Source of the DNA: Stegostoma tigrinum
Lineage: Eukaryota
Length of the DNA stretch: 64,000 bases
Assembly: GCF_030684315.1 (NCBI RefSeq)
Contig: NC_081361.1
Location: 32,043,861 to 32,107,860, forward strand
Direction: 5' to 3'
Under the pieces are notes generated by a model. The model had not been told where the DNA came from and searched no databases. It was given only the letters and a program-made list of their open reading frames with translations. This document shows, one piece after another, positions 1 through 64,000 of the stretch. Every line of letters begins with the position of its first letter. Within the stretch, counting starts at the first letter, position 1. The translations under genes and the position numbers were made by a program.

Positions 1-910
1 AATTTCTCAGGGTAGTTTTCCGGACCTACCATCTTCAGATGTTTCATCAATGACGTTTCCTCCATCATAAGGTCAGCAGTGAGGACATTTGCTGATGATT
101 GCACAATGTTCAATAGCTCACAGCCGCTCAGATACTGAAGCACACCATGTTCAAATTCAGTAAGACCGGGACAATACCCTGTTTTGGGCAGACTAGTGGT
201 ATGCAAAACCTGTCCAATGCAAATGTTAAGTAATGACCATCTCCAATAAGAGACAATCTAACAAAGGCTCCTTGACGTTCAGTGCTATTACTGAACCTCC
301 ACTATCAATATCCTAAGGTTATCCCTGACAAGAAACTCAACTGGACTCACAACAAAATTATAGTGGCTGCCAGAGAAGGTCAACATTGGGAATGCTGCAG
401 CAAGTAACTCACTTTCTGACTGAAAGCCTGTCCACCATCTACAAGGCACAAGTCAGAAGTGTGAAAGAGTACTCTCCACTTGCCTGGGTGAGTGCAGCTC
501 CAATACCATTCAAGAAGCTTGACACGATTCAGGACAAAGCAGCCCGCTTGATTGGCACCACATCCACAAGCATCCACTCCCTCCAATCAGTAACAGCAAT
601 GTTGAAGATTCTTACACAGCACTTTCCAAACCGACGACCACTTCCATCTAGAAGGCCTTCAGCAATAGATACATGGGAATACCACCACCTTTGCCTCCAA
701 GCCACTCATCATCATGGCTTGGAAATATATCTCCATTTCTTACTGTTGCTGGTTCAAAATTCTGGAATTCCTTTAGTAATGGCAATTGTCAGTAGACCAA
801 CAACATGCAGACTGCAGAGATTCAAGAAGGAAACTCACCATCACTTTCTCAGGGGCAACTAGGCACATGTAATAAATTCTGGCAAACCAGCGAAACCCAC
901 AACCCATGGG
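1..910 (+). mobile_element. 3' part of a CR1/L2-group LINE (RT C-terminus and 3'UTR)
   Basis: FADDCTMF near position 90; STIYKAQVRSV.EYSPLAW...LDTIQDKAARLI. Confidence 0.85.
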
Positions 911-2329
911 AGAAATTTTTAAAACCAGAACATGATCAATGTACAGAACAGGCTTCCAAACAGAGTAGCTGAGACAACACCATTGAATTATTTCAGTAAT
1001 AACTGGGATGTCTTACATGGAGCAGTGCCTGTAGGGATTTTCTGAATGAGTTGAATTGCTGGCCTTTATTTACTTTGTGAACTTGCCAACTTATGAGCCA
1101 ACTGCTAAAATGGACCATTGGGTATTTCAGTAATTCAGCACCTGAGATAAGTTAGCTTATCCAACTCTCTGCAAAATTTTGATTGTTATCAAAACAGATG
1201 TTTTAAGAATACATCACACCATCGAAAATATGTGAATACCACTACATTGTAAAACTGACTTTCGACAGATTGCATGTAATCAACTTATCTGATCATTTGA
1301 GATAATCCAGAAAACATCAAAACTAGAACGTAAATCAGTAATAGGTTCAACATAGAGCACCATGGATCAAAACAGGTCACTATGCTGGAAATCCCTGTAG
1401 CCAATATATTAATGCAACTTCTATGATAAGACATGGGGTGCATAACACACAGGTAAAAATAATGAGACACTGCTGAAAAGTAAGCATTGTACATACATGA
1501 TTTTTTTTTCCTCCACTTTCACTTCAATGGACTAATTATTACCAATCTTGAGAAACAAACAAGCAACATCAGTGAATTTGGAAATTAAAAAGGATCAGGC
1601 CATTGAAGAGGTTTTTTTTAAAATCACAGCCACTTAGCTTGCGTGTGTGCTGCCCTCATGTGGAAATTATTGCTTCTTTTGAAAAGAAAGGATGCTGCTT
1701 GGCACAAATTATCGTGGAAAATATGAAAGCGATGTCATTTTATTAAAATGATTAACATATTCATTTTAATAAAATTCATTTTCATTATACGTTCAGAATA
1801 GCAGACTGGACATAGTCTTTACTACCTTTTAACTTCAGTCTTCTACGCAAGCTCAACAGCTACATTTCCAATGCAGCAAAACTGGCAAAAGTACTTTGCA
1901 GGAGCATTATCAAACAAAAGCTGACAGAGCTATTTAAGGAGATATTAGGACATATAACTGAATGCTTGGACAAAGAGGCAAGTTTTTCAGTAGCTTCAAA
2001 GAGGGGGACGGTAGAGAGGTTGGTAGGTTTTAGAAGAGGATTTCAGTGCTTACAGTTGAAGCAGCAAAAGACATGGCCGCCCAATGGTGAAGTGATTAAA
2101 ATGAGATGCACAAAAGGCCAGAGATGGATCTCAACACTAGACCATGTTCCCTCACTACATGCGCCTTGATCATCACGCTTCTGCATGACCTCTGCCTCTG
2201 GAAGCCATGTATTGAGAGAAAAGTGCACACTCTTTACAGGCTTTATCAGCTGTTGCATCATGTTTCAGTTTGGGCCAAATGGGCTATTATTGCAGGATAA
2301 AGTAAGTTTTGCGGTGATGATGCAAACAA

Positions 2330-4182
2330 ATGAGAAATATACCAGGTAGGAAATCGCCTGAGTCTGATCAAGTCCATCCTGGGACATTGTGGGAGGCTAG
2401 GGAAGAAAGTGCAGAGGCCCTGCAGAGATTTTTGCTTCATTTTTGGCCACTGGTGAAGCTCTGGAAGACTAGAAAGTGGCTAATGTTATTCCATTCTTTA
2501 AGAAAGGTAGCAAAGACAAGCCAGGGAACTACAGGCCAGTAAGCCTGGCATCAGTGGTAGGTAAGTTGTTGCAGAGGAATCTAAGGGACAGGATCAACCA
2601 ACATTTGGATAGTCTAGGTCTGATTATGAATAATCAGCATGGATTTGTGCACGGGAAGTCATGTCAGACAAATTTTTTTAGAGAGTTTTTCGAAGAGATA
2701 ACCAAGAGGATGGATGAGGATAGGGCAGTGGATGTTGTCTATATGGACTTTATTAAGGCCTTTGAACAAGGTCCCACACAGCAAGTTAGTCATGAAAGTT
2801 AGGTCGCATGGGATCCAGGGAAAGTTAGCTAATTGGATTCAAAATTGGCTCAATAGTAAGAAGCAGAGGGTGATGGTTGAAGGTTGTTTCTCAGACTGGA
2901 GGCCTGTGACCAGTGGTGTGCCACAGAGGTCAGTGCTGGGATCTTTCATGTAAATAACAAATAACAATGATCCGGATGTGAGTGTACAAGGTGTGATTAG
3001 TAAGTTTGCGGATGATGCAAAGTAGGTGATGTTGGAAGCAAAGAAGATTACCAAAATTACAGAAGTTGTCCACGTGTGGAATGAACAGCCAGAAGTAGTG
3101 GACGATATGGGCACAGTTACAACGTTCAAAAGACATTTGGATAAGTACACAAATAAGAAATGTTTGGAGAGATATGGGCCAGGAGCAGGCAGGTGAGACT
3201 AGTTTAATTTGGGATTATGGCCTGCATGGACTGATTGGATCAAAAGGTCTGTTGCCGTGCTGAATGACTCTATCTTGATCAAACAGGGAGGAAGTGGGCT
3301 GAAGAGATAATGGGAACTGCAGATGCTGGAAGGGTCTAGGCCCGAAACGTCAGCTTTTGTGCTCCTGGGATGCTGCTTGGCCTGCTGTGTTCATCCAGCC
3401 TCACATTTTATTATTATGGAAGTGGGCTGAAGATTGGCAAATACAATTCAACACAGATAAATGCGAGGCATTGCATTTTAGAAAGTCAAACTAAAGTAGG
3501 ACTTATACAGTAAACAGTAAGGTCCTGAGAAGTGTTGTAGAACAGAGGGGCCTAGAAGTATAAGTACACAGTTCATTGAAAGCAGCATCACAGGAGGACA
3601 GGGTGGTGAAGAAAGCATTTAACATGCTGGCCTACATAGTCGAGGCATTGAGTTATAGGAGTTGGGACGTCATGTTACAGCTGTATAAGTTATTGGTGAG
3701 GTTGCACTTGGAGTATTGTGTACAGGTTTGGTAACCCTGTTATAAGAAAGACATAGTTAAACTGGAAGATTTACGAGGATGTTGCCAGGACTGGTAGGCC
3801 TGAGTTATAGGGAGGGGTGACCTTACTGAGGTGAATAAAATCATGCGGGGCGTAGAAAGGATGAATGCATATTGTCTTTTTTCCAGGGGTGGGGAAATGA
3901 AAACTAGAGGGCATGGGTTTAAGGTGAGAGGGGTAAAATTTAAGAAGGACCTCAGGGGCAGCTTCTTCACAGTGTTGCAGATATGGAATGGGCTGCTGGA
4001 GAAAGTGGTCAAAGCAGGTACAACAGCAACATTTAAAAAAAGATTTAGATAGGTACATGGATGAGAAGAGCTGAGAGAGAAATGGACCAAATGCCGGCAA
4101 TTGGAACGAGCTAAGTGGGCACCATAGTCAGCATTGACTAGTTTGGGTTGAAGGACCTATTTCCATGCTTTACTACTCTATG
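2330..4182 (+). mobile_element. CR1/HER1-type LINE RT region with nested insertions
   Basis: ANVIPFFKKGSKDKPGNYRPVSL, QHGF, VDVVYMDF, SGVPQRSVLG, KFADD and CR1 3' end. Confidence 0.92.
3306..3417. mobile_element. Minimal inverted PLE-end insertion inside a CR1 LINE, 16-bp TSD
   Basis: TSD ggaagtgggctgaaga at 3290-3305 and 3418-3433. About 25 nt of reversed 3' tail is joined to about 90 nt of the opposite orientation. Confidence 0.85.
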
Positions 4183-5859
4183 AAGTGTTAAGCTACGTAT
4201 TACAGAACTAGAAACATAACAGGCTATTGAGCTCATCAAGTCCACTTGGACTCTCTGCAATGGCAGCTCCGTTCGTCCCACTCCTCTGTCTGTTTTCTGT
4301 AGGTCTGTGGTTTTTGTTCTTTGTTTGCTTATCTAATAGCCTCATGCAGGATGAAGACAAATTGTCGAAAATGCTGCTAACCCCACATCCAATATCTGAG
4401 CAATGCAGGCTAACCAGGGGCTCCAAAGACAAATTGCAACCACAGAAGTGACCTCCTGTGTTTCCACACCTGAAAGCAGACAGCAACATTCTGGAGGTTC
4501 TACAGGCATGGGCCCAGAGGCAAATCTGCAGCATGACCAGCAGCACAGTGATGTGATGGATACAAGGTGAAGCGATAATTATGGGTAATGACCCTGGAAC
4601 ATTTCAAAAGTGACCAAAAATATACAACCACCATGTAGAATGGGAAAATTAATTTCCATTCACAACTGTAAAAGATAACAGCAGTTGCCTTAAATGTCAC
4701 CAAACTTTTTCAGGAAATAGAAAGGCGAATTTGGAACAACACAACACAGTAATAAACAGTGAGTGAATTTAATGATGGGTTTTCCCTGAACAGTATGCTT
4801 CAGATGAACAAAGTTATTGGGCTGTTGCCCTTTGAAAGCTCAGCAGTCATGTTTTTCTAAACCGGCATCAAAAGGTAAGGCTTGAATGGATGAATCAATT
4901 CACGTTTGCCACCTACTGGCAAAACACAAGATCATTTACAGATGGTGAAGGAATTACACGGAATGTCCGAGGAATGGTGAATGGTGTTGAATATTGTGCA
5001 ATTAAAGAATATCCCCTCTCCTGTCCTCATAAAAAATGGAAAGTAAATGATAAAGTAGCTTAAGATGGTTGGTCCTCGGACATTATCCTGAGGAACTCCT
5101 GTAATGAACTGGGACTAAGACAATTGACCTCCAACAACCACAACATTTTCGTCTAAGCTAGCTAGGCATAACTCCAACTTTCAGTCAGTTTTCACTCTAG
5201 GTTCTTTCTGGTTCCAGCTTTGCTTGGGTTCCTTGATGCCATACACAGATAAATACTGCCTTCATGTCAAGGCCAGTAATGCTCAGTTCACCTCTGGAAG
5301 TCAGCTCTTTGACTTTGAAGGCCATAATGAAGTCAAGATATGCGTGGCCCCCAAGGAAGCAACCCTGAGTGACAAGGAACAAATTGTTGCTGCTTAAGTG
5401 TCACTTGATAGCACTACCAATGACCCTTTCCATCATTTTACTTCCAATCAACAACATAATGATAGGATTGTACTTGGCTGGCTGCATATGTCATACTTCT
5501 TGTGGACAGAGGAAACCTGTGCAATTTCGCACATTACCTGGTAGATGCTGGTATTATAATGGTGTTGAATCCTGAAGGCTAAATTAAACTTGGACATTAT
5601 AGGGTGGAACAGTTGAGGTGCAGTGACAGACCTTAAAGCAATATTTCATCACTCTCAGCAATAATATATTCCACAAAGAAACACTCAGGAGATGGATGCT
5701 AACTAAAGGAGTTAGGGATAAATCAAATTGAAAATATAAGTGTACAATTCTGCAACGGCTTGTGATAGGTTTATAAACATTTTAGAAAGGATGACTTTAA
5801 GAAAAGTTAATGTATTAGAGAAAGCTAGTGAGAAATATTTTTTAAAAAGTGAGAACTTC

Positions 5860-5990
5860 CCATTTCTGAAGAAGGGTTCCAACCCGAAATGTCAGCTTTC
5901 CCGCTCCTCTGATATTGTCTGACCTGTTGCGTTCCTCCAGCTCCATACTGTGTTATCTCTGACTCCAGCAATGGCAGTTTTTAGTATATG
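5860..5990 (+). mobile_element. Single-orientation PLE-end insertion (second subfamily), 12-bp TSD
   Basis: TSD agtgagaacttc at 5848-5859 and 5991-6002; starts at ctgaagaagggttccaacccgaaatgtc. Confidence 0.8.
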
Positions 5991-6279
5991 AGTGAGAACT
6001 TCAACTTGTATTTAAAAAGGTATAGAGTAACAAATATGAACATTGGTCCTGTAAAGAACAAGGCTGAGGGATTAGTTATGGAAAGTAAGGAAATGGTAGA
6101 AGTATTCTACAGATACTGAGCTGTCTTCTCTGTAAAAGTTCCAAATAACATCCTAAAATACTTGTAACTCGTGGTGAAATTGAGGGAGAAACTTATAACA
6201 ATTACAATCACCAGGGAAAGGTCCTGAGAAAACTATTAGAACAAAAGGCTGACATGTGCCTTGGACCTGATGGTCCAGG

Positions 6280-7060
6280 GTCATCACCTTAAGATTATGC
6301 CCCCTCATGACAATCATTTCTACCCCAGGGAAAAGTCTCTGGCTACCCACTCCGTCTATGCCTTTCAACATCTTGAGTACGTCTCAGCCTTCTTCGCTTT
6401 AATAAAAGCCCTAGCTCCCTCAACCTCTCCTCATTAAGATCTGCCCTCCATTCCAGGGAGCATCCTGGTAAATCTTCTCTGCACCTTCTCTAAAACTTCC
6501 ACATCCTTCCCATAATGAGGCAACCAGAATTGACCACAGTGGTGGCACACAGTGGCACAGTGGTTAGCACTGCAGCCTCACAGCACCAGGGACCCAGGTT
6601 CAATTCCAACCTCAGGCGACTGTCTGTGTGGAGTTTGCACATTCTCCCTGTGTCTGCGTGGGTTTCCTCCGGGTGCTCAGGTTTCCTCCCGCAGTCCAAA
6701 GATGTGCAGGCTAGGTGGATCGGCCATGCTAAATTGCCCATAGTGTTCAGGGGTGTGTGGGTTATACGGGGATTGATCTGGGTGGGATGCTTCAAGGGGC
6801 GGTGTGGACTTGTTGGGCCGAAGGGCCTGTTTCCACACTGTACGGAGTCTAATCTAATCTAGTCCAAGTGTTCTGTGACCGGAGTTTTATAGAGCTGCAG
6901 CATAACCTCACAGTTCTTAAACTCAATCCCCTGCCAATGAAAGCCAACAGACCAGACGCCTTCTAAACAACCCTATCAACTTAGGTGGCAACTTTAATCC
7001 TGCCGTTAACCTTGCATTCTGCATTCAAATTTGACCTTCCAAAATGAACCACTTCACACT
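6280..7060 (-). mobile_element. CR1 LINE fragment interrupted by a SINE
   Basis: Reverse strand gives MLKGIDGVGSQRLFP and other CR1 C-terminal motifs. Confidence 0.75.
6541..6861 (+). mobile_element. HE1-like tRNA-derived SINE (V-SINE type)
   Basis: A/B-box head (tggcacagtggttagcact...ggttcaattcc), central ttctccctgtgtctgcgtgggtttcctcc, LINE-like tail ending (aatct)n. Confidence 0.9.
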
Positions 7061-8989
7061 GGCTGCAGCACAGAGGGATCTGGGTATCCTGTTATACGTA
7101 ATTATAAAATGTTGTTACACAGGTACAGCAAGTGATTAGGAAGACAAATGAAATATTTTAAATTGCATTCACTTTGCAATATAAAATCAAGACATTTTGT
7201 TTCAGTTGTACAGGGTATTTGAGGGATCACATTTGGGGTACTATGTTTTAGTCTCCTTAGGTATCATTTGCATTCGAAGATGTTCAAGGAAGGATCACTT
7301 GGTGGTATCTTACATGAACCAGATGTATTACAAGATTAGACAGTTTGGGCAATTATCCTTAAATAACTCAGACTGATGTCCTCTTTCCTTCCCTTAATTA
7401 TCAGGCTTGAATAGAATGTCCAACTGAACTGACTCTAACCTCTTCATTCCTTTAAAGGCCTCAATTAAATTTTCTCAAAATCTGTTTTTGCAGAGTTAAA
7501 GGTCCCAGAGGTCAGAGTCGAAAATTAGTTCCTGTATTTCTGGAGTTGAAGTCCTTCCAAAACTTTCTACCTTTTCAGGTACAGTTAATGTCTACCTCTC
7601 CGATGCCATTGTTATATCTTATCGAGTCAAGTACAACTTTGCATTGATATAGTGCCTTTAATGTTTTAATCCATAAAGCTTCAGAGCAACAATTAGAAAA
7701 TGAGATCTGACACAAAGCTAAGTCTAAAGATATTAAGACTGTTAGCCAAAAGCTTAGGCAAAGAACAGCAGCAAGAAATTGAAAGGCACAAAAACAATGT
7801 CAAAACACTGTCAAAGGTAGAAGAAAGCAAATTGAGCATTTGTAAGAGGCTGGAACTAGAAGTACACAAAGATCTTGGAGGGTTGTTGGTCTGGAAGAGA
7901 TTACAGCACTAGGTAATGTGATGGATGGATTTGAAAACAAACACAAACTTAAAAATAGAAGCACTGCTAAATATGACAAAAAACAATCCTACACTGCAAC
8001 ACTGAATCAGGAAATTACTCACTATACACAAACAGAAAACATACTGGCTAATAACATTTAAGTGGAGATTGTTTGGATTATATTCTTCTTTTGACATGCC
8101 CCCCCCTCCACCAATGCCATCAAGCTGGGAGGTAGTTTCTCCATATTGCAGTACATCTCTAATCCACTCACTCCCAACTGAGGTAATTTTATCCCACAGA
8201 TTATTTTTACACTTCCTCTAACCATCCCCTTTTGTCCCCCCACTTCTTCTGTCCCTCTGTCTTCTACTCTTCTTTATGGTCATCCTTGACCCCCTTCACT
8301 CCGAATTAATCCCCCCATTAGACTGAAGATAGCAATTGGTATTAACCACTCTTGTACAATAGTGCAGCACCATCTGCAACCGAGATAAAGAAATTGCGGG
8401 CACTGACACTGACAACTGAGAGATGGTCAGTGAAAGCCGTGACATCTGGAGACTGACTAAAAGGGCGCTGGGAGAGGGGAGACGAAACGAGAAACTTAAC
8501 TAGGTGAAAAGATGAGCCAACAAAACAGAGGCAAACAAATCCCATACTTTCTCAGCCTGCTGTCTTCTTCAACAGCAAATACTCCAGAGGCTGGCATGCC
8601 AGAATGGGGGTCCTGAACCACGCCAGGTAATGTTTAACATAGGTTAAATCATCTTGGCACAGACTGAAATGAAAGGCTGTCACAACACATGAAAATGAAA
8701 ATGAAACAAGAAAGAAAATCATGATTATATCTATCTGTTGGCATTATTTCCAGAGAAAACTATTATTAAATGTGGTGGTGTCTTGACATGCAGTGTGTTA
8801 GAAACAAGGAAAATAGCTAAACAGAGATACAAAAGGAAACTCTAAAGCTAGAAAATAAATGATTAAGCAAAGAATTTTGTGCAGATGATACTCGCTGTGT
8901 ATAACTTTTCAGTTTTATTGTGTTTTTCCAAGGAGAATTCTTTGAAGACTGGATGGTATATTCATTTTTAATTCATTTCTCTTCATAAA

Positions 8990-9302
8990 ATCATAGAATC
9001 CCAACAGAGTGGAAGCAGGCTATTTGAGTCCACATTGGCCCTCCAAAAAGCATCCCACCTGGGCCCATTCCCACGCACCTAACCTTCACAGCCCTGAACA
9101 CTTCAGGCAATTTAGCATGGCCAATCCACCTAGCCTGCACATCTTTGGACTATGGGAGGAAAGTGGAGCAGCCAGCAGAAGCCCACGCCGACACAGGGAG
9201 AATGTACAAACTCCACACAGATAGTCGCCCAAGGTTGGAATCGAGCCCAAGTCCTTGGCACTGTGAGCCAGCAGTGCTAACCACTGAGCCACTGTGCCAC
9301 CC
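8990..9302 (-). mobile_element. HE1-like SINE
   Basis: Reverse complement of the same head, core and tail. Confidence 0.88.
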
Positions 9303-10684
9303 TCTTGAAATGAAACAAATTACAGGACATTCCATGGTATTTTTAGGCTTTGATTTTATTGAGTCCATTCTAACAGCTTATGCTGCAAGTGTAAATTTGT
9401 AGTTAGTAACTACCATCTACTGATCTGAATGAGGCAGTAATTAATAAGATTGAAATGGAACTAATTATGGCGTGCAGGAACGTTCTATAATTTGTTACAC
9501 TCATTCATTGAAGATTGAAAAATGCAGAAGAAATTTATATTGCAAAGCAATGAAATAGACTGAAAAGATTTAAAAGCAAAATACCACTGAAATTGGAAAT
9601 CTGAAACCAAAACAAGAAGTGCTAGAAATACTAAGCAGTTCTGGCAGTGTGAGTGCAGATGGATTTCGTGTATCAAGGTAAATATAACTATTCTTCAGAA
9701 CCTAAGAAAGTGAACTTGATCCTTTAAAGAAATAAAGGATGAGAAGAGTCAAGGTCTAGACCTTAAAAAAGCAGGCAAGTATAATGTAAATGCCAGTTAA
9801 AAACTATTTTCACAGTCAAGGATCTACATTAAAAAACTGAAATAGCCCAATTAACATTAAGGATGAGAAAAATCTTTTTCTCTTCCTAGTTAATACGATA
9901 AACATAATTGCAACTGAAGACTGGGTAGTATACAATTTTAAATGATTACAGATATATCTACAGGTTGGATAAACCTATTAATGATTCTTGAACATGAAAT
10001 GATTATCTTGCAAATTTGGAGCGGCAGACATTGAAGTTCAATTGATGAGTGCAGAAATAATTTAAATGGATTTATTTTTTTAAAATATGCTTTTGATAAA
10101 TGTGATAATACAAATAAAAAGCTCAAAGAATGGAAATACGGAGAGGTTTTAAGAAGGAAAGACATACTGTTGTGCTAAAGACCTGTAGACCAAAAATTAG
10201 CTGTTCCTCAAGGCTAGTATTAATTATCATTCACCATTCATTAATTATCATTAACATAACAATGTAGAAGATTTTCCAAGCATTGTCAGCAGACCAAGTA
10301 AAAGCCTAATCTATCAAAAAAGAAATTATCTTTGCCCAGTTTCCTTTTAGTTCAGCAGAAAAATGGTGGAAAGGGCATTCAACAGTGCCATCTAGCAACA
10401 GCTACTCATCAATGCTCAGTAAGGTTCAATTAGAATCATTCACCTCCAGACGTCGATACAGTTGAGATCCAGATGTAGACACTAGGCTGAAATGCTAGAG
10501 GAAAGGTGAGAGTAGCTGCCGTCAGTATTAAGGCAGCCTTTGACAATGAAAGGCACCGGTGAAACTTAAAAAAAACTGACATCAGCAGGCGTTAAAAATG
10601 ACTGAAGTCATACCTCATGTAAGGCAAGATGGGGGTTGTTCTTGGCCATCACTGCCCAGGAAATCAGCGGAGCAGTTCCTTGGG

Positions 10685-11970
10685 TTAGTTGGTGGAAGTG
10701 ATTCTGAAAGACAGGACTTAGATGTATTTGGAGAGGCAAGGAATGATTAGGGTTAGTTGGCATGGTTTTGTGCAAAAGAAATTGTGTCTCAAAAAATTGT
10801 TTGAGTTTTTGAGGAAATAGCCAAGATGATTGACAAGGGCAGAACAGTAAACATTGTTTACTTGGACGTCAGTAAGATTTTGACAAGGTTCCACAGGGTA
10901 AAATTTAGATCACATGGGATTCAGGGTGAACTTGCCAATTAGATACAAAATTGGCTTATCAGGAGCTAAAGTAATGGTGCAGGGCTGTTTTTTGGACTGG
11001 AAGCCTGTGACCAGCGATGTTCCACAAGGATCAGTGCTGGGTCCACTTTTGTTTGTCTTTTGTATAAATGATTTGGATAAGAATATAGAAAGCATGGCTT
11101 AAGATTAGCACTATACTGGACAATGAAGAAGGTTATCTAAGTTTACAAAGAGTTCTTGATCAATTGGCTGAAGACTAGCAAATGGAGTTTAATTTGGGTA
11201 AATGCAAGGCATTGCATTTTGGTAATACAAACAAAGGCAAGGCTTGTACAATTAAAAATAGGGCCATGGGCAATGTTGTAGAACTGACAGACCTGTGGTT
11301 CAGGTATATAATTTTTTGAAGTTTGCTTTGCATATACATAGGATGGTTAAGATGGTACATGCTTGCCTTCACTGCTCAAACTTTTGAGTCTAGGAATTGG
11401 GACATAATGTTGAAGTTGTTCGGGACAATGGTAAGGCCTCTCCTGGAGAATATATGTCCAGTTCTGGCCTCACTGTTATAGGAAGGATATTGTTAAGCTG
11501 GAGAGGGTTCATAAGAGATTTACCAGGATGTTGCTTGGAATGGCGGGTTTGAGGAAAGACTGGATAGGCTGGGACTTTTTTCACTGGACCAAATGCGGTT
11601 GAGAGGTGACCTTATAGAGCTTTACGAAATCATGAGGAGTAAAGATAAGGTGAATGGCAGGTGTCTTTTTCCAAGGCTGGGGGATTTCAAGGCTAGGGGG
11701 CATATTTTTAAGGTGAGGGGAAAGATTAAAAAAGGCTTGAGGGGCAATTTTTCTGTGCGGCTCATGTGTGGAATGAGCTTCCAGAGGAAGTGGTGGATGT
11801 AGGTACAGTTACAATGTTTAAAAAACATTTAGATGAGTACATGAATAAGAAACGTTCGGAGGGACATGGGCCAAGCACAGGCAGGTGGAACTAGTATCGA
11901 TTGAGATTATGGGCGGTTTGGACTGGTTGGACCAAAAGGTGTTTCCATGCTGGATGACTATGACTCTGAC
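10685..11970 (+). mobile_element. CR1/HER1 LINE 3' portion
   Basis: WKPVTSDVPQGSVLGPLLF..INDLD; RLRGDLIELYEIM; typical tail. Confidence 0.9.
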
Positions 11971-12695
11971 AAGGATTTTAAGTGTGTGACAGAAGGTGCA
12001 AAAAGATGAGAAGCTCAAAGGGAGATACTGCATGAGCGGAGTTGGAGACTAACAATGTAATTATTGGTGATAGGGGCCGCACCACCATTGTGTCTGTTAG
12101 AAATGGGATAGGTGTCATTAACATTCGGCCATGTTTCTGTTGAGGCCACAATGTCAATGTAATTAAAATCGGATTGGAGTGCAGATGTACCTACTTCAAA
12201 CTGTGCAAGAGTAAGTGATAAACATTGTTTTATATTGAGGCATACGAGATCCTTGCTTTATATAAAATAAAGACTACTGAAAGCAAAGAGTTAAAGCCAC
12301 ACCTCAGGAACAGTATTAAAGCTTTGATGAGGGTGCAGAAAGTATGTTCCAAGACCATGCTGAGAGGAGTTAAATTTGTCCCTTTTCACCAGAATTGTGA
12401 AAGTCTGAAGAAAATGCAGAGCATGGCTGCAGTACAGAAAAAGCATTTGGCCAGTCAAATCAACGTAAGTCCTCTGCCCAAACTAGAAATAATACACCAG
12501 CAGAGGCTTACCCAGTGTTTTATGAAGGTTTTTCATAACTTCCATGCAGTATGTATCAATTTATAAAGGTGAGAATTCCATTTGCAGTTTTTGTCACTTT
12601 TTCAACCTGCTTTCCTACTTAAAACAATTTGCACTCTGGAGCACACCATAGTATACTTTCCTCTATCCAAAAGAAACAACTAAATACCACTACTG

Positions 12696-12914
12696 AGATA
12701 CTAAGATCTGCCAATGCTGGAGTCAGAGATAACACAGTGTGGAACTGCAGGAACATAGCAGGCCACGCAGCATCGGAAGAGCAGGAGAGTCCCAACTCAA
12801 AACATCAGCTTTTCTGCATTTCTGAAGAAGGGCCCTGACCCGAAACGTCAGCTTTCCTGTTCCCCTGATGCTGCCTGCCCTGCTGTGTTCCTCCAACGCC
12901 ACACTGTGTTGTCA
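12696..12914. mobile_element. Palindromic PLE-end insertion (second subfamily, CTGAAGA motif), 14-bp TSD
   Basis: TSD aaataccactactg at 12682-12695 and 12915-12928; motif ctgaagaagggccctgacccgaaacgtc. Confidence 0.85.
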
Positions 12915-13129
12915 AAATACCACTACTGTCGGCTTCAGGTCACTGAACAAATTTTGTACTTACGCTACCAGTGAAGGAGGAATTCAAAGACATGAACAGT
13001 TTTGGACATGCAAATATGACAAGCTACTAATCAGTGCATTGATAATTAGAAGCATAAAATTTAAGACCCCAATTAAAAATTGCCAGAGGTTGTAATTAAA
13101 ATAAATGCAGAGTATTGTTAGGAAACAGC

Positions 13130-13450
13130 TTAATTGGTAGCACCTTTTTCTAAGTCACAAGTTTACAGATTCAAGCTTAATTCAGGACTTGAACACAAAA
13201 TCCAAAACTTTTCGGCACTGCAGAACAGTGATGAGAGAGTGTTCCGCTATCAGAGGAGCCACCACGAACCTTCTTTTGCCCTCTCAGGTTCAAAGAAGAG
13301 CCAATATTTGCTGCTGCTGTCAGCTGGACCTTGCTGTACACAAATTGGCTGTTACTTTTTCCATATACCACAATGATTACAAAACATCTTATTCACTATA
13401 AAGCATTTTGAGATATCCGGTGCTCATGAAAGTTGCTAAATAAATGCCGG
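13130..13450 (+). mobile_element. Old Deu-domain-like (SacSINE1/AmnSINE-like) SINE
   Basis: tRNA-like head, ttgctgtacacaaattggctg block and L2-like tail; recognised from memory of the family. Confidence 0.55.
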
Positions 13451-14149
13451 TGTTTCATTTTTAAGGTCTATCAGACAGCAAGTGGCTTAAAGTCTGGCCT
13501 TCAAACTCAATATTTTTGTTTCAATGTTTCATACGCAAGAGCTCTAATTTTAAAAAATGTTTATACCTTATTTTCAACAAAACGTCAAATGCAGCAGAGA
13601 GCAGAATACACTATCCTGTTTTATTAAGGCAATCAATACTTAAAACAACCTCATGTAAGTGTTAAAGGCATCTAACATGTTGGCATTAGAAATGGAACTG
13701 AGCATTCCACAACCCAATGCTGTGAATTTTCAGATAGTGGTGAGAGAAACCGTAATAATTAAACTAACGAACAGGACTTCAAGATTCACAATCTCTTAAT
13801 TAGTATTTGAGCAATAAGCAAAATGGAGTTGGGTAAGTGTAATGTGGTGGTGAACACGTTGCTGAAAGAGCAGTGTGGAAAAAATGAGTTCTATTTAATG
13901 CCACACTCTTGCCAGCACTGGGTCAGGAAAGAACTACCACTGCGATGGGCCCAATGTTGAGACGCAGCCCCAGAAGGATAAAGCTGTCACTAGGATGTTG
14001 GTGGGGGAGTAATATGTTCAGGTCACAAGAAACAAATACTAGGAAAGAGGGTTGATTAAATATCAGAAATTCTGCTTCAGGTACAATAGGCAATGGAAAA
14101 ACCAGGTGAAAAGATTAAGCAACTTGTGAGTAAAAATTTAGAACAGAAG

Positions 14150-17100
14150 AATATGCTGTATGCAGCAGGGAGCACAATGAACAAAGCAAATGAATTACAG
14201 GTCTACTTTAAGGGTGGATCATGGTAATATTCACTGAAGCAAGGCTGCAAGACAGTCAGGACTGGGAACTAAATATAGCAGGCTATAAAGCTTCTGAAGA
14301 CATAAGAAACAGGAATAACTTTAGTTATCAACACAGAAACATAGAAAATAAGAGCAAGAGTCGGCCATTTCACTGTTCAAGCCTGCTCCGGCATGCAATA
14401 TGATGATGGCTGATAGTCCAACTTATTACCCTGTTCCTGTTTTCTCCCTATACTCTTTGATCCCTTTAGCTCTCATAACTGTATCTAACATCTTCTTGAA
14501 AACATTCAATATTTTGGTTTCAGCTGTTTTCTGTGACAGACAGTTCCAAAGGCTCACCATTCTCTGGGTGATAAATTTTCTTCACATCTCAGTCCTGAAA
14601 GGCCAATCTCGTTTCCTTAGACCATGACCCATGTTTTGGGACTCCTTGATCATCAGGAATATCCTTCCTTTGTTTACCTTGTCTAGTCATGTCTGAACTA
14701 TATTGGATTCTATCAGATCTCTCCTCATTCTTTGACACATTAATGAACATAGTTCTATCCGCTCCAGTGTCTCTTCATATGTCAGTCCTGCCATCCCAGG
14801 AATTAGTCTGGTAAATCTTTGATGCTCTCCCTCCATCACCAGGATTTCCTTCTTCAGAGAGAAGACCAAATTGCTCACAATACTCAAGGTGCGGCCGCAC
14901 CAAAGCCCTGTCCAATTGCTGTAAAACGTACCTATTTGTGTACAAGAACCCTCTCACTACAAAGGCCAACCTTTTGCCTTCTTCACTGCTTGCTTACTTT
15001 CAGCAATTGGTGTTCAAGGACTCCCTGATCTGATTGCAGAGAGGTTAGGTATGAAATAAAAGCAATGAAAGCAGAGGATAAGACCGGAGGTAAACAGGCA
15101 GTGGAGATATTCTGGCAGAAATAAGAAACAGAAGAGATTTTACAAATGGAGGGGGAATTACAAATAGCAGCCCTGCTCAGTAACAGCTGAGAAGAGGTAA
15201 AAAGCATAAATGTAGAAATCAAACAAATGTTTAGCAAAGCAAAATGGTTTTCATGGCATTTTTTCTTCTTAAAGATTAGGATAAGCATTCGAGCACATAT
15301 CAGAAATATAGTAGGGATCTGAGATCAAACAAGGGATCAGGCCACAGCAGATTCAGGAATGAGTAATGAACAAAATTTAATTAACAGGCTAACGGCAAGA
15401 TAACATTTCCATAACAAACGTAATATGACTGAGCTCAACACAACATTTAAAAGGGAGAAACACAAACAGCTAGCAAGGTTCTAGATTTAGGCAAGGCCAA
15501 CTTCAAAGCAACAAGACAGAGACCGACAAAGAAGATAACTCTATTATTAGGTAAAAGGACAAGATCAGTGGAAGATGTTCAAAAATAATTTCGCGCGCTG
15601 GTTAACATCACTAAGGGGACAGGAGCCCTACTTGTCAAAAAAAAGGCAGCTATAGACACCTGAAGAAGTAAGAGACAAAATAAAACAAAAAGAAAAAGCA
15701 CATACAAATGCAAAGAAAATTGCACAGATCCTGTTAACTAAAAGAAAAAAGGGACAGCAAAAGGTGACAAAACACATAAGTTTGTTACTCTGAAGGATAA
15801 AGGATAATGAAACAAAACTTGCATGGATATCAAAGTCTCAGATTTTTTTTAAACAGTTATATCAGGAAGTAGTAGTTCAGTAGATACTTGGATCTCTGAT
15901 ATTGTAACTGACAATAAGGAAATAGCAGGCATGTCGAACATCACTACATAAGCATTTACTATGAAGAAAATAGATATCTTGCCAGGTGTTCTAGGAAAAC
16001 TAATACTGATTCAGGATGAGGACTCACCAAAATGAACAGAACAAAGTAAAACACTGCTGAAGAAAATAAAAAGGAAGTGAGAAGTTTCCACAAGTGGATG
16101 GTTTCCAATTTGGGTTTCAATAGGATTTGGTGTGACAATGCAGATATCCTAACTTTAAACTTCCAAAGTTGGCTCGATAAGAGGACTGTTTATTTAGGCT
16201 AGAATATGAAATGGTTCCTTCATGTAAAAAGGTTGGATGGGTTAAGGCAGGAATTTATTAACCAGTTAACTTATTACCTATTGAGAAGAAATTTCTGGGA
16301 GCTGTAATTAGGTAGGTCGTGAATCAACATTTTAGAAGTTTTTCAAGATGGTTGGACAGACAGCAATGATTTGTAATAAGCAGAATCATGCCAGTCAAAC
16401 TTGACAATTTTTTTTGAAGAGGCGATGAAAGGAGTGGACAAGACAATGCCATTGGATGGTATTTGTAGAGTTCCAGAAAGCAATTGATAAAGTCTTTCTA
16501 ACAGACTGCTTTTTAAAGTTGAAAATCATGGAATTTAAGAGAAATAACTGACCTAGTTAGGTAACTAACTGAGCAGCAAAAGACAAGGAATGGGGATAAT
16601 AAAGGCTAGGTATTCCAACATGCAGAATGCGACTACAGGAATCCTGTGAAGATCTGTGCTGAAGCCTCAACTATTCACCACATTTATTAAGGACTCCGAA
16701 GATGGGATAGAAAACCTATATTCATATTTGTCAATGTGATAGAAGATTACAGGCAGTACAGCTTCTCTTCATCTTTGACACTGGCTATCAGGACCCTGGA
16801 AAGGCCAGCATTTGTTTCTCATCTCGGAGTTGGGCACACAATCTATTAATATCGTTTTGTAACTTTAAGTGAATTGGCAAAATGTAGCAAACAGATTTCA
16901 AAGTCAGCAAATACGACATCATCTCACGTTTTAGTGCAATATTTAAACTAGACCTAAAAAGAACACAGTAACCTATAAATAATGATATTATAGAGCATGA
17001 AAGGGCTTGGAAGTCCATTAAATGGATCATTAAAATTTCATGAGTAGGTACAGAAAATCATCAAAACTGCAAATGGCTTTATTGTAGAGAATCAGAATGC

Positions 17101-17660
17101 AAGAGGCAGAAAGGATGCTCCAGCGAATGGAATCCCGGTCAGAGCACACTGGGAATACTTACAGCAGGTCTGGTCACCACACCACTTGAAGGATATACTG
17201 GAGCTAGATTCCTACATTATCAGGAGATATTGCACAAATAGAGTTGTATTATCCTGAATTCAGAAGATCAGTGGGTGATTAAATCAAAGTTTTCAAGACA
17301 ATAGTATGAACGAGAAAGGGACAAAAACAATATATGATGGCTGGACAATTTCAGAGCCAAACATCTGAGTGAAATTAGCAAAGTGTGGAGCTGGATGAAC
17401 ACAGCAGGCCAAGCAGCATCTCAGGACCATAAAAGCTGACGTTTCGGGCCTAGACCCTTCATCAGAGAGATGACCCTAGAACCTCTCTGATGAAGGGTCT
17501 CAGCCCGAAACGTCAGCTGAGATGCTGCTTGGCCTGCTGTGTTCATCCAGCTCAACACTTTGTTATCTTGGATTCTCCAGCATCTGCAGTTCCCATTATC
17601 ACTGAGTGAAATTAGCAACCATTTACCACACAGGATAGATGTTTAGAACTCTCTTTGACA
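14150..17660 (+). mobile_element. Old, long CR1 ORF2 remnant (APE to RT) with an antisense CR1 (about 14335-15030) and a PLE nested inside
   Basis: IFTEARLQDSQDWELNIAGY (APE-like) and decayed RT motifs; the antisense insert gives RALVRPHLEYCEQF. Confidence 0.7.
17382..17601. mobile_element. Short palindromic PLE-derived insertion with two inverted hammerhead-like motifs and 17-bp TSD
   Basis: TSD ctgagtgaaattagcaa at 17365-17381 and 17602-17618; motifs at 17438-17465 (-) and 17487-17514 (+). Confidence 0.9.
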
Positions 17661-17707
17661 AAGGGCAATTTATCTTGGAACTTAAAACAATTGCCATCAT
17701 CAGGAAA

Positions 17708-19061
17708 TGTGAGGTTGGATGAACACAGCAGGCCAAGCAGCATCTCAGGAGCGCAAAAGCTGACGTTTCGGGCCTAGACCCTTCATCACAGAGGGGGATG
17801 GGGTGAGGGTTCTGGAATAAATAGGGAGAGAGGGGGAGGCGGACCGAAGGTGGAGAGAGTATAGGTGGGGAGGTAGGGAGGGGATAGGTCAGTCCAGGGA
17901 AGACGGACAGGTCAAGGAGGTGGGATGAGGTTAGTAGGTAGGAGATGGGGGTGCGGCTTGGGGTGGGAGGAAGGGATGGGTGAGAGGAAGAACAGGTTAG
18001 GGAGGCAGAGACAGGTTGGACTGGTTTTGGGATGCAGTGGGCGGAGGGAAAGAGCTGGGCTGGTTGTCTGGTGCAGTGGGGGGAGGGGACGAACTGGGCT
18101 GGTTTAGGGATGCGGTGGGGGAAGGGGAGATTTTGAAGCTGGTGAAGTCCACATTGATACCGTTAGGCTGCAGGGTTCCCAAGCGGAATATGAGTTGCTG
18201 TTCCTGCAACCTTCGGGTGGCATCATTGTGGCACTGCAGGAGGCCCATGATGGACATGTCATCTAAAGAATGGGAGGGGGAGTGGAAATGGTTTGCGACT
18301 GGGAGGTGCAGTTGTTTGTTGCGAACCGAGTGGAGGTGTTCTGCAAAGCGGTCCCAAGCCTCCGCTTGGTTAGGAGGCTTGGGGACCGCTTTGCAGAACA
18401 CCTCCACTCGGTTCGCAACAAACAACTGCACCTCCCAGTCGCAAACCATTTCCACTCCCCCTCCCATTCTTTAGATGACATGTCCATCATGGGCCTCCTG
18501 CAGTGCCACAATGATGCCACCCGAAGGTTGCATATTCCGCTTGGGAACCCTGCAGCCTAACGGTATCAATGTGGACTTCACCAGCTTCAAAATCTCCCCT
18601 TCCCCCACCGCATCCCTAAACCAGCCCAGTTCGTCCCCTCCCCCCACTGCACCAGACAACCAGCCCAGCTCTTCCCCTCCGCCCAATGCATCCCAAAACC
18701 AGTCCAACCTGTCTCTGCCTCCCTAACCTGTTCTTCCTCTCACCCATCCCTTCCTCCCACCCCAAGCCGCACCCCCATCTCCTACCTACTAACCTCATCC
18801 CACCTCCTTGACCTGTCCGTCTTCCCTGGACTGACCTATCCCCTCCCTACCTCCCCACCTATACTCTCTCCACCTTCGGTCCGCCTCCCCCTCTCTCCCT
18901 ATTTATTCCAGAGCCCTCACCCCATCCCCCTCTCTGATGAAGGGTCTAGGCCTGAAACATCAGCTTTTGTGCTCCTGAGATGCTGCTTGGCCTGCTGTGT
19001 TCATCCAGCCTCACATTTTATGATCTTGGATTCTCCAGCATCTGCAATTCCCATTAACTCC
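17708..19061. mobile_element. Penelope-like element 3' end (GIY-YIG C-terminus plus pLTR) as a 1.35-kb palindrome with 15-bp TSD
   Basis: Arms about 17705-18363 and 18373-19018, 9-nt spacer. Encodes RFAEHL...PVANHF...EQQLIFRLGTLQPNGINVDF. TSD gccatcatcaggaaa at 17693-17707 and 19062-19076. Confidence 0.92.
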
Positions 19062-20091
19062 GCCATCATCAGGAAAGGCTTGTTAAGAAAACTTTTGAAA
19101 CTTAAGACTAAAGTCTCAGGACATCATGGATTTCAGTTGCAGAGATGATAGATTCCTACATTCCAGAAAATTTCAATTAGATTGGAAAATAGTGAATCGA
19201 CCTCCCCTATTCAAGACAAGAGGGAGACAGAAAGCAAGAAGCTACAGGCCAGTTAAACTATTCCTGTTCTTTTTACCTATGAAATTAAAGTCACTACAGT
19301 CCCTTCGGCCATACGCTGCTCTCTCATTAGACAGACAACTGGTGAAAAATCTAACCTGAGGGTCACCACACTTCAGGTGAAGGACAAGGCTGAGAATGTG
19401 AGGTCTTCAGGGTGACCTCAGCCAGTATAGATATTAACCTGTGCTGTTGGCGTGACTGTGTGTCACAAACTAACTGCAAAGGCAACAGAGCTAACCAACC
19501 GCCACAATGGGGGCAAAGATCAGAGACTTTGTAGATGCTGTTGCTAAAAGGCATGACGCAGGTATTACCATTCTAATAGGCTCCAGGTTAGTACCCAGCC
19601 CAAACAATGGGATAGCCTGCCTAATGGGAGGGCTATGAGATTCTGAAAGTGTTAAGAGACAGCAGTCTGTTATGGTTGTTAAGATCAGGAAACAAAAATA
19701 CCAGATGCTATCTATTCTCAAGTTTACCAGCATCAGAGCGATTGTTACGGCTTCTACAGAGCTGTGGGTATCCACTGGTGCTTAAATGCTTTTTAGGTCG
19801 ACATCTGTTGCAGGTTGCAATCAAGCTGCTAGAGACTCCACCACGGCCCTGTTGTGCTGCAATGGTGGTGTCCCTACCCCTGGACTGGGAAGCCCGTGTT
19901 CAAGTCCCACCCGCTCTAGAGGCGTGCAATATCTCTGAACTGGTTGGTTAGTAAAAATAGGTATACCCTCTATTAATTCCTCCAAAAAAGAAATAGCTTT
20001 CTGGCTGTCACAAATGAGAGCTATTGCTTGAACAGTTGCTTCTGTCAATTGTCACACATCCCTAAAGACTGACCTCTGTCAGTGCATAGTA

Positions 20092-21201
20092 CAGTCAGTG
20101 CTGCTATAATGCGTGCTCCGGCAAGGCAAATTGGCGATAACACGATTCCATCGGTGCATGAAGGAGTACACATCGACATCACATGTTCATTTTGCAAGCT
20201 TTGTTCTGAGCATGCACAACGTTAGCACCGAAAGTGTCTCAGCACTGGCATCATGTGAACGCAACTGACATTATTGTGGAGACCTGGGCTGATGTCAGTA
20301 AGGACTGCTTGCATGCTGTTCAGTGGAAGCTTCTCCCAGATTTTTTTCACGATATTAAACGCTTTGATCTGTCAGAGGAGCTCCCACAAATCAAAGAACA
20401 CTGTGTTCATCTTGCTAAGCAACTGGATATGAAGTGGAGAATGAGGATATTGAAGAACTGCTTGAATCCTATTGTGAAGACCTCTCTCCAGCTGAACCAC
20501 AACTTGTTGCTGAGGGGAGGTGGAAGCTGGAGACGAAGAAGACGAAGACCAGAATGCAACATCATAAGAGCTTTCTACTTCTGATTTTGCCTTCCATCCT
20601 GAGGGAAATTGAGAAGCAGTTGCAACTTTTGGAGGTCAATTACTACAATGCAGAACACAACAGGGTAGCAGTTTGTGGAGTAAGAACTTATTTGGCACCC
20701 TATGAACATCTTCTTCATGAAAGAAGAAAAAGGGCAAAACAGCAAAAACTGGAGGTCTTTTTCAAGCCAACCCCCAAGAAACAATCAGAAGACAATGAAC
20801 CACAGCCATCAACTTCCAGAATAACTATTTTTCATCCTAATCCTGCAACCACAATTGCAACTGAAAGTGATGATAATGATGACAATGGCGATGACGACAA
20901 CCCTCAGCCCCTGTACTAACAGCAGAAAAAGCTCAAAACCTCATTCCCCATCAAGTCATTTTGACATTGTTTCAAGGTAAGGTGTTTAAATTTAATTTTA
21001 TTTCATTATTAGATAGGAATTAAATATTTATTCAAACTGTGCTATTCTTTGTGTTAGGGTTTTGAGTGACTTTGAGTGATATTTTTTGCTGGACTGCCCC
21101 TAACCCCACTTGTCCCAGAGGCCTCGTTATTTCTATAGCTCGACTTTCTATAATACTGTTGCATAAGAAACTCAATTATCGCGTTATAGCAGAACTCACT
21201 T
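20092..21201 (+). mobile_element. Internally deleted Tigger/pogo-like DNA transposon
   Basis: TA-flanked TIRs cagtcagtgctgctataatgcg / cgcgttatagcagaactcactt (18/22 match). Transposase C-terminal remnant (W..VSKDCL, EDIEELLES, KQQKLEVFFK) with a frameshift. Confidence 0.85.
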
Positions 21202-21711
21202 TATGCAATTTGAATAACTTTCTTTCCAGGTAATTACCCATGAGCTTTTGGTCGTAAAAGCCGTAGAAACCTTCCTCTCAGCCCCTCCTGCAACGTCCTG
21301 ATGGATCACAGATTGGGGCAGAGGAACACAGAAAAGGGATTATTCTCCAGGAACTCATGTTTAAACTAATTCTCATCATAATCATCATAGAAAACAAAGA
21401 AGAAATTTATGCCTGCAGTTCATCATCAACCCGCTCTTCATACTTTGCTATGGTGAACATGTAGCAAGCAAAGTTCTCAGCCAAGCACATGAGTGTCTGA
21501 TGTTCTTGACTTTAAAATATGAGGAAATAGATTTGCTGATAATCTAGACAACTAAGTTTTAAGATTTTTGCACAGTGAAGTAAGTCTCATGTAAATGGCT
21601 CCTCCCATCCAATACTGAAATTAACTACAGAAGCTACCATCAGTGATTCCTCCAAGTGTTGTTCAACATTAAGGGGTACAGATTCATCAGAACACACACA
21701 GAACAAAGAAC

Positions 21712-22058
21712 CCGTACTGTGTGGAAACAGACCATTTGGTCCAACAAGTCCACACCAACCCTCCAAACAGCATCCCACCCAGGCCCATCTCCCCACTCTT
21801 TCCCTGTAACCCTACATTTCTCATGGCTAATGTGCCGAATCTATGTATCTCTAGAAACAATGGGGCAATTTAGCATGGCTAATCCAGCTGACCTCCACAT
21901 CTTTGAACTGTGAGTGGAAACCAGAACACCCAGCAGAAGCCCATGCAGACATGGGGGGAACATGCAAACTCAACACAAACAGTTGCCCCAGGGTCGAATT
22001 GAATCCTGGGTCCCTGGCGCTGTGTGGCAGCAGTGTTAACCACTGAGGCACCGTGCTG
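21712..22058 (-). mobile_element. HE1-like SINE
   Basis: Same family on the minus strand. Confidence 0.88.
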
Positions 22059-22231
22059 CAGACTATGGAGGACGGTGCATGTAATCAGTAGGATGTTTCC
22101 TTGCCTGTGTTTCACCTAAAGCCATGAAACTTCCTGGAATCCAGTGCGAATGTTAGGACTTGCTCAAACCTTTGAAGAAAGGAGTTGGAGTGACACGTTG
22201 AGATTGTACAGGATGTCGGTGAGGTCTCTTG

Positions 22232-22605
22232 TCGAGTCATACAGCTTGGTAACAGACCCTTCAGTCCAATCACTCCATGCCGAACATAATCCCAAACTAA
22301 ACTAGCCCCACCTGCCTGCTCCTGGCCCATATCCCTCCAAACCTTTCCTATTCATATACTTATCCGAACATTGTAATTGTACCCACATCCACCACTTCCT
22401 CAGGAAGTTTACTACACACGCAAACCAGCCTGTGTAAAAAAATTTTGTCTCCTCTCACCTTAAAAATGTACTCCTTTGTCTTGAAATCCCCCATCCTACA
22501 GAAAAAACAACAATCATTAACTTTATCTATACCACATATTATTTTATAAACTTCTATCAGATCACCTGTCAACATCCTATATGCCAGTTAAAAAAGTCCC
22601 AGCCT
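22232..22605 (-). mobile_element. CR1/HER1 3' end
   Basis: LTGDLIEVYKII...KLPEEVV plus tail. Confidence 0.85.
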
Positions 22606-24202
22606 ATCTTGTTCATGACCCCACCCCCAACCACGTAAACATCATCCCCAAGATCATCCACAACCTCATCACTTCAGGTGAGCTCCCACCCACAGCCTCC
22701 AACTTAATCATTTCCCAACCCCACACAACCAATTTCTATTTTGGGCAGCACGGTGGCTCAGTGGTTAGCACTGCAGCCTCACAGTGACAGGGACTCAGGT
22801 TCGATTCCAGCCTTGGGTGACTGTCTGTGTGGAGTTTGTATGTTCTCCCCGTGTCTGCGTGGGTTTCCTCAGAGTGCTCCAGTTTCCTCCCACAGTCCAA
22901 AGATGTGCAGGCTAGGTGGAACGGCCATGCTAAATTGCCTGTAGTGTTCAGGGGTGTGTGGGTTATAGGGGAATGGGTCTGGGTGGGAAGCTTCAAGGGG
23001 GCGGTGTGGACTTGTTGGGCTGAAGGGCCTGTTTCCACACTGGAGAGAATCTAATCTAATGTAATCTCCTTCCCAAAATCCACAAACCTGACTGCCCTGG
23101 TCGCCCCATTGTCTCCGCCTGCTCCTGCCCCACTGAACTTATCTCGACTCCATTTTCTCTCATTTTAGTGCAGGAACTCCCCACCTATGTCCGTGACATC
23201 ACCCACGCCCTCCACCTCCTCCAAAACTTCCGATTCCCTGGCCCCCAACACTTCATCTTTACCACTGACGTCCAGTCCCTAAACACTTACATTCCCCATG
23301 CAGATGGCCTAAAGGCCCTCCGCTTCTTCCTCTACCGCAGGCCTGACCAGTCCCCCTCTTCTGACACCCTCATCCACTTAGCTGAACTCGTTCTCACCCT
23401 TAACAATTTTTCTTTCAATTCCTCCCACTTCCTACAGACAAAGGGAATGGTCATGGGTACCTGCATTGGCTCAAGCTATGCCTGCCTCTTTGTACATTAC
23501 GTGGAACAATCTCTCTTCTGGAGCTACACTGGCCCTACCCCCACCTCTTCCTCCGCTATATCAATGACTGTATCGGCGCCACCTCGTGCTCCCACAAGGA
23601 GCTCAAACAGTTTATCCACTTAACCAACACCTTCCAACCCAACCTTAAGTTCACCTGGACCATCTCTGATACCTCTCTCTCCTTCCTGGATGTCTCTGTT
23701 TCCATCTCTGGCAACCACCTGGAAACCAATATCATTTCAAGTCTACCAACTCCCACAACTACCTAGAATACACCTCCTCTCACGCACCTTCCTGCAAAAA
23801 TGCCATCCCCTGTTCCCAATTCTTTCGCTTCCACAACATCTGCTCCCGAGAGGAGGCATTCCACTCCCAGACATCCCAGATGTCCTCGTTTTTCAACGAC
23901 CTCAACTTCCCTTCCACAGTGGTCAAAAACACCCTCGACCGTGTCTCTTGCATTTCCCGCAACTCATCCCTCACACCCCCTCCCAGCAATAACAACCAAA
24001 ACAGAATCCCCCTTGTCCTCACGTACCACCCCACCAACCTCAGGATCCAACGCATCATCCTCCGGCACTTCTGCCATCTGCAATCTGACCCCACCACCAA
24101 AGACATTTTTCCCTCCCCACCCTCAGCTGCTTTCTGGAGGGACCACTCTCTCCGTGATTCCCTTGTCCACTCCATGCTCCCCACCAGCCCCACCACATCC
24201 CG
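22605..24202 (+). pseudogene. Degenerate Penelope-like reverse transcriptase ORF fragment, interrupted by a SINE
   Basis: FY|LLPKIHKPDCPGRPIVS, DVQSLNTYIPH, NNFSFNSSHFLQTKGMVMG, RYINDC (decayed YIDD), RIPLVLTYHP; multiple frameshifts. Confidence 0.9.
22743..23062 (+). mobile_element. HE1-like SINE inserted into the PLE RT
   Basis: Full head, core and tail; splits the FY/LLPKIHK coding sequence. Confidence 0.9.
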
Positions 24203-25294
24203 GATATGAATAGGAAAGGTTTGGAGGGATATGGGCCAAATGCAGGCAGGTAGGACCAGTTTAGTTTGGAAACATGATCAATGGGGACTAGTTGGATCGA
24301 AGGTTCTGTTTCTATACTGTACTGTTCTATGGCTGTATGATTCTAAGTAGTATACTTCTTATATTTTGGAGTTTTCTGAGGATCATTTGAATGACACCGT
24401 GGCCACATTTCACAGGAGGTAGTTGACAACCTGCTCCACAGCCACTGCCAATTTTAAAACATGCTTCCTAATCTAGTCTATACAATGCTTAAATCTGCCA
24501 GGTGTACAATGCAAGGAATACAATAACCAAACTGTTAACATGGTGAATCAACTCTTTCCAACTAAAATGACTGTCCTTCCCACTTTCGTCATCCTCCCCT
24601 TTCTTCTCTATCACATATTACAACTATTTTCCCTTCATTTCCCTTTGTGTATCTTCTTCTGTTACTGTTGCTTTTCCTCTGCCCAGCAAACTGTATGGTT
24701 TCTGCGCACTTTCAAAGTACATGTGCAAAATTCCACAACAACGAAATATCACATCACAGACATGAGTTATAGAACAGAAATTACCTTAAAAAGCATTTAA
24801 AGCAGAGTAAATGAAGCCTGCTGAGATGAGAAGTATCAATTAATGCCTACTGTTACATTCTTGTCTTGATCTCTAATAACATATGGAGATTTCATTATAA
24901 ATATAGACTCTTTTTGATTGCCACACAGAACTAATATTCCGTGCTCTTTGGGGTATTCTGCTGGAAATAGGTCAGTTTATTTTGAAAACAAATCTTTTGA
25001 TGTACTACAAGAAAGCTTCTATATAATTTCTCAAGCTTAATTACACCTTACACACTACATACATCACCATACAATTTTTGTTTATATATTTTATTCACTA
25101 TCTACACATGCTTAAAATTCAAATTATTTTGGTGAATATTATTCATTTGCTTGCCTGCAACTAGAAAGTTTATTGTAATTAGGTATCAAATTTCAGATGC
25201 ATTCCATTTGGTCTGAATTCCAGAACACAGCCACAAAGCCGTTTTTGTTTCGGATATTTTAGCCGCTTTCAAACAACATCGAGGAAAAGAGAGG

Positions 25295-26105
25295 AAGTGC
25301 TAGGTCCCTTATTGCTCGTGATATACATGATAAATATAAATGAGATACAAGGGAATGTGAAGAACACGATAATTAAATTTGTGGATGCCACAGAGATTGG
25401 GCGAGTAGTTGACAGCGAGGAAGAAGGTCTTAGATTACAGGAGATTAAAGTCGGATTGGTCAGATGGGTGGATCAGTAGCAGATGGAATTTAACCCTGAA
25501 AAGTGTGAGACGATGCACTTTTGAAGAAGCAACAACACAAGGGATTACTCAGTGAATGGCTGGACATGAGCAAGTTCAGAGAAATAGAGGGGTCTTAGGG
25601 TGCTTGTCCACAGATCCTGGAAGGCCGTATAACAAGTTAATAGTGTGCGGCAGAACAGGTTAATAATGTCGTTACCAATGTTGTTATGGGACATGACTCT
25701 ATCATGTCTATATCACAGACTATAACAGCAGATCAGTCTTGAGGAGCTGTACAGAACTTTTATTAGATCACAACTGGTGTACTATGTGCAATTCTGGTCA
25801 CTACACAATAGGAAGGATGTGATTGCACTGGAGGGTGTGCAAAGGAGGTTCACCTGGATGTTGTCTGGGATGGAGCATTTGAACTATGAAGAGAGCCTGG
25901 ATAAGCTCTGGTTGTTTCATTTAGAGCAGAGATTGCTGTGAAAGAACCTGATGGAGGTGTATAAGATCATGATGACATGACAGGGTGGATAGAAAGCAGC
26001 CGTTCCCTTTGGGGCTGGAAAGTGGGGCTAGATTAGATTTAGAGTAGTTTTGTTGGTGAAGATTTGATAGGCCAAAGGGCCTCTTTTGTATTGTATGATT
26101 CTATG
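25295..26105 (+). mobile_element. CR1 LINE 3' fragment
   Basis: VLGPLLLVIY...KFVDATEIGRVVDSEE. Confidence 0.85.
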
Positions 26106-28719
26106 CTTACAGAAAGATTTATATTCAACTTCCCAGTCTTAACGAGGTCACACTTTTAATTTCCTAATTTCTCCATCACAGTGCTCTCAACCGAAGTTAA
26201 CCAGCATTCTGAACACTAATCCCCAGGAAACATGACACAAAGTCATGAAGTTAATTTCTACATATATTTCAACACAGAATTTCACCTCTCCTACCATTGC
26301 TTCAAGTGCACTGATTGCACTACTCTACCTGACTGTGCATTTGACAGGAGTCATGGAAGAGCCAAGAACATCAGACCAAAGTAACAGGTCAAATTATTGT
26401 GATTTCTCACAGCAGATGTCGGTACACAGAGACATATTTAGGACAATTGTCATGGTACCAAAATATGTAACCTAATGGGCTGAAGATTCTCAGATTCCAT
26501 CTTAACTCGGCCCACTTGAATCATAAAATGTTAATGGTAATATGCTACTCTTTGTAACGCAATAGTCTAATGTTTGGCTAAATATTAGTGTGCCTGTGAA
26601 TATAATATTTGTTTAGATCAGCTGTAATAAACATCTGTAGGATCCTACAATATCATATTATTCATGTCTAGTTCTTATGTAGCAAGGGATAACAGAAAAA
26701 TTGCCATCAGGTAAAAACACCCTGGTGAAGACAAAACACAAATTGCAAATCTCTCTACTTCCTGACAATTGGCTCAACTGGAAATTGACAAGTTTCAGCC
26801 CACCTCACCTTGAGCTCAGCTAAAACCCCACAAACAGTTGATCTGACTGCCTGATCTTCACAACATTGTACATCTCTGTTCTTGTCTCCTCTTTGTCACC
26901 TCTTACCTCCACACTTATGCTCATCAGCTTCCCAAATTCCTTCTTGAATAAACAACTAATCCTAAATTCTGCCACTTTTATCCTGTATCATCTTACTTGA
27001 TAGGCTGACCTATTACCACGTGTCTCCATCTGCTACTCACCCTCTAATGCTTCAATTTCAAAATCTTTATTTTTGAATCCTACAGTACTTTCATTTCACG
27101 CTATTTCTGCAGCTTTCCCTAGGTTCATATTCAAGTATGCACTCTGAAATGCAATCACATACAGCCCTAATTTCCAAGACATAACAGACTTGAATCAGAT
27201 ACTGTACTGTGGAATTCTAATCGTTAACCACTCCATCCTGCTTCCCTAATTCTCAGCAATACTCTTCTGAAAATCCACCTTGCCTTCAGCTACTTCTGAA
27301 ACTGGCAGTAATATCCAGTGCTTCTTAATTTCCCTCCCTATTATAAAGTATCATGGAACATTCTGCTCTATTATACAGGTAATACATGTGGAAATTACTC
27401 TCGACCCAATGAAAGTTGAAAATAAAGGATCTGCCATTAGATGGTGCTATCCCCAAATGGTACCCTCCACAATTCGTGTATAGAAAAGAAATATGCTTTC
27501 TCCTTATTCAAACTGCTCCATCCTAGCCCACTGAATCTCAAAAGAGGTAACCCACTGCAGATAAACATCCCAGATTTTAAAATTTGATGATATTTCTCCA
27601 GGGCTCTCAAGAATTACCCATTAATTAATCTTAGAAGCTTCACTAAAAATTTGGCCAGTTACCAGCGAGCTACAGTACTGCTCTTAACGTACCCATATCA
27701 GAGCGATTGCAAAACTTGAAGGATCTGAAAATGGGAGAGTGTTAAAAAGCTGGGGCCTATGATAAATTGAACATCTCTTTCAAACACAATGGCCCAATGG
27801 GCATCTTCTGTGCTGCAAGTTTGTGGTTCTCACGGGTAGATGTTGAACTACAGGAAGATTATTCTAGATGAGGACAAGGGCAAAAGGAACAGAAAGTTAT
27901 GATGAAAGGATGAAATGCTGTTAAAAGAATGAGAGGAGACTCATGTACCAGTGAATTAATCAGGCCAAATATATCCAATGTAATTGTACACATCCATTAT
28001 TCTGAAGATAAACCATTTGTTTCTAAAACTCTAGTCAAATTTGAAATTGCTTTTGTACTCCAGATTTCTAATTACAGTTCAAGTTGAAAGGGTCTGTTTG
28101 CATTTACATTGTGGTTTCTCATAATAAAGTTTATGATTTCAGCTTTGCAATCAGGAATTAGGTCAGTTGTATTTAGCAGAGGCTTCAATTTAACAAAAAG
28201 TGTTTGTTGGTCCATTCATACCTTTGCCCAATTCCACTTTGCAGAGCAATTTAGCCACAAAACTATAAGCAGGTTACCTGTCTGTTCACAGATAATATAA
28301 GGTAAGAGTAAAGGAAATTTTAAAAAATGCATAAGAAAAAATAATTAATTTCATAAAGGCAGCAAGTCAGATCTGAGTGTTAGTTTTTCTGTCATGAGCG
28401 ATGACAGTGTACTTTACAACTTAAATCATGACAAACTATTACATTTTTAACACCGGTTATTGTTCTTTGGGTGGAACAGCTTCAACCTAGTGTAGTTTTT
28501 TGAAGTAACTAATTTTCTGTTCCCCTATTGCTATTTGATAATTCTAAAAAAATTTCACTGTTGTTACATTCAACCTTTTAAAACATGCTTTGAACAAATT
28601 CAAAGAAAATTTAAAAGGTAATTTGCCTTCAACATAACTGTTTAGATCAACTTGCTTTTGCATTGGTGGTACTATTTTTATTACTAAAATATGGTTTCAT
28701 ACTTGAAGCAATAAGTAAC

Positions 28720-30700
28720 AGAGGATTTGAGAACTGGGGATCATTAGGCTCTTCAGGTTTGTTCCACCATTCAATTATATGACAGCTGATTTGCTTCTGT
28801 GGTATCAATTCCACTTTCCTTTCTGCCTTTACCACCAAGTCCCTTGTCGATCAAAAATCTAATTCATGCAGCCTTGTATGGATTCCCAGCCTGGACTGTT
28901 TTTCAGGCAAGAGAATTCCACAGATTAACCCCACCTGAAAGGAAAAAAACTTCACCTCACTCTTAAACAGTTAACTTCAATCTTTAAGGTGTGCTCCCTG
29001 GTTCAAACTCCCCATCAAGGGAAAACATTCTCTCAGCAGCTATCCTATCAAATCTGCAAATTTGTAGTTTGTTTTCAATTTGATGCAATTCTTAACCTCC
29101 TCGTTTAGCTACTGGTATACGCCTCTCAGTGATTCTTTCACTGAGAGGTATTGATAAACGCTTGCTTAAAAATATTTACCAGCTCCTTGGAAGTCTAACA
29201 CTCACCTCTCCTCAACTTTTCACTCAGTTTGACCTGCTCCCCCTTCATACCTTAGTAGTTACCTTTATTCAGGTTTAAGACACCAGTAGTAAATCTACAC
29301 CTTTTCTCTTTAAACTGAATGTGAAATCACTGTCACCTAAAAGCCCTTCCAGCCAAAAGTTATGGTTTAATCCTGTTTCACTGCAAGCTGCCAGCTAAAA
29401 AAAGAGCATCCAGGTTGGTTCTATAATATTACACTTCAGGAAATGGCTTTAAATGTGCTTCAATTAATTCATTTTCCTGACTACCTTTGTCAATTTGAAT
29501 TACCCATATGGTTAAAGTCACTCATGATTATTGCTGTACCATTCTTACACACTATTTGTTTCTGTCCTACAGTGTAACTACTGGTTAGGTGGTCTATAAA
29601 CTACTCCTATGAGTTCCCTTACACAATTAGTTGTTTTGAGGTAAAGTCAATTTTCACTGTACAATTGATATCCTTAATCAACAGAGCTACCCCACCATCC
29701 TTTCTTGGCTTCCTGTGCTTTTAGAAACATAAAATACTCCAATTGTCAAATCACAACCTCAATTAACTTGCAATTATTTATCTGTAATTGCTAACACGCA
29801 AATTTACTTACTTTTACCTTTGCTAACAATTTATAATATTTTGCTGCAAATGCATTCAGCTATTAAATCTTAACTCTACTTTCTTGGAATCTCTCACCTG
29901 CTGTCTGTCTCTTCCTGTTACATTCTGTGATCATTATCCAAAGTCCTACATTGATTCCCTTTGATTTACCACAGCTCCTTCCTCAAGATCCTCTTTTCCC
30001 CACTCTTCATGTAAAGCCCTCTCAATGGCTTCACTTAAGCAATTTGGCAGAACTCTGGTCCCAGCACAGTTCAGGTGAAGACCAACCCAATGATACAGCT
30101 CCTATTTTCGTCGGCTCTATTATCATTACAAGAAGAAACCTGTTTCTCTCAGACTTTTGAGCCACACATAAATCTCTCTAACCTTACTCTATGTCAATTT
30201 GTATGACACTCAGGAGATAACCCTCAGGTTATTAGCTTTGAGACTCTGCTTTTCAATTTAGCCTACTGCTGCTCATATTCCACAAGCAAAACATCTTTCC
30301 TAGTTCTATCTATCCTAGTTCTATCTATCCTGTTGGTACACAGATTGACCATAACTACTTGATCTCACCCTCTTGCCACAAATTACTCTCTAGCCCCAAG
30401 TTGGTGAACCGACCGGACAGGCAACAGGGTCTTCTGGTCAAACGCTCTTAGATTCAGAGAATCAGTCCTATCTTCCTCAACCACGTGAATCCTACTGGCT
30501 CCTCCCACTTGAACGGCTTCTTGTACCACAATGTCATGGCAGTTCACTCATGCCATCCATACAAGATGCTCTCATCCATACAAGATGCAAGAATCTAGAG
30601 TCTGTTCAAGGGCCGAGGCTCCTCCACTTATACCTTTTCAGTCCCTTACTGCTACAGTCATTCTCCTGTCCCCAACTGGGGACCAAACTGGATGCCCCTA
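28720..30700 (-). mobile_element. Heavily decayed CR1 fragments
   Basis: CR1 3' end at about 28720-29050, then weak ORF2/ORF1-like sequence. Confidence 0.5.
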
Positions 30701-31454
30701 AGGGGTGTGATTATAGTCCGGTACTGTTTATTTTTAAATAAAATTGTAATTAGCAATAATTCTAATGCTTCAGAATGATTGCATTGGCACTTTATTCCAA
30801 CACAATAAATAAAATCATATAAAAGGGTCAGCAGTAAACAGCAACCTCACATCAAGCTCACCACAAACTTTGGTTTAAAACAACATTAGGAAAGGAATTT
30901 TAGTGGAAATTATTCGATTAAAGGGAATAGCTCAAAAATCTGTTTTCTGTGGACAGTGTTGGCTGAAATGGCACACAAAAGCAGAAGTGACATATTGCTG
31001 CAAAATTATTGCAAAGCTTATATTTTCTATAATGGTACTTTAGCCTCTTACACAACAGAACTTGCTTTGCCTCCGCTTCACTGATAGTAGACGTCATTAT
31101 ATTTGCAATCTGAATTAATGAATATAATTATTAAATATTTACAGCCTATAAAGCCAATAATATTTTAGAATTCAAACAGAGCTCATCTCAAGATGGGCAA
31201 CAAATGCTGGCCCAGCCTGTGACACCCAATGAAGAAAAGAATGCATGCAGAAAAAGGCAAAATATTTCATGCTTCCAGACATTCGGCAACCACAACACAG
31301 TTGAATGTTAAACTTTTAATTCATGACTCCACTGTCTTTTTTTCTTGATACACAGCATGTAAAAGGGAATCAAAGAATAGATCAGTCTCATTATGAAAGT
31401 GTAGGCTAATACCAAGTTGAGTATCACTAAACAAAACGAAGCTGTTACAATTTG

Positions 31455-32045
31455 CAAATCGAAAAGCAGAATGCTGTAGGTGCTGGAAATCAGAAATGAA
31501 AATGAAAATGCTTGAAAATATAATCTGAACTAGGAGAAGTTAGATTTGTAATAGGTTCTAGTTTAAGAAGTGGGTGGGCCAAGGACAAAAGAAACATCTG
31601 ATATAGGATGGAACAGAGACTGAGTGACAGAAAAGTTAGTCCCCTAAGGCAAACAGCAATGGAGATGGGGTAAGAAAAGAAACAAACAAACAAAAACATG
31701 CGCCTAGAGCAGGTGTGCTGCTAACTTTAAAAAAACTGAAACATGCAAAGATGAAAAAACAGAATAGGGACAAGAGTTACAAAATCTGATATTGCTGAAC
31801 TCAATGTGAGTCCAGAAGACTGTAAAGTGCCTAACTGAAAACCGACATGCTGTTCCTAAAGCTTACATCAAGCCTCAGTGGAACAACGCAGCAGGCTGAA
31901 GACAGAGACGTAATTCCAAGAATAGGGTCGAGAATTAAAGTAACAAGTCAGGGGAGTCTCAGGATCATGCTTATTAACATCACAGAGGTGTCCCAAAAAG
32001 TGATCACCAAGCTGGATTTTTTTCCCCCCACTGTAGAGGAGCGTC
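31455..32045 (-). mobile_element. Old, diverged PLE 3' fragment
   Basis: Reverse strand resembles the EQH.FxLGTLQxxGLxxE endonuclease end and a ...ttccagcacctacagcattctgctttt tail. A similar decayed tail lies at about 9570-9700. Confidence 0.55.
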
Positions 32046-32869
32046 TCAACACAAATGCCACATTACTGTTTTTTTTCTCTCCCGAGTACCTTCAGTTACA
32101 ATTCGAACCATTTATGCTCGAATATATTGGACCCTAACCTTGGCTACATTGATCATTTGCTCACAGCCTTTTCCTCTATTTTACCCACTCTTGTTTCAAG
32201 CTTTGTTCAACATAGTCTGAATTTTGGAAGCGGTTTTGCTCTAAAATCAGCTACTTTTAAAAAAAAAGAGAATGAGATCATCTCAAGAAAGGCAGGAGAT
32301 ACAAGTCATTTACACATACTGAGAGCCTTGCAACTACCAGATTAATCAAATTATTTTGAGTTCCACAGTTTCATCCCAAATCTTCCACTGAGGTTACTTG
32401 CTCATTTTTTTTGCACCCAACACTATGTTGATGTTCTCTTCCTGCCTGAAGTATTCCTTTTTCCATTGATTAACACAGGCTCAAGGAACTTGTGAAGGCA
32501 TACCTCGAATGAATAGACACCCAAGTACAACTTTAATTTGCATTTTACTAACATGCACCAAAATTGATAAATATATTTCATTTTAAACACTACTTTCTAT
32601 GATGTCATGTTTTTATTGTTCTTAATTTTTCACATGTATTTTTGAAACTCCATCTCATGAGTTAATAACTGCCAATATGAACATGTCTTGATTTTAAACT
32701 TGCCTTATTCTGTAGACAAACATCGATGAATAGGTTTTAGGACTCATTCGTTAAGATCAAAACAAGCCAAGTGAATACAGAGTCAAACTAATTTACAGGA
32801 TGTGATTGTTGTCTGAAGGCAAACCCAAGCTAACCACAGTAATGGCATTTAGCAAGGCTCCAAATGTTG

Positions 32870-34345
32870 ATAACTCCCCTGGAGCAATTGGGCTACAACC
32901 TAGGATCTTAAAGGGAGGAGCTACCATGCACTGGTAATAAGTTTCCAAGAATCCTTAAATTCTGTAAAGGTGTCAGAGCTTGGGAGATCCGCCAATCTAA
33001 CACCATTACTCAAAAAGGGAAGGAGACAGGTCACCACAAACCTGTTAGGTCAACAGCAGCCATTAGGACAATGTTAGAGTCTATTAGAAAGGATGTAATA
33101 GCAGAATATTTAAAAATACATAATTTAATCAAGCAGTCAGTACAGCTTCATGAACAGGAAATTATACTGAAGAATTTATATTAATTCTCTGAGGAGGAAA
33201 CAAGCGAGATGGTAAAAGGGAACCAGCAGATATAATGTATTTGGATTTCCAAAAGGTTTTCATTAACGTAAAGCACAAAAGGCTATTGAGAGTAGTATAT
33301 TCGCATGGATAAAGGATTGGCTAATTAATAGAGGTAGAGAAATGGGTTAAGGTGGGCATTTTCAAGATTGCAATCTGTAACTGATCAGGGGCCACAATTA
33401 TTTACAATTTAAATACAGTATTAATGACTAATTTGACAGAAGTAAGTGGTTTATTTCCAAGTTTGCAGATGGCACAAAAATAAGTGAGCAGCAAAGTATA
33501 AAAGTGACACAAAAAGTCTGTGGAGGGATATAGATTGATTGAGTAGAAAAGCACTTGGCAAACTGAATATACTGTGAGAAGTTGTGAGCTTTATGCACTT
33601 TGGCAGGAAGAAGAGGAGCAGAATATTATTTAAATGGAGAAAGACGGTGAAAAGCTGCAGCACAAAAGGATTTGGGGACCCTCGTTCATAAATCACAACA
33701 TGAAAGCATACACGAACAGGTAATAGACAAGAAAAATGAAATATTGGCCTTTATTTCAAAGAGAAAGAAGTATAAAAATAGAGAAATCTTACAAAAACAG
33801 TACAAGGCTCCAAGGAGACTACGCCTAAAATACAGTGAAAATGTTTGGTCCCTATACCTAAAGACAGATATACTGGTGTTGGACACAGTCCAGAGGAAGG
33901 TTGATCTCAGGTATGGACGAATTTTCTTATGACAAGAGGTTAAGTAAGTTGGGCTTCTACTCACTGGAATTTGGAAGAATAAGAGGTGACCTTATTGAAA
34001 CCTATTAGATTATTAACAGGCTTGACAGGGTTGATGCCAAGACTCTCCCTGCAGGAGAGTCCAGGACCAAAGGACAAAATCTCAGAGCCAAGGATCACAC
34101 ATTTAGGACAGAGATGAGGGGAAATTTCTTCTCTCAGAGAGTAGTAAATCTGCAGAATTCTTTACCAGAGAAGGACTGAAGAGGCTAAGTCATTAGATTA
34201 TATCCAAGATTGAAACAAGTGGATTTTTAATCAGCAAGGGAACCGATGGTTATGAGGAAAAGCCAGAAAAGTAAAGTTGAGCCTAATCAGATCAGCCATG
34301 ATTTCATCGAGAGACAGGGCAAACTCGATGGGTTCAATGATCTAT
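32870..34345 (+). mobile_element. CR1 LINE RT region
   Basis: Decayed YLDFQK, SKFADG and RIRGDLIETY motifs. Confidence 0.82.
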
Positions 34346-34709
34346 ATGCTAATACTCAGACTCCAGTTACCCCCAAACTATATGCCAGCGTGAATCAGCT
34401 CTTTCAAACAAGCAAAGAAATATGAACCAACTTTTTTAAAAAAATCGATTATTTGAAAGGCCTTAGAATGCTGAAAAATTAGTTCTTCAGAAATAGTTCA
34501 GATCATCATTTACTGAAGCAACTTCAAAGAAATAAGTATACCCCATATTAAAACAGGGTTTTTAAACATGTAATTATTCTGTTCCATCTTGCACTGACCA
34601 CAAGATTTATCACTACTCTTCAGAACCCATGTCAATATTTTCTACATGCTCCTTTTTCAATGTTTATTAGAATTCTATCAAGTAAGGTGATATGGTAAGG
34701 GAACACTAA

Positions 34710-34917
34710 AATTGTGGAATCCCTACTGTGTGGGAGCAAAGAACTTGGCCTATCGAGTCCATAGTAACCCTCCAAAGATCATTCCACCCAGAGTTACCTC
34801 CTACCCTAGAACTGCAACCCTGCATTTCCTATGGCTAATCCACTTAACCTGCACATCCTTGGATACTATGGGCAATTTAGCTTGGCCAATCCACCTAATC
34901 CGCACATCTCTGGACTA
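34710..34917 (-). mobile_element. Partial HE1-like SINE
   Basis: 3' half only (ggcaatttagcttggccaatccacc). Confidence 0.7.
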
Positions 34918-36504
34918 AAGGATGCACCTGGAATATCAGAATTGCTAACATTACTAACCAGAAATTAAAAAACGAAACTCATAGATTGCATTGTCTTTAA
35001 AACCTAATACCATACAATGAATAAACTGAAATGATTCATCAAAACAAAAAATCAATTTAATTAGTGTGTACTAAGTTTTTCAAAGCACAATTGACATTTA
35101 AATTCTATACATTACTCAGAATTTTACTTCCCACACTGATATCAACAATAGCTGTGGTTTATCCAACATAGCAACTATAAAAGAATGCTCTACTGCTATC
35201 CACTCTAAGGCTGCTACCCTCTGTACCTAGTTCCACAACAAAGTAAAGGTTGCACTACTCATTTCACTAGCCTTCCACTCAGCAAAGTGACAGTGATTGC
35301 CACCGACCTTTAAGAACTCTGCCCCAAGAGACCTAAATAACTCTGCAGTGAGGACTCCACCTCTCTTAGCCGGCAACTGAATGTAAATACTGTTAACAGA
35401 GATTCCCAGCCATGTAATCAAGCTACTTAACCAGGCAATTATATTAAATAGTTTTTAGAGACAGAAACTTTGGAAATACCACAGTCAACAACAGACCACA
35501 TCTTCAGCGCTTCCACGTTAGTCTGTGCTTGCACAAAATCCTGAGGATGTTTAATAACAGCAAACGCAGACAGTACAAAGTGGATAATTTTGCTCCAGGA
35601 CAAAGATGCAGTTAGATTTATTTGTAACAGTATATGGACAGTAGTCTGCTGTGTAGCAACATTGCAAAGCTATGGATAAACGTCTGGCACTACAATATGC
35701 CTCTTTAAAATGCAAAAGCTCAAAATGATCATGATTATGTGCAACTGTCTTTAAGGAACTACACATGGCATTCAAGACGACCGATAATGCTGGACCAAAA
35801 CAGGATTCCAGACAAAATAAGGACAGTTTTAAAATTGGAGCTAAACCATCCAACAGCATGACCAGGAAGGCTAAAACCCCATCTAAAAGATAACAGTAGC
35901 CTGGAATTCTCTTCATCCAAAGCCTACGGATGAAAGGTACTCGTAGCTTTTAAGACTAAGAAATACAGGAAACACAGATAACCTGTTCAGGATATGGAAC
36001 AATGGCAGGAAAATGGAATTAAGGTGGAGGCAAGCTAAGATATACCTGAATGGTGGAACAGAGCCGAGGACTTGAATAATCTATTCCTATTCCTAACCAA
36101 CACTGCCTGCATGTGTCTTGGTCAATGATATTAATAAAAGTAAATATCAGAAATTTGTGTCTAAGGTGCTACTAGGCAATCATTACACTGCATAAATGAA
36201 TATAAACCAAATATGTGTTCCTTTCACTTACCCTAGAAGGCTAAATCGAAAACTTAAAAGTTGGCGCATACGAATTTCCACATGAAATCTTCCATTATAC
36301 AGATTTTATTTACAACTATTTAAACATATTGCTTCTGCAATACCCAATTAACAAAATGGGAGCTGTTCACTACAAACACCAATCTGAACCGCATCCAACC
36401 TACATTCTTTCATTCAATGTTGTCCTTGTCGAAATGAAAAATACATCCAACTTCAGAAAGTACATTTTCACACAAAGCAAAGTAAAAACCTAGAACTTTA
36501 AACC

Positions 36505-38262
36505 CCAACCCAAGAGCTTTGGGAGACAAGCTTTGGCGAGTCATGAGGCGAGTTACTCACTGCAGGATCCTTAGCTTCTGACCAGCTCTCGCAACCACAG
36601 TATTTACATGGCTTGTCCAGTTCACTTTTGGTCAATTTCAGTTTCTGGTCAATGGTGACCCACTCGATGTTGATAGTGGGGTGGTAAATCCCCAAATGAC
36701 AAGGAGTGATCCTTAAATTCTCTCTTGGTGGAGATGGTCATTGCCGGGCACTTATGCAGCAAGAATGTTACATACCATTTGTCAGCCCAAACCAGATTTG
36801 GCACATCTGGACCTGGAGTGTTTCAGTATCTGAGGCACTGCGAATGGTGCTGAACATTGTAGATGTTCAATTGCATACTTCTGACTTTAAATGGAGAAAA
36901 TGTCAGTGATGAAGCAGCTGAAGGTGATCAGGTTTAGGACACTGCCCTGAAGAATTTCTGCAGACACATCCTGGTGCTGAGGTAACTCCCCTCCAAAAAT
37001 CACACCCATTTTCTCTCGTGCCAGGTATGACTCCAACCAGCAGAGAGTTTTCTCCCTGTTTCCCAATGACTTCAATTTTGCTCGGGTTCAATGCCACACT
37101 GCCACCTTAACGTCAAGGGCAGTCACTCTCACCTCACCTCTGGAATTCAGCTATTTTATCCATGTTTCAACCAAAGCTACAGTGACGTCAAAAACTGAGC
37201 TGGTCTAGCAGAACCCTCCAAACTGAGCAGATTATTGCTCAACAAGTACTGCCTGATAGCACTGTTGATGACACCTTAGAGCAGAATGATGAAGCAGTAG
37301 TTAGCTGAATTGTATTTCATGCTTTTTATGGACAAGATGTACTTCAGCAATTTTCCACATTGTCAGGTAGGTGCCAATGTTCTAACTGTAACGAAACAGT
37401 TTGGCTATGAATGTAGCAATGTTCTGGAGCACACCGTACTCCAGTCTTCAGTACTATTGCCAGAATGTTGTCAAGGCCTTTCCAAATTCCAGTGCCTCCA
37501 ATTGTTTTTTGGTACTCCTGCAGTGAACTAAATTCGCTGAAGATCTGTGATCCTGGGAACCTCTGGAGGGTGCTAAGATGGATCATTTACTTGGAACTTC
37601 TGCATGAAGATTGCTACACATGCATCAGCCTTATCTTTTGCACTAATGTGCTGGGCTCACCATCAGTGAGGTTGGGGGTGTTTGTGGAGCTTCCTCCTCC
37701 AGTGAGGTGTATAGTTGTCCAGCGCCATTCACAGCTGGGTATGGCAAGACAGCAGAGCTTAGGTCTGGTCAGCGATGAAGCAGCTGACGATAATCGGGTT
37801 TAGGATACTACCCTGAGGAGTAGAACATTCATAGTGTCACACAGCACGATAGAGAGTATCCTCAATGTGAAGACAGGACTGTGTCTTCACAAGGGCTGTT
37901 CTAGTGGTCACGTATACCATTGTCCGGGACGGTTGTAACTACAGAAGGCAAATTGTTGAGGATGGGGCCGCACTTTTGCTGATCCCCTCAGACCCTGCCA
38001 TAGACCTAGCAGAAGCTCTGTCCTGTGCAATTAATTCAGCTTGGTCAGTAGTGGTGCTGTCACGCAAATATTGGTGAAGGACATCCTGCACCTTTTTCAT
38101 CCTCTATGCTTCCTCCAAGTGGTGTCCAATATGGAGAAGGATTGACTCATCAGAGGAGGAGGGGGCTGGCACTGGAGTATGTAGTAATCAGCAGGTGTCT
38201 TCCTTGCCTGCGTTTGACCTGATGCTGAGAGACTTCAACAGGTCAGTAGTCAATGCTGAGGA
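36505..38262 (-). mobile_element. Fragments of the CR1/L2-group LINE family seen at 1-910
   Basis: WLESYLA..KM.V, QGSVL.L..FSCFI.D; related pieces at about 5070-5540 and 10430-10680. Confidence 0.7.
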
Positions 38263-38264
38263 CA

Positions 38265-38840
38265 CATAAGATCTTAAGATGAAGGAGAAGAAGGCTATAC
38301 AGTCCATCCAGTCTGTTCCGCCATTCAAAGAGGTCATGACTGATCTGATAACCCTCAACTCCACTTTCCTGCCTCTTCCTCAAAACCCTTGACTTCCTTG
38401 CTGATAAAAATAATCTGTACATCTCAGGCTTGAATATATTTAAACAACCCAGCCTCTACAATCTCTACAATAAGAAATGACACACATTCACCTCTCTCAA
38501 AAGAAACTCCTCCGTCCCATCTCTGTCTTAGAGGGATGATCCTTTACTCTGAGATAATGCTCTGTGATCTTAGACCTCCCAACATTTACCCTATCAAGTC
38601 CACCAAAAGTCTTGTATATTTCAATAAGGTCGCCTTTTATTCTTTTAAATTCCGAGCACACGCCCAACCGACTCAACCTCTCTTCACAGGAATATCTCTC
38701 TATAGCCAGGATCAACCTGCAGAGCCTTCTGTGTACTGCCCCAATGCCTGTAAGTCTTTTCTTAGATAAGAGAACCTAACCTGTTCACAGTATTCGAGAT
38801 GTGGTCTAACTTGCACCTTGTACCATTTTAGCAAGACTTT
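38265..38840 (-). mobile_element. CR1 3' fragment
   Basis: EERLSRLG..KRIKGDLIEIYK. Confidence 0.82.
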
Positions 38841-40187
38841 CTTATTTTTTTTCAAAGGGAATTCTGCCTTCCCAGTTACTGACTGACCTTGAAGACATCT
38901 CCCAATTGACTGAATGCCACTGTTCTGTCATCTCTACTTTATTATGTTGCTGCTTGTTGTGTGTAAATGGATAACTATTTTCAGAAACGTGCATGGCATA
39001 TGATGCTATAGCCACAACAGCCAAATCACAAACAATTAAATATCGTAATAAAATTGTTCCCAAATATTGAACCGGAAATTGACAAAGATAGCAAAAGGTG
39101 TATTGAACTTTTGAAAACAGGCTGGTGCACAGTTTTGCTAGAGGTGTAGCGTTTTGAACACCATGTAAAAATCTAGTGAATAATCAAAATTATACAACGG
39201 TCAAGGACAGGATGAGTTTAAAACTGTGGGATGCTGAAACAAAGTGCTAAATGGAACCGGTAAACAAGACAAGGATTAGCACACACTCCTCACTCTCTCA
39301 TGGAATGCACGTAAAATGCTAATATTCACCAAATTACTTTAGTAATAGTCTACCTGAATATAATTAGTTTGTATGTGGTCAGTGATCAGCAAACCCTACA
39401 CAATCGTACTGTTGCTTTGAGGACATTGTGAGCTCAACTATAAATCAATTATCATTTGATAGTGAAAAGGGTAGACAATAAGAAATGCAAATAAGCACTA
39501 TGTATGTCCTGCACACAAACAGGCTGCAGAACTATAATTGTGCAGGGTAGTAAAACAAAAAATGTGCTCAAAGTAAAGTAATCACAGAATATAGTGTTCA
39601 TTTGTCAGCCTTGACCAACAATATTGTTGAAATGATTCCAAAGCTGTATAATTTTGCACAACAAAATCAAACCACCAACTGCAACAGAAAAATATAGAAA
39701 TGCAATTTAAGAAGCAATAATTTCAGATTATTCATTTTCCAACTAGCAGTTTGATAGCTCCTTACTGCGCTACTAATTTCTGGAAAAATCACATAGCACG
39801 AAAATGAAGATGATTTTGAGAAGTGCGTTAAATGATAATTTACAGTATAAGTCCCAATGCAAGGATGATGATGAAAATTAAAACCATTTTGCACCTTTTG
39901 CAGACATTAAGAAGTTGAAAACAGTTCAACTGCATTGCAGTTCAATTTTAAACTGTTTAATTTTACAGCAAACAGATCATTTGGTTCATCCAGCTTGCAC
40001 TGACTCCCCAAGTGCTAACAACTTTCTTAGAGCAACTTAAAGCTTTTCAGAAAACAACTTAATTTTTCTTCAGATATTTCTCATTTTCTGTTTCAACAGG
40101 TATACTTGATTCTGTTCCCACCATTGTTTCTAGTTAAGCATTAAGTAATGACCTTCTGAAATAAAAACCATCCTAATCTCTCCCTTA

Positions 40188-41215
40188 TAATAAAATGTGA
40201 GGCTGGATGAACACAGCAGGCCAAACAGCATCTCAGGAGCACAAAAGCTGACGTTTCGGGCCTAGACCCTTCATCAGAGAGGGGGATGGGGAGAGGGAAC
40301 TGGAATAAATAGGGAGAGAGGGGGAGACGGACCAACCCTCCCGAACCGGTTCTTCCTCTCACCCATCCCTTCCTCCCACCCCAAGCCGCACCCCCAGCTA
40401 CCTACTAACCTCATCCCACCTCCTTGACCTGTCCGTCTTCCCTGGACTGACCTATCCCCTCCCTACCTCCCCACCTACACCCTCTCCACCTATCTTCTTT
40501 ACTCTCCATCTTCGGTCCGCCTCCCCCTCTCTCCCTATTTATTCCAGTTCCCTCCCCCCATCCCCCTCTCTGATGAAGGGTCTAGGCCCGAAACGTCAGC
40601 TTTTGTGCTCCTGAGATGCTGTTTGGCCTGCTGTGTTCATCCAGCCTCACATTTTATTATCTTGGAATCTCCAGCATCTGCAGTTCCCATTATCTCTGGT
40701 ATCAATGTGGACTTCACCAGTTTCAAAATCTCCCCTTCCCCTACTGCATCCCTAAACCAGCCCAGTTCGTCCCCTCCCCCCACTGCACCACACAACCAGC
40801 CCAGCTCTTCCCCCCCACCCACTGCATCCCAAAACCAGTCCAACCTGTCTCTGCCTCTCTAACCGGTTCTTCCTCTCACCCATCCCTTCCTCCCACCCCA
40901 AGCCGCACCCCCCGCTACCTACTAACCTCATCCCACCTCCTTGACCTGTCCGTCTTCCCTGGACTGACCTATCCCCTCCCTACCTCCCCACCTATACTCT
41001 CCTCTCCACCTATCTTCTTTACTCTCCATCTTTGGTCCGTCTCCCCCTCTCTCCCTATTTATTCCAGTTCCCTCTCCCCATCCCCCTCTCTGATGAAGGG
41101 TCTAGGCCCGAAACGTCAGCTTTTGTGCTCCTGAGATGCTGTTTGGCCTGCTGTGTTCATCCAGCCTCACATTTTATTATCTTGGAATCTCCAGCATCTG
41201 CAGTTCCCATTATCT
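40188..41215 (+). mobile_element. PLE insertion: inverted arm plus partial tandem pLTR copies, 15-bp TSD
   Basis: Inverted arm 40188-40335; forward copies about 40345-40697 and 40698-41215. TSD ctaatctctccctta at 40173-40187 and 41216-41230. Confidence 0.92.
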
Positions 41216-41895
41216 CTAATCTCTCCCTTAGTTCTTTTGATAACCTCACAGCATCTTATTACTGCTTTAACAGAGGAAACAGATTGTGTCTATCTCAAGA
41301 AAAACCTCAATACTTGTGAACTCTTCTGAGTCGCAACAAGTTCATGAAAAGAATCACTCTCTTCCTAGCCAGAAACCCATTTCCTGGATACTGTCAGAAC
41401 GAATCTCTCCCCTACCAACTCAATAAAGCCCAAACACCAGGGATGACAATTTTAGCAACATGATAACCTTCTTCCCTACAGCTCCATACGATAAGCAGTT
41501 AATGCTCAAACCTCAACATCTGTAAACTGTTTTGCCAAACTGACTCACTATCTGGACTGCACAAAGATCAGCATAACCAGCAAACTTTGCAAGCCTTGTT
41601 TTATTCAGCAGTCATACGCTGATCAAGAACAACTCACAAAGTAAACATTCAAAGTAGCATCTCAGACAGCACGTAGATGTTTGAAAAAACAAAATGCTCA
41701 ATCAGGAAAGTACGAAGGCATGCCTAGAGAGACAGCTCGAATTGGGTACAAACTGGAGAATGGATGCAAGCCCAAGAAAGCAAAAGCAAACCATAAAAAT
41801 CCTGAGTTAATTGGAAGTCAGTTAAAAGCAGTGGTCAGTTCAAATAACTTGCCCCCAGTAGGCCCTCTGAATGCACATCTTTCTGGACGATTTCA

Positions 41896-42444
<549 letters not shown>

Positions 42445-42445
<1 letters not shown>

Positions 42446-43093
42446 GGGTATACAGCCCGGGTATAGGGTACACAGTCCGGGTATAGGGCACACAGCTCGG
42501 GTATAGGGCACACAGCCCGGGTATAGGGTACACAGTCCGGGTATAGGGCACACAGCTCGGGTATAGGGCACACAGCCCGGGTATAGGGTACACAGTCCGG
42601 GTATAGGGCACACAGCTCGGGGATAGGGCACACAGCCCGGGGATAGGGCACACAGCTCGGGTATAGGGCACACAGCCCGGGTATACGGGACACAGTCCGG
42701 GGATAGGGCACACAGTCCGGGTATAGGGCACACAGCCCGGGTATGGGGACACAGCCCGGAGATAGGGCACACAGCCCGGGTATAGAGGGCACACAGCCCA
42801 GGGATAAGGCACACAGCCCGGGTATAGAGCACACAGCCCGGGTATAGGGCACACAGTCTGGGTATAGGGCACACAGCCCGGGTATAGGGGACACAGCCTG
42901 GGTATAGGGCACACAGCCCGGAATAGGGCACACAGTCTGGGTATAGGGCATAGAGTCCAGGAATGAGGCACACAGCCCAGAATAGGGCACACTGCCTGGG
43001 AATATGGCACACAGCCCGGGGATAGCGCACACAGTCCGTGAATAGGACTCACAGTTCGGGGATAGGGCACACAACGCGGGAATAGGGCATAGC
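42445..43093. repeat. 20-bp minisatellite (gggtatagggcacacagccc), about 32 copies, with a 60-bp higher-order repeat
   Basis: Directly visible; 42481-42540 is identical to 42541-42600; units degenerate toward 43090. Confidence 0.97.
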
Positions 43094-46000
43094 GCATGAG
43101 CTGGTCATGGAGCTCGAGTGCGAATTTCGGGAGTGGGTCTCAGAGCCTGGGAGCACACCTCCAACAATCTCTGCGCACACTACAAAACACAGATAATTTG
43201 CACAATCTAATCGATTCCGTACGGTGTGATTCCGTGTTATTTTCACTATCGTATTTAACTCGTGGGTAACCAAGTTACTAGAGACAATCTAGTTTACTCG
43301 GCATACTTCTTATTTTGAACGATGTCTCACCACAATACCTCAACAACTGGCCGTTTCTTAATAAAGCTGCAAGTGTTTCGTGTGTTCTGAACATTTACTT
43401 TGCACAATGTGTCAGCGTGGACATATTTCAATTATCTGGGATTTAATCCTCCATAAAATTCCAACGTCTGAATGAGAGGGGCGGAGCATGATCAAACCTG
43501 TTGCAAAATGAATGCATTGCCCTACCCAATTCAGAAAAGAAGTTTATAAAGATCGATTTTAAATAAAAAGAATCTAATGTTTGCCTACAATTGCAGCGTC
43601 ATCAGAATTTTACCCCCGAATGTTCTATGTCGTGCGCGAAAAGTTACATTTAAAGGACGCTGGTCTCATTACGAGTTTTGATTTTCATTTGGTCTCATTT
43701 GCAAGACGTTCCAGCTCAGCTTGTGTTCCAGCCGCAAGAAAATCATTGGTGTCTCGCGTGCATATTTTGGTGTTACGACCGTATCAAATGCATGGCCTGC
43801 CCTGAAGTTAACTGCATATATACTGATGATTTTCAGTTTTGAAAGTTACCATGTGTTGCACTAATTTGCAATCGTATCCAATGCTTTTGTAAAAGCAGAG
43901 ATGACTCAGAAATCACATATGTTTACAAGCCCCTAAAAGGCCTCCAATGAGTTGGATGTGTCCTAAAACTACTACTCTGATGTATATATTTTTTACTGAA
44001 ATTTTATGATACTCTCGCTGCCCTGCTGCAGGAGGAAAGGAAATAAAGCATCACCGATCATTGCTAATTTTACAAGACAACGGTGGCATACTGGTAATGT
44101 CACTGCAGAAACAATCTAGGACCCCAGACGAAGGCTAATGAAAGTTCAACAGAGTTAGTGAATCCGGAATTGCAAGCTCGTGTTTAGAGTGGTGGCAACC
44201 ATTACGTCAAAGACCGAACAGGTAGAGGGGCTCTTCTGACACAGTCGTAGTGTCCCTACCCCTCTGCCACAAAACCTGAGTTAAAAACCCCACGTCCTCC
44301 AGGGCTGTGTCATAACACAGCTGAGCAAGTGAATTCAAAATATCTATTATAGGACGGGTACACCTTCAGTTTGTGGGTCCTAAGGAACAGAATCCATTCT
44401 ACAGAAACTCCATTCCTATTCCAGTTAATTGATCATCTTTTGCAACATCTGGCGCTTTTTTTTAAAGAAAAGAACCATCTGGTTCACTAATGCCCTATAG
44501 GGAAGGTGATCTGCTATCCTTTTATAGTTTGGTCAGTGTATGACTCTACAAGCAATGTGGTCGAGCCTTGTCTATCAAGTCACTTGGTTCAAGGGACAAT
44601 TCGTGATGGATAACATCCCACGAAAGACAAGCTAAATACCTCAAAATAAAGCAAAATCTGTAGGTTTTCAAAGCCAAAAATCAATCGAATGGGTAATTCT
44701 CGTACGACGTTTTCACATCAGGAATTCTGCCATAGTGGTTATTCTGGCCTGGAAGTTACCTGCTGCACGGAGTCAGAAGAACTATCCCTTCTAATATGCA
44801 TTCGCTCGCTATCGTTTGTTGAAAACACTCCCTACCCCTAATTTACCCGTAGTGTGCTCCATTCACGCAAGTTGCGTTTTGCATTCCCTACTCAATGGCA
44901 TCTGGATGCTGAGACAGAAGTGAATCCAGGTTCATATCAAATGACGGTACATTTTTATTTGACGTCTCAAAACTGATTTTGTATTGGAGAATTGGAAGGG
45001 TAAGTAATTTTAAAATGAAACGTAAAAGCATTTTGAGACACATCATGAAATATTAAACTGGGTTAGGGGCTGTAAGAGGCAGTTAGGACAATGATAGGTA
45101 GGAATGGGGGTTATGAGGACTCATTGGTGAAAGGCGAGAATGGGTTGGCATACAAGTGCATATACAGCAAGTGGTGAATGTGTGCGAGGAGGGTGCTGGA
45201 GACAGTCTAATATTTAACACAACAGGATCTATTAACTGTCACATCTTGGGACTTGGCAGCTTCTATCCTCGGAAATAACGTTCCACCCACCATTCTTCCC
45301 TGATTCCGCACATCCACCTAGAGAGCAAACCCCAGGATTCCTCAGCCTGAGAAAAACAGCTGCTGTTGTAACAAGCTGACAAAAAGGACCAATTTTTTGC
45401 TTTAACCACGAAGCGCAATGCCGGTGCGCGCGCACACGCAAACTCCGTGTTTAGCGAGATGAAGTTTTTATGTATTTAAGGACCATAGAATTGCCAGAGA
45501 GTGCTTACACGTGGAAGTCAAATCAATGAGGCTCAGAAGCCTGAGTAATTGGATATTATTTTAAAAGGAAGGGCTGCGGAAAGAGATGGTGTTGGAAGAA
45601 ACCTGGGACTTTACAGAGAAGAATACGTTTCTGCTCCATTACTCGCAGCAACGGAATGTGGCGTTTTTGCTGTGTTAAGAAATCAATGAGGAACGCCTTC
45701 TCCCTAACTGAGTACATTTGTTGCCAAATAACCAATGTTTAGTCAATGTTGAATTTAGTTTGCTTGCTGTTTGAAACATTAAGATGCAATTCTTTGCATT
45801 GGTCACGGAGAAATTCACGTCTCTTTTCAAAAAAAAATCATTGCTCCCAACAGGGATTAGGGTAAACAAGTGTTTAGATTTCATGGAGCAATAATGACAA
45901 TAACTGTTTCCTTCCATTACTAAAAACGAATGGAAAACTTATTTTGTTCTTTCCAAGAAGGGATTGAAGCTAAATTGTATGACAGGTGACCTACTATAAC

Positions 46001-46884
46001 CATTAATGTAACTAATCATTAATGTAGTTAATTTTAGTGATTTAATAATTTGTCCCCAGCATTGATTCATTAACAGTATGGCAAGTCAATCAATTAATCA
46101 GCGTTTCAGATGGTTGGCAAAACCAAAGATTATTATAGGCAACTAATTTAACAAGGGAGTGCACTAGTCAGGTACATTATTGTGGAAATAAAAATCTTAT
46201 ACAGAGGCGTACGTATTGATCCACAGGTGCATGCAGTCACCCTCAGCCACTTCCCGTGCATCTCAAAGATTCACTCAAAGCTTAGTCAAACTATCACAGG
46301 AAAGATTATTACATTAACAAAAACTCAATTTTAAACAGTCTTCTCATTAGTATCAGAACGTTTACACACTGTTACACAGGAAAATAATAGGCTTCTGCAC
46401 AAATTGCGTACGTTCACCGTCACAAGAAGGAACAAAATAAATTAAAATCAGTTCCTCCTAAAACGAAAGTTGTTGTCACTTGTGGTACAACTGGAAAAAT
46501 TTAAAACATGTCATATTACTAAAGATAATAAATTAACTGAAGATCCTAGAGACTTTTGAAATTAACTTACAGTTAAAACAAAAGCAAATAACACATTTAC
46601 CAGGCTTTGTGAATTACAATGGTTTGGGAAAATAACCAGAGCCCCATCACCACACTGTGATGGGGTGCATCAGAAACACACAAATTTGTCACAAACCATA
46701 ATACCTGTAAATAAAAGGTTGAAAAAAGTTGATAAATTAGGATATTGTACTAATTTCACTTAGAATTTTAAATATACAAAAACATTTATAGTACACAGAT
46801 AGGTCGTAAAATAGGATTTATTTTATGAAAGCCACTTGGAGACATTTGTACTGCACTAACTGTCTATAGAACAAAGATCAGATA

Positions 46885-47700
46885 ACTTTGGGCCAACGGG
46901 CAGTGAAATGGCAGATGGGGTTTAAATATATAGATATATATGAGGTGTTTCATTTTGGTAAGGCAAATCAATGCAGAACTCGAACAGCTAATGGTCAGGT
47001 CCTAGGGGGTGCAGGTTCATAACTCCTTGAAAGTGAAGTCCCGGGTAGACAGGATAGTACAGAAGGCATTTGGTATGTTTGCCTTTATTGAGTATAGTGC
47101 ATTGAATATCGGAGTTGAGAGGTCACGTTGCAGCAGTACCAGACAGTATTCAAAAAGCAGCCCAGTCACTGTGTTCAGTTCTGGTCCCACTGCTATAGGA
47201 TGCTGTTAAACTTGAAAGGATGCAGAAAAGATTTACAAGGATGTTGCCAGGTTTGCAGTCTTTGAGCTATAGGGAGCGGCTGAATAGACTGGGGCTATTT
47301 TCCTTTCAGTGTAAGAGGCTGAGGGGTGATCTTACAGAGGATCATAAAATATTGAGGGGCATGCATAGGGTGAATAGGCAAGCTTTTTCCTAGGGCAGGG
47401 GAGTCCAAACTACAGGGCACGGTTTTAAGTTGAGAGGGGAAAGATTTAAAAGGGACCTAAGGGGCAATTCTTTCTTTCATGCAGAGGGTGGTGCATGTAT
47501 GGTGCAAGCTGCCAGAGGAAGTGGTGGAGGCTGGTACAAAAACAAGATGTAAAAGGCATTTGGATGAGTACATAAAAAGGAAGAGTTTAGGGGGATATGG
47601 GTCAAATGCTGGCAAATGGGATGAGATTAATTTAGGATACTGGACAGCCTGGACAAGTTTGACTGAAGCGTCTGTTTTCCTTCTGTACAACTCCATGACT
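46885..47700 (+). mobile_element. CR1/HER1 3' fragment just downstream of the METTL13 stop
   Basis: RLRGDLTE; QRVVHVWCKLPEEVVEAGT; tail. Confidence 0.88.
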
Positions 47701-48091
47701 GTACAATTAGGCATTGAATGAGGACTTCATGACCTGAGTGGCTCAGTGGGTACATGGTACCATTTGAAAAGCCCCTGTGTTAAAAAGATAGGCTCCTTTT
47801 TTTTTAAGAAAAGAAACTAATTGCTTAATATACTATACAAAAGAAATTCTGAAAGAAAACCTCTGTTCTTAATTGCTGACCTTTTTAAAAACAATTTTTC
47901 AACTATCTTGGTTCAAAATTTCCTGATAACCTTTCTCTTCCCGAAATAAAACGGTAAGGCACACCATTTTGTTTTGTTGAGTGCATCATGAACATTTCAG
48001 AGATACATAATATTCTTATTGAATGGCAACAGTCACTGCAAATAATAAACAGAAAAAAATACAAGTATTTAGTCCAGGAGCGTAGGAATCT

Positions 48092-48366
48092 TCACACAAT
48101 TCTAACTGCCTTCAACATTTCTGCAAGATTATATGATGGATCCCAATGTCTGCCAGGTTTCTTCAAAGCATTTTCCAGCATCTGACCTGCCTCAAGAAGA
48201 TCTTTTGATCCGACCTTATGTTCCGTGGACAACTGGCAGTACAAAATTTCATTTACCTCATCCTCAATTTTCTGGAGGTAAACGAGAGGAAATACACCTT
48301 TGATCACTGCCATTACCTTCTCTTTCAGAACATGGTCCCTGCAGACAAGATTCAGAATGAAGAGTC
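48092..48366 (-). CDS. METTL13: METTL13 last coding exon (about exon 8)
   Basis: GLFILNLVCRDHVLKEKVMAVIKGVFP...EDEVNEILYCQL...LAEMLKAVRIV*; acceptor gttgcag|GA, TGA stop at 48094-48092; 275 nt. Confidence 0.95.
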
Positions 48367-50680
48367 CTGCAACATTGAGAATGAAGGCCCGTTAAATATT
48401 AAATATGCATTCTATGCAAGTTATATCTCTTGTTCTCAAATCAGTTATGGTGATAAATTAACGTTCATATTGAGAAGACTAGTCCAATTTTGATACAGCA
48501 CATACTTTCATGGAAATAATGTAAGAAGCATTGGCTGAATGCAGAATGTTTTTCCTCACTTCACACTTGCTTTCTTTTCAGATCACTTTAATCTGTCATG
48601 TTTGTGGCACAAAGGAGCTTGTGGATAACTTTGAGATACAGGGCAGAAGTGTCTATATTTAATTTTGACTCCATGTCATTCACCTGCAGATTCTGCTAGA
48701 TTTTAAAATATATCTGAACTCTTTTCATGATACTAGCAGTAAATGCAGGTACAGTTACATTTAAAAGACATTTGTACAGGTTCATTAATAGGAAAGGCTT
48801 AGAGGGATGAGCCAAATGCAGGCAAGTGGGAACAGTTTAGTTTTGGAAAATTGGTCAGCATGGACAAGTTAGACAGAAGGGTCTGGTTCCATGCTGTCTG
48901 ACTCTAAGGTTCATTTTGGAAAAAGCTCCCAAGCTGATCCGAAACAGTGGGCTCCAAATTCCTTACCTAACCACATAAAATACAGTTTCTTCCTGTCTCC
49001 TCAAATTACCTTGTGGAAAGCAGAACTCACTTAGACAAAAGAGAGAGTTTTGATAAGTTCTTGAGTCAGGACGGGGGTGTGAAGAAGCAGAGAAATTTAA
49101 GGATGGAATGCTAGAGTGTAAGGTCCATGTGTGTGAAGGTATCATTTCCAATGGTTGGCAACCTGCAAGAGGCCAGATATTCAAAACCCTGGAGGGTTTG
49201 GTGAGGGATGAAGGGGGTGAGCAGTCATTGAGGCACAGAACTGGAAATGGTTAGAGATTGGGCAGGGATTTAAACCACAATGAGGAGAATTTTAAATATG
49301 ACCCTCTGGGTGACTGGAAGCCAGTTTCAGGGTACAAAACAGTGGCAAGATATTGTGGCAGGAATCGAAGGTTGGTCATTGTTTCTTTAAAAGAAACTGC
49401 AAATCATGCAGATTTGGCCATTGGAGGAATGAGTGCGTGCGGGTGCTGGTGCCTGACCCCATGCCTGCAGATAATGCTACTATGGGGCACCATATAGTTG
49501 AGGAAAAGGTTGGAATTGGGACAAGCCAATAGAGACTGCTGCTGCAAAGTGGTTCTTGCTGTGTGCAAGATGTTAAAAACAGCAATTAAATAAACAGGCA
49601 GATAATGTTTAATGCAAACTGTTTAGTGTGGCAATTGCTAGCCAGAACACACTTGCTTTTCTTTGTTTAGTATCAAGGGATTTTGTACATTTAAGTGTCT
49701 TAAATGAAAGCCAAGGGTCACGTGAAAATCCACACTTCACCCAACGTAGACCGCCTTCAGTTGTACTCAAGTATCAATCACATCCTGGCAAGGGACTTGA
49801 ACAGACCATCTCTTTATTCAGAGATTAGTGTGCTCCTACTGGGACAAAGTTGGTTCAAACAAACACAACATTTTTGTCTGGCTGGGTAAAAACCTGAGCA
49901 GGTGTGTTGGATGTTCTGAGAGGACATAGAAACATAGAAAATAGGTGGAGGAGTAGGTCATTTGGCTCTTAGAGTCTGCATTACTACTCAAAACAATCAT
50001 GGCTGATCATGAAATATTAGTATTCCATTCCCACCCTCTCCTCATATCCCTTGATCCCTTTATCTCCATGGGCAACGTCTAGCTAATGTCCAACAAAGCA
50101 ACAAAACCTCGCACTCGTACAGGAGTTTCAAGGATAAATCAATATAGGAAAACTGCTGGGATTAAGTTTTAGTGGGCACGGCATTACTTGTTTTCTGGCA
50201 CGCTGCTTAAATACTTTAATGGGAAGTGGACATCAATGGCAAAGCCAATTGTTTTTGTTCATTCCCTAATTGCTCTTGAGCTTTAATGGTTTTCTTGCCT
50301 ATTTCAGGGGGCAGTTAACAGCCAATTACATTGCTACATTTCTGGCATCTCAGATGAACCACACCAGCAAAGTTGGTAGATTTCATCCCTTCAGGACATT
50401 ATTGAACTAGATGTGTTTTTACAACAATGATAGTTGTGTTGATCACTCTTACCTTTGTACTCCAGATTTATGAATTGAATTTAAATTCTGTCAGCTGTTG
50501 TAATGGGATTTGAACTCACGTCCACAAATCATTAGCCTGTGTCCTTGTATTATTGTTGGAGCAAAATTAGCACAATTTCCATGGTGTTCCCAACACAAAT
50601 ACATAAGATATACTTGTTGCACAAATACTGTAAACCTGTGCTTCAATCAATAAAGTTCTTTGAAGGTATAGGTCAATCAC

Positions 50681-50812
50681 CTTGGTGTGCTAGAAGGTTT
50701 CGTACTTTCTGCAGAAATGCATCCTCTACAAATGCTACAGGAGGACAGCTCATTCCCAGAGTGGTGTCTTTGCTATCAACATCAAACATAATAACATCAT
50801 AGGAGACTTTCC
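50681..50812 (-). CDS. METTL13: METTL13 penultimate exon (about exon 7)
   Basis: [33 protein letters not shown]; acceptor ttccacag|GG, donor CAAG|gtgatt; 132 nt. Confidence 0.95.
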
Positions 50813-50841
50813 CTGTGGAAACAAAAGAAACACATTTAGTT

Positions 50842-51070
50842 TTCGGAGATAACACGGTGTGAAGCTGGATGAACACAGCGGGACAAGCAGCATCAGAGGA
50901 GCAGGAAAGCTTAACGTTTCAGGTCAGGACCTTTCCTCAGAAGAAGGGTCCCGACCCAAAGCGTCAAGCTTTCCCTGTTCCTCTGATGCTGCTTGTCCGG
51001 CTGTGTTCATCCAACTTCATACCGTGTTATCTCAGATTCTCCGGCATCGGCAGTTCCTACTATCTCTGTG
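50842..51070. mobile_element. Palindromic PLE-end insertion about 30 nt from a METTL13 splice acceptor, 10-bp TSD
   Basis: TSD acatttagtt at 50832-50841 and 51071-51080; inverted arms of about 90-100 bp; decayed motif at the centre. Confidence 0.85.
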
Positions 51071-51829
51071 ACATTTAGTTGTCAGTCACTTTTCTGTTAT
51101 ATGAACCTGTTAACAGTGGATGCAGGATTGGGATGAATGGAAAACAGTAAGTACACAAACATCTATCAGAAAAATCAGAACTTCTGGCTTTAATTCAAAG
51201 TTCCCAAAGTTTAAAAAGACTTTAGAGGTAATGATACCAGTAAATATAAAATTAAGGAGATCAAGTGCCGTTGCAAATTATTGTAAATGATAACTTCGAA
51301 AATATAACACAATCAAAATCCAACACATTAAAATTTCAATCCCCCTCAACTGATTTAACCATTTGTGGATTATTTCTGGAGTATATATTTGGGCCAGAAC
51401 TATGAAGCAGAGGAAGAGAAAACTACAATAATTACTCACATTTGCTATTTGTGAAAAGCATACGACAGAACTAAGCTAGTGATGCCCTAGATTTGCTAAT
51501 GCAATAAACATAAGAAAGTCACGCTTGGTGCGGCATGTCAGCTCAGAATGTGGATAAAAATACAAGTGGAACAATGGGGTTTGGAGATCAGAAACTAGCT
51601 ATTGTTTCCATCCCCTCACCTAGAAAAATATGAAATATAATATGAAAGGAATAGTTGGAACATAGGACACTTCATTAAATCAATAGTTTCCAAACTCAGA
51701 GGCAAATGAAGCAATCTCAAGGGATAGCGAAACAGATTTGCTCGACATTAAAACGCGGGTGAAGATGTGGCTGACACTGTGATACACCCCATTCCTTGTA
51801 AATATATTTCAGTGTTAAAATTGGCATGA

Positions 51830-53130
51830 CCATTTGAAATAGGAGCAGCTTCTCAAGCCTGCTCTGCCACTCCATCAGATCACCGTTCCAGATTTTATAT
51901 TGCCACCAATCCCAGCAACCCTTAATTTTCCCACATAACCACAATCTATTCACCTCTGCCTTAAAAATACTTGGTGACCCAACTTTCACTGCCTTCTGGG
52001 TCAAGGAGTTCCAAAAAATCACACAACCCTTAGGTTATAAAGATTCTCACCCTGTCCTTAAAAGGTTACTCCCAATTTTTATAACCGTGTGCCTAATTTT
52101 GGACTGAAACACAAGATAAAACATACTTTCCAAGTCTCTCTTGTCAAACCATTCAGAATTTGTAACTTCTTCCAAACAAGCCCAGCTTCTCCAACCTCCC
52201 CTCATAAGACAACCAACTCAGTCTCGGTACCAACCAGTAAACTCCTTCTGCACTGCTTCTAAAGCACCTAGATCCTACTTTAAAAGCAGAGTCCAAACCT
52301 ATACACAGCATTAGAGGCATGGCTTCAAAACCTTGAAAATTGAACATAACAACCTTACTTTGAAAAGATAACATTTCATTAGTCTTCTTGATTACATGCT
52401 GTACCTGAATACTAACTCGTTATGTTCTGTTCACATAATACTTTGCTTTTTCAACCTGCCTGCCAATGTGATTCACTTCCCACATTATACTCTGCCTGCT
52501 AGATTTCTACCCACTCAATCAATCAAGCTATCATTGCCCATCAGCAACTTCCTTACGTCTTCCTCACAACATACTTGTCTTTTTGTAGTCTGCAAATTTA
52601 GGTACCATGCCTTTGTTTCTTTCATCTAAGTCACTGATGTAATTTATAAAATGATGAGACCCAGCACAGATCCCTGTAGAGCTTCAACAACCCCATTCTG
52701 CCAATCAAAGACCTTTATATGCATATTATCTGTTTTCTGACGGCCAGCCAATCTTCAATCCATGCAATTATCCCTACAGCATGAGCTTTTATCTTCTGTA
52801 ATAACGTTTGATGTAGCACTCTATCAAACGCTTATGGAGATCCCAGTACAGTATGTCCACGGACTCCAGATTATCCACAATGCAGGTTACTCCTTCAAAG
52901 AAATACAATAAATCAGTTGGATATGATTTCCCTTCGACAAAACTACGCTCACTCCTCCTAATGACATTTCTCTAAGTGCACAGCTATAATCTCATTAATG
53001 ATGAATTCCAGCACCTTCGCTATGACAAATGTCCATCTAACTGGGAGTTCCTCATTTACTGCCTCCTTCTATTCCTGAACAGAGGGGTTATTTTAGCTAT
53101 TTTCCAACTGGACGGTACCTTTTTAAGATT
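51830..53130 (-). mobile_element. CR1 LINE fragment
   Basis: WNSLTQKAV, LSYEGRLEKLGLF and decayed RT motifs. Confidence 0.75.
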
Positions 53131-54276
53131 CCGAAGGGATTGGACAGGGTCAGCATGGAGACATTGTTTTTCCCTTCTGGGACAGTGTAGGATCCAAGGA
53201 CATAATCTCATTGTAAGGGGTTAAGAGACAAGGAGAATCTCTTTCTCTCAGAGGGTAATGACGGTACAATTCTTTATCACAAAGGGCTGTTGAAGCTGGG
53301 TTGTTAAGATCACTTGACCAAGGGGCAGCGCTCGGAAAGGGAAATTTAGAAAATTAACACCAACACATTCACTACTTCCTCAGAAACCTCTTTTGAGACC
53401 TGAGGATGAAATCCATTTAAACCTGGAGATTGCATTATCTTCATCAATCTTCAAAAAAGTAAAATGACATGGACTTTAAAAAACAAAAGGCAAACTGAAT
53501 GAATCACATTGCAAGTGGTGTAAAGCTGAACAAAATAAAATGGATTCCAGAAAGTGAGCAAGTAAAATAAATTATTCTGTTCCTGGGCCGCTTTCCCGGG
53601 TCAGTTTGTAAGGTTGACGATAAATTCAGATAGATTTAGATACAAAGGGTGAATGCTGATGCAAATGTCCAATCTGGGTGGAGTGGGGTGGGAGGGTTGT
53701 TTGTCAGGCATTGTTGAAGATTTGGAATTCAGAAAATGGCTTCAGCAATTAATTCAACTCTATGGTCTCAAGGATAATAAAATTGCAAAACAGGAGAAAT
53801 TTCTTCAGAGAGTGGTGAATCTTTGGAATTCTCTACCCAAGAAGGCTACGGAGATTAAATAATTGAGCAGGTTTCAGAGAGAAAATCGATACGTTACTGG
53901 AGACAACTGCCATGAAGGAATATGAAGATTGCCATTTTCCTGCACTTTGGAGGAGAAGATCAGCCATTATCTAGAAAGACAGGGCAGACTCGATTGGTTG
54001 AATGGCCTACTCTTGTTTCTATGTTCCGATAAAAAAAACCTCCTGTGATATTAAAGGATGCCATGGCAATCTTTAGCATAATTCAAAATCTTGCTAGTCA
54101 TAAAAAGTGTGCGTGCACATGGTAGGTGTGGGGGTGTATATGCTTTTTAAGAATGGCTACTGAACAAATTTAGGCTATTGTACACTCATTAGCATGGAAG
54201 AAAGGAGGAGTAAGATTAATTAGGGAAGCACAGTGCACTGCTGTACAAACGTTGATCTGCTAGTAGGATTCCTTAC

Positions 54277-54489
54277 CGCTGTCTGCGACCGTATGAATAT
54301 AGCTCAAGCCATCTGCCAGAATCACCTTCATTCGATCATCTTGAGAAAACCCAAACCATGTGGTTGCCACCTCCAACACCATGGGGTCAATTTCAATGGT
54401 GTCAACGGTCGATTGGGAGAAATAGTCATGGATAAATGATGGAAGGCTGCCACCGCCTAGGCCAACCACGAGCAGAGAAAAGGGAGTGT
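54277..54489 (-). CDS. METTL13: METTL13 internal exon (about exon 6), SAM-binding motif I of the C-terminal methyltransferase
   Basis: LLVVGLGGGSLP...IEIDPMVLEVATTWFGFSQDDRMKVILADGL; acceptor ctctttag|AC, donor AGCG|gtaagg; 213 nt. Confidence 0.95.
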
Positions 54490-54719
54490 CTAAAGAGCAA
54501 ACAAAAAAAAACGAAAGCTGGTCACCCAAGCAAACAATTCTGTGTACAATCAAGATGTCACTATTCAAAAAGATCAAGAGTGATAAACTCAGAATGCTGC
54601 TTGAAAAGCTTCTTTCTAAAGAGCTGCAAAGGAAATTTCAGCTAAACAAATTTCCAGTATAGTATTTACTGTATCAGCAGTCACGTTCAGGGATAAAACA
54701 CTTAGGCTTATATCTCAGG

Positions 54720-56722
54720 CTATTATAATAATTGAATTATTCATGAGCAATGGCATGCAACAGATGCTCAACCCCGCAGTTTGAGAGGGAGAAGCCGAAA
54801 TCAGATGTAACGGTCTTACAACTGTGTAAAAGTAACTAGAAAAACCATGAGGGAGGAGCTGGACGGAGTTGATTGGAAGGGGAGCCAAGCAGGGAAGGTG
54901 ATGGAGCAGCAATGGCAAGGGTTTCTCGGGGTAATTCAGAAGACAGCCCAAAATTGTCTCAAGAAACACGAAGCATGCTAAGGGGAGGACAAGGTAACCC
55001 TGGTTGACAAGGGAAGCCAGGGATGCATAAAAGCAAAAGCATACAATGAGGTGAGGGTTACTGGGAAGCCAGAGAATTGAGAAACCTTTGAAAGCCAGCA
55101 GCAGATAAGTAAAAAAGCAATAAAGAGGGGGTTGATGGCTACAGTAGCTAGCAATATAAAGGAAGATTTCAAGCATTTTCATATATACAAAAGGTACAAG
55201 GGAGACAAGAGGGAACATTGGAAAACTGGAAAGTGAAGCTAGAGAAGTAGTAAGAAGTAGTAGAATAACGAAATGGTGAAGAAATTAATAGGTAGCTTGC
55301 ATCAATTTTCAAGCTGGAACACACCAACAACACACCAGGCTCTCAAGACAGTCAGGAGTCAGAGGCGAATGCAGCAGCTATCACTAAGGAGAAGGCGCTG
55401 GCGAAGCAGAAGGATCTGAAGATAGCCAGATTCCCATTATACATTAATGATCTGGACGAAGGAACCAAGGACATTGTTACTCAGTTTGCAGATGACAAAG
55501 ATAGGTGGGGGGAACAGGTAGTGTTGAGGAAGCGGGATGCTGCAGAAAGACTTTGGACTCTGGGAGTGAGCAAAGAAATGGCAGATTGAATACAGTGTGG
55601 GAAAGTGCAAGGTTACGTACTTCGGTAAGAAGTCTAGAGGCGTAGACTATTTTCTAAATGGGGAATGAAATCAAAAAGCACAAAGGGACTTAGAAGTCAT
55701 TGTTCAATATTCTCAAGGTTACCATGCAGGTTCAATTAGCAGTTAGGAAGGGAAATGCAATGTGAACATGCATCACAAGAGGGCTAGAATACAAGAACAG
55801 AGATGTACTGCTGAGGCTATACAAGGCTCTAATCAGACTGCATTTGGAATATTGTCAGCAGTTTTGGGCCCTGTATCTAAGGAAAAATGTGTTGGCCTTA
55901 GAGTGGGTCCAGAGAAGGTTCAGAAGAATAATCCTGGGAATGAAGGACTTGTCATACAGCAACAGTTGAGGACTCTGGGTCCGTACTCAATGGAATTTAG
56001 AAGGTTAACGGGGGATCTCATTAAAACTTATAGAACAATGGGATACCCGGTTAGATGCTGGATGTCGAGGACACTCACCAGTAATACAGACTAGGATCTG
56101 AAAGCACATTCTCAGAATGAGCGGGCAACTCTTTAGAATGGAAATGAGGAGGAATTTCTTCAGCCAGAGCGTGGTGAATCTGTGGCAATGATTGCTGCAG
56201 ATGGGCTGTGTATTTAAGGCAGAAATAGATAGGTTCTTGTTTTCTTTATTCATTAATGGGATGAGGACGTTGCTGGCTAGGCAGCATTCATTGCCCACCC
56301 CAAATTGCCCGGAGGGCAGTTCAGAGTCAGCCAAATTTCTGTGGGTCTGAAATCATGCCAGGCCAGGTCGGGATGGCAGTTTCCTTCCCTAAGGGATATT
56401 AGTGAACCAGATGGGCTTTTCCCGACAAGTGACCATGGATTTATGGTCATCAGTAGACTCTTAATTCCAGATAATTATATTGAATTCAAATTTCACCATC
56501 TGCCATGGTGGGATTCAAACCCGTTTCTCCAGAACATTATCTGGGTCTCTGTATTAACAGTCCAGCGATAATACCACTAGGCCATTGCCTCCCCCAGAGT
56601 TAGTAAAGGTGATTAAGAGTGACAGGGAAAATGGGGTTGTAAAACATATCAGCCATGATCAAATGACGGAGTAGATTTGATGGACCATACAGCCTAATTT
56701 TGCTTCTATAATTTATGCTGTT
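54720..56722 (+). mobile_element. CR1 LINE fragments with a nested SINE
   Basis: YINDLDEG, QFADD, RRLTGDLIKTY. Confidence 0.8.
56245..56593 (-). mobile_element. Second tRNA-derived SINE family, sharing its 3' tail with the LINE at 1-910
   Basis: Head ggaggcaatggcctagtggtattatc...gggtttgaatcccacc; tail gggcaatgaatgctgcctagccagcaacgtcctcatccc. Decayed relatives at about 50230-50560 (-) and 44080-44625 (+). Confidence 0.75.
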
Positions 56723-58803
56723 ATGATCAAGTTGCTACTACTCATTCAATCTGCCAACAAACCTGTGAGAAGAGCTGTGAAATGTCACCAAAATGGAAAT
56801 TGCACTTTTAATGTGCATTTTATTCTTCGATGCATGCACGCTGGCTACCACTGTAGCTGCTTAAATTCAGATGATCGAAGCGGCTTCTCTCAGAAATGAA
56901 ATAAGGAAAATAATAAGTCAGAATTAGGATGGGAATGTCAAAATACTGGAAACAATACTATTTGGGGTGTTCCCACTCTCAAAACAGGTCAGTGAGAAAG
57001 AGAGAGGTTGAGGGCCTACTAAGGAAATTTTGGCATATTGAAAGTTTTGCTACAACATGATAAGACAAAATGCACAAAATGTCAGAAAAATGGAATATGA
57101 CAAATGGGTGCTATGAAAATGCAGAGAACTTGCAACGTAGAATCGACTGGCCAAGATGTGTGGAAGTAAACCCCAACTTATTACAGAATGAGATGCATGC
57201 AGTATAGACAAGGAGAATATTATAGAGAATTAAGGTTGAAGGTATGCAGCTGAATACACCAATAACAAGTCTCAAGAACGTTAACACCGTTCAAGTCATT
57301 GCAATTTTCTCGACTGATCTCCCACGCTGCTAAAATTGGCATGCATCCCCATTACCACTGGGGTGTTGTAGCTCCACGACACACAACATACAGAATATAT
57401 GACAATAACCTACCATGGTGACTCCAGTCGTGCCTCGCTTCTGTGAATGCTGTCACAGAGAAGGTTAATATTGCAGGAACAACATCACTTCAAGTTACAC
57501 ATCATCCCAACGACTGACGTTGTTAGAATTTCAGAATTCCCTACATAGCATTATCACAGACATACTGTTCTAGACGCTATGAACGTTCAAGGTAGTTTAG
57601 TAGCACTTCCACCACCTCACGACAACCAGAGATTAGTTTCATGGACCTTAGCAACATCCCCCACATTCTGGGAACCTATTCCTTCCAATTAATTTTACTT
57701 AATTTCAACTGTGTATGCATGAAGATATTCAGGCATTTTTGGTCATGCGTTACTAATCCAGTCACAGTTACTACGCCACTGAACATGAAGGGAAAAGCAG
57801 CAGTTCATTTTGGATAGTGGTGAAAGAAGATTCCATCCTATCTATAACTAACATCACTGCAACAATTCAATACCAAATAATATTCAGCAATGCCACTTGA
57901 GTTTTATCTTCCCTCTTTTGATGTCAAAGCAAAATACTCACACTGACTCTTAGCTTCTCTGCGATTCAAAGTTACATCCTAAGTGAAGGTATTTCAGAAC
58001 ATTACCTCACCATATTCATAAAAGATCATTTTCCCAAGGGAAAAAAAGACCATTTTACAAACTAACAACCTTGTGATACAATCAATACAATGTTTAAACA
58101 TTGATGCAATTCCTCAGCAAAATGGAAAATCTTCATGTTCACTCCTTTAACTAATATTAATCTTCCCGCTTCCCTCCCTTTGGGAGAAAAATAATTCTCA
58201 GGGAATCAGTTTTCAAATTTACAATCTGTCTGTTAAATGGGGAAGATGAAATATCAGTCACTTTCCCATATCAAGATACCAGCCTCTCAATAAGCTTCTT
58301 CTTGCCCTTTGGAGAATCAACATTCGGGGGATTGTGAATTGTTAAGATAAACGTGTAAAAGCAAACACCTCACATATTTATCTGAAAAACATTATTGCTG
58401 CCAAGTAAGATTGTAGTTGGCCTTCACCCCAGTGCTCATTAACTTGCATTGGCTCAATTTTAAAATCCTTATTTTCATGTTTGAAATCTCCGATATCCTC
58501 CTTCCTTCCCATCTCTAAACTCCTACAGCCCAACCACCATCCAAAAACTTTGCATTTCTTTCTCGCTGGCCTCTTGTCCTAGCCTGGGCCCCATTCATCA
58601 CCGCCACCTCTACAATTTCTCCCAACTATTAGCAGCAATTCCTTCAACAGATAGTTCTAAGCACTGAAATTCCCTTCCTTAAATTCTGCACTTCCACGGG
58701 GCCTCTGTTTTATCTATGTGAACTGCATTTCCTACATTTCAAAAGTGTTATGTCAATGAAAATTGTTGCATATTCTACAACACCCTTTATGTTTGCTCCT
58801 CAC

Positions 58804-58983
58804 CCGCAAGTAAACCACGTCTTTTACGAAGGAGAACCAAGCCAGCTATCATGGCTCGATGATGATCACAGCACAGGTAGCTTTTGTCAACAGTCTGGCC
58901 ACATTTGGGATTTGAATTCTTCTCAGCATCTGAACATGGCCTTCCCTTCCTCTTGTCTTTCTTTTTCTTTCTCTGTGATGAAA
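58804..58983 (-). CDS. METTL13: METTL13 internal exon (about exon 5)
   Basis: SSQRKKKKDKRK...VDKSYLCCDHHRAMIAGLVLLR; acceptor cacaatag|TT, donor GCGG|gtgagg; 180 nt, phase 1 to 1, in frame with both neighbours. Confidence 0.93.
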
Positions 58984-59749
58984 CTATTGTGGGGTTAAAA
59001 AGAAACATATGAAAATTTTTGGAAAATGTAGCCACACACAAGGTTCGCCTTGTGGGCCCGTATTTACTATCAGATAGTGAAAGTGTGCATGTGTGTGCAT
59101 GCAGCTTATGTATTGACACATTGACATACTGGGCTACTAAGAGGAAATGACACAGCCTGGCACCAGAGAATAGCCACGTCCATCCCAAGTACATGACCAC
59201 CCATCGGGGAAAGATTCACCCTATTCAGTCAGAGAAAAGTTCACAAACTGGGAGGGAGCTCAAAGTTGGAAAATATTTGTGAAACACTCCAACCCACGTA
59301 CACTGTAGCAAAAAAGAATCCACTGACAATAGTGTAGCTAAATTGTTCGGCAGGATGCCATTAATCTGTGGTCTGATCAAGGTAATTTTACCAATAAATG
59401 TGCAAGGGTATTATTTTTGGGGAAAAAAAAGGGTATTTTTGCATACACGTATTATGCAGACATTAATGGATCCTCTATCTGCTTTTCCCATGTCACATGG
59501 GCATCACCACAATGCCAGTTGATCATCTAAATCAACACTAATTTTTGGGTTTGGCAGGTGGCCTTTCCTGCCACTTGCCTTCCCAATTTCTCCACGCCGA
59601 GGACTGGCACTATACACTGGCTTCCCTACACTAGCAATTGTATTCTTCTGTAGCAGGCCCACAACCCCAGGACTTTCTGGTTCAAGGGCAAGAGACTTCC
59701 CACTTAGCCACCCCAACTCTTACAAAACAGATACTGCTAGATGTAAAAA

Positions 59750-60270
59750 AAAGTTTTCCCTCTTGAACACCAACTGGCCACCAAGAGACATGACCAATTC
59801 TCACTGGTCTCAAAACACCGGGACAAAGGAGGACATGAATTCAACTGGGACAATGCATCCATAATAGCATGAGCCAACAGAGACATGCCAGGGAATTCCT
59901 GGAGGCCTGGCATTCCAACTGGAACTCCACAACCAAGCACATTGAACTGGACCTGATATACCAACCACTGAAAAACAGAAACGCAAGTGATGCCAACCAC
60001 CACAGCAAACCGAGAGATATGAATAACAACCGGGACAGAACACCAACACTTCATTGGAGGCGCACTGACAATGTTACCTAGCAGGGTAACGAAACGTCTG
60101 CAGAAAAACAGAAACGCAAGTGATGCCAACCACCACAGCAAACCGAGAGATATGAATAACAACCGGGACAGAACACCAACACTTCATTGGAGGCGCACTG
60201 ACAATGTTACCTAGCAGGGTAACGAAACGTCTGCAACCAAACACAATGGCTCAGCAAGCAAGTCTACGAC
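59750..60270 (+). mobile_element. Distinct PLE family 3' end (endonuclease C-terminus) with a perfect 133-bp tandem duplication
   Basis: HEFNWDNASII/QRHAREFLEAWHS...KHIELDLIYQPL; 59970-60102 is identical to 60103-60235, and each copy ends in a hammerhead-like motif. Confidence 0.8.
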
Positions 60271-60429
60271 CTCGTGGTCTTCTATTAGTTAGCCAAATCT
60301 TTATTCATGATAATACACGATCCCAAACACATGTGCTTAATGAAGTGTGGTCCCTTATCAAGTGCCTTTTGAAAATCCAAATACACTACATCTACCCTAT
60401 TCATTTTTATCTCCCTTGCTTGTTACCTC

Positions 60430-60722
60430 AGAATCCCTACAGTGTGGAAACAGGCCCTTCGGCCCAACAAGTCTACACCAACCCTCAGAGCATCCCACCC
60501 AGACCCATCCCCCTAATAACCCAATTAACCCACACATCCCTCAACACTACAGGCAATTTAGCACGGCCAATCCACCTGGCATGCACATCTTTGGAGTGTG
60601 GGAGGAAACCCATGCAGATAAGGGGAGAATGTGCCAACTCTACATAGACAGTTGCCCAAGAGTAGAATCGAACCCAGGTCCTGAGAGGCAGCAGTGCCAG
60701 CCACTGAGCCACCGTGCCGCCC
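60430..60722 (-). mobile_element. HE1-like SINE
   Basis: Head gggcggcacggtggctcagtgg on the minus strand plus core and tail. Confidence 0.88.
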
Positions 60723-61497
60723 CACTTCCTCAAAGAACTGTAATAAGCTTGTCAGATATGATGTCCCCTCTGAGGTCAGGCTGACTCCGCCTGATATAGT
60801 GTGTTTTTCTAACGCTCTGGCTTTGACACCCTTTATAACAGACTCTAATATTTTCCCAATAACAGACGTTAAACTAACTGGATTATAGTTACCTGTTGTC
60901 GTTCCCTTTTTGATTAAGGGTGGTTCACTAGTTTTCCAATCTTCTGGGGTTTTTTTTGCTTTCTTGGAAGATTATTACGAGTGCATTCCCTACACCTCTT
61001 GATACATCCTTTAATTTTATCAGATGAAATCCATCAGATTCGAGGGACTTATTGGCTTTTGGCCCCTTCAGCTTCACTACTACTTCCTCTCTTGTGAAAA
61101 TTAGTGTTTATTTCCTTCCATTACCTCCTGGCTTATTCACTGACCTACAAAACAGCTATCATTAAGGGGCTAACAGACTCCACCCACTCCTTCCCCTTGT
61201 TATTTCTTACCTCCACCCATATGGATTCGATGTCATCCAATCCAAGGTCATTTCCTGGTAATGTGCTAATTCCATCTAATTATAGCAAGATCACACCACC
61301 CTTCCCTTCCTGCCTATCCTCTTGGAAAGTCACGTACCCATGAATATGTAGTTCCTAGCTTTGATCCACTTGCAATCGTGTCTCCGTAAGTGCTATAAGA
61401 TCGTGCACATTAACATTTATTTGTGCCATGAATTCATTTTCTTTTCCATATAAAACGTGCGTTTGAGTGAAAGCACAGATAAACGTTCAAGCAATAC

Positions 61498-61693
61498 CTG
61501 ACTCTGAGATGCTGTGTAATAGTTTAGCCTCTGACTGCACCACATTGATGTTACTGAGGAATATGAGATGCCGGAAATAGTCGCCGTCTTCTCCTTTGAT
61601 GTCTTCGATGATATATTCTCCACTCATATCGCTTGTACCATGATGCTGGACAGTGCGAATCCCTATATCTCCCCCAACCGAAAGAAATGGCAC
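61498..61693 (-). CDS. METTL13: METTL13/eEF1A-KNMT internal exon (about human exon 4)
   Basis: VPFLSVGGDIGIRTVQH...YFRHLIFLSNINVVQSEAKLL; acceptor ttttcgcacag|GTG, donor TCAG|gtattg; 196 nt, phase 0 to 1. Confidence 0.95.
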
Positions 61694-62129
61694 CTGTGCG
61701 AAAACAAGAGTCAATTCTGTTCAAGGGAAATGCTAACTGCTCAAGCTGCTCATTCTCCAGGGGAGAAATGCAAACCCACCGCCACATTCAAGGAACATTC
61801 ACTGTGTCGGACAAAGTGAAAGAGCGTGATCCATCAGCTTGTTAAATTGCAAAAATTATTTCCAAATCGTAAAGGATAATTTGAGACAGGATGTCTGAAA
61901 ATGCCTCAAACAAATCTTCTAAATAAAAGCACAATGATCACACACAGTAGGTCCCTAGCACTTTTCATAATGACAACTTATATTTCTATCAAAGCCATAA
62001 TGCAATGAAGCATCCAAAGATTTTCAGAAGACCACTTCACTGGGCAGTTGCAGAGTTATTATAATCAAAAGCTTGGTCAGAAGCATGTTTTAAGGAGAGT
62101 CTTAAAGGAGGGAAGCAAGTGGTCAGCCA

Positions 62130-62380
62130 TGGTTCAGTTGACAGCAAACCTACCTCTGAATTACAACATTGTGGGTTTAAGCCCATTGCAGAATTTGAGC
62201 ACAGAAATCAAGACTACTGTTCCAGTTCAAGGCTCAACACTGCACCATCATCTTACAGATGAGGCATTAAACCAAGGCCTCTTCTGTGTCCTCGGGTATA
62301 CGTTAAAGATTCCATGACACTACTTCAAACAGCAGAGGAAACACCACTTGGTGTCCAAGTCAAGGTTTACCTTGTGCACT
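62130..62380 (+). mobile_element. Old Deu-domain-like SINE fragment
   Basis: cagatgaggcattaaaccaaggcc...gttaaagattccatgacacta core. Confidence 0.55.
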
Positions 62381-62871
62381 CTTGTAAAAGTCAATATTGA
62401 CCACGGTTTCTCAAAAACTAAACCAACTGCAATTATTACTCACCAATAACTGCACAGCTTGGCCCATTGCAGCCATAAACAATGGTGGAACAAGTAAAAT
62501 TGCAGGTGACCAAGCAGTCAGAATTAGAGGATCATAGATATCTGGGAGGGTCATGGGGATGGTAAAGCCACGAACATAATTTTACAATCAATACAAATCA
62601 ACGAGCAGTGATTGGGGCATGGGACTTGCTGAGAGTTAAGAACTGGATGGCCTCAGGTTTAAAGTGGGTAGAATATGGGAGACCATCCAGGTGTGTATTA
62701 AAATAGTCACGTCAAGAGGTAACAAAGTCATGAATCAAGCTTCCAGCAGCAGATATACTGACACGGGGGAAAAAAAAAGAGGTCAGGTAATGATATGGAA
62801 ATAGACAATCAAAATAAAAAGTCACTCAATTTCCAGGTCATCATAGTTAAAGTTAAATAAAGGTGTTAGTA

Positions 62872-63108
62872 ACAGGAACAAAAACAAAGTTGCCAGAAAA
62901 GCCCAGTAGGTCTGGCAGCATCTGTCAAGGAAAATACAGAGTTAACGTTTCAGGTCTGGTGACCCTTCCAGTTCTGAAGAAGGGCCACCAGACCCGAAAC
63001 GTTTATCCCGTTTTTCCCTTCACAGATGCTGCCAGACAGACCTGCTGGGCTGTTCCTGCAACTTTGTTTCTGTTCCCGATTTACATCATCTGCAGTTCTT
63101 TTGGTTTT
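62872..63108. mobile_element. Palindromic PLE-end insertion (third subfamily) with imperfect 14-bp TSD
   Basis: taaaggtgttagta (62858-62871) vs taaaggtattaata (63109-63122); motif gttctgaagaagggccaccagacccgaaacgtt, mirrored in the left arm. Confidence 0.8.
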
Positions 63109-63251
63109 TAAAGGTATTAATACTCTGTTTCTGTGCAGCTTGACTCTATTTTTTTGCCCACTTGGACCTTCGGCAGCAATCCTGCCAAAGGTGAGTAAAC
63201 CACGACAAGTCTGTCAATTTCAGACCATCGTTGTGTCCACGAAGTCCGATA

Positions 63252-63680
63252 TTAGAGTCACACAGATGTACAGCACAGAAACAGACCCTTCAGTCCAACT
63301 TGTCCGTGCCAAGCAAACATCCTAAATTAATCTAGTCTCATTTGCCAGCTTTTGGCCCATATTGCTCTAAACCTCTCCTATTCACCAGTCCATCCAGATG
63401 TCTTTTAAATATTGTAATTGGATCCACCTCTACCACTTACTCTGGCAGCTCATTCCACACACCCACCACCATCTGCGTGAAAAAGTCGCCCCTTGAGTCC
63501 CTTTTAAATCTTCCCCCTCTCTCCTTAAACTCACGCCCTCTAGTTTTGGACTGCCCTCTCACCCTATCCATGCCTCAGCCTACTTAGCCTCTCCCTCTAA
63601 CCCCGGCAACATCCTTGTCAATCTTTTTTGCACCCTTTCAAGTTTCACAACTGCTTTCTTTTAGCAGGGAGACCAGAATC
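63252..63680 (-). mobile_element. CR1/HER1 3' end
   Basis: Reverse strand gives VWNELPE.VVE and the tail. Confidence 0.82.
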
Positions 63681-64000
63681 ATCAAGCATTGCTTTGACTC
63701 TGCTGTGGTGAAGTAATTCTCAAATCACGAACTTAAGTTTATATCTTGGTGCTCTTTAACTACCAGTACCAATTAGATGAATGAACCACATGTAACATTA
63801 ACCACAGCTTCTGCCGAGCGGAGATAGACGGTGTCGGACTCCCCAGTTCAGTCTCTCTCACCCTCACGTGAGGAATATTGCCTATGAATGAGGAGAACTC
63901 CCCAATGGGAAGGAGGAAAGTAGATGAAAAGTTCTGCTCGAATACACAGAAAATAAAAATTTAAAATATGAATGCAAACTTAAGAACTCCAAAGTCTTTG

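Follow-up and report, generated by a model that had tools for sequence, protein, structure and literature searches.

The window analysed here, a 64,000-nucleotide stretch of contig NC_081361.1 from Stegostoma tigrinum, contains eight insertions derived from the ends of Penelope-like elements (PLEs), which fall into three sequence subfamilies (A, B and C), together with an older, frame-broken fragment of a PLE reverse-transcriptase ORF that lacks its 3' end (23060–24209, forward strand). This fragment lies apart from the eight insertions and, Pfam giving no match, was identified by eye through comparison of its translation with the ORFs of long PLE copies. The initial annotation had marked the eight insertions, and every start position it gave proved to be an insertion start, with exact target site duplications (TSDs) of 10–17 bp in seven cases and an imperfect one in the eighth. 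Seven insertions are two-armed, and in all seven a single TSD pair encloses both arms, bearing out the earlier view that each element represents one insertion event. Arm positions are given on a ruler in which +1 is the C of the hammerhead CUGA; in the sample described below, outer arm ends cluster at +85 to +102 (the internal site) and at +115 to +127 (the tail end).

Three of the two-armed insertions, none of which is assigned an overall strand, are putative run-off palindromes. The subfamily A copy at 17382–17601 (220 bp; exact 17-bp TSD, 17365–17381 and 17602–17618) comprises an inverted arm at 17382–17469 (-4 to about +85), 12 nt of filler and a forward arm at 17482–17601 (-5 to the tail). 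In the subfamily B copy at 50842–51070 (229 bp; exact 10-bp TSD, 50832–50841 and 51071–51080), the inverted arm (50842–50941) runs to the internal site and the forward arm (50936–51070) to the tail, and the subfamily C copy at 62872–63108 (about 237 bp; 14-bp TSD with 2 mismatches, 62858–62871 and 63109–63122) likewise pairs an inverted arm ending at the internal site (62875–62968) with a forward arm ending at the tail (about 62970 to 63108). The subfamily B insertion at 12696–12914 (219 bp; exact 14-bp TSD, 12682–12695 and 12915–12928) has an inverted tail arm (12696–12789), a short sense fragment (12800–12817) and a forward arm from about -5 to the internal site. As first described, 5860–5990 is without an inverted arm: it is a single subfamily B arm of 131 bp on the forward strand, from about -6 to the tail end (exact 12-bp TSD, 5848–5859 and 5991–6002).

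The remaining insertions limit two parts of the earlier description. A palindromic fold-back does not apply to the subfamily A insertion at 3306–3417 (112 bp; exact 16-bp TSD, 3290–3305 and 3418–3433), in which an inverted tail arm (3306–3330, +101 to +125) and a forward arm (3329–3417, +6 to about +94), joined by a 2-nt overlap, cover separate parts of the element and give a self-complement score of 8 against a shuffled maximum of 18; this insertion is inverted and twin-priming-like, not palindromic. The label of mini-element does not fit two other subfamily A insertions. The first, 17708–19061 (1354 bp; exact 15-bp TSD, 17693–17707 and 19062–19076), is a long head-to-head insertion whose inverted arm ends at the internal site and whose forward arm, beyond a junction near 18372, ends at the tail end. 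Both of its arms contain the end of the endonuclease ORF and a common deletion junction, which had no exact match in about 70 other sampled arms. The second, 40188–41215 (1028 bp; exact 15-bp TSD, 40173–40187 and 41216–41230), consists of an inverted arm (40188–40335, -58 to +90), a forward arm (40337–40696, -236 to +127) and a tandem forward unit (40700–41215, -390 to +126). The tandem unit carries, on the forward strand, a TATA-like box (TATTTATT, 41056–41063) of putative promoter function, whose first T lies at -34 relative to the hammerhead core, 30 nt ahead of the candidate transcription start. It also provides an example of a complete -4 to +127 unit (41086–41216, forward strand), with the candidate transcription start at 41086, the minimal hammerhead motif at 41090–41117, the internal end at about 41180–41185 and the tail end at 41216.

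The PLE origin and the three subfamilies proposed earlier both hold, and long copies of each subfamily lead into PLE coding sequence. An arm at locus L132 has an open frame of 753 aa, with matches to RVT_1 (E 3e-5) and GIY-YIG (E 0.0026) that are both below the Pfam curated cut-off, and open frames reach 1151 aa at near-identical loci. YIDD and YIG motifs are present in this ORF, and the linker before the endonuclease carries C-X4-C-X2-C at residues 570–578, in agreement with the CX2-5CxxC linker typical of the Neptune/Nematis clade (PMC8557442). At full-length loci, the hammerhead and tail pass directly into the ORF start, as expected of a pseudo-LTR (pLTR). The inserts are the ends of autonomous PLEs encoding a reverse transcriptase (RT) and a GIY-YIG endonuclease, arranged as an inverted pLTR plus one tail; the short mirror-image forms belong to a common Penelope-type element as its stubs and do not make up a separate family. 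Pfam searches of the six window frames returned one weak match only.

A minimal type I hammerhead has a CUGANGA core, an extra base, stem II, GAAA, a palindromic helix III stub and a helix I of 4–5 bp (PMC4209133). The hammerhead-like motifs first noted are present by pattern (core CUGA[UAG]GA, stem II and GAAAC) in 11 arms in the window; the core pattern was unmatched at 3306 and in the left arm of 17708, both of which are without an intact core, and Rfam gave no hammerhead match among four weak, unrelated ones. Stem II folds in subfamily A with 4 bp, and helix I, judged by eye, has 2 bp in subfamily A and 4 bp in subfamily C (AGUU/AACU). In the minimum-free-energy fold of the monomer, the core is paired with downstream bases (z -0.67). 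We considered and rejected the idea that short templates come from hammerhead cleavage, since the ends of 147 arms show no pile-up at the predicted cleavage site, +29 (8/147 at +27 to +33; 12/147 at +34 to +44). Two (+29,+29) junctions fall on an AGCT palindrome.

A sample of 1,519,000 bp yielded 170 clusters of A/B-type 3' ends, or one per 8.9 kb, close to the density of about one per 8 kb first estimated; 89 are single-arm clusters, and short head-to-head forms occur once per 32 kb. Exact patterns counted genome-wide gave 5,767 fold-backs with both arms reaching +1, and the high copy number proposed earlier is supported. The inverted-pLTR-plus-tail inserts measure 67 bp to 3.9 kb, those of 67–233 bp making up two thirds of simple inserts. 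Arm and TSD counts rest on 76 A/B head-to-head insertions, 58 of which have a TSD of at least 10 bp, compared with 7 of 300 random spans; TSD lengths are 9–20 bp, with a mode of 14–16. We left out rows of C14a beyond 55 kb, which belong to the second and third units of a triplication of roughly 25 kb, and omitted 10 complex head-to-head insertions from the pair statistics. One copy (C3b 155509), whose junction and 80-bp flank equal those of C3b 112205, was removed from the coupling and density counts and kept among the 76.

The two arms of an insertion are strongly related. In 74 of the 76 A/B head-to-head insertions (one pair being a local duplicate), there is one arm of each end type (binomial p 4e-20), as in all 10 C-type pairs. 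Arm lengths go together as well: in 65 simple pairs, both arms are short in 44, both are long in 21 and none is mixed. Variants agree between arms at 311 of 345 polymorphic cells, compared with a proportion of 0.60 under random pairing (maximum 0.71), and at L152 and L154 an internal junction is identical in both arms of each. Mixed long/short inserts do occur, at L204 and L198, and gene conversion after insertion is another possible source of arm similarity.

Short arms pile up around -7 to +10, just upstream of the hammerhead. The genome-wide exact-pattern counts, also used for this boundary, show a step between -4 and -7, with 104,276 arms reaching -4, 82,519 reaching -7 and 76,317 reaching -10, drops of 20.9% and then 7.5% to which point mutations and variation between subfamilies also contribute. 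Peaks seen at ruler positions 0, -2, -1, -14 and -20 were set aside as partly artefacts of subfamily or ruler divergence. Further short arms stop downstream of -4, 21/147 at +1 to +10 and 33/147 at +11 to +44. About 30 nt upstream of -4, 60 of the 66 long A arms in which it was located have the first T of a TATA-like box at -34; in C-type sequences, this T is at -33 in 8 of 16 rows and is followed by a TCAGTT-like sequence with A at -4. The box is present in long arms other than the 40188 tandem unit and absent from short arms. At the base before -4, exact patterns with a non-A then G occur 3,327 times and those with a non-A then A 1,059 times, G-joins number 323 and A-joins 53, and in the sample a G precedes 5 of 7 arms ending at -4 or -5, compared with 17 of 54 ending at +1 to +44. 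RTs can add an untemplated C at any template end, and at two single-arm loci (L209 and L224) the G lies within the TSD. At L198, the arm leading from the ORF into the 5' repeat ends at -2, with a junction of the same kind. Of four examined loci where an ORF arm reaches the 5' hammerhead, three pass -4 (L194 to -177, L197 to -140, L199 to at least -377), so that longer templates or seamless jumps are common. From these positions, we infer that -4 is the transcription start and that the preceding G is a copied cap, the reading also given to the untemplated G at full-length LINE-1 5' ends (PMC4859970). The internal promoter of D. virilis Penelope is TATA-less (PMC2377424), and the promoter reading is therefore not transferable from that element.

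Taken together, the arm ends suggest that priming takes place at two sites of a single template and that the RNA has a defined 5' end immediately ahead of the hammerhead. We consider it reasonably probable that head-to-head PLE ends are built anew at integration by two RTs working on the two cut target strands, and that the short forms are run-off cDNAs ending at the probably capped 5' end of the mRNA. The two RTs would be primed on the cut strands, both primers copying one RNA, or RNAs from one locus, and would begin copying at two constant positions close to the RNA 5' end, the internal site at about +85 to +100 and the tail end at about +125. Short forms would arise as strong-stop-like cDNAs running off the mRNA start at -4, with the G copied from the cap, and the two cDNA 3' ends would be joined via overlaps of 0–6 nt or via filler. 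In long inserts, the template would continue upstream of -4 through tandem read-through, circular RNA or a jump to the 3' repeat, the last of which would resemble retroviral strong-stop transfer. In retroviruses and LTR elements, minus-strand strong-stop DNA is a short cDNA that is initiated internally, close to the RNA 5' end, and must move to the 3' repeat to be extended. The likeness is by analogy only, the PLE case being target-primed, with two start sites and direct integration. A more far-reaching version, offered tentatively, is that PLEs make a strong-stop cDNA pair from two sites near the capped 5' end, one per target strand; without further template or transfer to the 3' repeat, the pair would integrate as a hairpin of roughly 220 bp, and otherwise both arms would extend and the promoter would be regenerated as a pLTR. 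The PLE protein of Anolis, a predicted dimer, cuts and extends both target strands in vitro, initiates at two internal positions of the RNA, which mark the limits of the tail, and needs RNA into the ORF start, to +172 of the ORF (PMC11167929).

Several other readings bear on the same counts. The initial annotation had raised a non-autonomous, MITE-shaped family copied as a palindromic unit, which is now largely refuted and which we regard as extremely improbable. Its high copy number fits, and the perfect junction is the commonest, with 718 occurrences; these are only 12.5% of the 5,767 fold-backs, however, and 15 perfect-junction loci show 6 haplotypes, with internal ends from +82 to +104. 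Junctions are distinct in 41 of 44 short copies in the 1.5-Mb sample, the 4 sharing pairs being close to the 3.3 expected by permutation (exact p 0.36; within 2 nt p 0.08), and the 5 occurrences of the 3306 junction in 3.2 Gb are spread over differing subfamilies and structures. Haplotypes do not separate short from long arms, nor would a copied palindrome terminate at two RT start sites. MITEs have equal terminal inverted repeats and TSDs of fixed length; here, the arms differ by the tail in those 74 insertions and TSDs vary over 9–20 bp. The other option raised at the outset, repeated extreme truncation, comes closer and is incomplete, because short forms end preferentially at one site and their two arms end in concert. 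Alternatively, the PLE protein could mobilise in trans short single-armed source RNAs, SINE- or retrozyme-like and made from solo -4 to +127 copies through an internal promoter or read-through, with the mirror arm still being built at insertion. Single arms beginning near -4 are indeed common, as the 89 single-arm clusters attest, an internal promoter has been reported for D. virilis Penelope (PMC2377424), and non-autonomous PLE derivatives exist (PMC8557442; bioRxiv 10.64898/2026.07.22.740005). We nevertheless judge such sources unlikely: short arms have no TATA-like box, solo copies lack the RNA to +172 required by the Anolis protein (PMC11167929), and 98 long and 140 short arms, a set from which 5 duplicate loci were left out and whose short-arm part is enriched by pattern-selected loci, share the same main haplotypes (smallest p 0.009 over 34 columns, lost after correction).

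The -4 boundary might also reflect stalling of the RT, or an end made by RNA processing, at the base of helix I, with the extra G a plain terminal addition. A 4-bp helix I would begin at -4 in subfamily C, in D. virilis the 5' end of helix I coincides with an intron end (PMC4209133), and one third of inserts go beyond -4. A per-enzyme stall does not predict, however, that both arms pass or fail together; the TATA-like spacing is kept across sequence-divergent subfamilies, helix I shortens to 2 bp in subfamily A, and the absence of a pile-up at +29 adds to the case, leaving this account rather improbable. Self-priming, in which a cDNA would fold back on itself and prime synthesis of its own complement before an endonuclease resolves the hairpin (cf. 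PMC3846280), would account for matching variants and coupled lengths, and small palindromes (AGCT, GAGCTC) do occur at some junctions. In 33 of 66 simple pairs, however, the arm without a tail reaches beyond the 5' limit of the tailed one by more than 5 nt, and the tailed arm starts beyond +80 in 4 simple pairs, 3306 included, so in those pairs copying one arm from the other is impossible. We therefore hold self-priming, in the form where one arm is a DNA copy of the other and as distinct from the published antisense-template version, to be very unlikely.

Proposals so far for the inverted pLTR and one-sided tail of PLEs are self-priming, circular RNA and endonuclease resolution, and this genome carries over 100,000 young PLE arms with countable ends. 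If the two-strand run-off mechanism were true, it would provide a testable handle on the copying of a poorly understood class of retroelements. If the strong-stop version held, it would explain tail, inversion and pLTR together, and about 100,000 short inserts (an extrapolated figure) would document, as fossils, an LTR-like step of a target-primed element. For annotation, the short forms should be labelled PLE fragments and kept apart from MITEs and miRNA-like hairpins.

The inverted-pLTR-plus-tail layout itself is already published (PMC3846280, PMC8557442, PMC4209133). EN+ PLE insertions share with the shark copies a head-to-head, inverted, 5'-truncated copy within one TSD pair, a 30–40 nt tail at one end only, partial tandems and TATA- and Inr-like motifs in the pLTR, and self-priming or endonuclease resolution has been proposed for them (PMC3846280, PMC8557442, PMC2377424). 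The shark data differ in a short class, two thirds of simple inserts, that stops at a preferred site, and in the counted one-arm-per-site rule and arm coupling. Literature searches found no earlier statement of that rule, of short/long coupling or of a short-arm pile-up upstream of the hammerhead, some 30 nt downstream of a TATA-like box and often preceded by an untemplated G; conducted mostly at a level short of full texts, they also turned up no publication dealing with run-off at a PLE start site or with shark PLE inserts that are short and palindromic. In LINE-1 inversions, internal priming sites are variable and arms do not overlap, whereas here both sites are fixed and the arms usually overlap. 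The likeness to LINE-1 twin priming lies in a second target strand that primes on the RNA and yields an inversion with small indels (PMC4859970). The Anolis Poseidon element PAc matches the shark copies in two RT start sites delimiting the tail, extension of both target strands and a hammerhead at the pLTR–ORF junction; it belongs to a different clade, and the available portion of its description does not treat inverted genomic structures, run-off at the mRNA start or a cap G (PMC11167929). Schistosoma dual minimal hammerheads, on opposite strands 100–700 bp apart, form the same dispersed, truncated, opposed pairs, described in the accessible text in one sentence without TSDs, junctions or an inversion mechanism (PMC4209133). 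Non-LTR retrozymes, found in a cartilaginous fish too, are likewise short, non-coding, hammerhead-bearing derivatives of PLE pLTRs, but they are head-to-tail tandem units, whereas the shark inserts are inverted, TSD-flanked and dispersed (bioRxiv 10.64898/2026.07.22.740005). Retrozymes are defined by at least two head-to-tail hammerhead units; the short forms here have one motif or two opposed motifs, and a tandem hammerhead unit was seen only in the long 40188 insert.

The eight Penelope-like element (PLE) insertions listed in the initial annotation (3306, 5860, 12696, 17382, 17708, 40188, 50842 and 62872; 112-1354 bp) all start where it placed them, seven with exact TSDs (16, 12, 14, 17, 15, 15 and 10 bp) and the one at 62872 with an imperfect TSD of 14 bp with 2 mismatches. 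An inverted copy had been reported in all of them except 5860, which is indeed a single arm, that is, one copy of the element end. Inverted arms are present at 12696, 17382, 17708, 40188, 50842 and 62872, but 3306 is not a palindrome: its inverted tail piece is joined to sequence upstream of the tail piece, without self-complementarity. The general layout is ordinary and already published: inverted pLTRs, one-ended tails, TSDs and head-to-head arms appear in earlier PLE descriptions (PMC3846280, PMC8557442, PMC2377424, PMC8969392), and minimal hammerheads facing each other at distances of 100-700 bp have also been reported (PMC4209133); retrozymes, in contrast, are described as tandem (bioRxiv 10.64898/2026.07.22.740005).

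We sampled 1.5 Mb of the same 3.2-Gb assembly in ten blocks on five contigs (1,519,000 bp including the window, G000:C10:32,043,861-32,107,860, the triplicated part left out), numbering positions from the C of the hammerhead CUGA (+1) with natural copies as rulers. The 3' ends of subfamilies A and B formed 170 clusters: 76 head-to-head (two opposed arms), 89 single and 5 other. At L061-L070 (G000:C14:30.0-30.1 Mb), a unit of ~25 kb occurs three times in tandem, each unit with the same PLE inserts.

In 74 of the 76 head-to-head A/B inserts, the two arms differ in their outer ends, one lying at the tail end and one ~35 nt before it, and all 10 C-type pairs likewise combine a tail end and an earlier end, one arm each; single arms are 42 tail-ended and 47 internal-ended. 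The two positions correspond to the pair of sites at which the RT starts in vitro and which mark off the tail (PMC11167929). Arm lengths are coupled (rho 0.78 for 66 pairs, and 0.52 when only the 21 long pairs are taken): both arms are short in 44 pairs, both long in 21 and mixed in none, with loci L204 and L198 as exceptions to this coupling. Between paired arms, 90% of polymorphic cells match, compared with 60% at random, and at 17708, L152 and L154 both arms have the same private junction; gene conversion can mimic the effect of a shared template. Of the 66 pairs, 33 have a tail-less arm that extends further 5' than its partner, 16 a tailed arm that does so, and in 17 the two lie within 5 nt of each other, so that neither arm was simply copied from its partner. 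Gaps at the arm join range from -6 to +19 in 64 of the 66.

The short inserts (67-233 bp here; the 110-240 bp forms of the initial annotation) had been tentatively proposed to form a high-copy, MITE-shaped, retrotransposed family, or else to be repeated extreme truncation products. They are real and abundant, and the high copy number holds (by extrapolation, ~100,000 short A/B inserts in the genome), but propagation does not: 41 of 44 short simple inserts have distinct junction pairs, and 4 pairs share a junction, compared with 3.3 by permutation. The 3306 junction has five exact matches genome-wide: three are short inserts that differ in their ends and subfamily variants, and the other two lie at the centre of larger structures. 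The commonest junction accounts for 718 of 5,767 fold-backs with both arms reaching +1, and the 15 such loci examined comprise 6 haplotypes with varied outer ends and a TSD in 14. Haplotypes are common to short and long arms. The short palindromic inserts are neither a self-copying family nor a new element family.

A single head-to-head layout spans 67 bp to 3,885 bp in the A/B sample. The longest such insert (L132:4108-7992), within one TSD pair, has an open frame matching RT and GIY-YIG and carrying the CX4CxxC linker typical of Neptune/Nematis PLEs (PMC8557442). Long copies run into PLE coding sequence in 13 of 20 cases for B and in several for C. At full-length loci, the ORF start follows directly on the hammerhead and tail, which places a hammerhead/tail unit at both element ends. 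Two large palindromes (L152:931-2175 and L154:1001-1967) carry, in both arms, a fusion of the 5' repeat and ORF start (+324 or +283) with the final 130-144 nt upstream of the 3' hammerhead; these are likely internally deleted, non-autonomous PLE templates, and their centres are of the 3306 type.

Short arms are limited on their 5' side: from -4 to -7, exact genome counts drop 20.9%, compared with 7.5% from -7 to -10, our yardstick for mutation. Where a non-A base stands in front, -4 is preceded by G in 3,327 cases and by A in 1,059. Among the first 100 rows listed, C stands in front, by eye, in 14 of the G set and 58 of the A set; these are probably point-mutated long arms, which would correct the counts to roughly 2,900 versus 450. 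Joins follow G 323 times and A 53 times, although the A-join is nearer to -4. Upstream lies a box that is TATA-like by core-promoter consensus. Its first T falls at -34 in subfamily A, at -35/-36 in B and at ~-33 in C, and in C an initiator-like TCAGTT motif places its A at -4. The strand opposite this box (window 41056-41064 and other long arms) reads AATAAA and could therefore also serve as an antisense polyadenylation signal. Arm ends also recur near -390 (window 40700, sample block C14a 35325, L204), -480 and -521, possibly further truncation hot spots.

These regularities yield a model of PLE copying that is specific enough to test, with a putative start site and a putative cap. In vitro, an Anolis PLE cuts and extends both strands with internal initiation, and its protein, a predicted dimer, requires RNA including the ORF start (PMC11167929). 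A staggered cut of ~15 bp would let each target strand prime an RT, so that two enzymes copy a single RNA, each from its own start site. If that mRNA began at -4, both would run off within 100-130 nt, their cDNA 3' ends being joined via small overlaps or filler; were the template to continue further, both arms would grow. Against run-off at an mRNA start, three of four examined ORF arms reaching the 5' repeat pass -4, and many short arms end before it. In L1 and SVA, an untemplated 5' G is taken as a copied cap (PMC4859970); the extra G before -4 may be such a copy, although untemplated C addition needs no cap. Hammerhead cleavage left no visible mark among arm ends. Literature searches that did not reach important early papers, supplementary files or repeat libraries listed nothing on a run-off class or a cap signature in PLEs.

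Elsewhere in the window, nested inverted pairs of another, non-PLE repeat (21719-23040; 79-84% complementary) are probably two opposed SINE/LINE ends. What we take to be a dynamin-like first exon (42072-42236, plus strand) is followed directly by a degenerate minisatellite (42282-43139) with spurious Cys/Pro-rich frames and, 12 kb downstream, by an exon presumably encoding a METTL13-like methyltransferase (54260-54637, minus strand), whose gene may lie antisense inside the first intron of the dynamin-like gene; Pfam gave only a weak Spermine_synth match. In the L049 region (G000:C3:60.038-60.040 Mb, loci L044-L045), a 917-aa LINE open frame, which we assume to be CR1-like, adjoins a PLE insert and suggests a second young retrotransposon.

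Follow-up and report, generated by a model that had tools for sequence, protein, structure and literature searches.

Hammerhead motifs of the window and their carrier elements

The window, which is the whole 64,000-nucleotide stretch of Stegostoma tigrinum DNA that was analysed, contains arms of four families of Penelope-like elements (PLEs), designated A to D, including head-to-head arm pairs enclosed by target-site duplications (Table 1). The motifs in these arms are minimal type-I hammerheads in the pseudo-LTRs (pLTRs) of PLEs, a known kind whose class was already described in 2014 (PMC4209133; published work is cited throughout from the accessible portions of each paper). The family A and B positions listed by a sequence-only reading of this DNA were confirmed and its D core was found where it had been placed, together with a second D core. 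Further copies at 3329, 5866, 17789 (-), 18934, 50940 (-) and 50938 had gone unlisted.

Table 1. Coordinates of PLE arms, hammerheads and associated features (window positions, except for the LINE in the last line)
Feature	Position	Strand	Details
Family A arm pair, tiny	3303..3420	.	core cut at +5; 16-bp duplication 3290 and 3418
Family B single arm	5859..5968	+	hammerhead 5866-5893
Family B arm pair	12697..12913	.	hammerhead 12822-12849 (+); left arm without core; 14-bp duplication 12682 and 12915
Target-site duplication, 17 bp	17365..17381, second copy from 17602	.	flanks arm pair 17380-17603
Family A short-tail arm	17380..17469	-	hammerhead 17438-17465; 5' end 4 nt before C3
Family A long-tail arm	17482..17603	+	loop-variant hammerhead 17487-17514; 5' end 5 nt before C3; 11-nt deletion behind cleavage site
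Family A short-tail arm	17705..18372	-	end of GIY-YIG frame (open to 17997); C3G-mutated hammerhead 17762-17789
Family A long-tail arm	18382..19062	+	mirrors arm 17705..18372 (1.3-kb palindrome); mutated hammerhead 18934-18961; 15-bp duplication at 17693 and 19062
Family A short-tail arm	40187..40333	-	intact hammerhead 40250-40277; 15-bp duplication 40173 and 41216 encloses whole three-arm insertion
Family A long-tail arm	40340..40697	+	TATA-like TATTTAT 40536-40542; intact hammerhead 40570-40597
Family A second arm, direct tandem with 40340..40697	40698..41217	+	intact hammerhead 41090-41117
Family B/A2 arm pair	50843..51067	.	50913-50940 (-) passes descriptor; 50938 (+) mutated; 10-bp duplication
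Family D1 (Poseidon-type) 3' end	59747..60273	+	broken GIY-YIG end, frame stops inside loop II (60081)
D1 hammerheads	60065-60098, 60198-60231	+	133-bp tandem duplication; A8 in both
Family C arm pair (short -, long +)	62873..63109	.	decayed hammerhead 62974-63003, CAGTT just before
Tx1-like LINE copies	L301-L320, L321-L360, L159, L200, L210, e.g. L314:745-5812	- for L314	3' end joins D2 hammerhead

A strict descriptor (core, stem II of at least 3 bp, stem I of at least 2 bp, paired 15.2/16.2 and UH) identified eight motifs in the window, where 50 dinucleotide shuffles gave none, a frequency far above chance. The same descriptor returned 62 motifs per 1 Mb of a random genome sample; ten shuffles of that sample gave 0-1 each and the reversed sequence 0. 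An Rfam scan of the window gave no hammerhead family matches. The core CUGANGA...GAAA N N' UH was present in eight window copies, and the extra base after A9, the G10.1-C11.1 pair and a stem II of 4-7 bp were all present. Stem I closes the motif with 2 bp in A and B, 4 in C and 3 in D. Stem III is reduced to ACGT in all families, as proposed, with a palindromic 15.1-16.1 and no stem III loop.

The other two motifs are where the sequence-only reading placed them, in decayed copies. The C motif lies near 62970, but both window C arms are damaged and neither is intact alone. Both window D cores are decayed and fail at G8, although the D family passes. Position 8 was A in both window copies and G in 4/6 random D1 copies and 16/16 copies of the sister family D2, so the A8 is attributed to decay. 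CpG decay is the simplest form of this, as CTGACGA, CTGATGA and CTGACAA all occur among D copies elsewhere. The sole pair of intact cores in the window able to fold as a cis dimer is that in the tandem family A arms, 520 nt apart.

Published PLE minimal hammerheads (PMC4209133) share CUGANGA, the one extra base, G10.1-C11.1, GAAA, a palindromic CG for stem III, UH and a short stem I, and are likewise located in pLTRs, mostly solo or on opposite strands, with several families per genome. The accessible part of that paper includes no shark and does not discuss the position of a start site. In the shark, one family alone has 90,316 identical copies.

The identification as PLE hammerheads held, since GIY-YIG frames precede A, B and D, and A continues into an RT-endonuclease ORF. 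Motif A is located about 230 nt behind the stop of its GIY-YIG frame, and A copies elsewhere encode RT, a CX4CX2C linker and GIY-YIG in one frame. Frames of 718 and 471 aa in two A copies matched Pfam RVT_1 (1e-5) and GIY-YIG (9e-4), both under the curated cut-offs, and the short endonuclease pieces of the window had no Pfam match. The A frames had 3000 homologues, the nearest named proteins being those of carpet sharks (75-92%), and RT and GIY-YIG occur together in homologues. In long A copies the tail runs into the 5' region and then to the ORF start 167 nt from C3, an arrangement that is typical of pLTRs. An endonuclease of this kind, with remnants of the CX4CX2C linker, also lies 200-240 nt upstream of B copies. 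No endonuclease frame was seen upstream of family C in the copies tested (51 upstream stretches in total), and the pLTR placement of C follows from homology to A and B, A, B and D being joined to GIY-YIG frames. Families D and D2 have an endonuclease upstream without the Zn-finger linker, which in D2 was read from one frameshifted copy (L304), and their frame stops inside loop II.

Several short frames overlap the motif region. The conserved tail of A, B and C starts with ATG (window 40614 onward) and is open in A and C, for about 28 codons in A; in two long A copies (L228:about 480-620, L221) this frame is in frame with the main ORF and closed by one TGA, which on sequence grounds makes an upstream ORF possible. 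The family D hammerhead (window 60072-60100; D2 loci) overlaps the final codons and stop codon of the ORF; it also contains an ATG where stem II begins, whose frame stays open through the tail, an arrangement shared with the anole element.

Other repeats were also observed. The near-perfect palindrome (95-100%) of 1.3 kb at 17694-19062 is built of two family A arms; such arm-pair palindromes are common, and host transcripts crossing them would form long double-stranded RNA. A minisatellite at 42452-43089 has 32 copies of a 20-bp unit. Dispersed repeats of two other families (SINE-like and LINE 3' ends), unrelated to the hammerheads, are located at 6548-6857, 9073-9302, 21707-22003, 22743-23000, 34716-34927 and 60423-60608 and also at 3071-3270, 11763-11959, 22234-22420 and 63271-63482.

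Lineages, stem covariation and copy number

The motif had been described as conserved across four unrelated flanks, which the tails contradict. Tail identity was 77% between A and B, 66% between A and C and 63% between B and C against a shuffled baseline of 52%, and D alone was at baseline with 42-49% to the other three (baseline 42%). Because A, B and C are homologous, the comparisons resolve two lineages rather than four, a Neptune-type (A, B, C) and a Poseidon-type (D), and the argument from convergence is halved by the common ancestor of the first three. A CX2-5CXXC linker between RT and EN marks the Neptune/Nematis clade and is absent from Penelope/Poseidon (PMC8557442); its presence in A and B and absence in D therefore makes A and B Neptune/Nematis-type and D Penelope/Poseidon-type, an assignment made by the linker alone and not by a tree with named references. 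Elements of these clades resemble the shark copies in having partial tandems, an inverted 5'-truncated copy and a 30-40-bp tail at one end, shark A and B carrying the Zn-finger linker and D2 being without it (PMC8557442). Some older copies of the Neptune type (L126:8584-8620 -, L179:9643-9679 +, L165:5546-5582 -) have C-G at pair 2.1-1.1, with a stem I of GTC/GAC, and are likely a fifth family with its own compensatory change.

The claim of covarying stems was upheld between families, mostly for stem I, and is tempered by the few independent events. Pair 2.2-1.2 is C-G, U-G or U-A across A, B and C, and pair 2.3-1.3 is U-A in D2 and G-C in D1. Among 56 distinct A/B/C copies, 80.6% of cells paired versus at most 45% when slid; there were 18 double-change cells versus 10.1 in shuffles, chiefly at pair 2.2-1.2, and the number of pairs with a double change (4) was not above shuffles. 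Twenty D copies were 95% paired with one double-changed pair, in stem I. Stem II cells were paired at 85% in A/B/C and 94% in D, with few double changes. These figures describe a few inherited events and are not a significance test. The alignments were made per lineage, that of A/B/C without indel copies (65/88 sampled rows, from 129 spanning copies) and that of D without one degenerate row.

Between families, position 7 of the core was mostly T in A and D2, A in B and A2 and G in C, position 17 was C or T, and the remaining core letters were retained. All 11 core letters were intact in 52/76 A, 12/40 C, 3/11 B and 11/16 D2 copies. The core mismatch rate was below that of the tail within families, a comparison confounded by tail differences between subfamilies. 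The family D core also encodes the ORF end, so its conservation could have another reason.

The motif was found at high copy number. A 30-mer of motif A had 90,316 exact copies in the genome and a control none. The random sample (100 stretches of 10 kb from 34 large contigs; genome 3.2 Gb) held 27 copies of this 30-mer and so predicts about 86,000, which validates the sample. Intact motifs by the strict descriptor (62 per Mb, bootstrap 46-80) amount to about 2x10^5 per genome, or about one per 16 kb, and tail-bearing arms to 341 per Mb. By a different descriptor, coelacanth has about 4,000 and Xenopus 9,000 (PMC4209133), and axolotl has up to 120,000 canonical hammerhead copies (PMC7229834).

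Insertion structure, 5' ends and the role of the hammerhead

The 3' ends of copies were bimodal about 35 nt apart, near +64/+100 in A and +45/+80 in D, and in 88/94 head-to-head pairs of the random sample one arm had a long and the other a short tail. Among eight window insertions tested, six had a 10-17-bp duplication enclosing the whole unit; the C insertion had a 7-bp match, and no target duplication was found at the D insertion. Arm lengths form a continuum, with many copies of just 90-135 nt, and arms pair with long coding arms. Of 121 core-spanning random copies, 75 had an inverted neighbour and 2 a same-strand neighbour within 1.5 kb, so that few copies could form a cis dimer.

The anole Poseidon element PAc cleaves both strands, and two internal RT start sites bound its tail (PMC11167929). 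Use of one tail end per arm fits such a two-ended insertion by analogy, and would make that model directly testable. PAc also has two tail ends about 35 nt apart, a stem II ATG with an open frame as in D, and an uncut main template, likewise inferred here (PMC11167929). It differs from the shark families in that A, B and C belong to the Neptune type and have their likely ATG 167 nt downstream, and in that the shark tail ends are split between the two arms of one insertion.

The 5' ends of tail-selected copies accumulated just before the core, with 19/71 ends in A, 6/23 in B and 28/86 in C at -8 to -1 from C3. In D2, 5/13 ends were at -19 to -15, a pile-up 17 nt before the core. Just upstream of these walls there were 0-0.1 ends per nt, the windows being picked post hoc and the C upstream reference consisting of 3 copies; the A2 wall was left out as its reference has just 10 upstream bases. 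The sequence upstream of the wall ends was an inverted arm or unique, so that the wall does not reflect a second subfamily. TATA-like boxes lie at -34 (A), -36 (B), -33 (C) and -46 (D2), each wall about 30 nt behind its box. The commonest start in family C was the A of TCAGTT, an initiator consensus. The hammerhead is therefore likely formed by the first nucleotides of the element RNA, as judged from these mapped ends, and at that start site stem I would comprise the first 2-4 nt in A, B and C. Fly Penelope has a TATA-less internal promoter (PMC2377424), which counts against a TATA start. In D2 a possible extended stem I (GGAGG/CCUUCC, GCU/AGC; -17 to +58 from C3) would end exactly where the wall lies; this stem was not in the best fold from the folding program.

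A peak of 5' ends at the cleavage site found no support in the mapped ends, as only 3/71 (A), 1/23 (B), 3/86 (C) and 0/13 (D2) were located there. In family A the cleavage site is followed at 4-12 nt by a second, weak bump (9/94 ends at +32 to +39), absent from C, which allows for some cut templates. Of 30 A copies reaching the ORF start, 28 were mappable; 14 of these extend upstream of -30, suggesting that read-through templates are common, and 6 end at -4 to +9. The few ends at the cleavage site and the mostly upstream-extending ORF-start copies suggest that templates are largely uncut.

The reading we favour, at a probability of about 0.72, is that minimal type-I hammerheads are carried in the pLTRs of at least two PLE lineages, whose RNA likely starts about 30 nt behind a TATA-like box and is likely copied mostly uncut. 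The RNA would then have the hammerhead at its 5' end, the element endonuclease would cut both strands of the target, reverse transcription would begin at two tail sites, as shown for the anole element, and each copy would run toward the RNA 5' end. Copies begun in the 5' repeat would halt at the RNA start, leaving solo arms of 90-135 nt. The ribozyme would be kept by selection in master elements only, and scattered copies would decay, most of them inert. It would work slowly, as a dimer or with protein help, and cleavage would remove the capped first 32-51 nt or split a read-through tandem RNA. The predicted monomer fold of A hides the core in a 6-bp helix, which counts against this reading. 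Dimer cleavage is reportedly the subject of a paper by Lunse et al. In the anole element the hammerhead is protein-assisted and uncut RNA is the main template (PMC11167929).

The absence of a 5'-end peak at the cleavage site would also be expected if the motif served at the RNA 5' end as a promoter or a protein-binding element, having inherited the hammerhead consensus but lost cleavage. The 2-bp stem I and competing helix of A agree with this, as do the poor cutting of published minimal hammerheads (PMC4209133), the 8/9 frog dimers that stayed uncut (bioRxiv 10.64898/2026.07.22.740005) and the in vitro insertion of core mutants (PMC11167929). We regard it as unlikely, however, because the free position 7 and position 17 vary while the catalytic letters are constant, stem I covaries exactly at the cleavage junction, and the anole motif cuts with protein and loses this on C3G or G8C (PMC11167929). 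Somewhat less likely still is an opposite case, in which the hammerhead cuts efficiently in vivo and sets the RNA ends as monomer or circle, as the sequence-only reading implies, the wall being a polymerase stop at structure or a template switch. Tandem arms do exist (40570/41090), A has its weak bump and two long A copies start at +37/+38; yet the wall lies past the structure, its position follows that of the TATA-like box in four families, the two being displaced together in D2, tandem partners are confined to the 2/121 copies noted above, and the anole element had no reads at the cut site in the accessible data of PMC11167929.

It is very improbable that the short arms, instead of being truncated Penelope copies, constitute a separate SINE-like or retrozyme family. 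Such a family would account for the many 90-135-nt copies, the missing coding flank of C and the D1 copy that is a two-unit tandem, but A, B and D are continuous with RT-endonuclease frames, which refutes such an origin for these three, and lengths are continuous with arms paired to long coding arms. Non-LTR retrozymes resemble the shark arms in being hammerhead repeats derived from pLTRs (PMC7229834; bioRxiv 10.64898/2026.07.22.740005, which includes one cartilaginous fish). They differ in that the shark has almost no tandem arrays and its cores are minimal, not canonical (PMC7229834). Their hallmark is tandem units with an intact hammerhead in each; here tandem neighbours were as rare as stated and the 133-bp dimer of the window has A8 cores.

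For the role of minimal hammerheads in Penelope elements, the dead copies, at about one intact motif per 16 kb, serve as a map of template RNA ends. The value of the copy number lies in this readout of the RNA start, the mostly uncut templates, the paired arms and a LINE fixed on the ribozyme. The pile-up of 5' ends before the core is apparently new to the literature searched, in which no paper was found on a TATA start at the motif or on shark PLE hammerheads; Repbase and the majority of subscription papers were outside its scope.

A Tx1-like LINE at the D2 hammerhead

Outside the window, three random D2 arms were found to begin with the same poly(A) end, that of a LINE joined to the D2 hammerhead. 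When the LINE end was queried without the junction, 29 of the 30 best genome hits continued into stem II of D2. A 34-nt pattern of this end had 1,960 exact genome matches, and the first 40 on contig C1 were all at one fixed site, the loop II/stem II border (35 in D2, 5 in the LINE's own variant). The criterion for target-specific Tx1 elements is more than 20% of flanks in one repeat (PMC4494074), to be compared with these 40/40 and 29/30. The LINE is 5.2-5.3 kb long; its ORF1 contains a ZCCHC3-type RNA-binding domain together with CCHC domains, and its ORF2 encodes APE-RT. Its named relatives include 'transposon TX1 149 kDa protein' at 42%, the closest being amphibian.

On its 5' side the LINE is flanked by D2 sequence that extends to +78; letters linked to the LINE occur there from +3 onward and are absent upstream of C3. 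The LINE carries an inherited target copy of about 60-75 nt at its own 5' end, with the core mostly mutated: it was intact in 1/17 LINE-borne copies versus 18/27 plain D2 arms, though the LINE-borne changes are inherited. Tx1L, Keno and Tx1-Mar likewise combine two ORFs and APE-RT with tandem copies and a single fixed target inside another mobile element, but the shark LINE has its inherited target copy in place of a plain duplication (PMC4494074). Targets named in the accessible text of that paper are piggyBac, Mariner, Harbinger and LTR elements, snRNA, 5S and microsatellites, with no Penelope element or ribozyme among them.

We tentatively propose, at slightly less than an even chance, that a Tx1-clade LINE targets the D2 hammerhead at loop II/stem II, borrows the TATA promoter and RNA start of its host, has a mostly core-disabled ribozyme copy at its 5' end and, by keeping the Penelope tail, is also movable by Penelope enzymes. 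No paper on a Tx1 element in a hammerhead was found in a search that excluded Repbase, and existing catalogues may already list both the families and the Tx1 target. If the proposal is true, a LINE that targets the ribozyme of another retrotransposon would be a new class of Tx1 target, and the selective core loss in this passenger would be indirect evidence of minimal-hammerhead cleavage in vivo.

Two modes of insertion probably both act on the LINE, as far as its copies indicate. Its own target-primed insertion is suggested by the mostly full-length copies (at least 17 of the 20 fetched), the lack of LINE-linked letters ahead of C3, the tandems and one stray copy (L286) with an ordinary duplication. 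Carriage by Penelope enzymes is suggested by head-to-head pairs, of which there were 10 in 100 matches versus 0.4 expected (4/4 examined being long plus short), and by Penelope-type 5' junctions in two short copies. The tree of the LINE copies was a star.

Follow-up and report, generated by a model that had tools for sequence, protein, structure and literature searches.

How did a near-perfect palindrome of about 1.35 kb, with a spacer of 9 nt between its arms, form in the genome of the shark Stegostoma tigrinum? The palindrome lies within the 64,000-nucleotide stretch of DNA that we analysed as a whole (the window), and it was described in a sequence-only reading of that stretch. Its arms occupy positions 17708-18363 and 18373-19015, and in the arm alignment the pairing runs from the centre (18363/18373) outward to 17705/19018. 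Self-comparison of the window recovers inverted segments at 17694-18192/18531-19029 (98%) and 18205-18355/18382-18532 (100%), so that the reported size and spacer are confirmed. The alignment also bears out the reported differences between the arms: eight substitutions (left/right 18049/18674, 18037/18686, 17810/18913, 17789/18934, 17770/18953, 17764/18959, 17753/18970 and 17715/19008), a 1-nt indel and a 14-nt indel. The left arm is short of one G in a G run 8 bp off centre, and the right arm has lost 14 nt after 18530, a deletion with 2-nt microhomology that took away half of a small native hairpin, as read in the sequence. A chance origin of the palindrome is excluded because the central 58 nt folds at z = -9.4, with 0 of 200 shuffles equally stable. 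The whole structure is flanked by a 15-bp direct repeat (17693..17707 and 19062..19076, both on the plus strand), in agreement with the retroelement insertion with TSD that had been proposed; the last three bases of the left copy (AAA) match the element too and constitute microhomology at the left arm's 3' end.

Judged by its sequence, the palindrome is one insertion of a Penelope-like element (PLE), which we take to be of Neptune rather than Nematis type from its linker and from the vertebrate distribution that we assume for such elements. Two 5'-truncated 3' ends stand head-to-head, with the tail on a single side. Each arm corresponds to a PLE 3' end, in which the endonuclease terminus is followed by a pyrimidine-rich UTR and a minimal hammerhead motif. 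The left arm (17708..18371, minus strand) is tail-less; it contains the last ~122 ORF codons, the 3' UTR and the hammerhead module, and takes in eight native bases of the spacer. The right arm (18373..19018, plus strand) is a second 5'-truncated copy and carries the 14-nt deletion. It is followed by a one-sided 3' extension of 43 nt (19019..19061, plus strand) that holds the ~37-nt PLE tail and has no partner in the left arm. The C-terminal part of the PLE ORF, down to the stop codon, lies at 17997..18365 on the minus strand and covers the GIY-YIG endonuclease downstream of the YIG motif. In a protein comparison with 18 hits among 53 candidates, the minus-strand peptide of the left arm showed 95% identity to an unnamed protein of Stegostoma tigrinum and 93% identity to one of Rhincodon typus. 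Against P0002, a Rhincodon typus protein, 79 of 85 residues of the arm peptide are identical and the frames end at one point. P0002 matches the Pfam families RVT_1 and GIY-YIG, and it is through this homologue that the single ORF with RT and C-terminal GIY-YIG of EN+ PLEs was found; the arm peptide alone matched no Pfam family because it begins after the YIG motif. A CX4CxxC linker, read by eye, is present in this close homologue, and the focal arms begin downstream of it. Two histidines of the CCHH endonuclease motif fall within the arm peptide, and the two cysteines were located by eye between the GIY-like and YIG motifs of the carpet-shark proteins P0001 and P0002. A CX2-5CxxC linker between RT and EN and the CCHH residues are features of Neptune and Nematis according to the available part of PMC8557442. 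Further features of EN+ PLE insertions are present as well: an inverted 5'-truncated copy with a 30-40 bp tail at one end, a TSD of variable length (15 bp here), and a hammerhead motif within the terminal repeat, the last found by pattern search in the right arm and in neighbouring copies.

The family is very abundant, with 240,774 contigs from sequencing run X1 alone, a depth that gives no copy number. It has two discrete 3' ends 37 nt apart, one tail-less and one tailed (1257 and 746 contigs, respectively, in X1; 1247 and 743 in X3), and these two sites are the loose ends at 17568 and 17605 of the neighbouring insertion C. Metagenome contigs and viral contigs, scanned with exact patterns of the family, each yielded 0 loci, and no publication dealing with the present shark PLE family came up in the mostly open-access literature that was searched, supplements excluded. 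In neighbouring copies a frame that begins with an ATG beyond the hammerhead reads through the tail and may be the start of the element ORF; in the focal right arm this frame (18980-19057) ends in a stop. Elsewhere in the window, a decayed PLE fragment reaching from RT to linker (22600-24206) is P0002-like by eye, has no Pfam match and is interrupted by a SINE-like repeat at ~22743-23050.

Minimal hammerhead motifs, as defined in the accessible portion of PMC4209133, lie at 17761..17789 in the left arm (minus strand) and at 18934..18962 in the right arm (plus strand), and both copies are changed at conserved positions. In the left copy the first core base has changed from C to G at a position where 98% of the family has C, and the right copy has two CpG-type changes, at 18953 and 18959. 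With these changes both ribozyme copies look disabled; the effect of the C3G change is taken from the part of PMC11167929 at hand. Rfam returned no match at the gathering score. The isolated 66-nt hammerhead segments were no more stable than their shuffles (z values of +0.7 to +1.1), the outcome to be expected of motifs that presumably need dimers, and this result counts neither in favour of the motifs nor against them. Three of the six outer arm differences fall on conserved hammerhead positions, namely the left core C to G and the two CpG decays on the right. As an explanation of the left core change, selection against cleavage of the dynamin transcript by the ribozyme was not adopted because two other sense-oriented copies (17465 and 40277) retain intact cores.

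A search of the window with the right arm and the hammerhead pattern, together with self-comparison, yielded eight hammerhead-bearing insertions, which we label A to H, the focal palindrome being D. Seven of them have head-to-head arms and a one-sided tail, as judged by eye, and H is a single copy. TSDs of 10-17 bp flank seven of the eight, none having been found for G. Arms longer than 200 bp occur in D alone, and the arm ends nearly coincide in four of the seven two-armed insertions (C, D, F and G). In the window this PLE family usually inserts with head-to-head arms, a layout that has also been published, and the framing of the palindrome as an anomaly is weakened accordingly. Insertion A (3306..3417, 16-bp TSD) is head-to-head, with 25 nt of tail on the left and a right arm running from the hammerhead to the tail-less end; its arms have no sequence in common, and it would be the cleanest sign of two separately primed cDNAs. 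Insertion E (40188..41215, 15-bp TSD) joins an inverted tail-less arm to a partial tandem of two tailed copies. The inverted arm is identical to the distal copy at 149 of 149 positions and differs from the adjacent one, and E is a young insertion with a private variant common to all three copies. C (17382..17601), a short head-to-head insertion of the same family as D with a 17-bp TSD and its tail on the right, sits 106 bp from D and has a 13-nt centre apparently patched from local sequence. Older, diverged palindromic hammerhead-bearing PLE stubs are found at 12696-12914 (B), 50842-51070 (F) and ~62875-63100 (G), and H (~5860-5990) is an older, diverged single copy with a 12-bp TSD.

The palindrome is best explained, with a probability that we put at about 60%, by an integration in which both target strands were primed, probably on one RNA. 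The endonuclease would cut both target strands 15 bp apart, and both 3'-OH ends would serve as primers for reverse transcription, which would start at the tail end from one of them and at a tail-less internal start site from the other. The two cDNAs would grow toward each other, as the one-sided tail, neighbours A and E and the behaviour of an anole PLE in vitro suggest. A single RNA molecule would serve as template for both as far as its broken 5' end, the first cDNA being displaced by the second. A template jump or end-joining would then link them, with one untemplated base at the junction, and the arms would have mutated separately since that time. A separate cDNA for each target strand is supported by the unrelated arms of A and by the identity of the inverted arm of E with the distal copy. 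In D the two 3' ends point outward and coincide with, or lie close to, the two end sites of the family, and the copies meet across one foreign base. The cDNA ends lie 8 nt apart; C, F and G stop at the hammerhead, whereas the ends in D are ~560 nt upstream of it. One RNA copied twice is the simplest reading because the ends are so close to each other at such a distance from the hammerhead. Both arms carry family-rare alleles at 18068 (99.7% of the family with the other letter), 18162 (96%) and 18331 (85%), as counted in the best 40 of 125 rows, and therefore come from one source. One RNA and two transcripts of one source copy would be expected to give the same outcome, and we infer the mechanism from one long locus. 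In a search of the mostly open-access literature, no paper turned up that traces PLE palindromes to twin priming.

The sequence-only reading had proposed a fold-back or template switch during integration. Formation at integration agrees with our analysis, but a simple fold-back of one cDNA is not supported because neither arm contains the other whole and the turn is unpaired. Both arms do end in the GIY-YIG region, as had been stated, but not at exactly the same point: the left arm reaches 8 nt further at the centre, the right arm extends 43 nt further on the outside, and each of these stretches is absent from the other arm. Since family contigs run on beyond 18371 in the left arm's direction, where the left arm has its loose end, spacer bases 18364-18371 (of 18364..18372) are native element continuing that arm, and 18372 is the one foreign base. 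The base at the turn of a fold-back would be left unpaired, and the terminal base indeed faces a mismatch. A version in which the nascent strand, or an antisense RNA, copied itself and a later small deletion made the centre asymmetric is possible, if unlikely. The traces of a true fold-back could have been lost through such a central deletion once the element was inserted, the arm ends lie within 8 nt of each other, rare family alleles are common to both arms, and junctions of this kind are read as self-priming on an antisense template in the available part of PMC3846280. The nearly coincident ends of C, D, F and G also point in this direction; however, C, F and G end at the hammerhead, likely a common stop, so that their symmetry is not independent evidence, and a fold-back is no option for A and E. 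For D, end-joining or a jump between two cDNAs accounts better for the sequence than a fold-back of one cDNA. If both strands were instead primed on two RNAs, for example by an enzyme dimer, or if templates were switched within the outer module, from hammerhead to tail, some of the outer arm differences would have been present at insertion. We consider this quite improbable. Six of the eight substitutions do fall in the outer 110 bp, which is the module found in short copies, E holds a partial tandem of two slightly different copies, and a dimer is predicted in the part of PMC11167929 at hand. However, independent ends within 8 nt, so far from the hammerhead, are seldom expected, CpG decay, which is typical of later mutation, accounts for two of the outer changes, and the inverted arm of E exactly equals its distal copy.

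It is highly improbable that the palindrome is an assembly artefact, produced by a fold-back chimeric long read or by polishing that equalised the inner arms with mis-mapped short reads. Read-derived contigs from four runs in three studies were compared over 16900-18420. The centre of D was bridged by no contig among the matches listed for this stretch, the zone of few differences starts about one short-read length from the unique flanks, and the 240,774 family contigs in X1 alone also speak for an artefact. However, an X1 contig, from an individual that is possibly the assembled one, bridges 17582-17731 with 0 differences and confirms the left junction. The 15-bp TSD, the one-sided tail, the changes private to each arm (two indels of the inner part among them) and the same layout in six neighbours all argue against an artefact, and polishing would explain at most the gradient of differences, not the structure. 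In the relative that we call organism B, a contig joins 17364 to 17602, and C is absent. The match of an organism B contig also breaks off at 17707, precisely where the TSD ends, and D seems to be absent from organism B on the basis of nine further, unaligned letters of this one contig. Organism B differs from the window flanks at 25 of 564 bases (4.4%). Contigs of a further organism, organism C (run X15), gave no coverage of the unique flanks and bear neither way on the insertion. The insertion of D is real and appears to be recent.

The differences between the arms are unevenly spread, a pattern not expected if two identical copies had simply aged. In addition to the outer cluster of six, no substitution lies in the inner 300 bp. 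At this one locus and in post hoc tests, KS gives p = 0.004 for substitutions and 0.03 with indels, and a segment holding six of the eight substitutions anywhere has p = 0.007. Polarised against the family, the changes private to the left arm are 17715, 17753, 17789, 18049 and the 1-nt deletion, and those private to the right arm are 18686, 18953, 18959, probably 18913, the 14-nt deletion and three in the tail. Private substitutions number nine in 265 outer and tail bases versus two in 1080 inner bases (p = 2e-5, post hoc). With indels the outer-versus-inner contrast has p = 1.5e-4, and CpG decay affects 2 of 4 outer versus 0 of 28 inner sites (p = 0.012), both again post hoc and at one locus. 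Candidate causes of the gradient are chance, short-read polishing, GC-biased arm-to-arm repair and different templates for the outer module. Plain unbiased gene conversion is a weak candidate; more shared rare alleles would be expected than the two to three common to both arms in the inner 540 bp (best 40 of 125 rows).

The palindrome had been placed in intron 1 of a dynamin gene. The coding part of dynamin exon 1, with its GT donor, lies at 42088..42249 on the minus strand, which is consistent with this placement; a search of the window with dynamin peptide motifs turned up none of the later exons, and exon 2 would therefore lie beyond the left end of the window. A METTL13 exon at ~54.3-54.6 kb, also on the minus strand, lies upstream of dynamin exon 1, and by synteny this neighbour suggests that the host gene is the DNM3 orthologue. 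Just upstream of exon 1, a GC-rich tandem repeat array (42300-43140) is seen as repetitive ORF translations. ORF fragments at 20210-20919 resemble a decayed pogo/Tigger-type transposase; the second fragment has no Pfam match. The proposed capacity to form a hairpin of ~650 bp holds in principle, with 1296 of 1354 nt paired in the predicted fold of the minus-strand RNA (helices of 226, 153 and 151 bp). If the dynamin intron is transcribed through D, ~650 bp of dsRNA would be predicted, as for other inverted TE pairs. D itself is dead and, as an intronic insertion, probably neutral.

As a single locus D matters little: it is one dead insertion of a very abundant family, with a layout already in print. 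Its value is that of a data point: short copies stop at the hammerhead, but the junction of D is far away from it, and the 8-nt offset, the foreign base and the rare alleles common to both arms are relevant to the formation of inverted PLE copies, which the literature consulted here calls unresolved. D has persisted for long enough that both arms acquired mutations, and its pairing is interrupted at 8 and at 158 bp from the centre. Should the outer excess of differences prove genuine and widespread, it would suggest that a vertebrate repairs kilobase palindromes from arm to arm. The wider proposition that long shark PLE palindromes record twin priming on the same RNA in turn, and persist by mutual repair of their inner arms, is doubtful. 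If it were true, shark genomes would provide a large natural series for the mechanism of PLE integration, and this series would also inform on the tolerance of the vertebrate germ line for near-perfect palindromes.

With regard to known systems, long similar arms and a short spacer are risk factors for breakage in the portion of PMC7999016 available, and the maintenance of inverted repeats has been argued for nematodes (PMC1803023, in part). Drosophila Penelope, according to the available part of PMC3681739, has rearranged copies with long inverted repeats that are able to make dsRNA, as does D; siRNAs are produced there, whereas D is known from DNA sequence alone. Among PLEs, D is an unusually long example of an already described layout. 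The inverted insertions of EN+ PLEs are treated in Craig et al. 2021 (PMC8557442), whose accessible part describes an inverted 5'-truncated copy with a 30-40 bp tail often at one end only, and in Arkhipova et al. 2013 (PMC3846280), where the part at hand describes inverted pLTRs with palindromes at the junction. Like D, these insertions have head-to-head arms, a tail at one end, TSDs of variable length, nearby partial tandems, a C-terminal GIY-YIG and a hammerhead within the repeat. In contrast to what these parts describe, both arms of D are truncated at nearly one point inside the endonuclease, and arms of ~650 bp face each other across a 9-nt gap with no element body between them. The TSDs of 10-17 bp in the window also compare with 8-10 bp given there for rotifer PLEs.

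For the Poseidon PLE protein of the anole, the available parts of Frangieh et al. 2024 (PMC11167929) report that both target strands are cut and extended in vitro, that two RT start sites bound the tail, and that a dimer is predicted. The shark PLE resembles it in the two start sites bounding the tail, the presumed cutting and extension of both strands and the hammerhead in the pLTR; head-to-head joining of the two cDNAs is not described in parts 1-2 of 4 of that study. In contrast to the shark PLE with its CX2-5CxxC linker, Poseidon belongs to another clade.

Twin priming with internal duplication was reportedly described for L1 by Ostertag and Kazazian in 2001. Twin priming of L1 with overlap is also described in the accessible part of bioRxiv 10.1101/2024.08.27.596794: as in the reading that we prefer for D, two target nicks prime on one RNA, and overlap arises once one cDNA passes the priming site of the other. 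D is likened here to twin priming and not to an L1, having no poly(A) and a different enzyme. Unlike in L1, the primers of D would start within ~40 nt of each other, so that the overlap is nearly total and the product is a palindrome.
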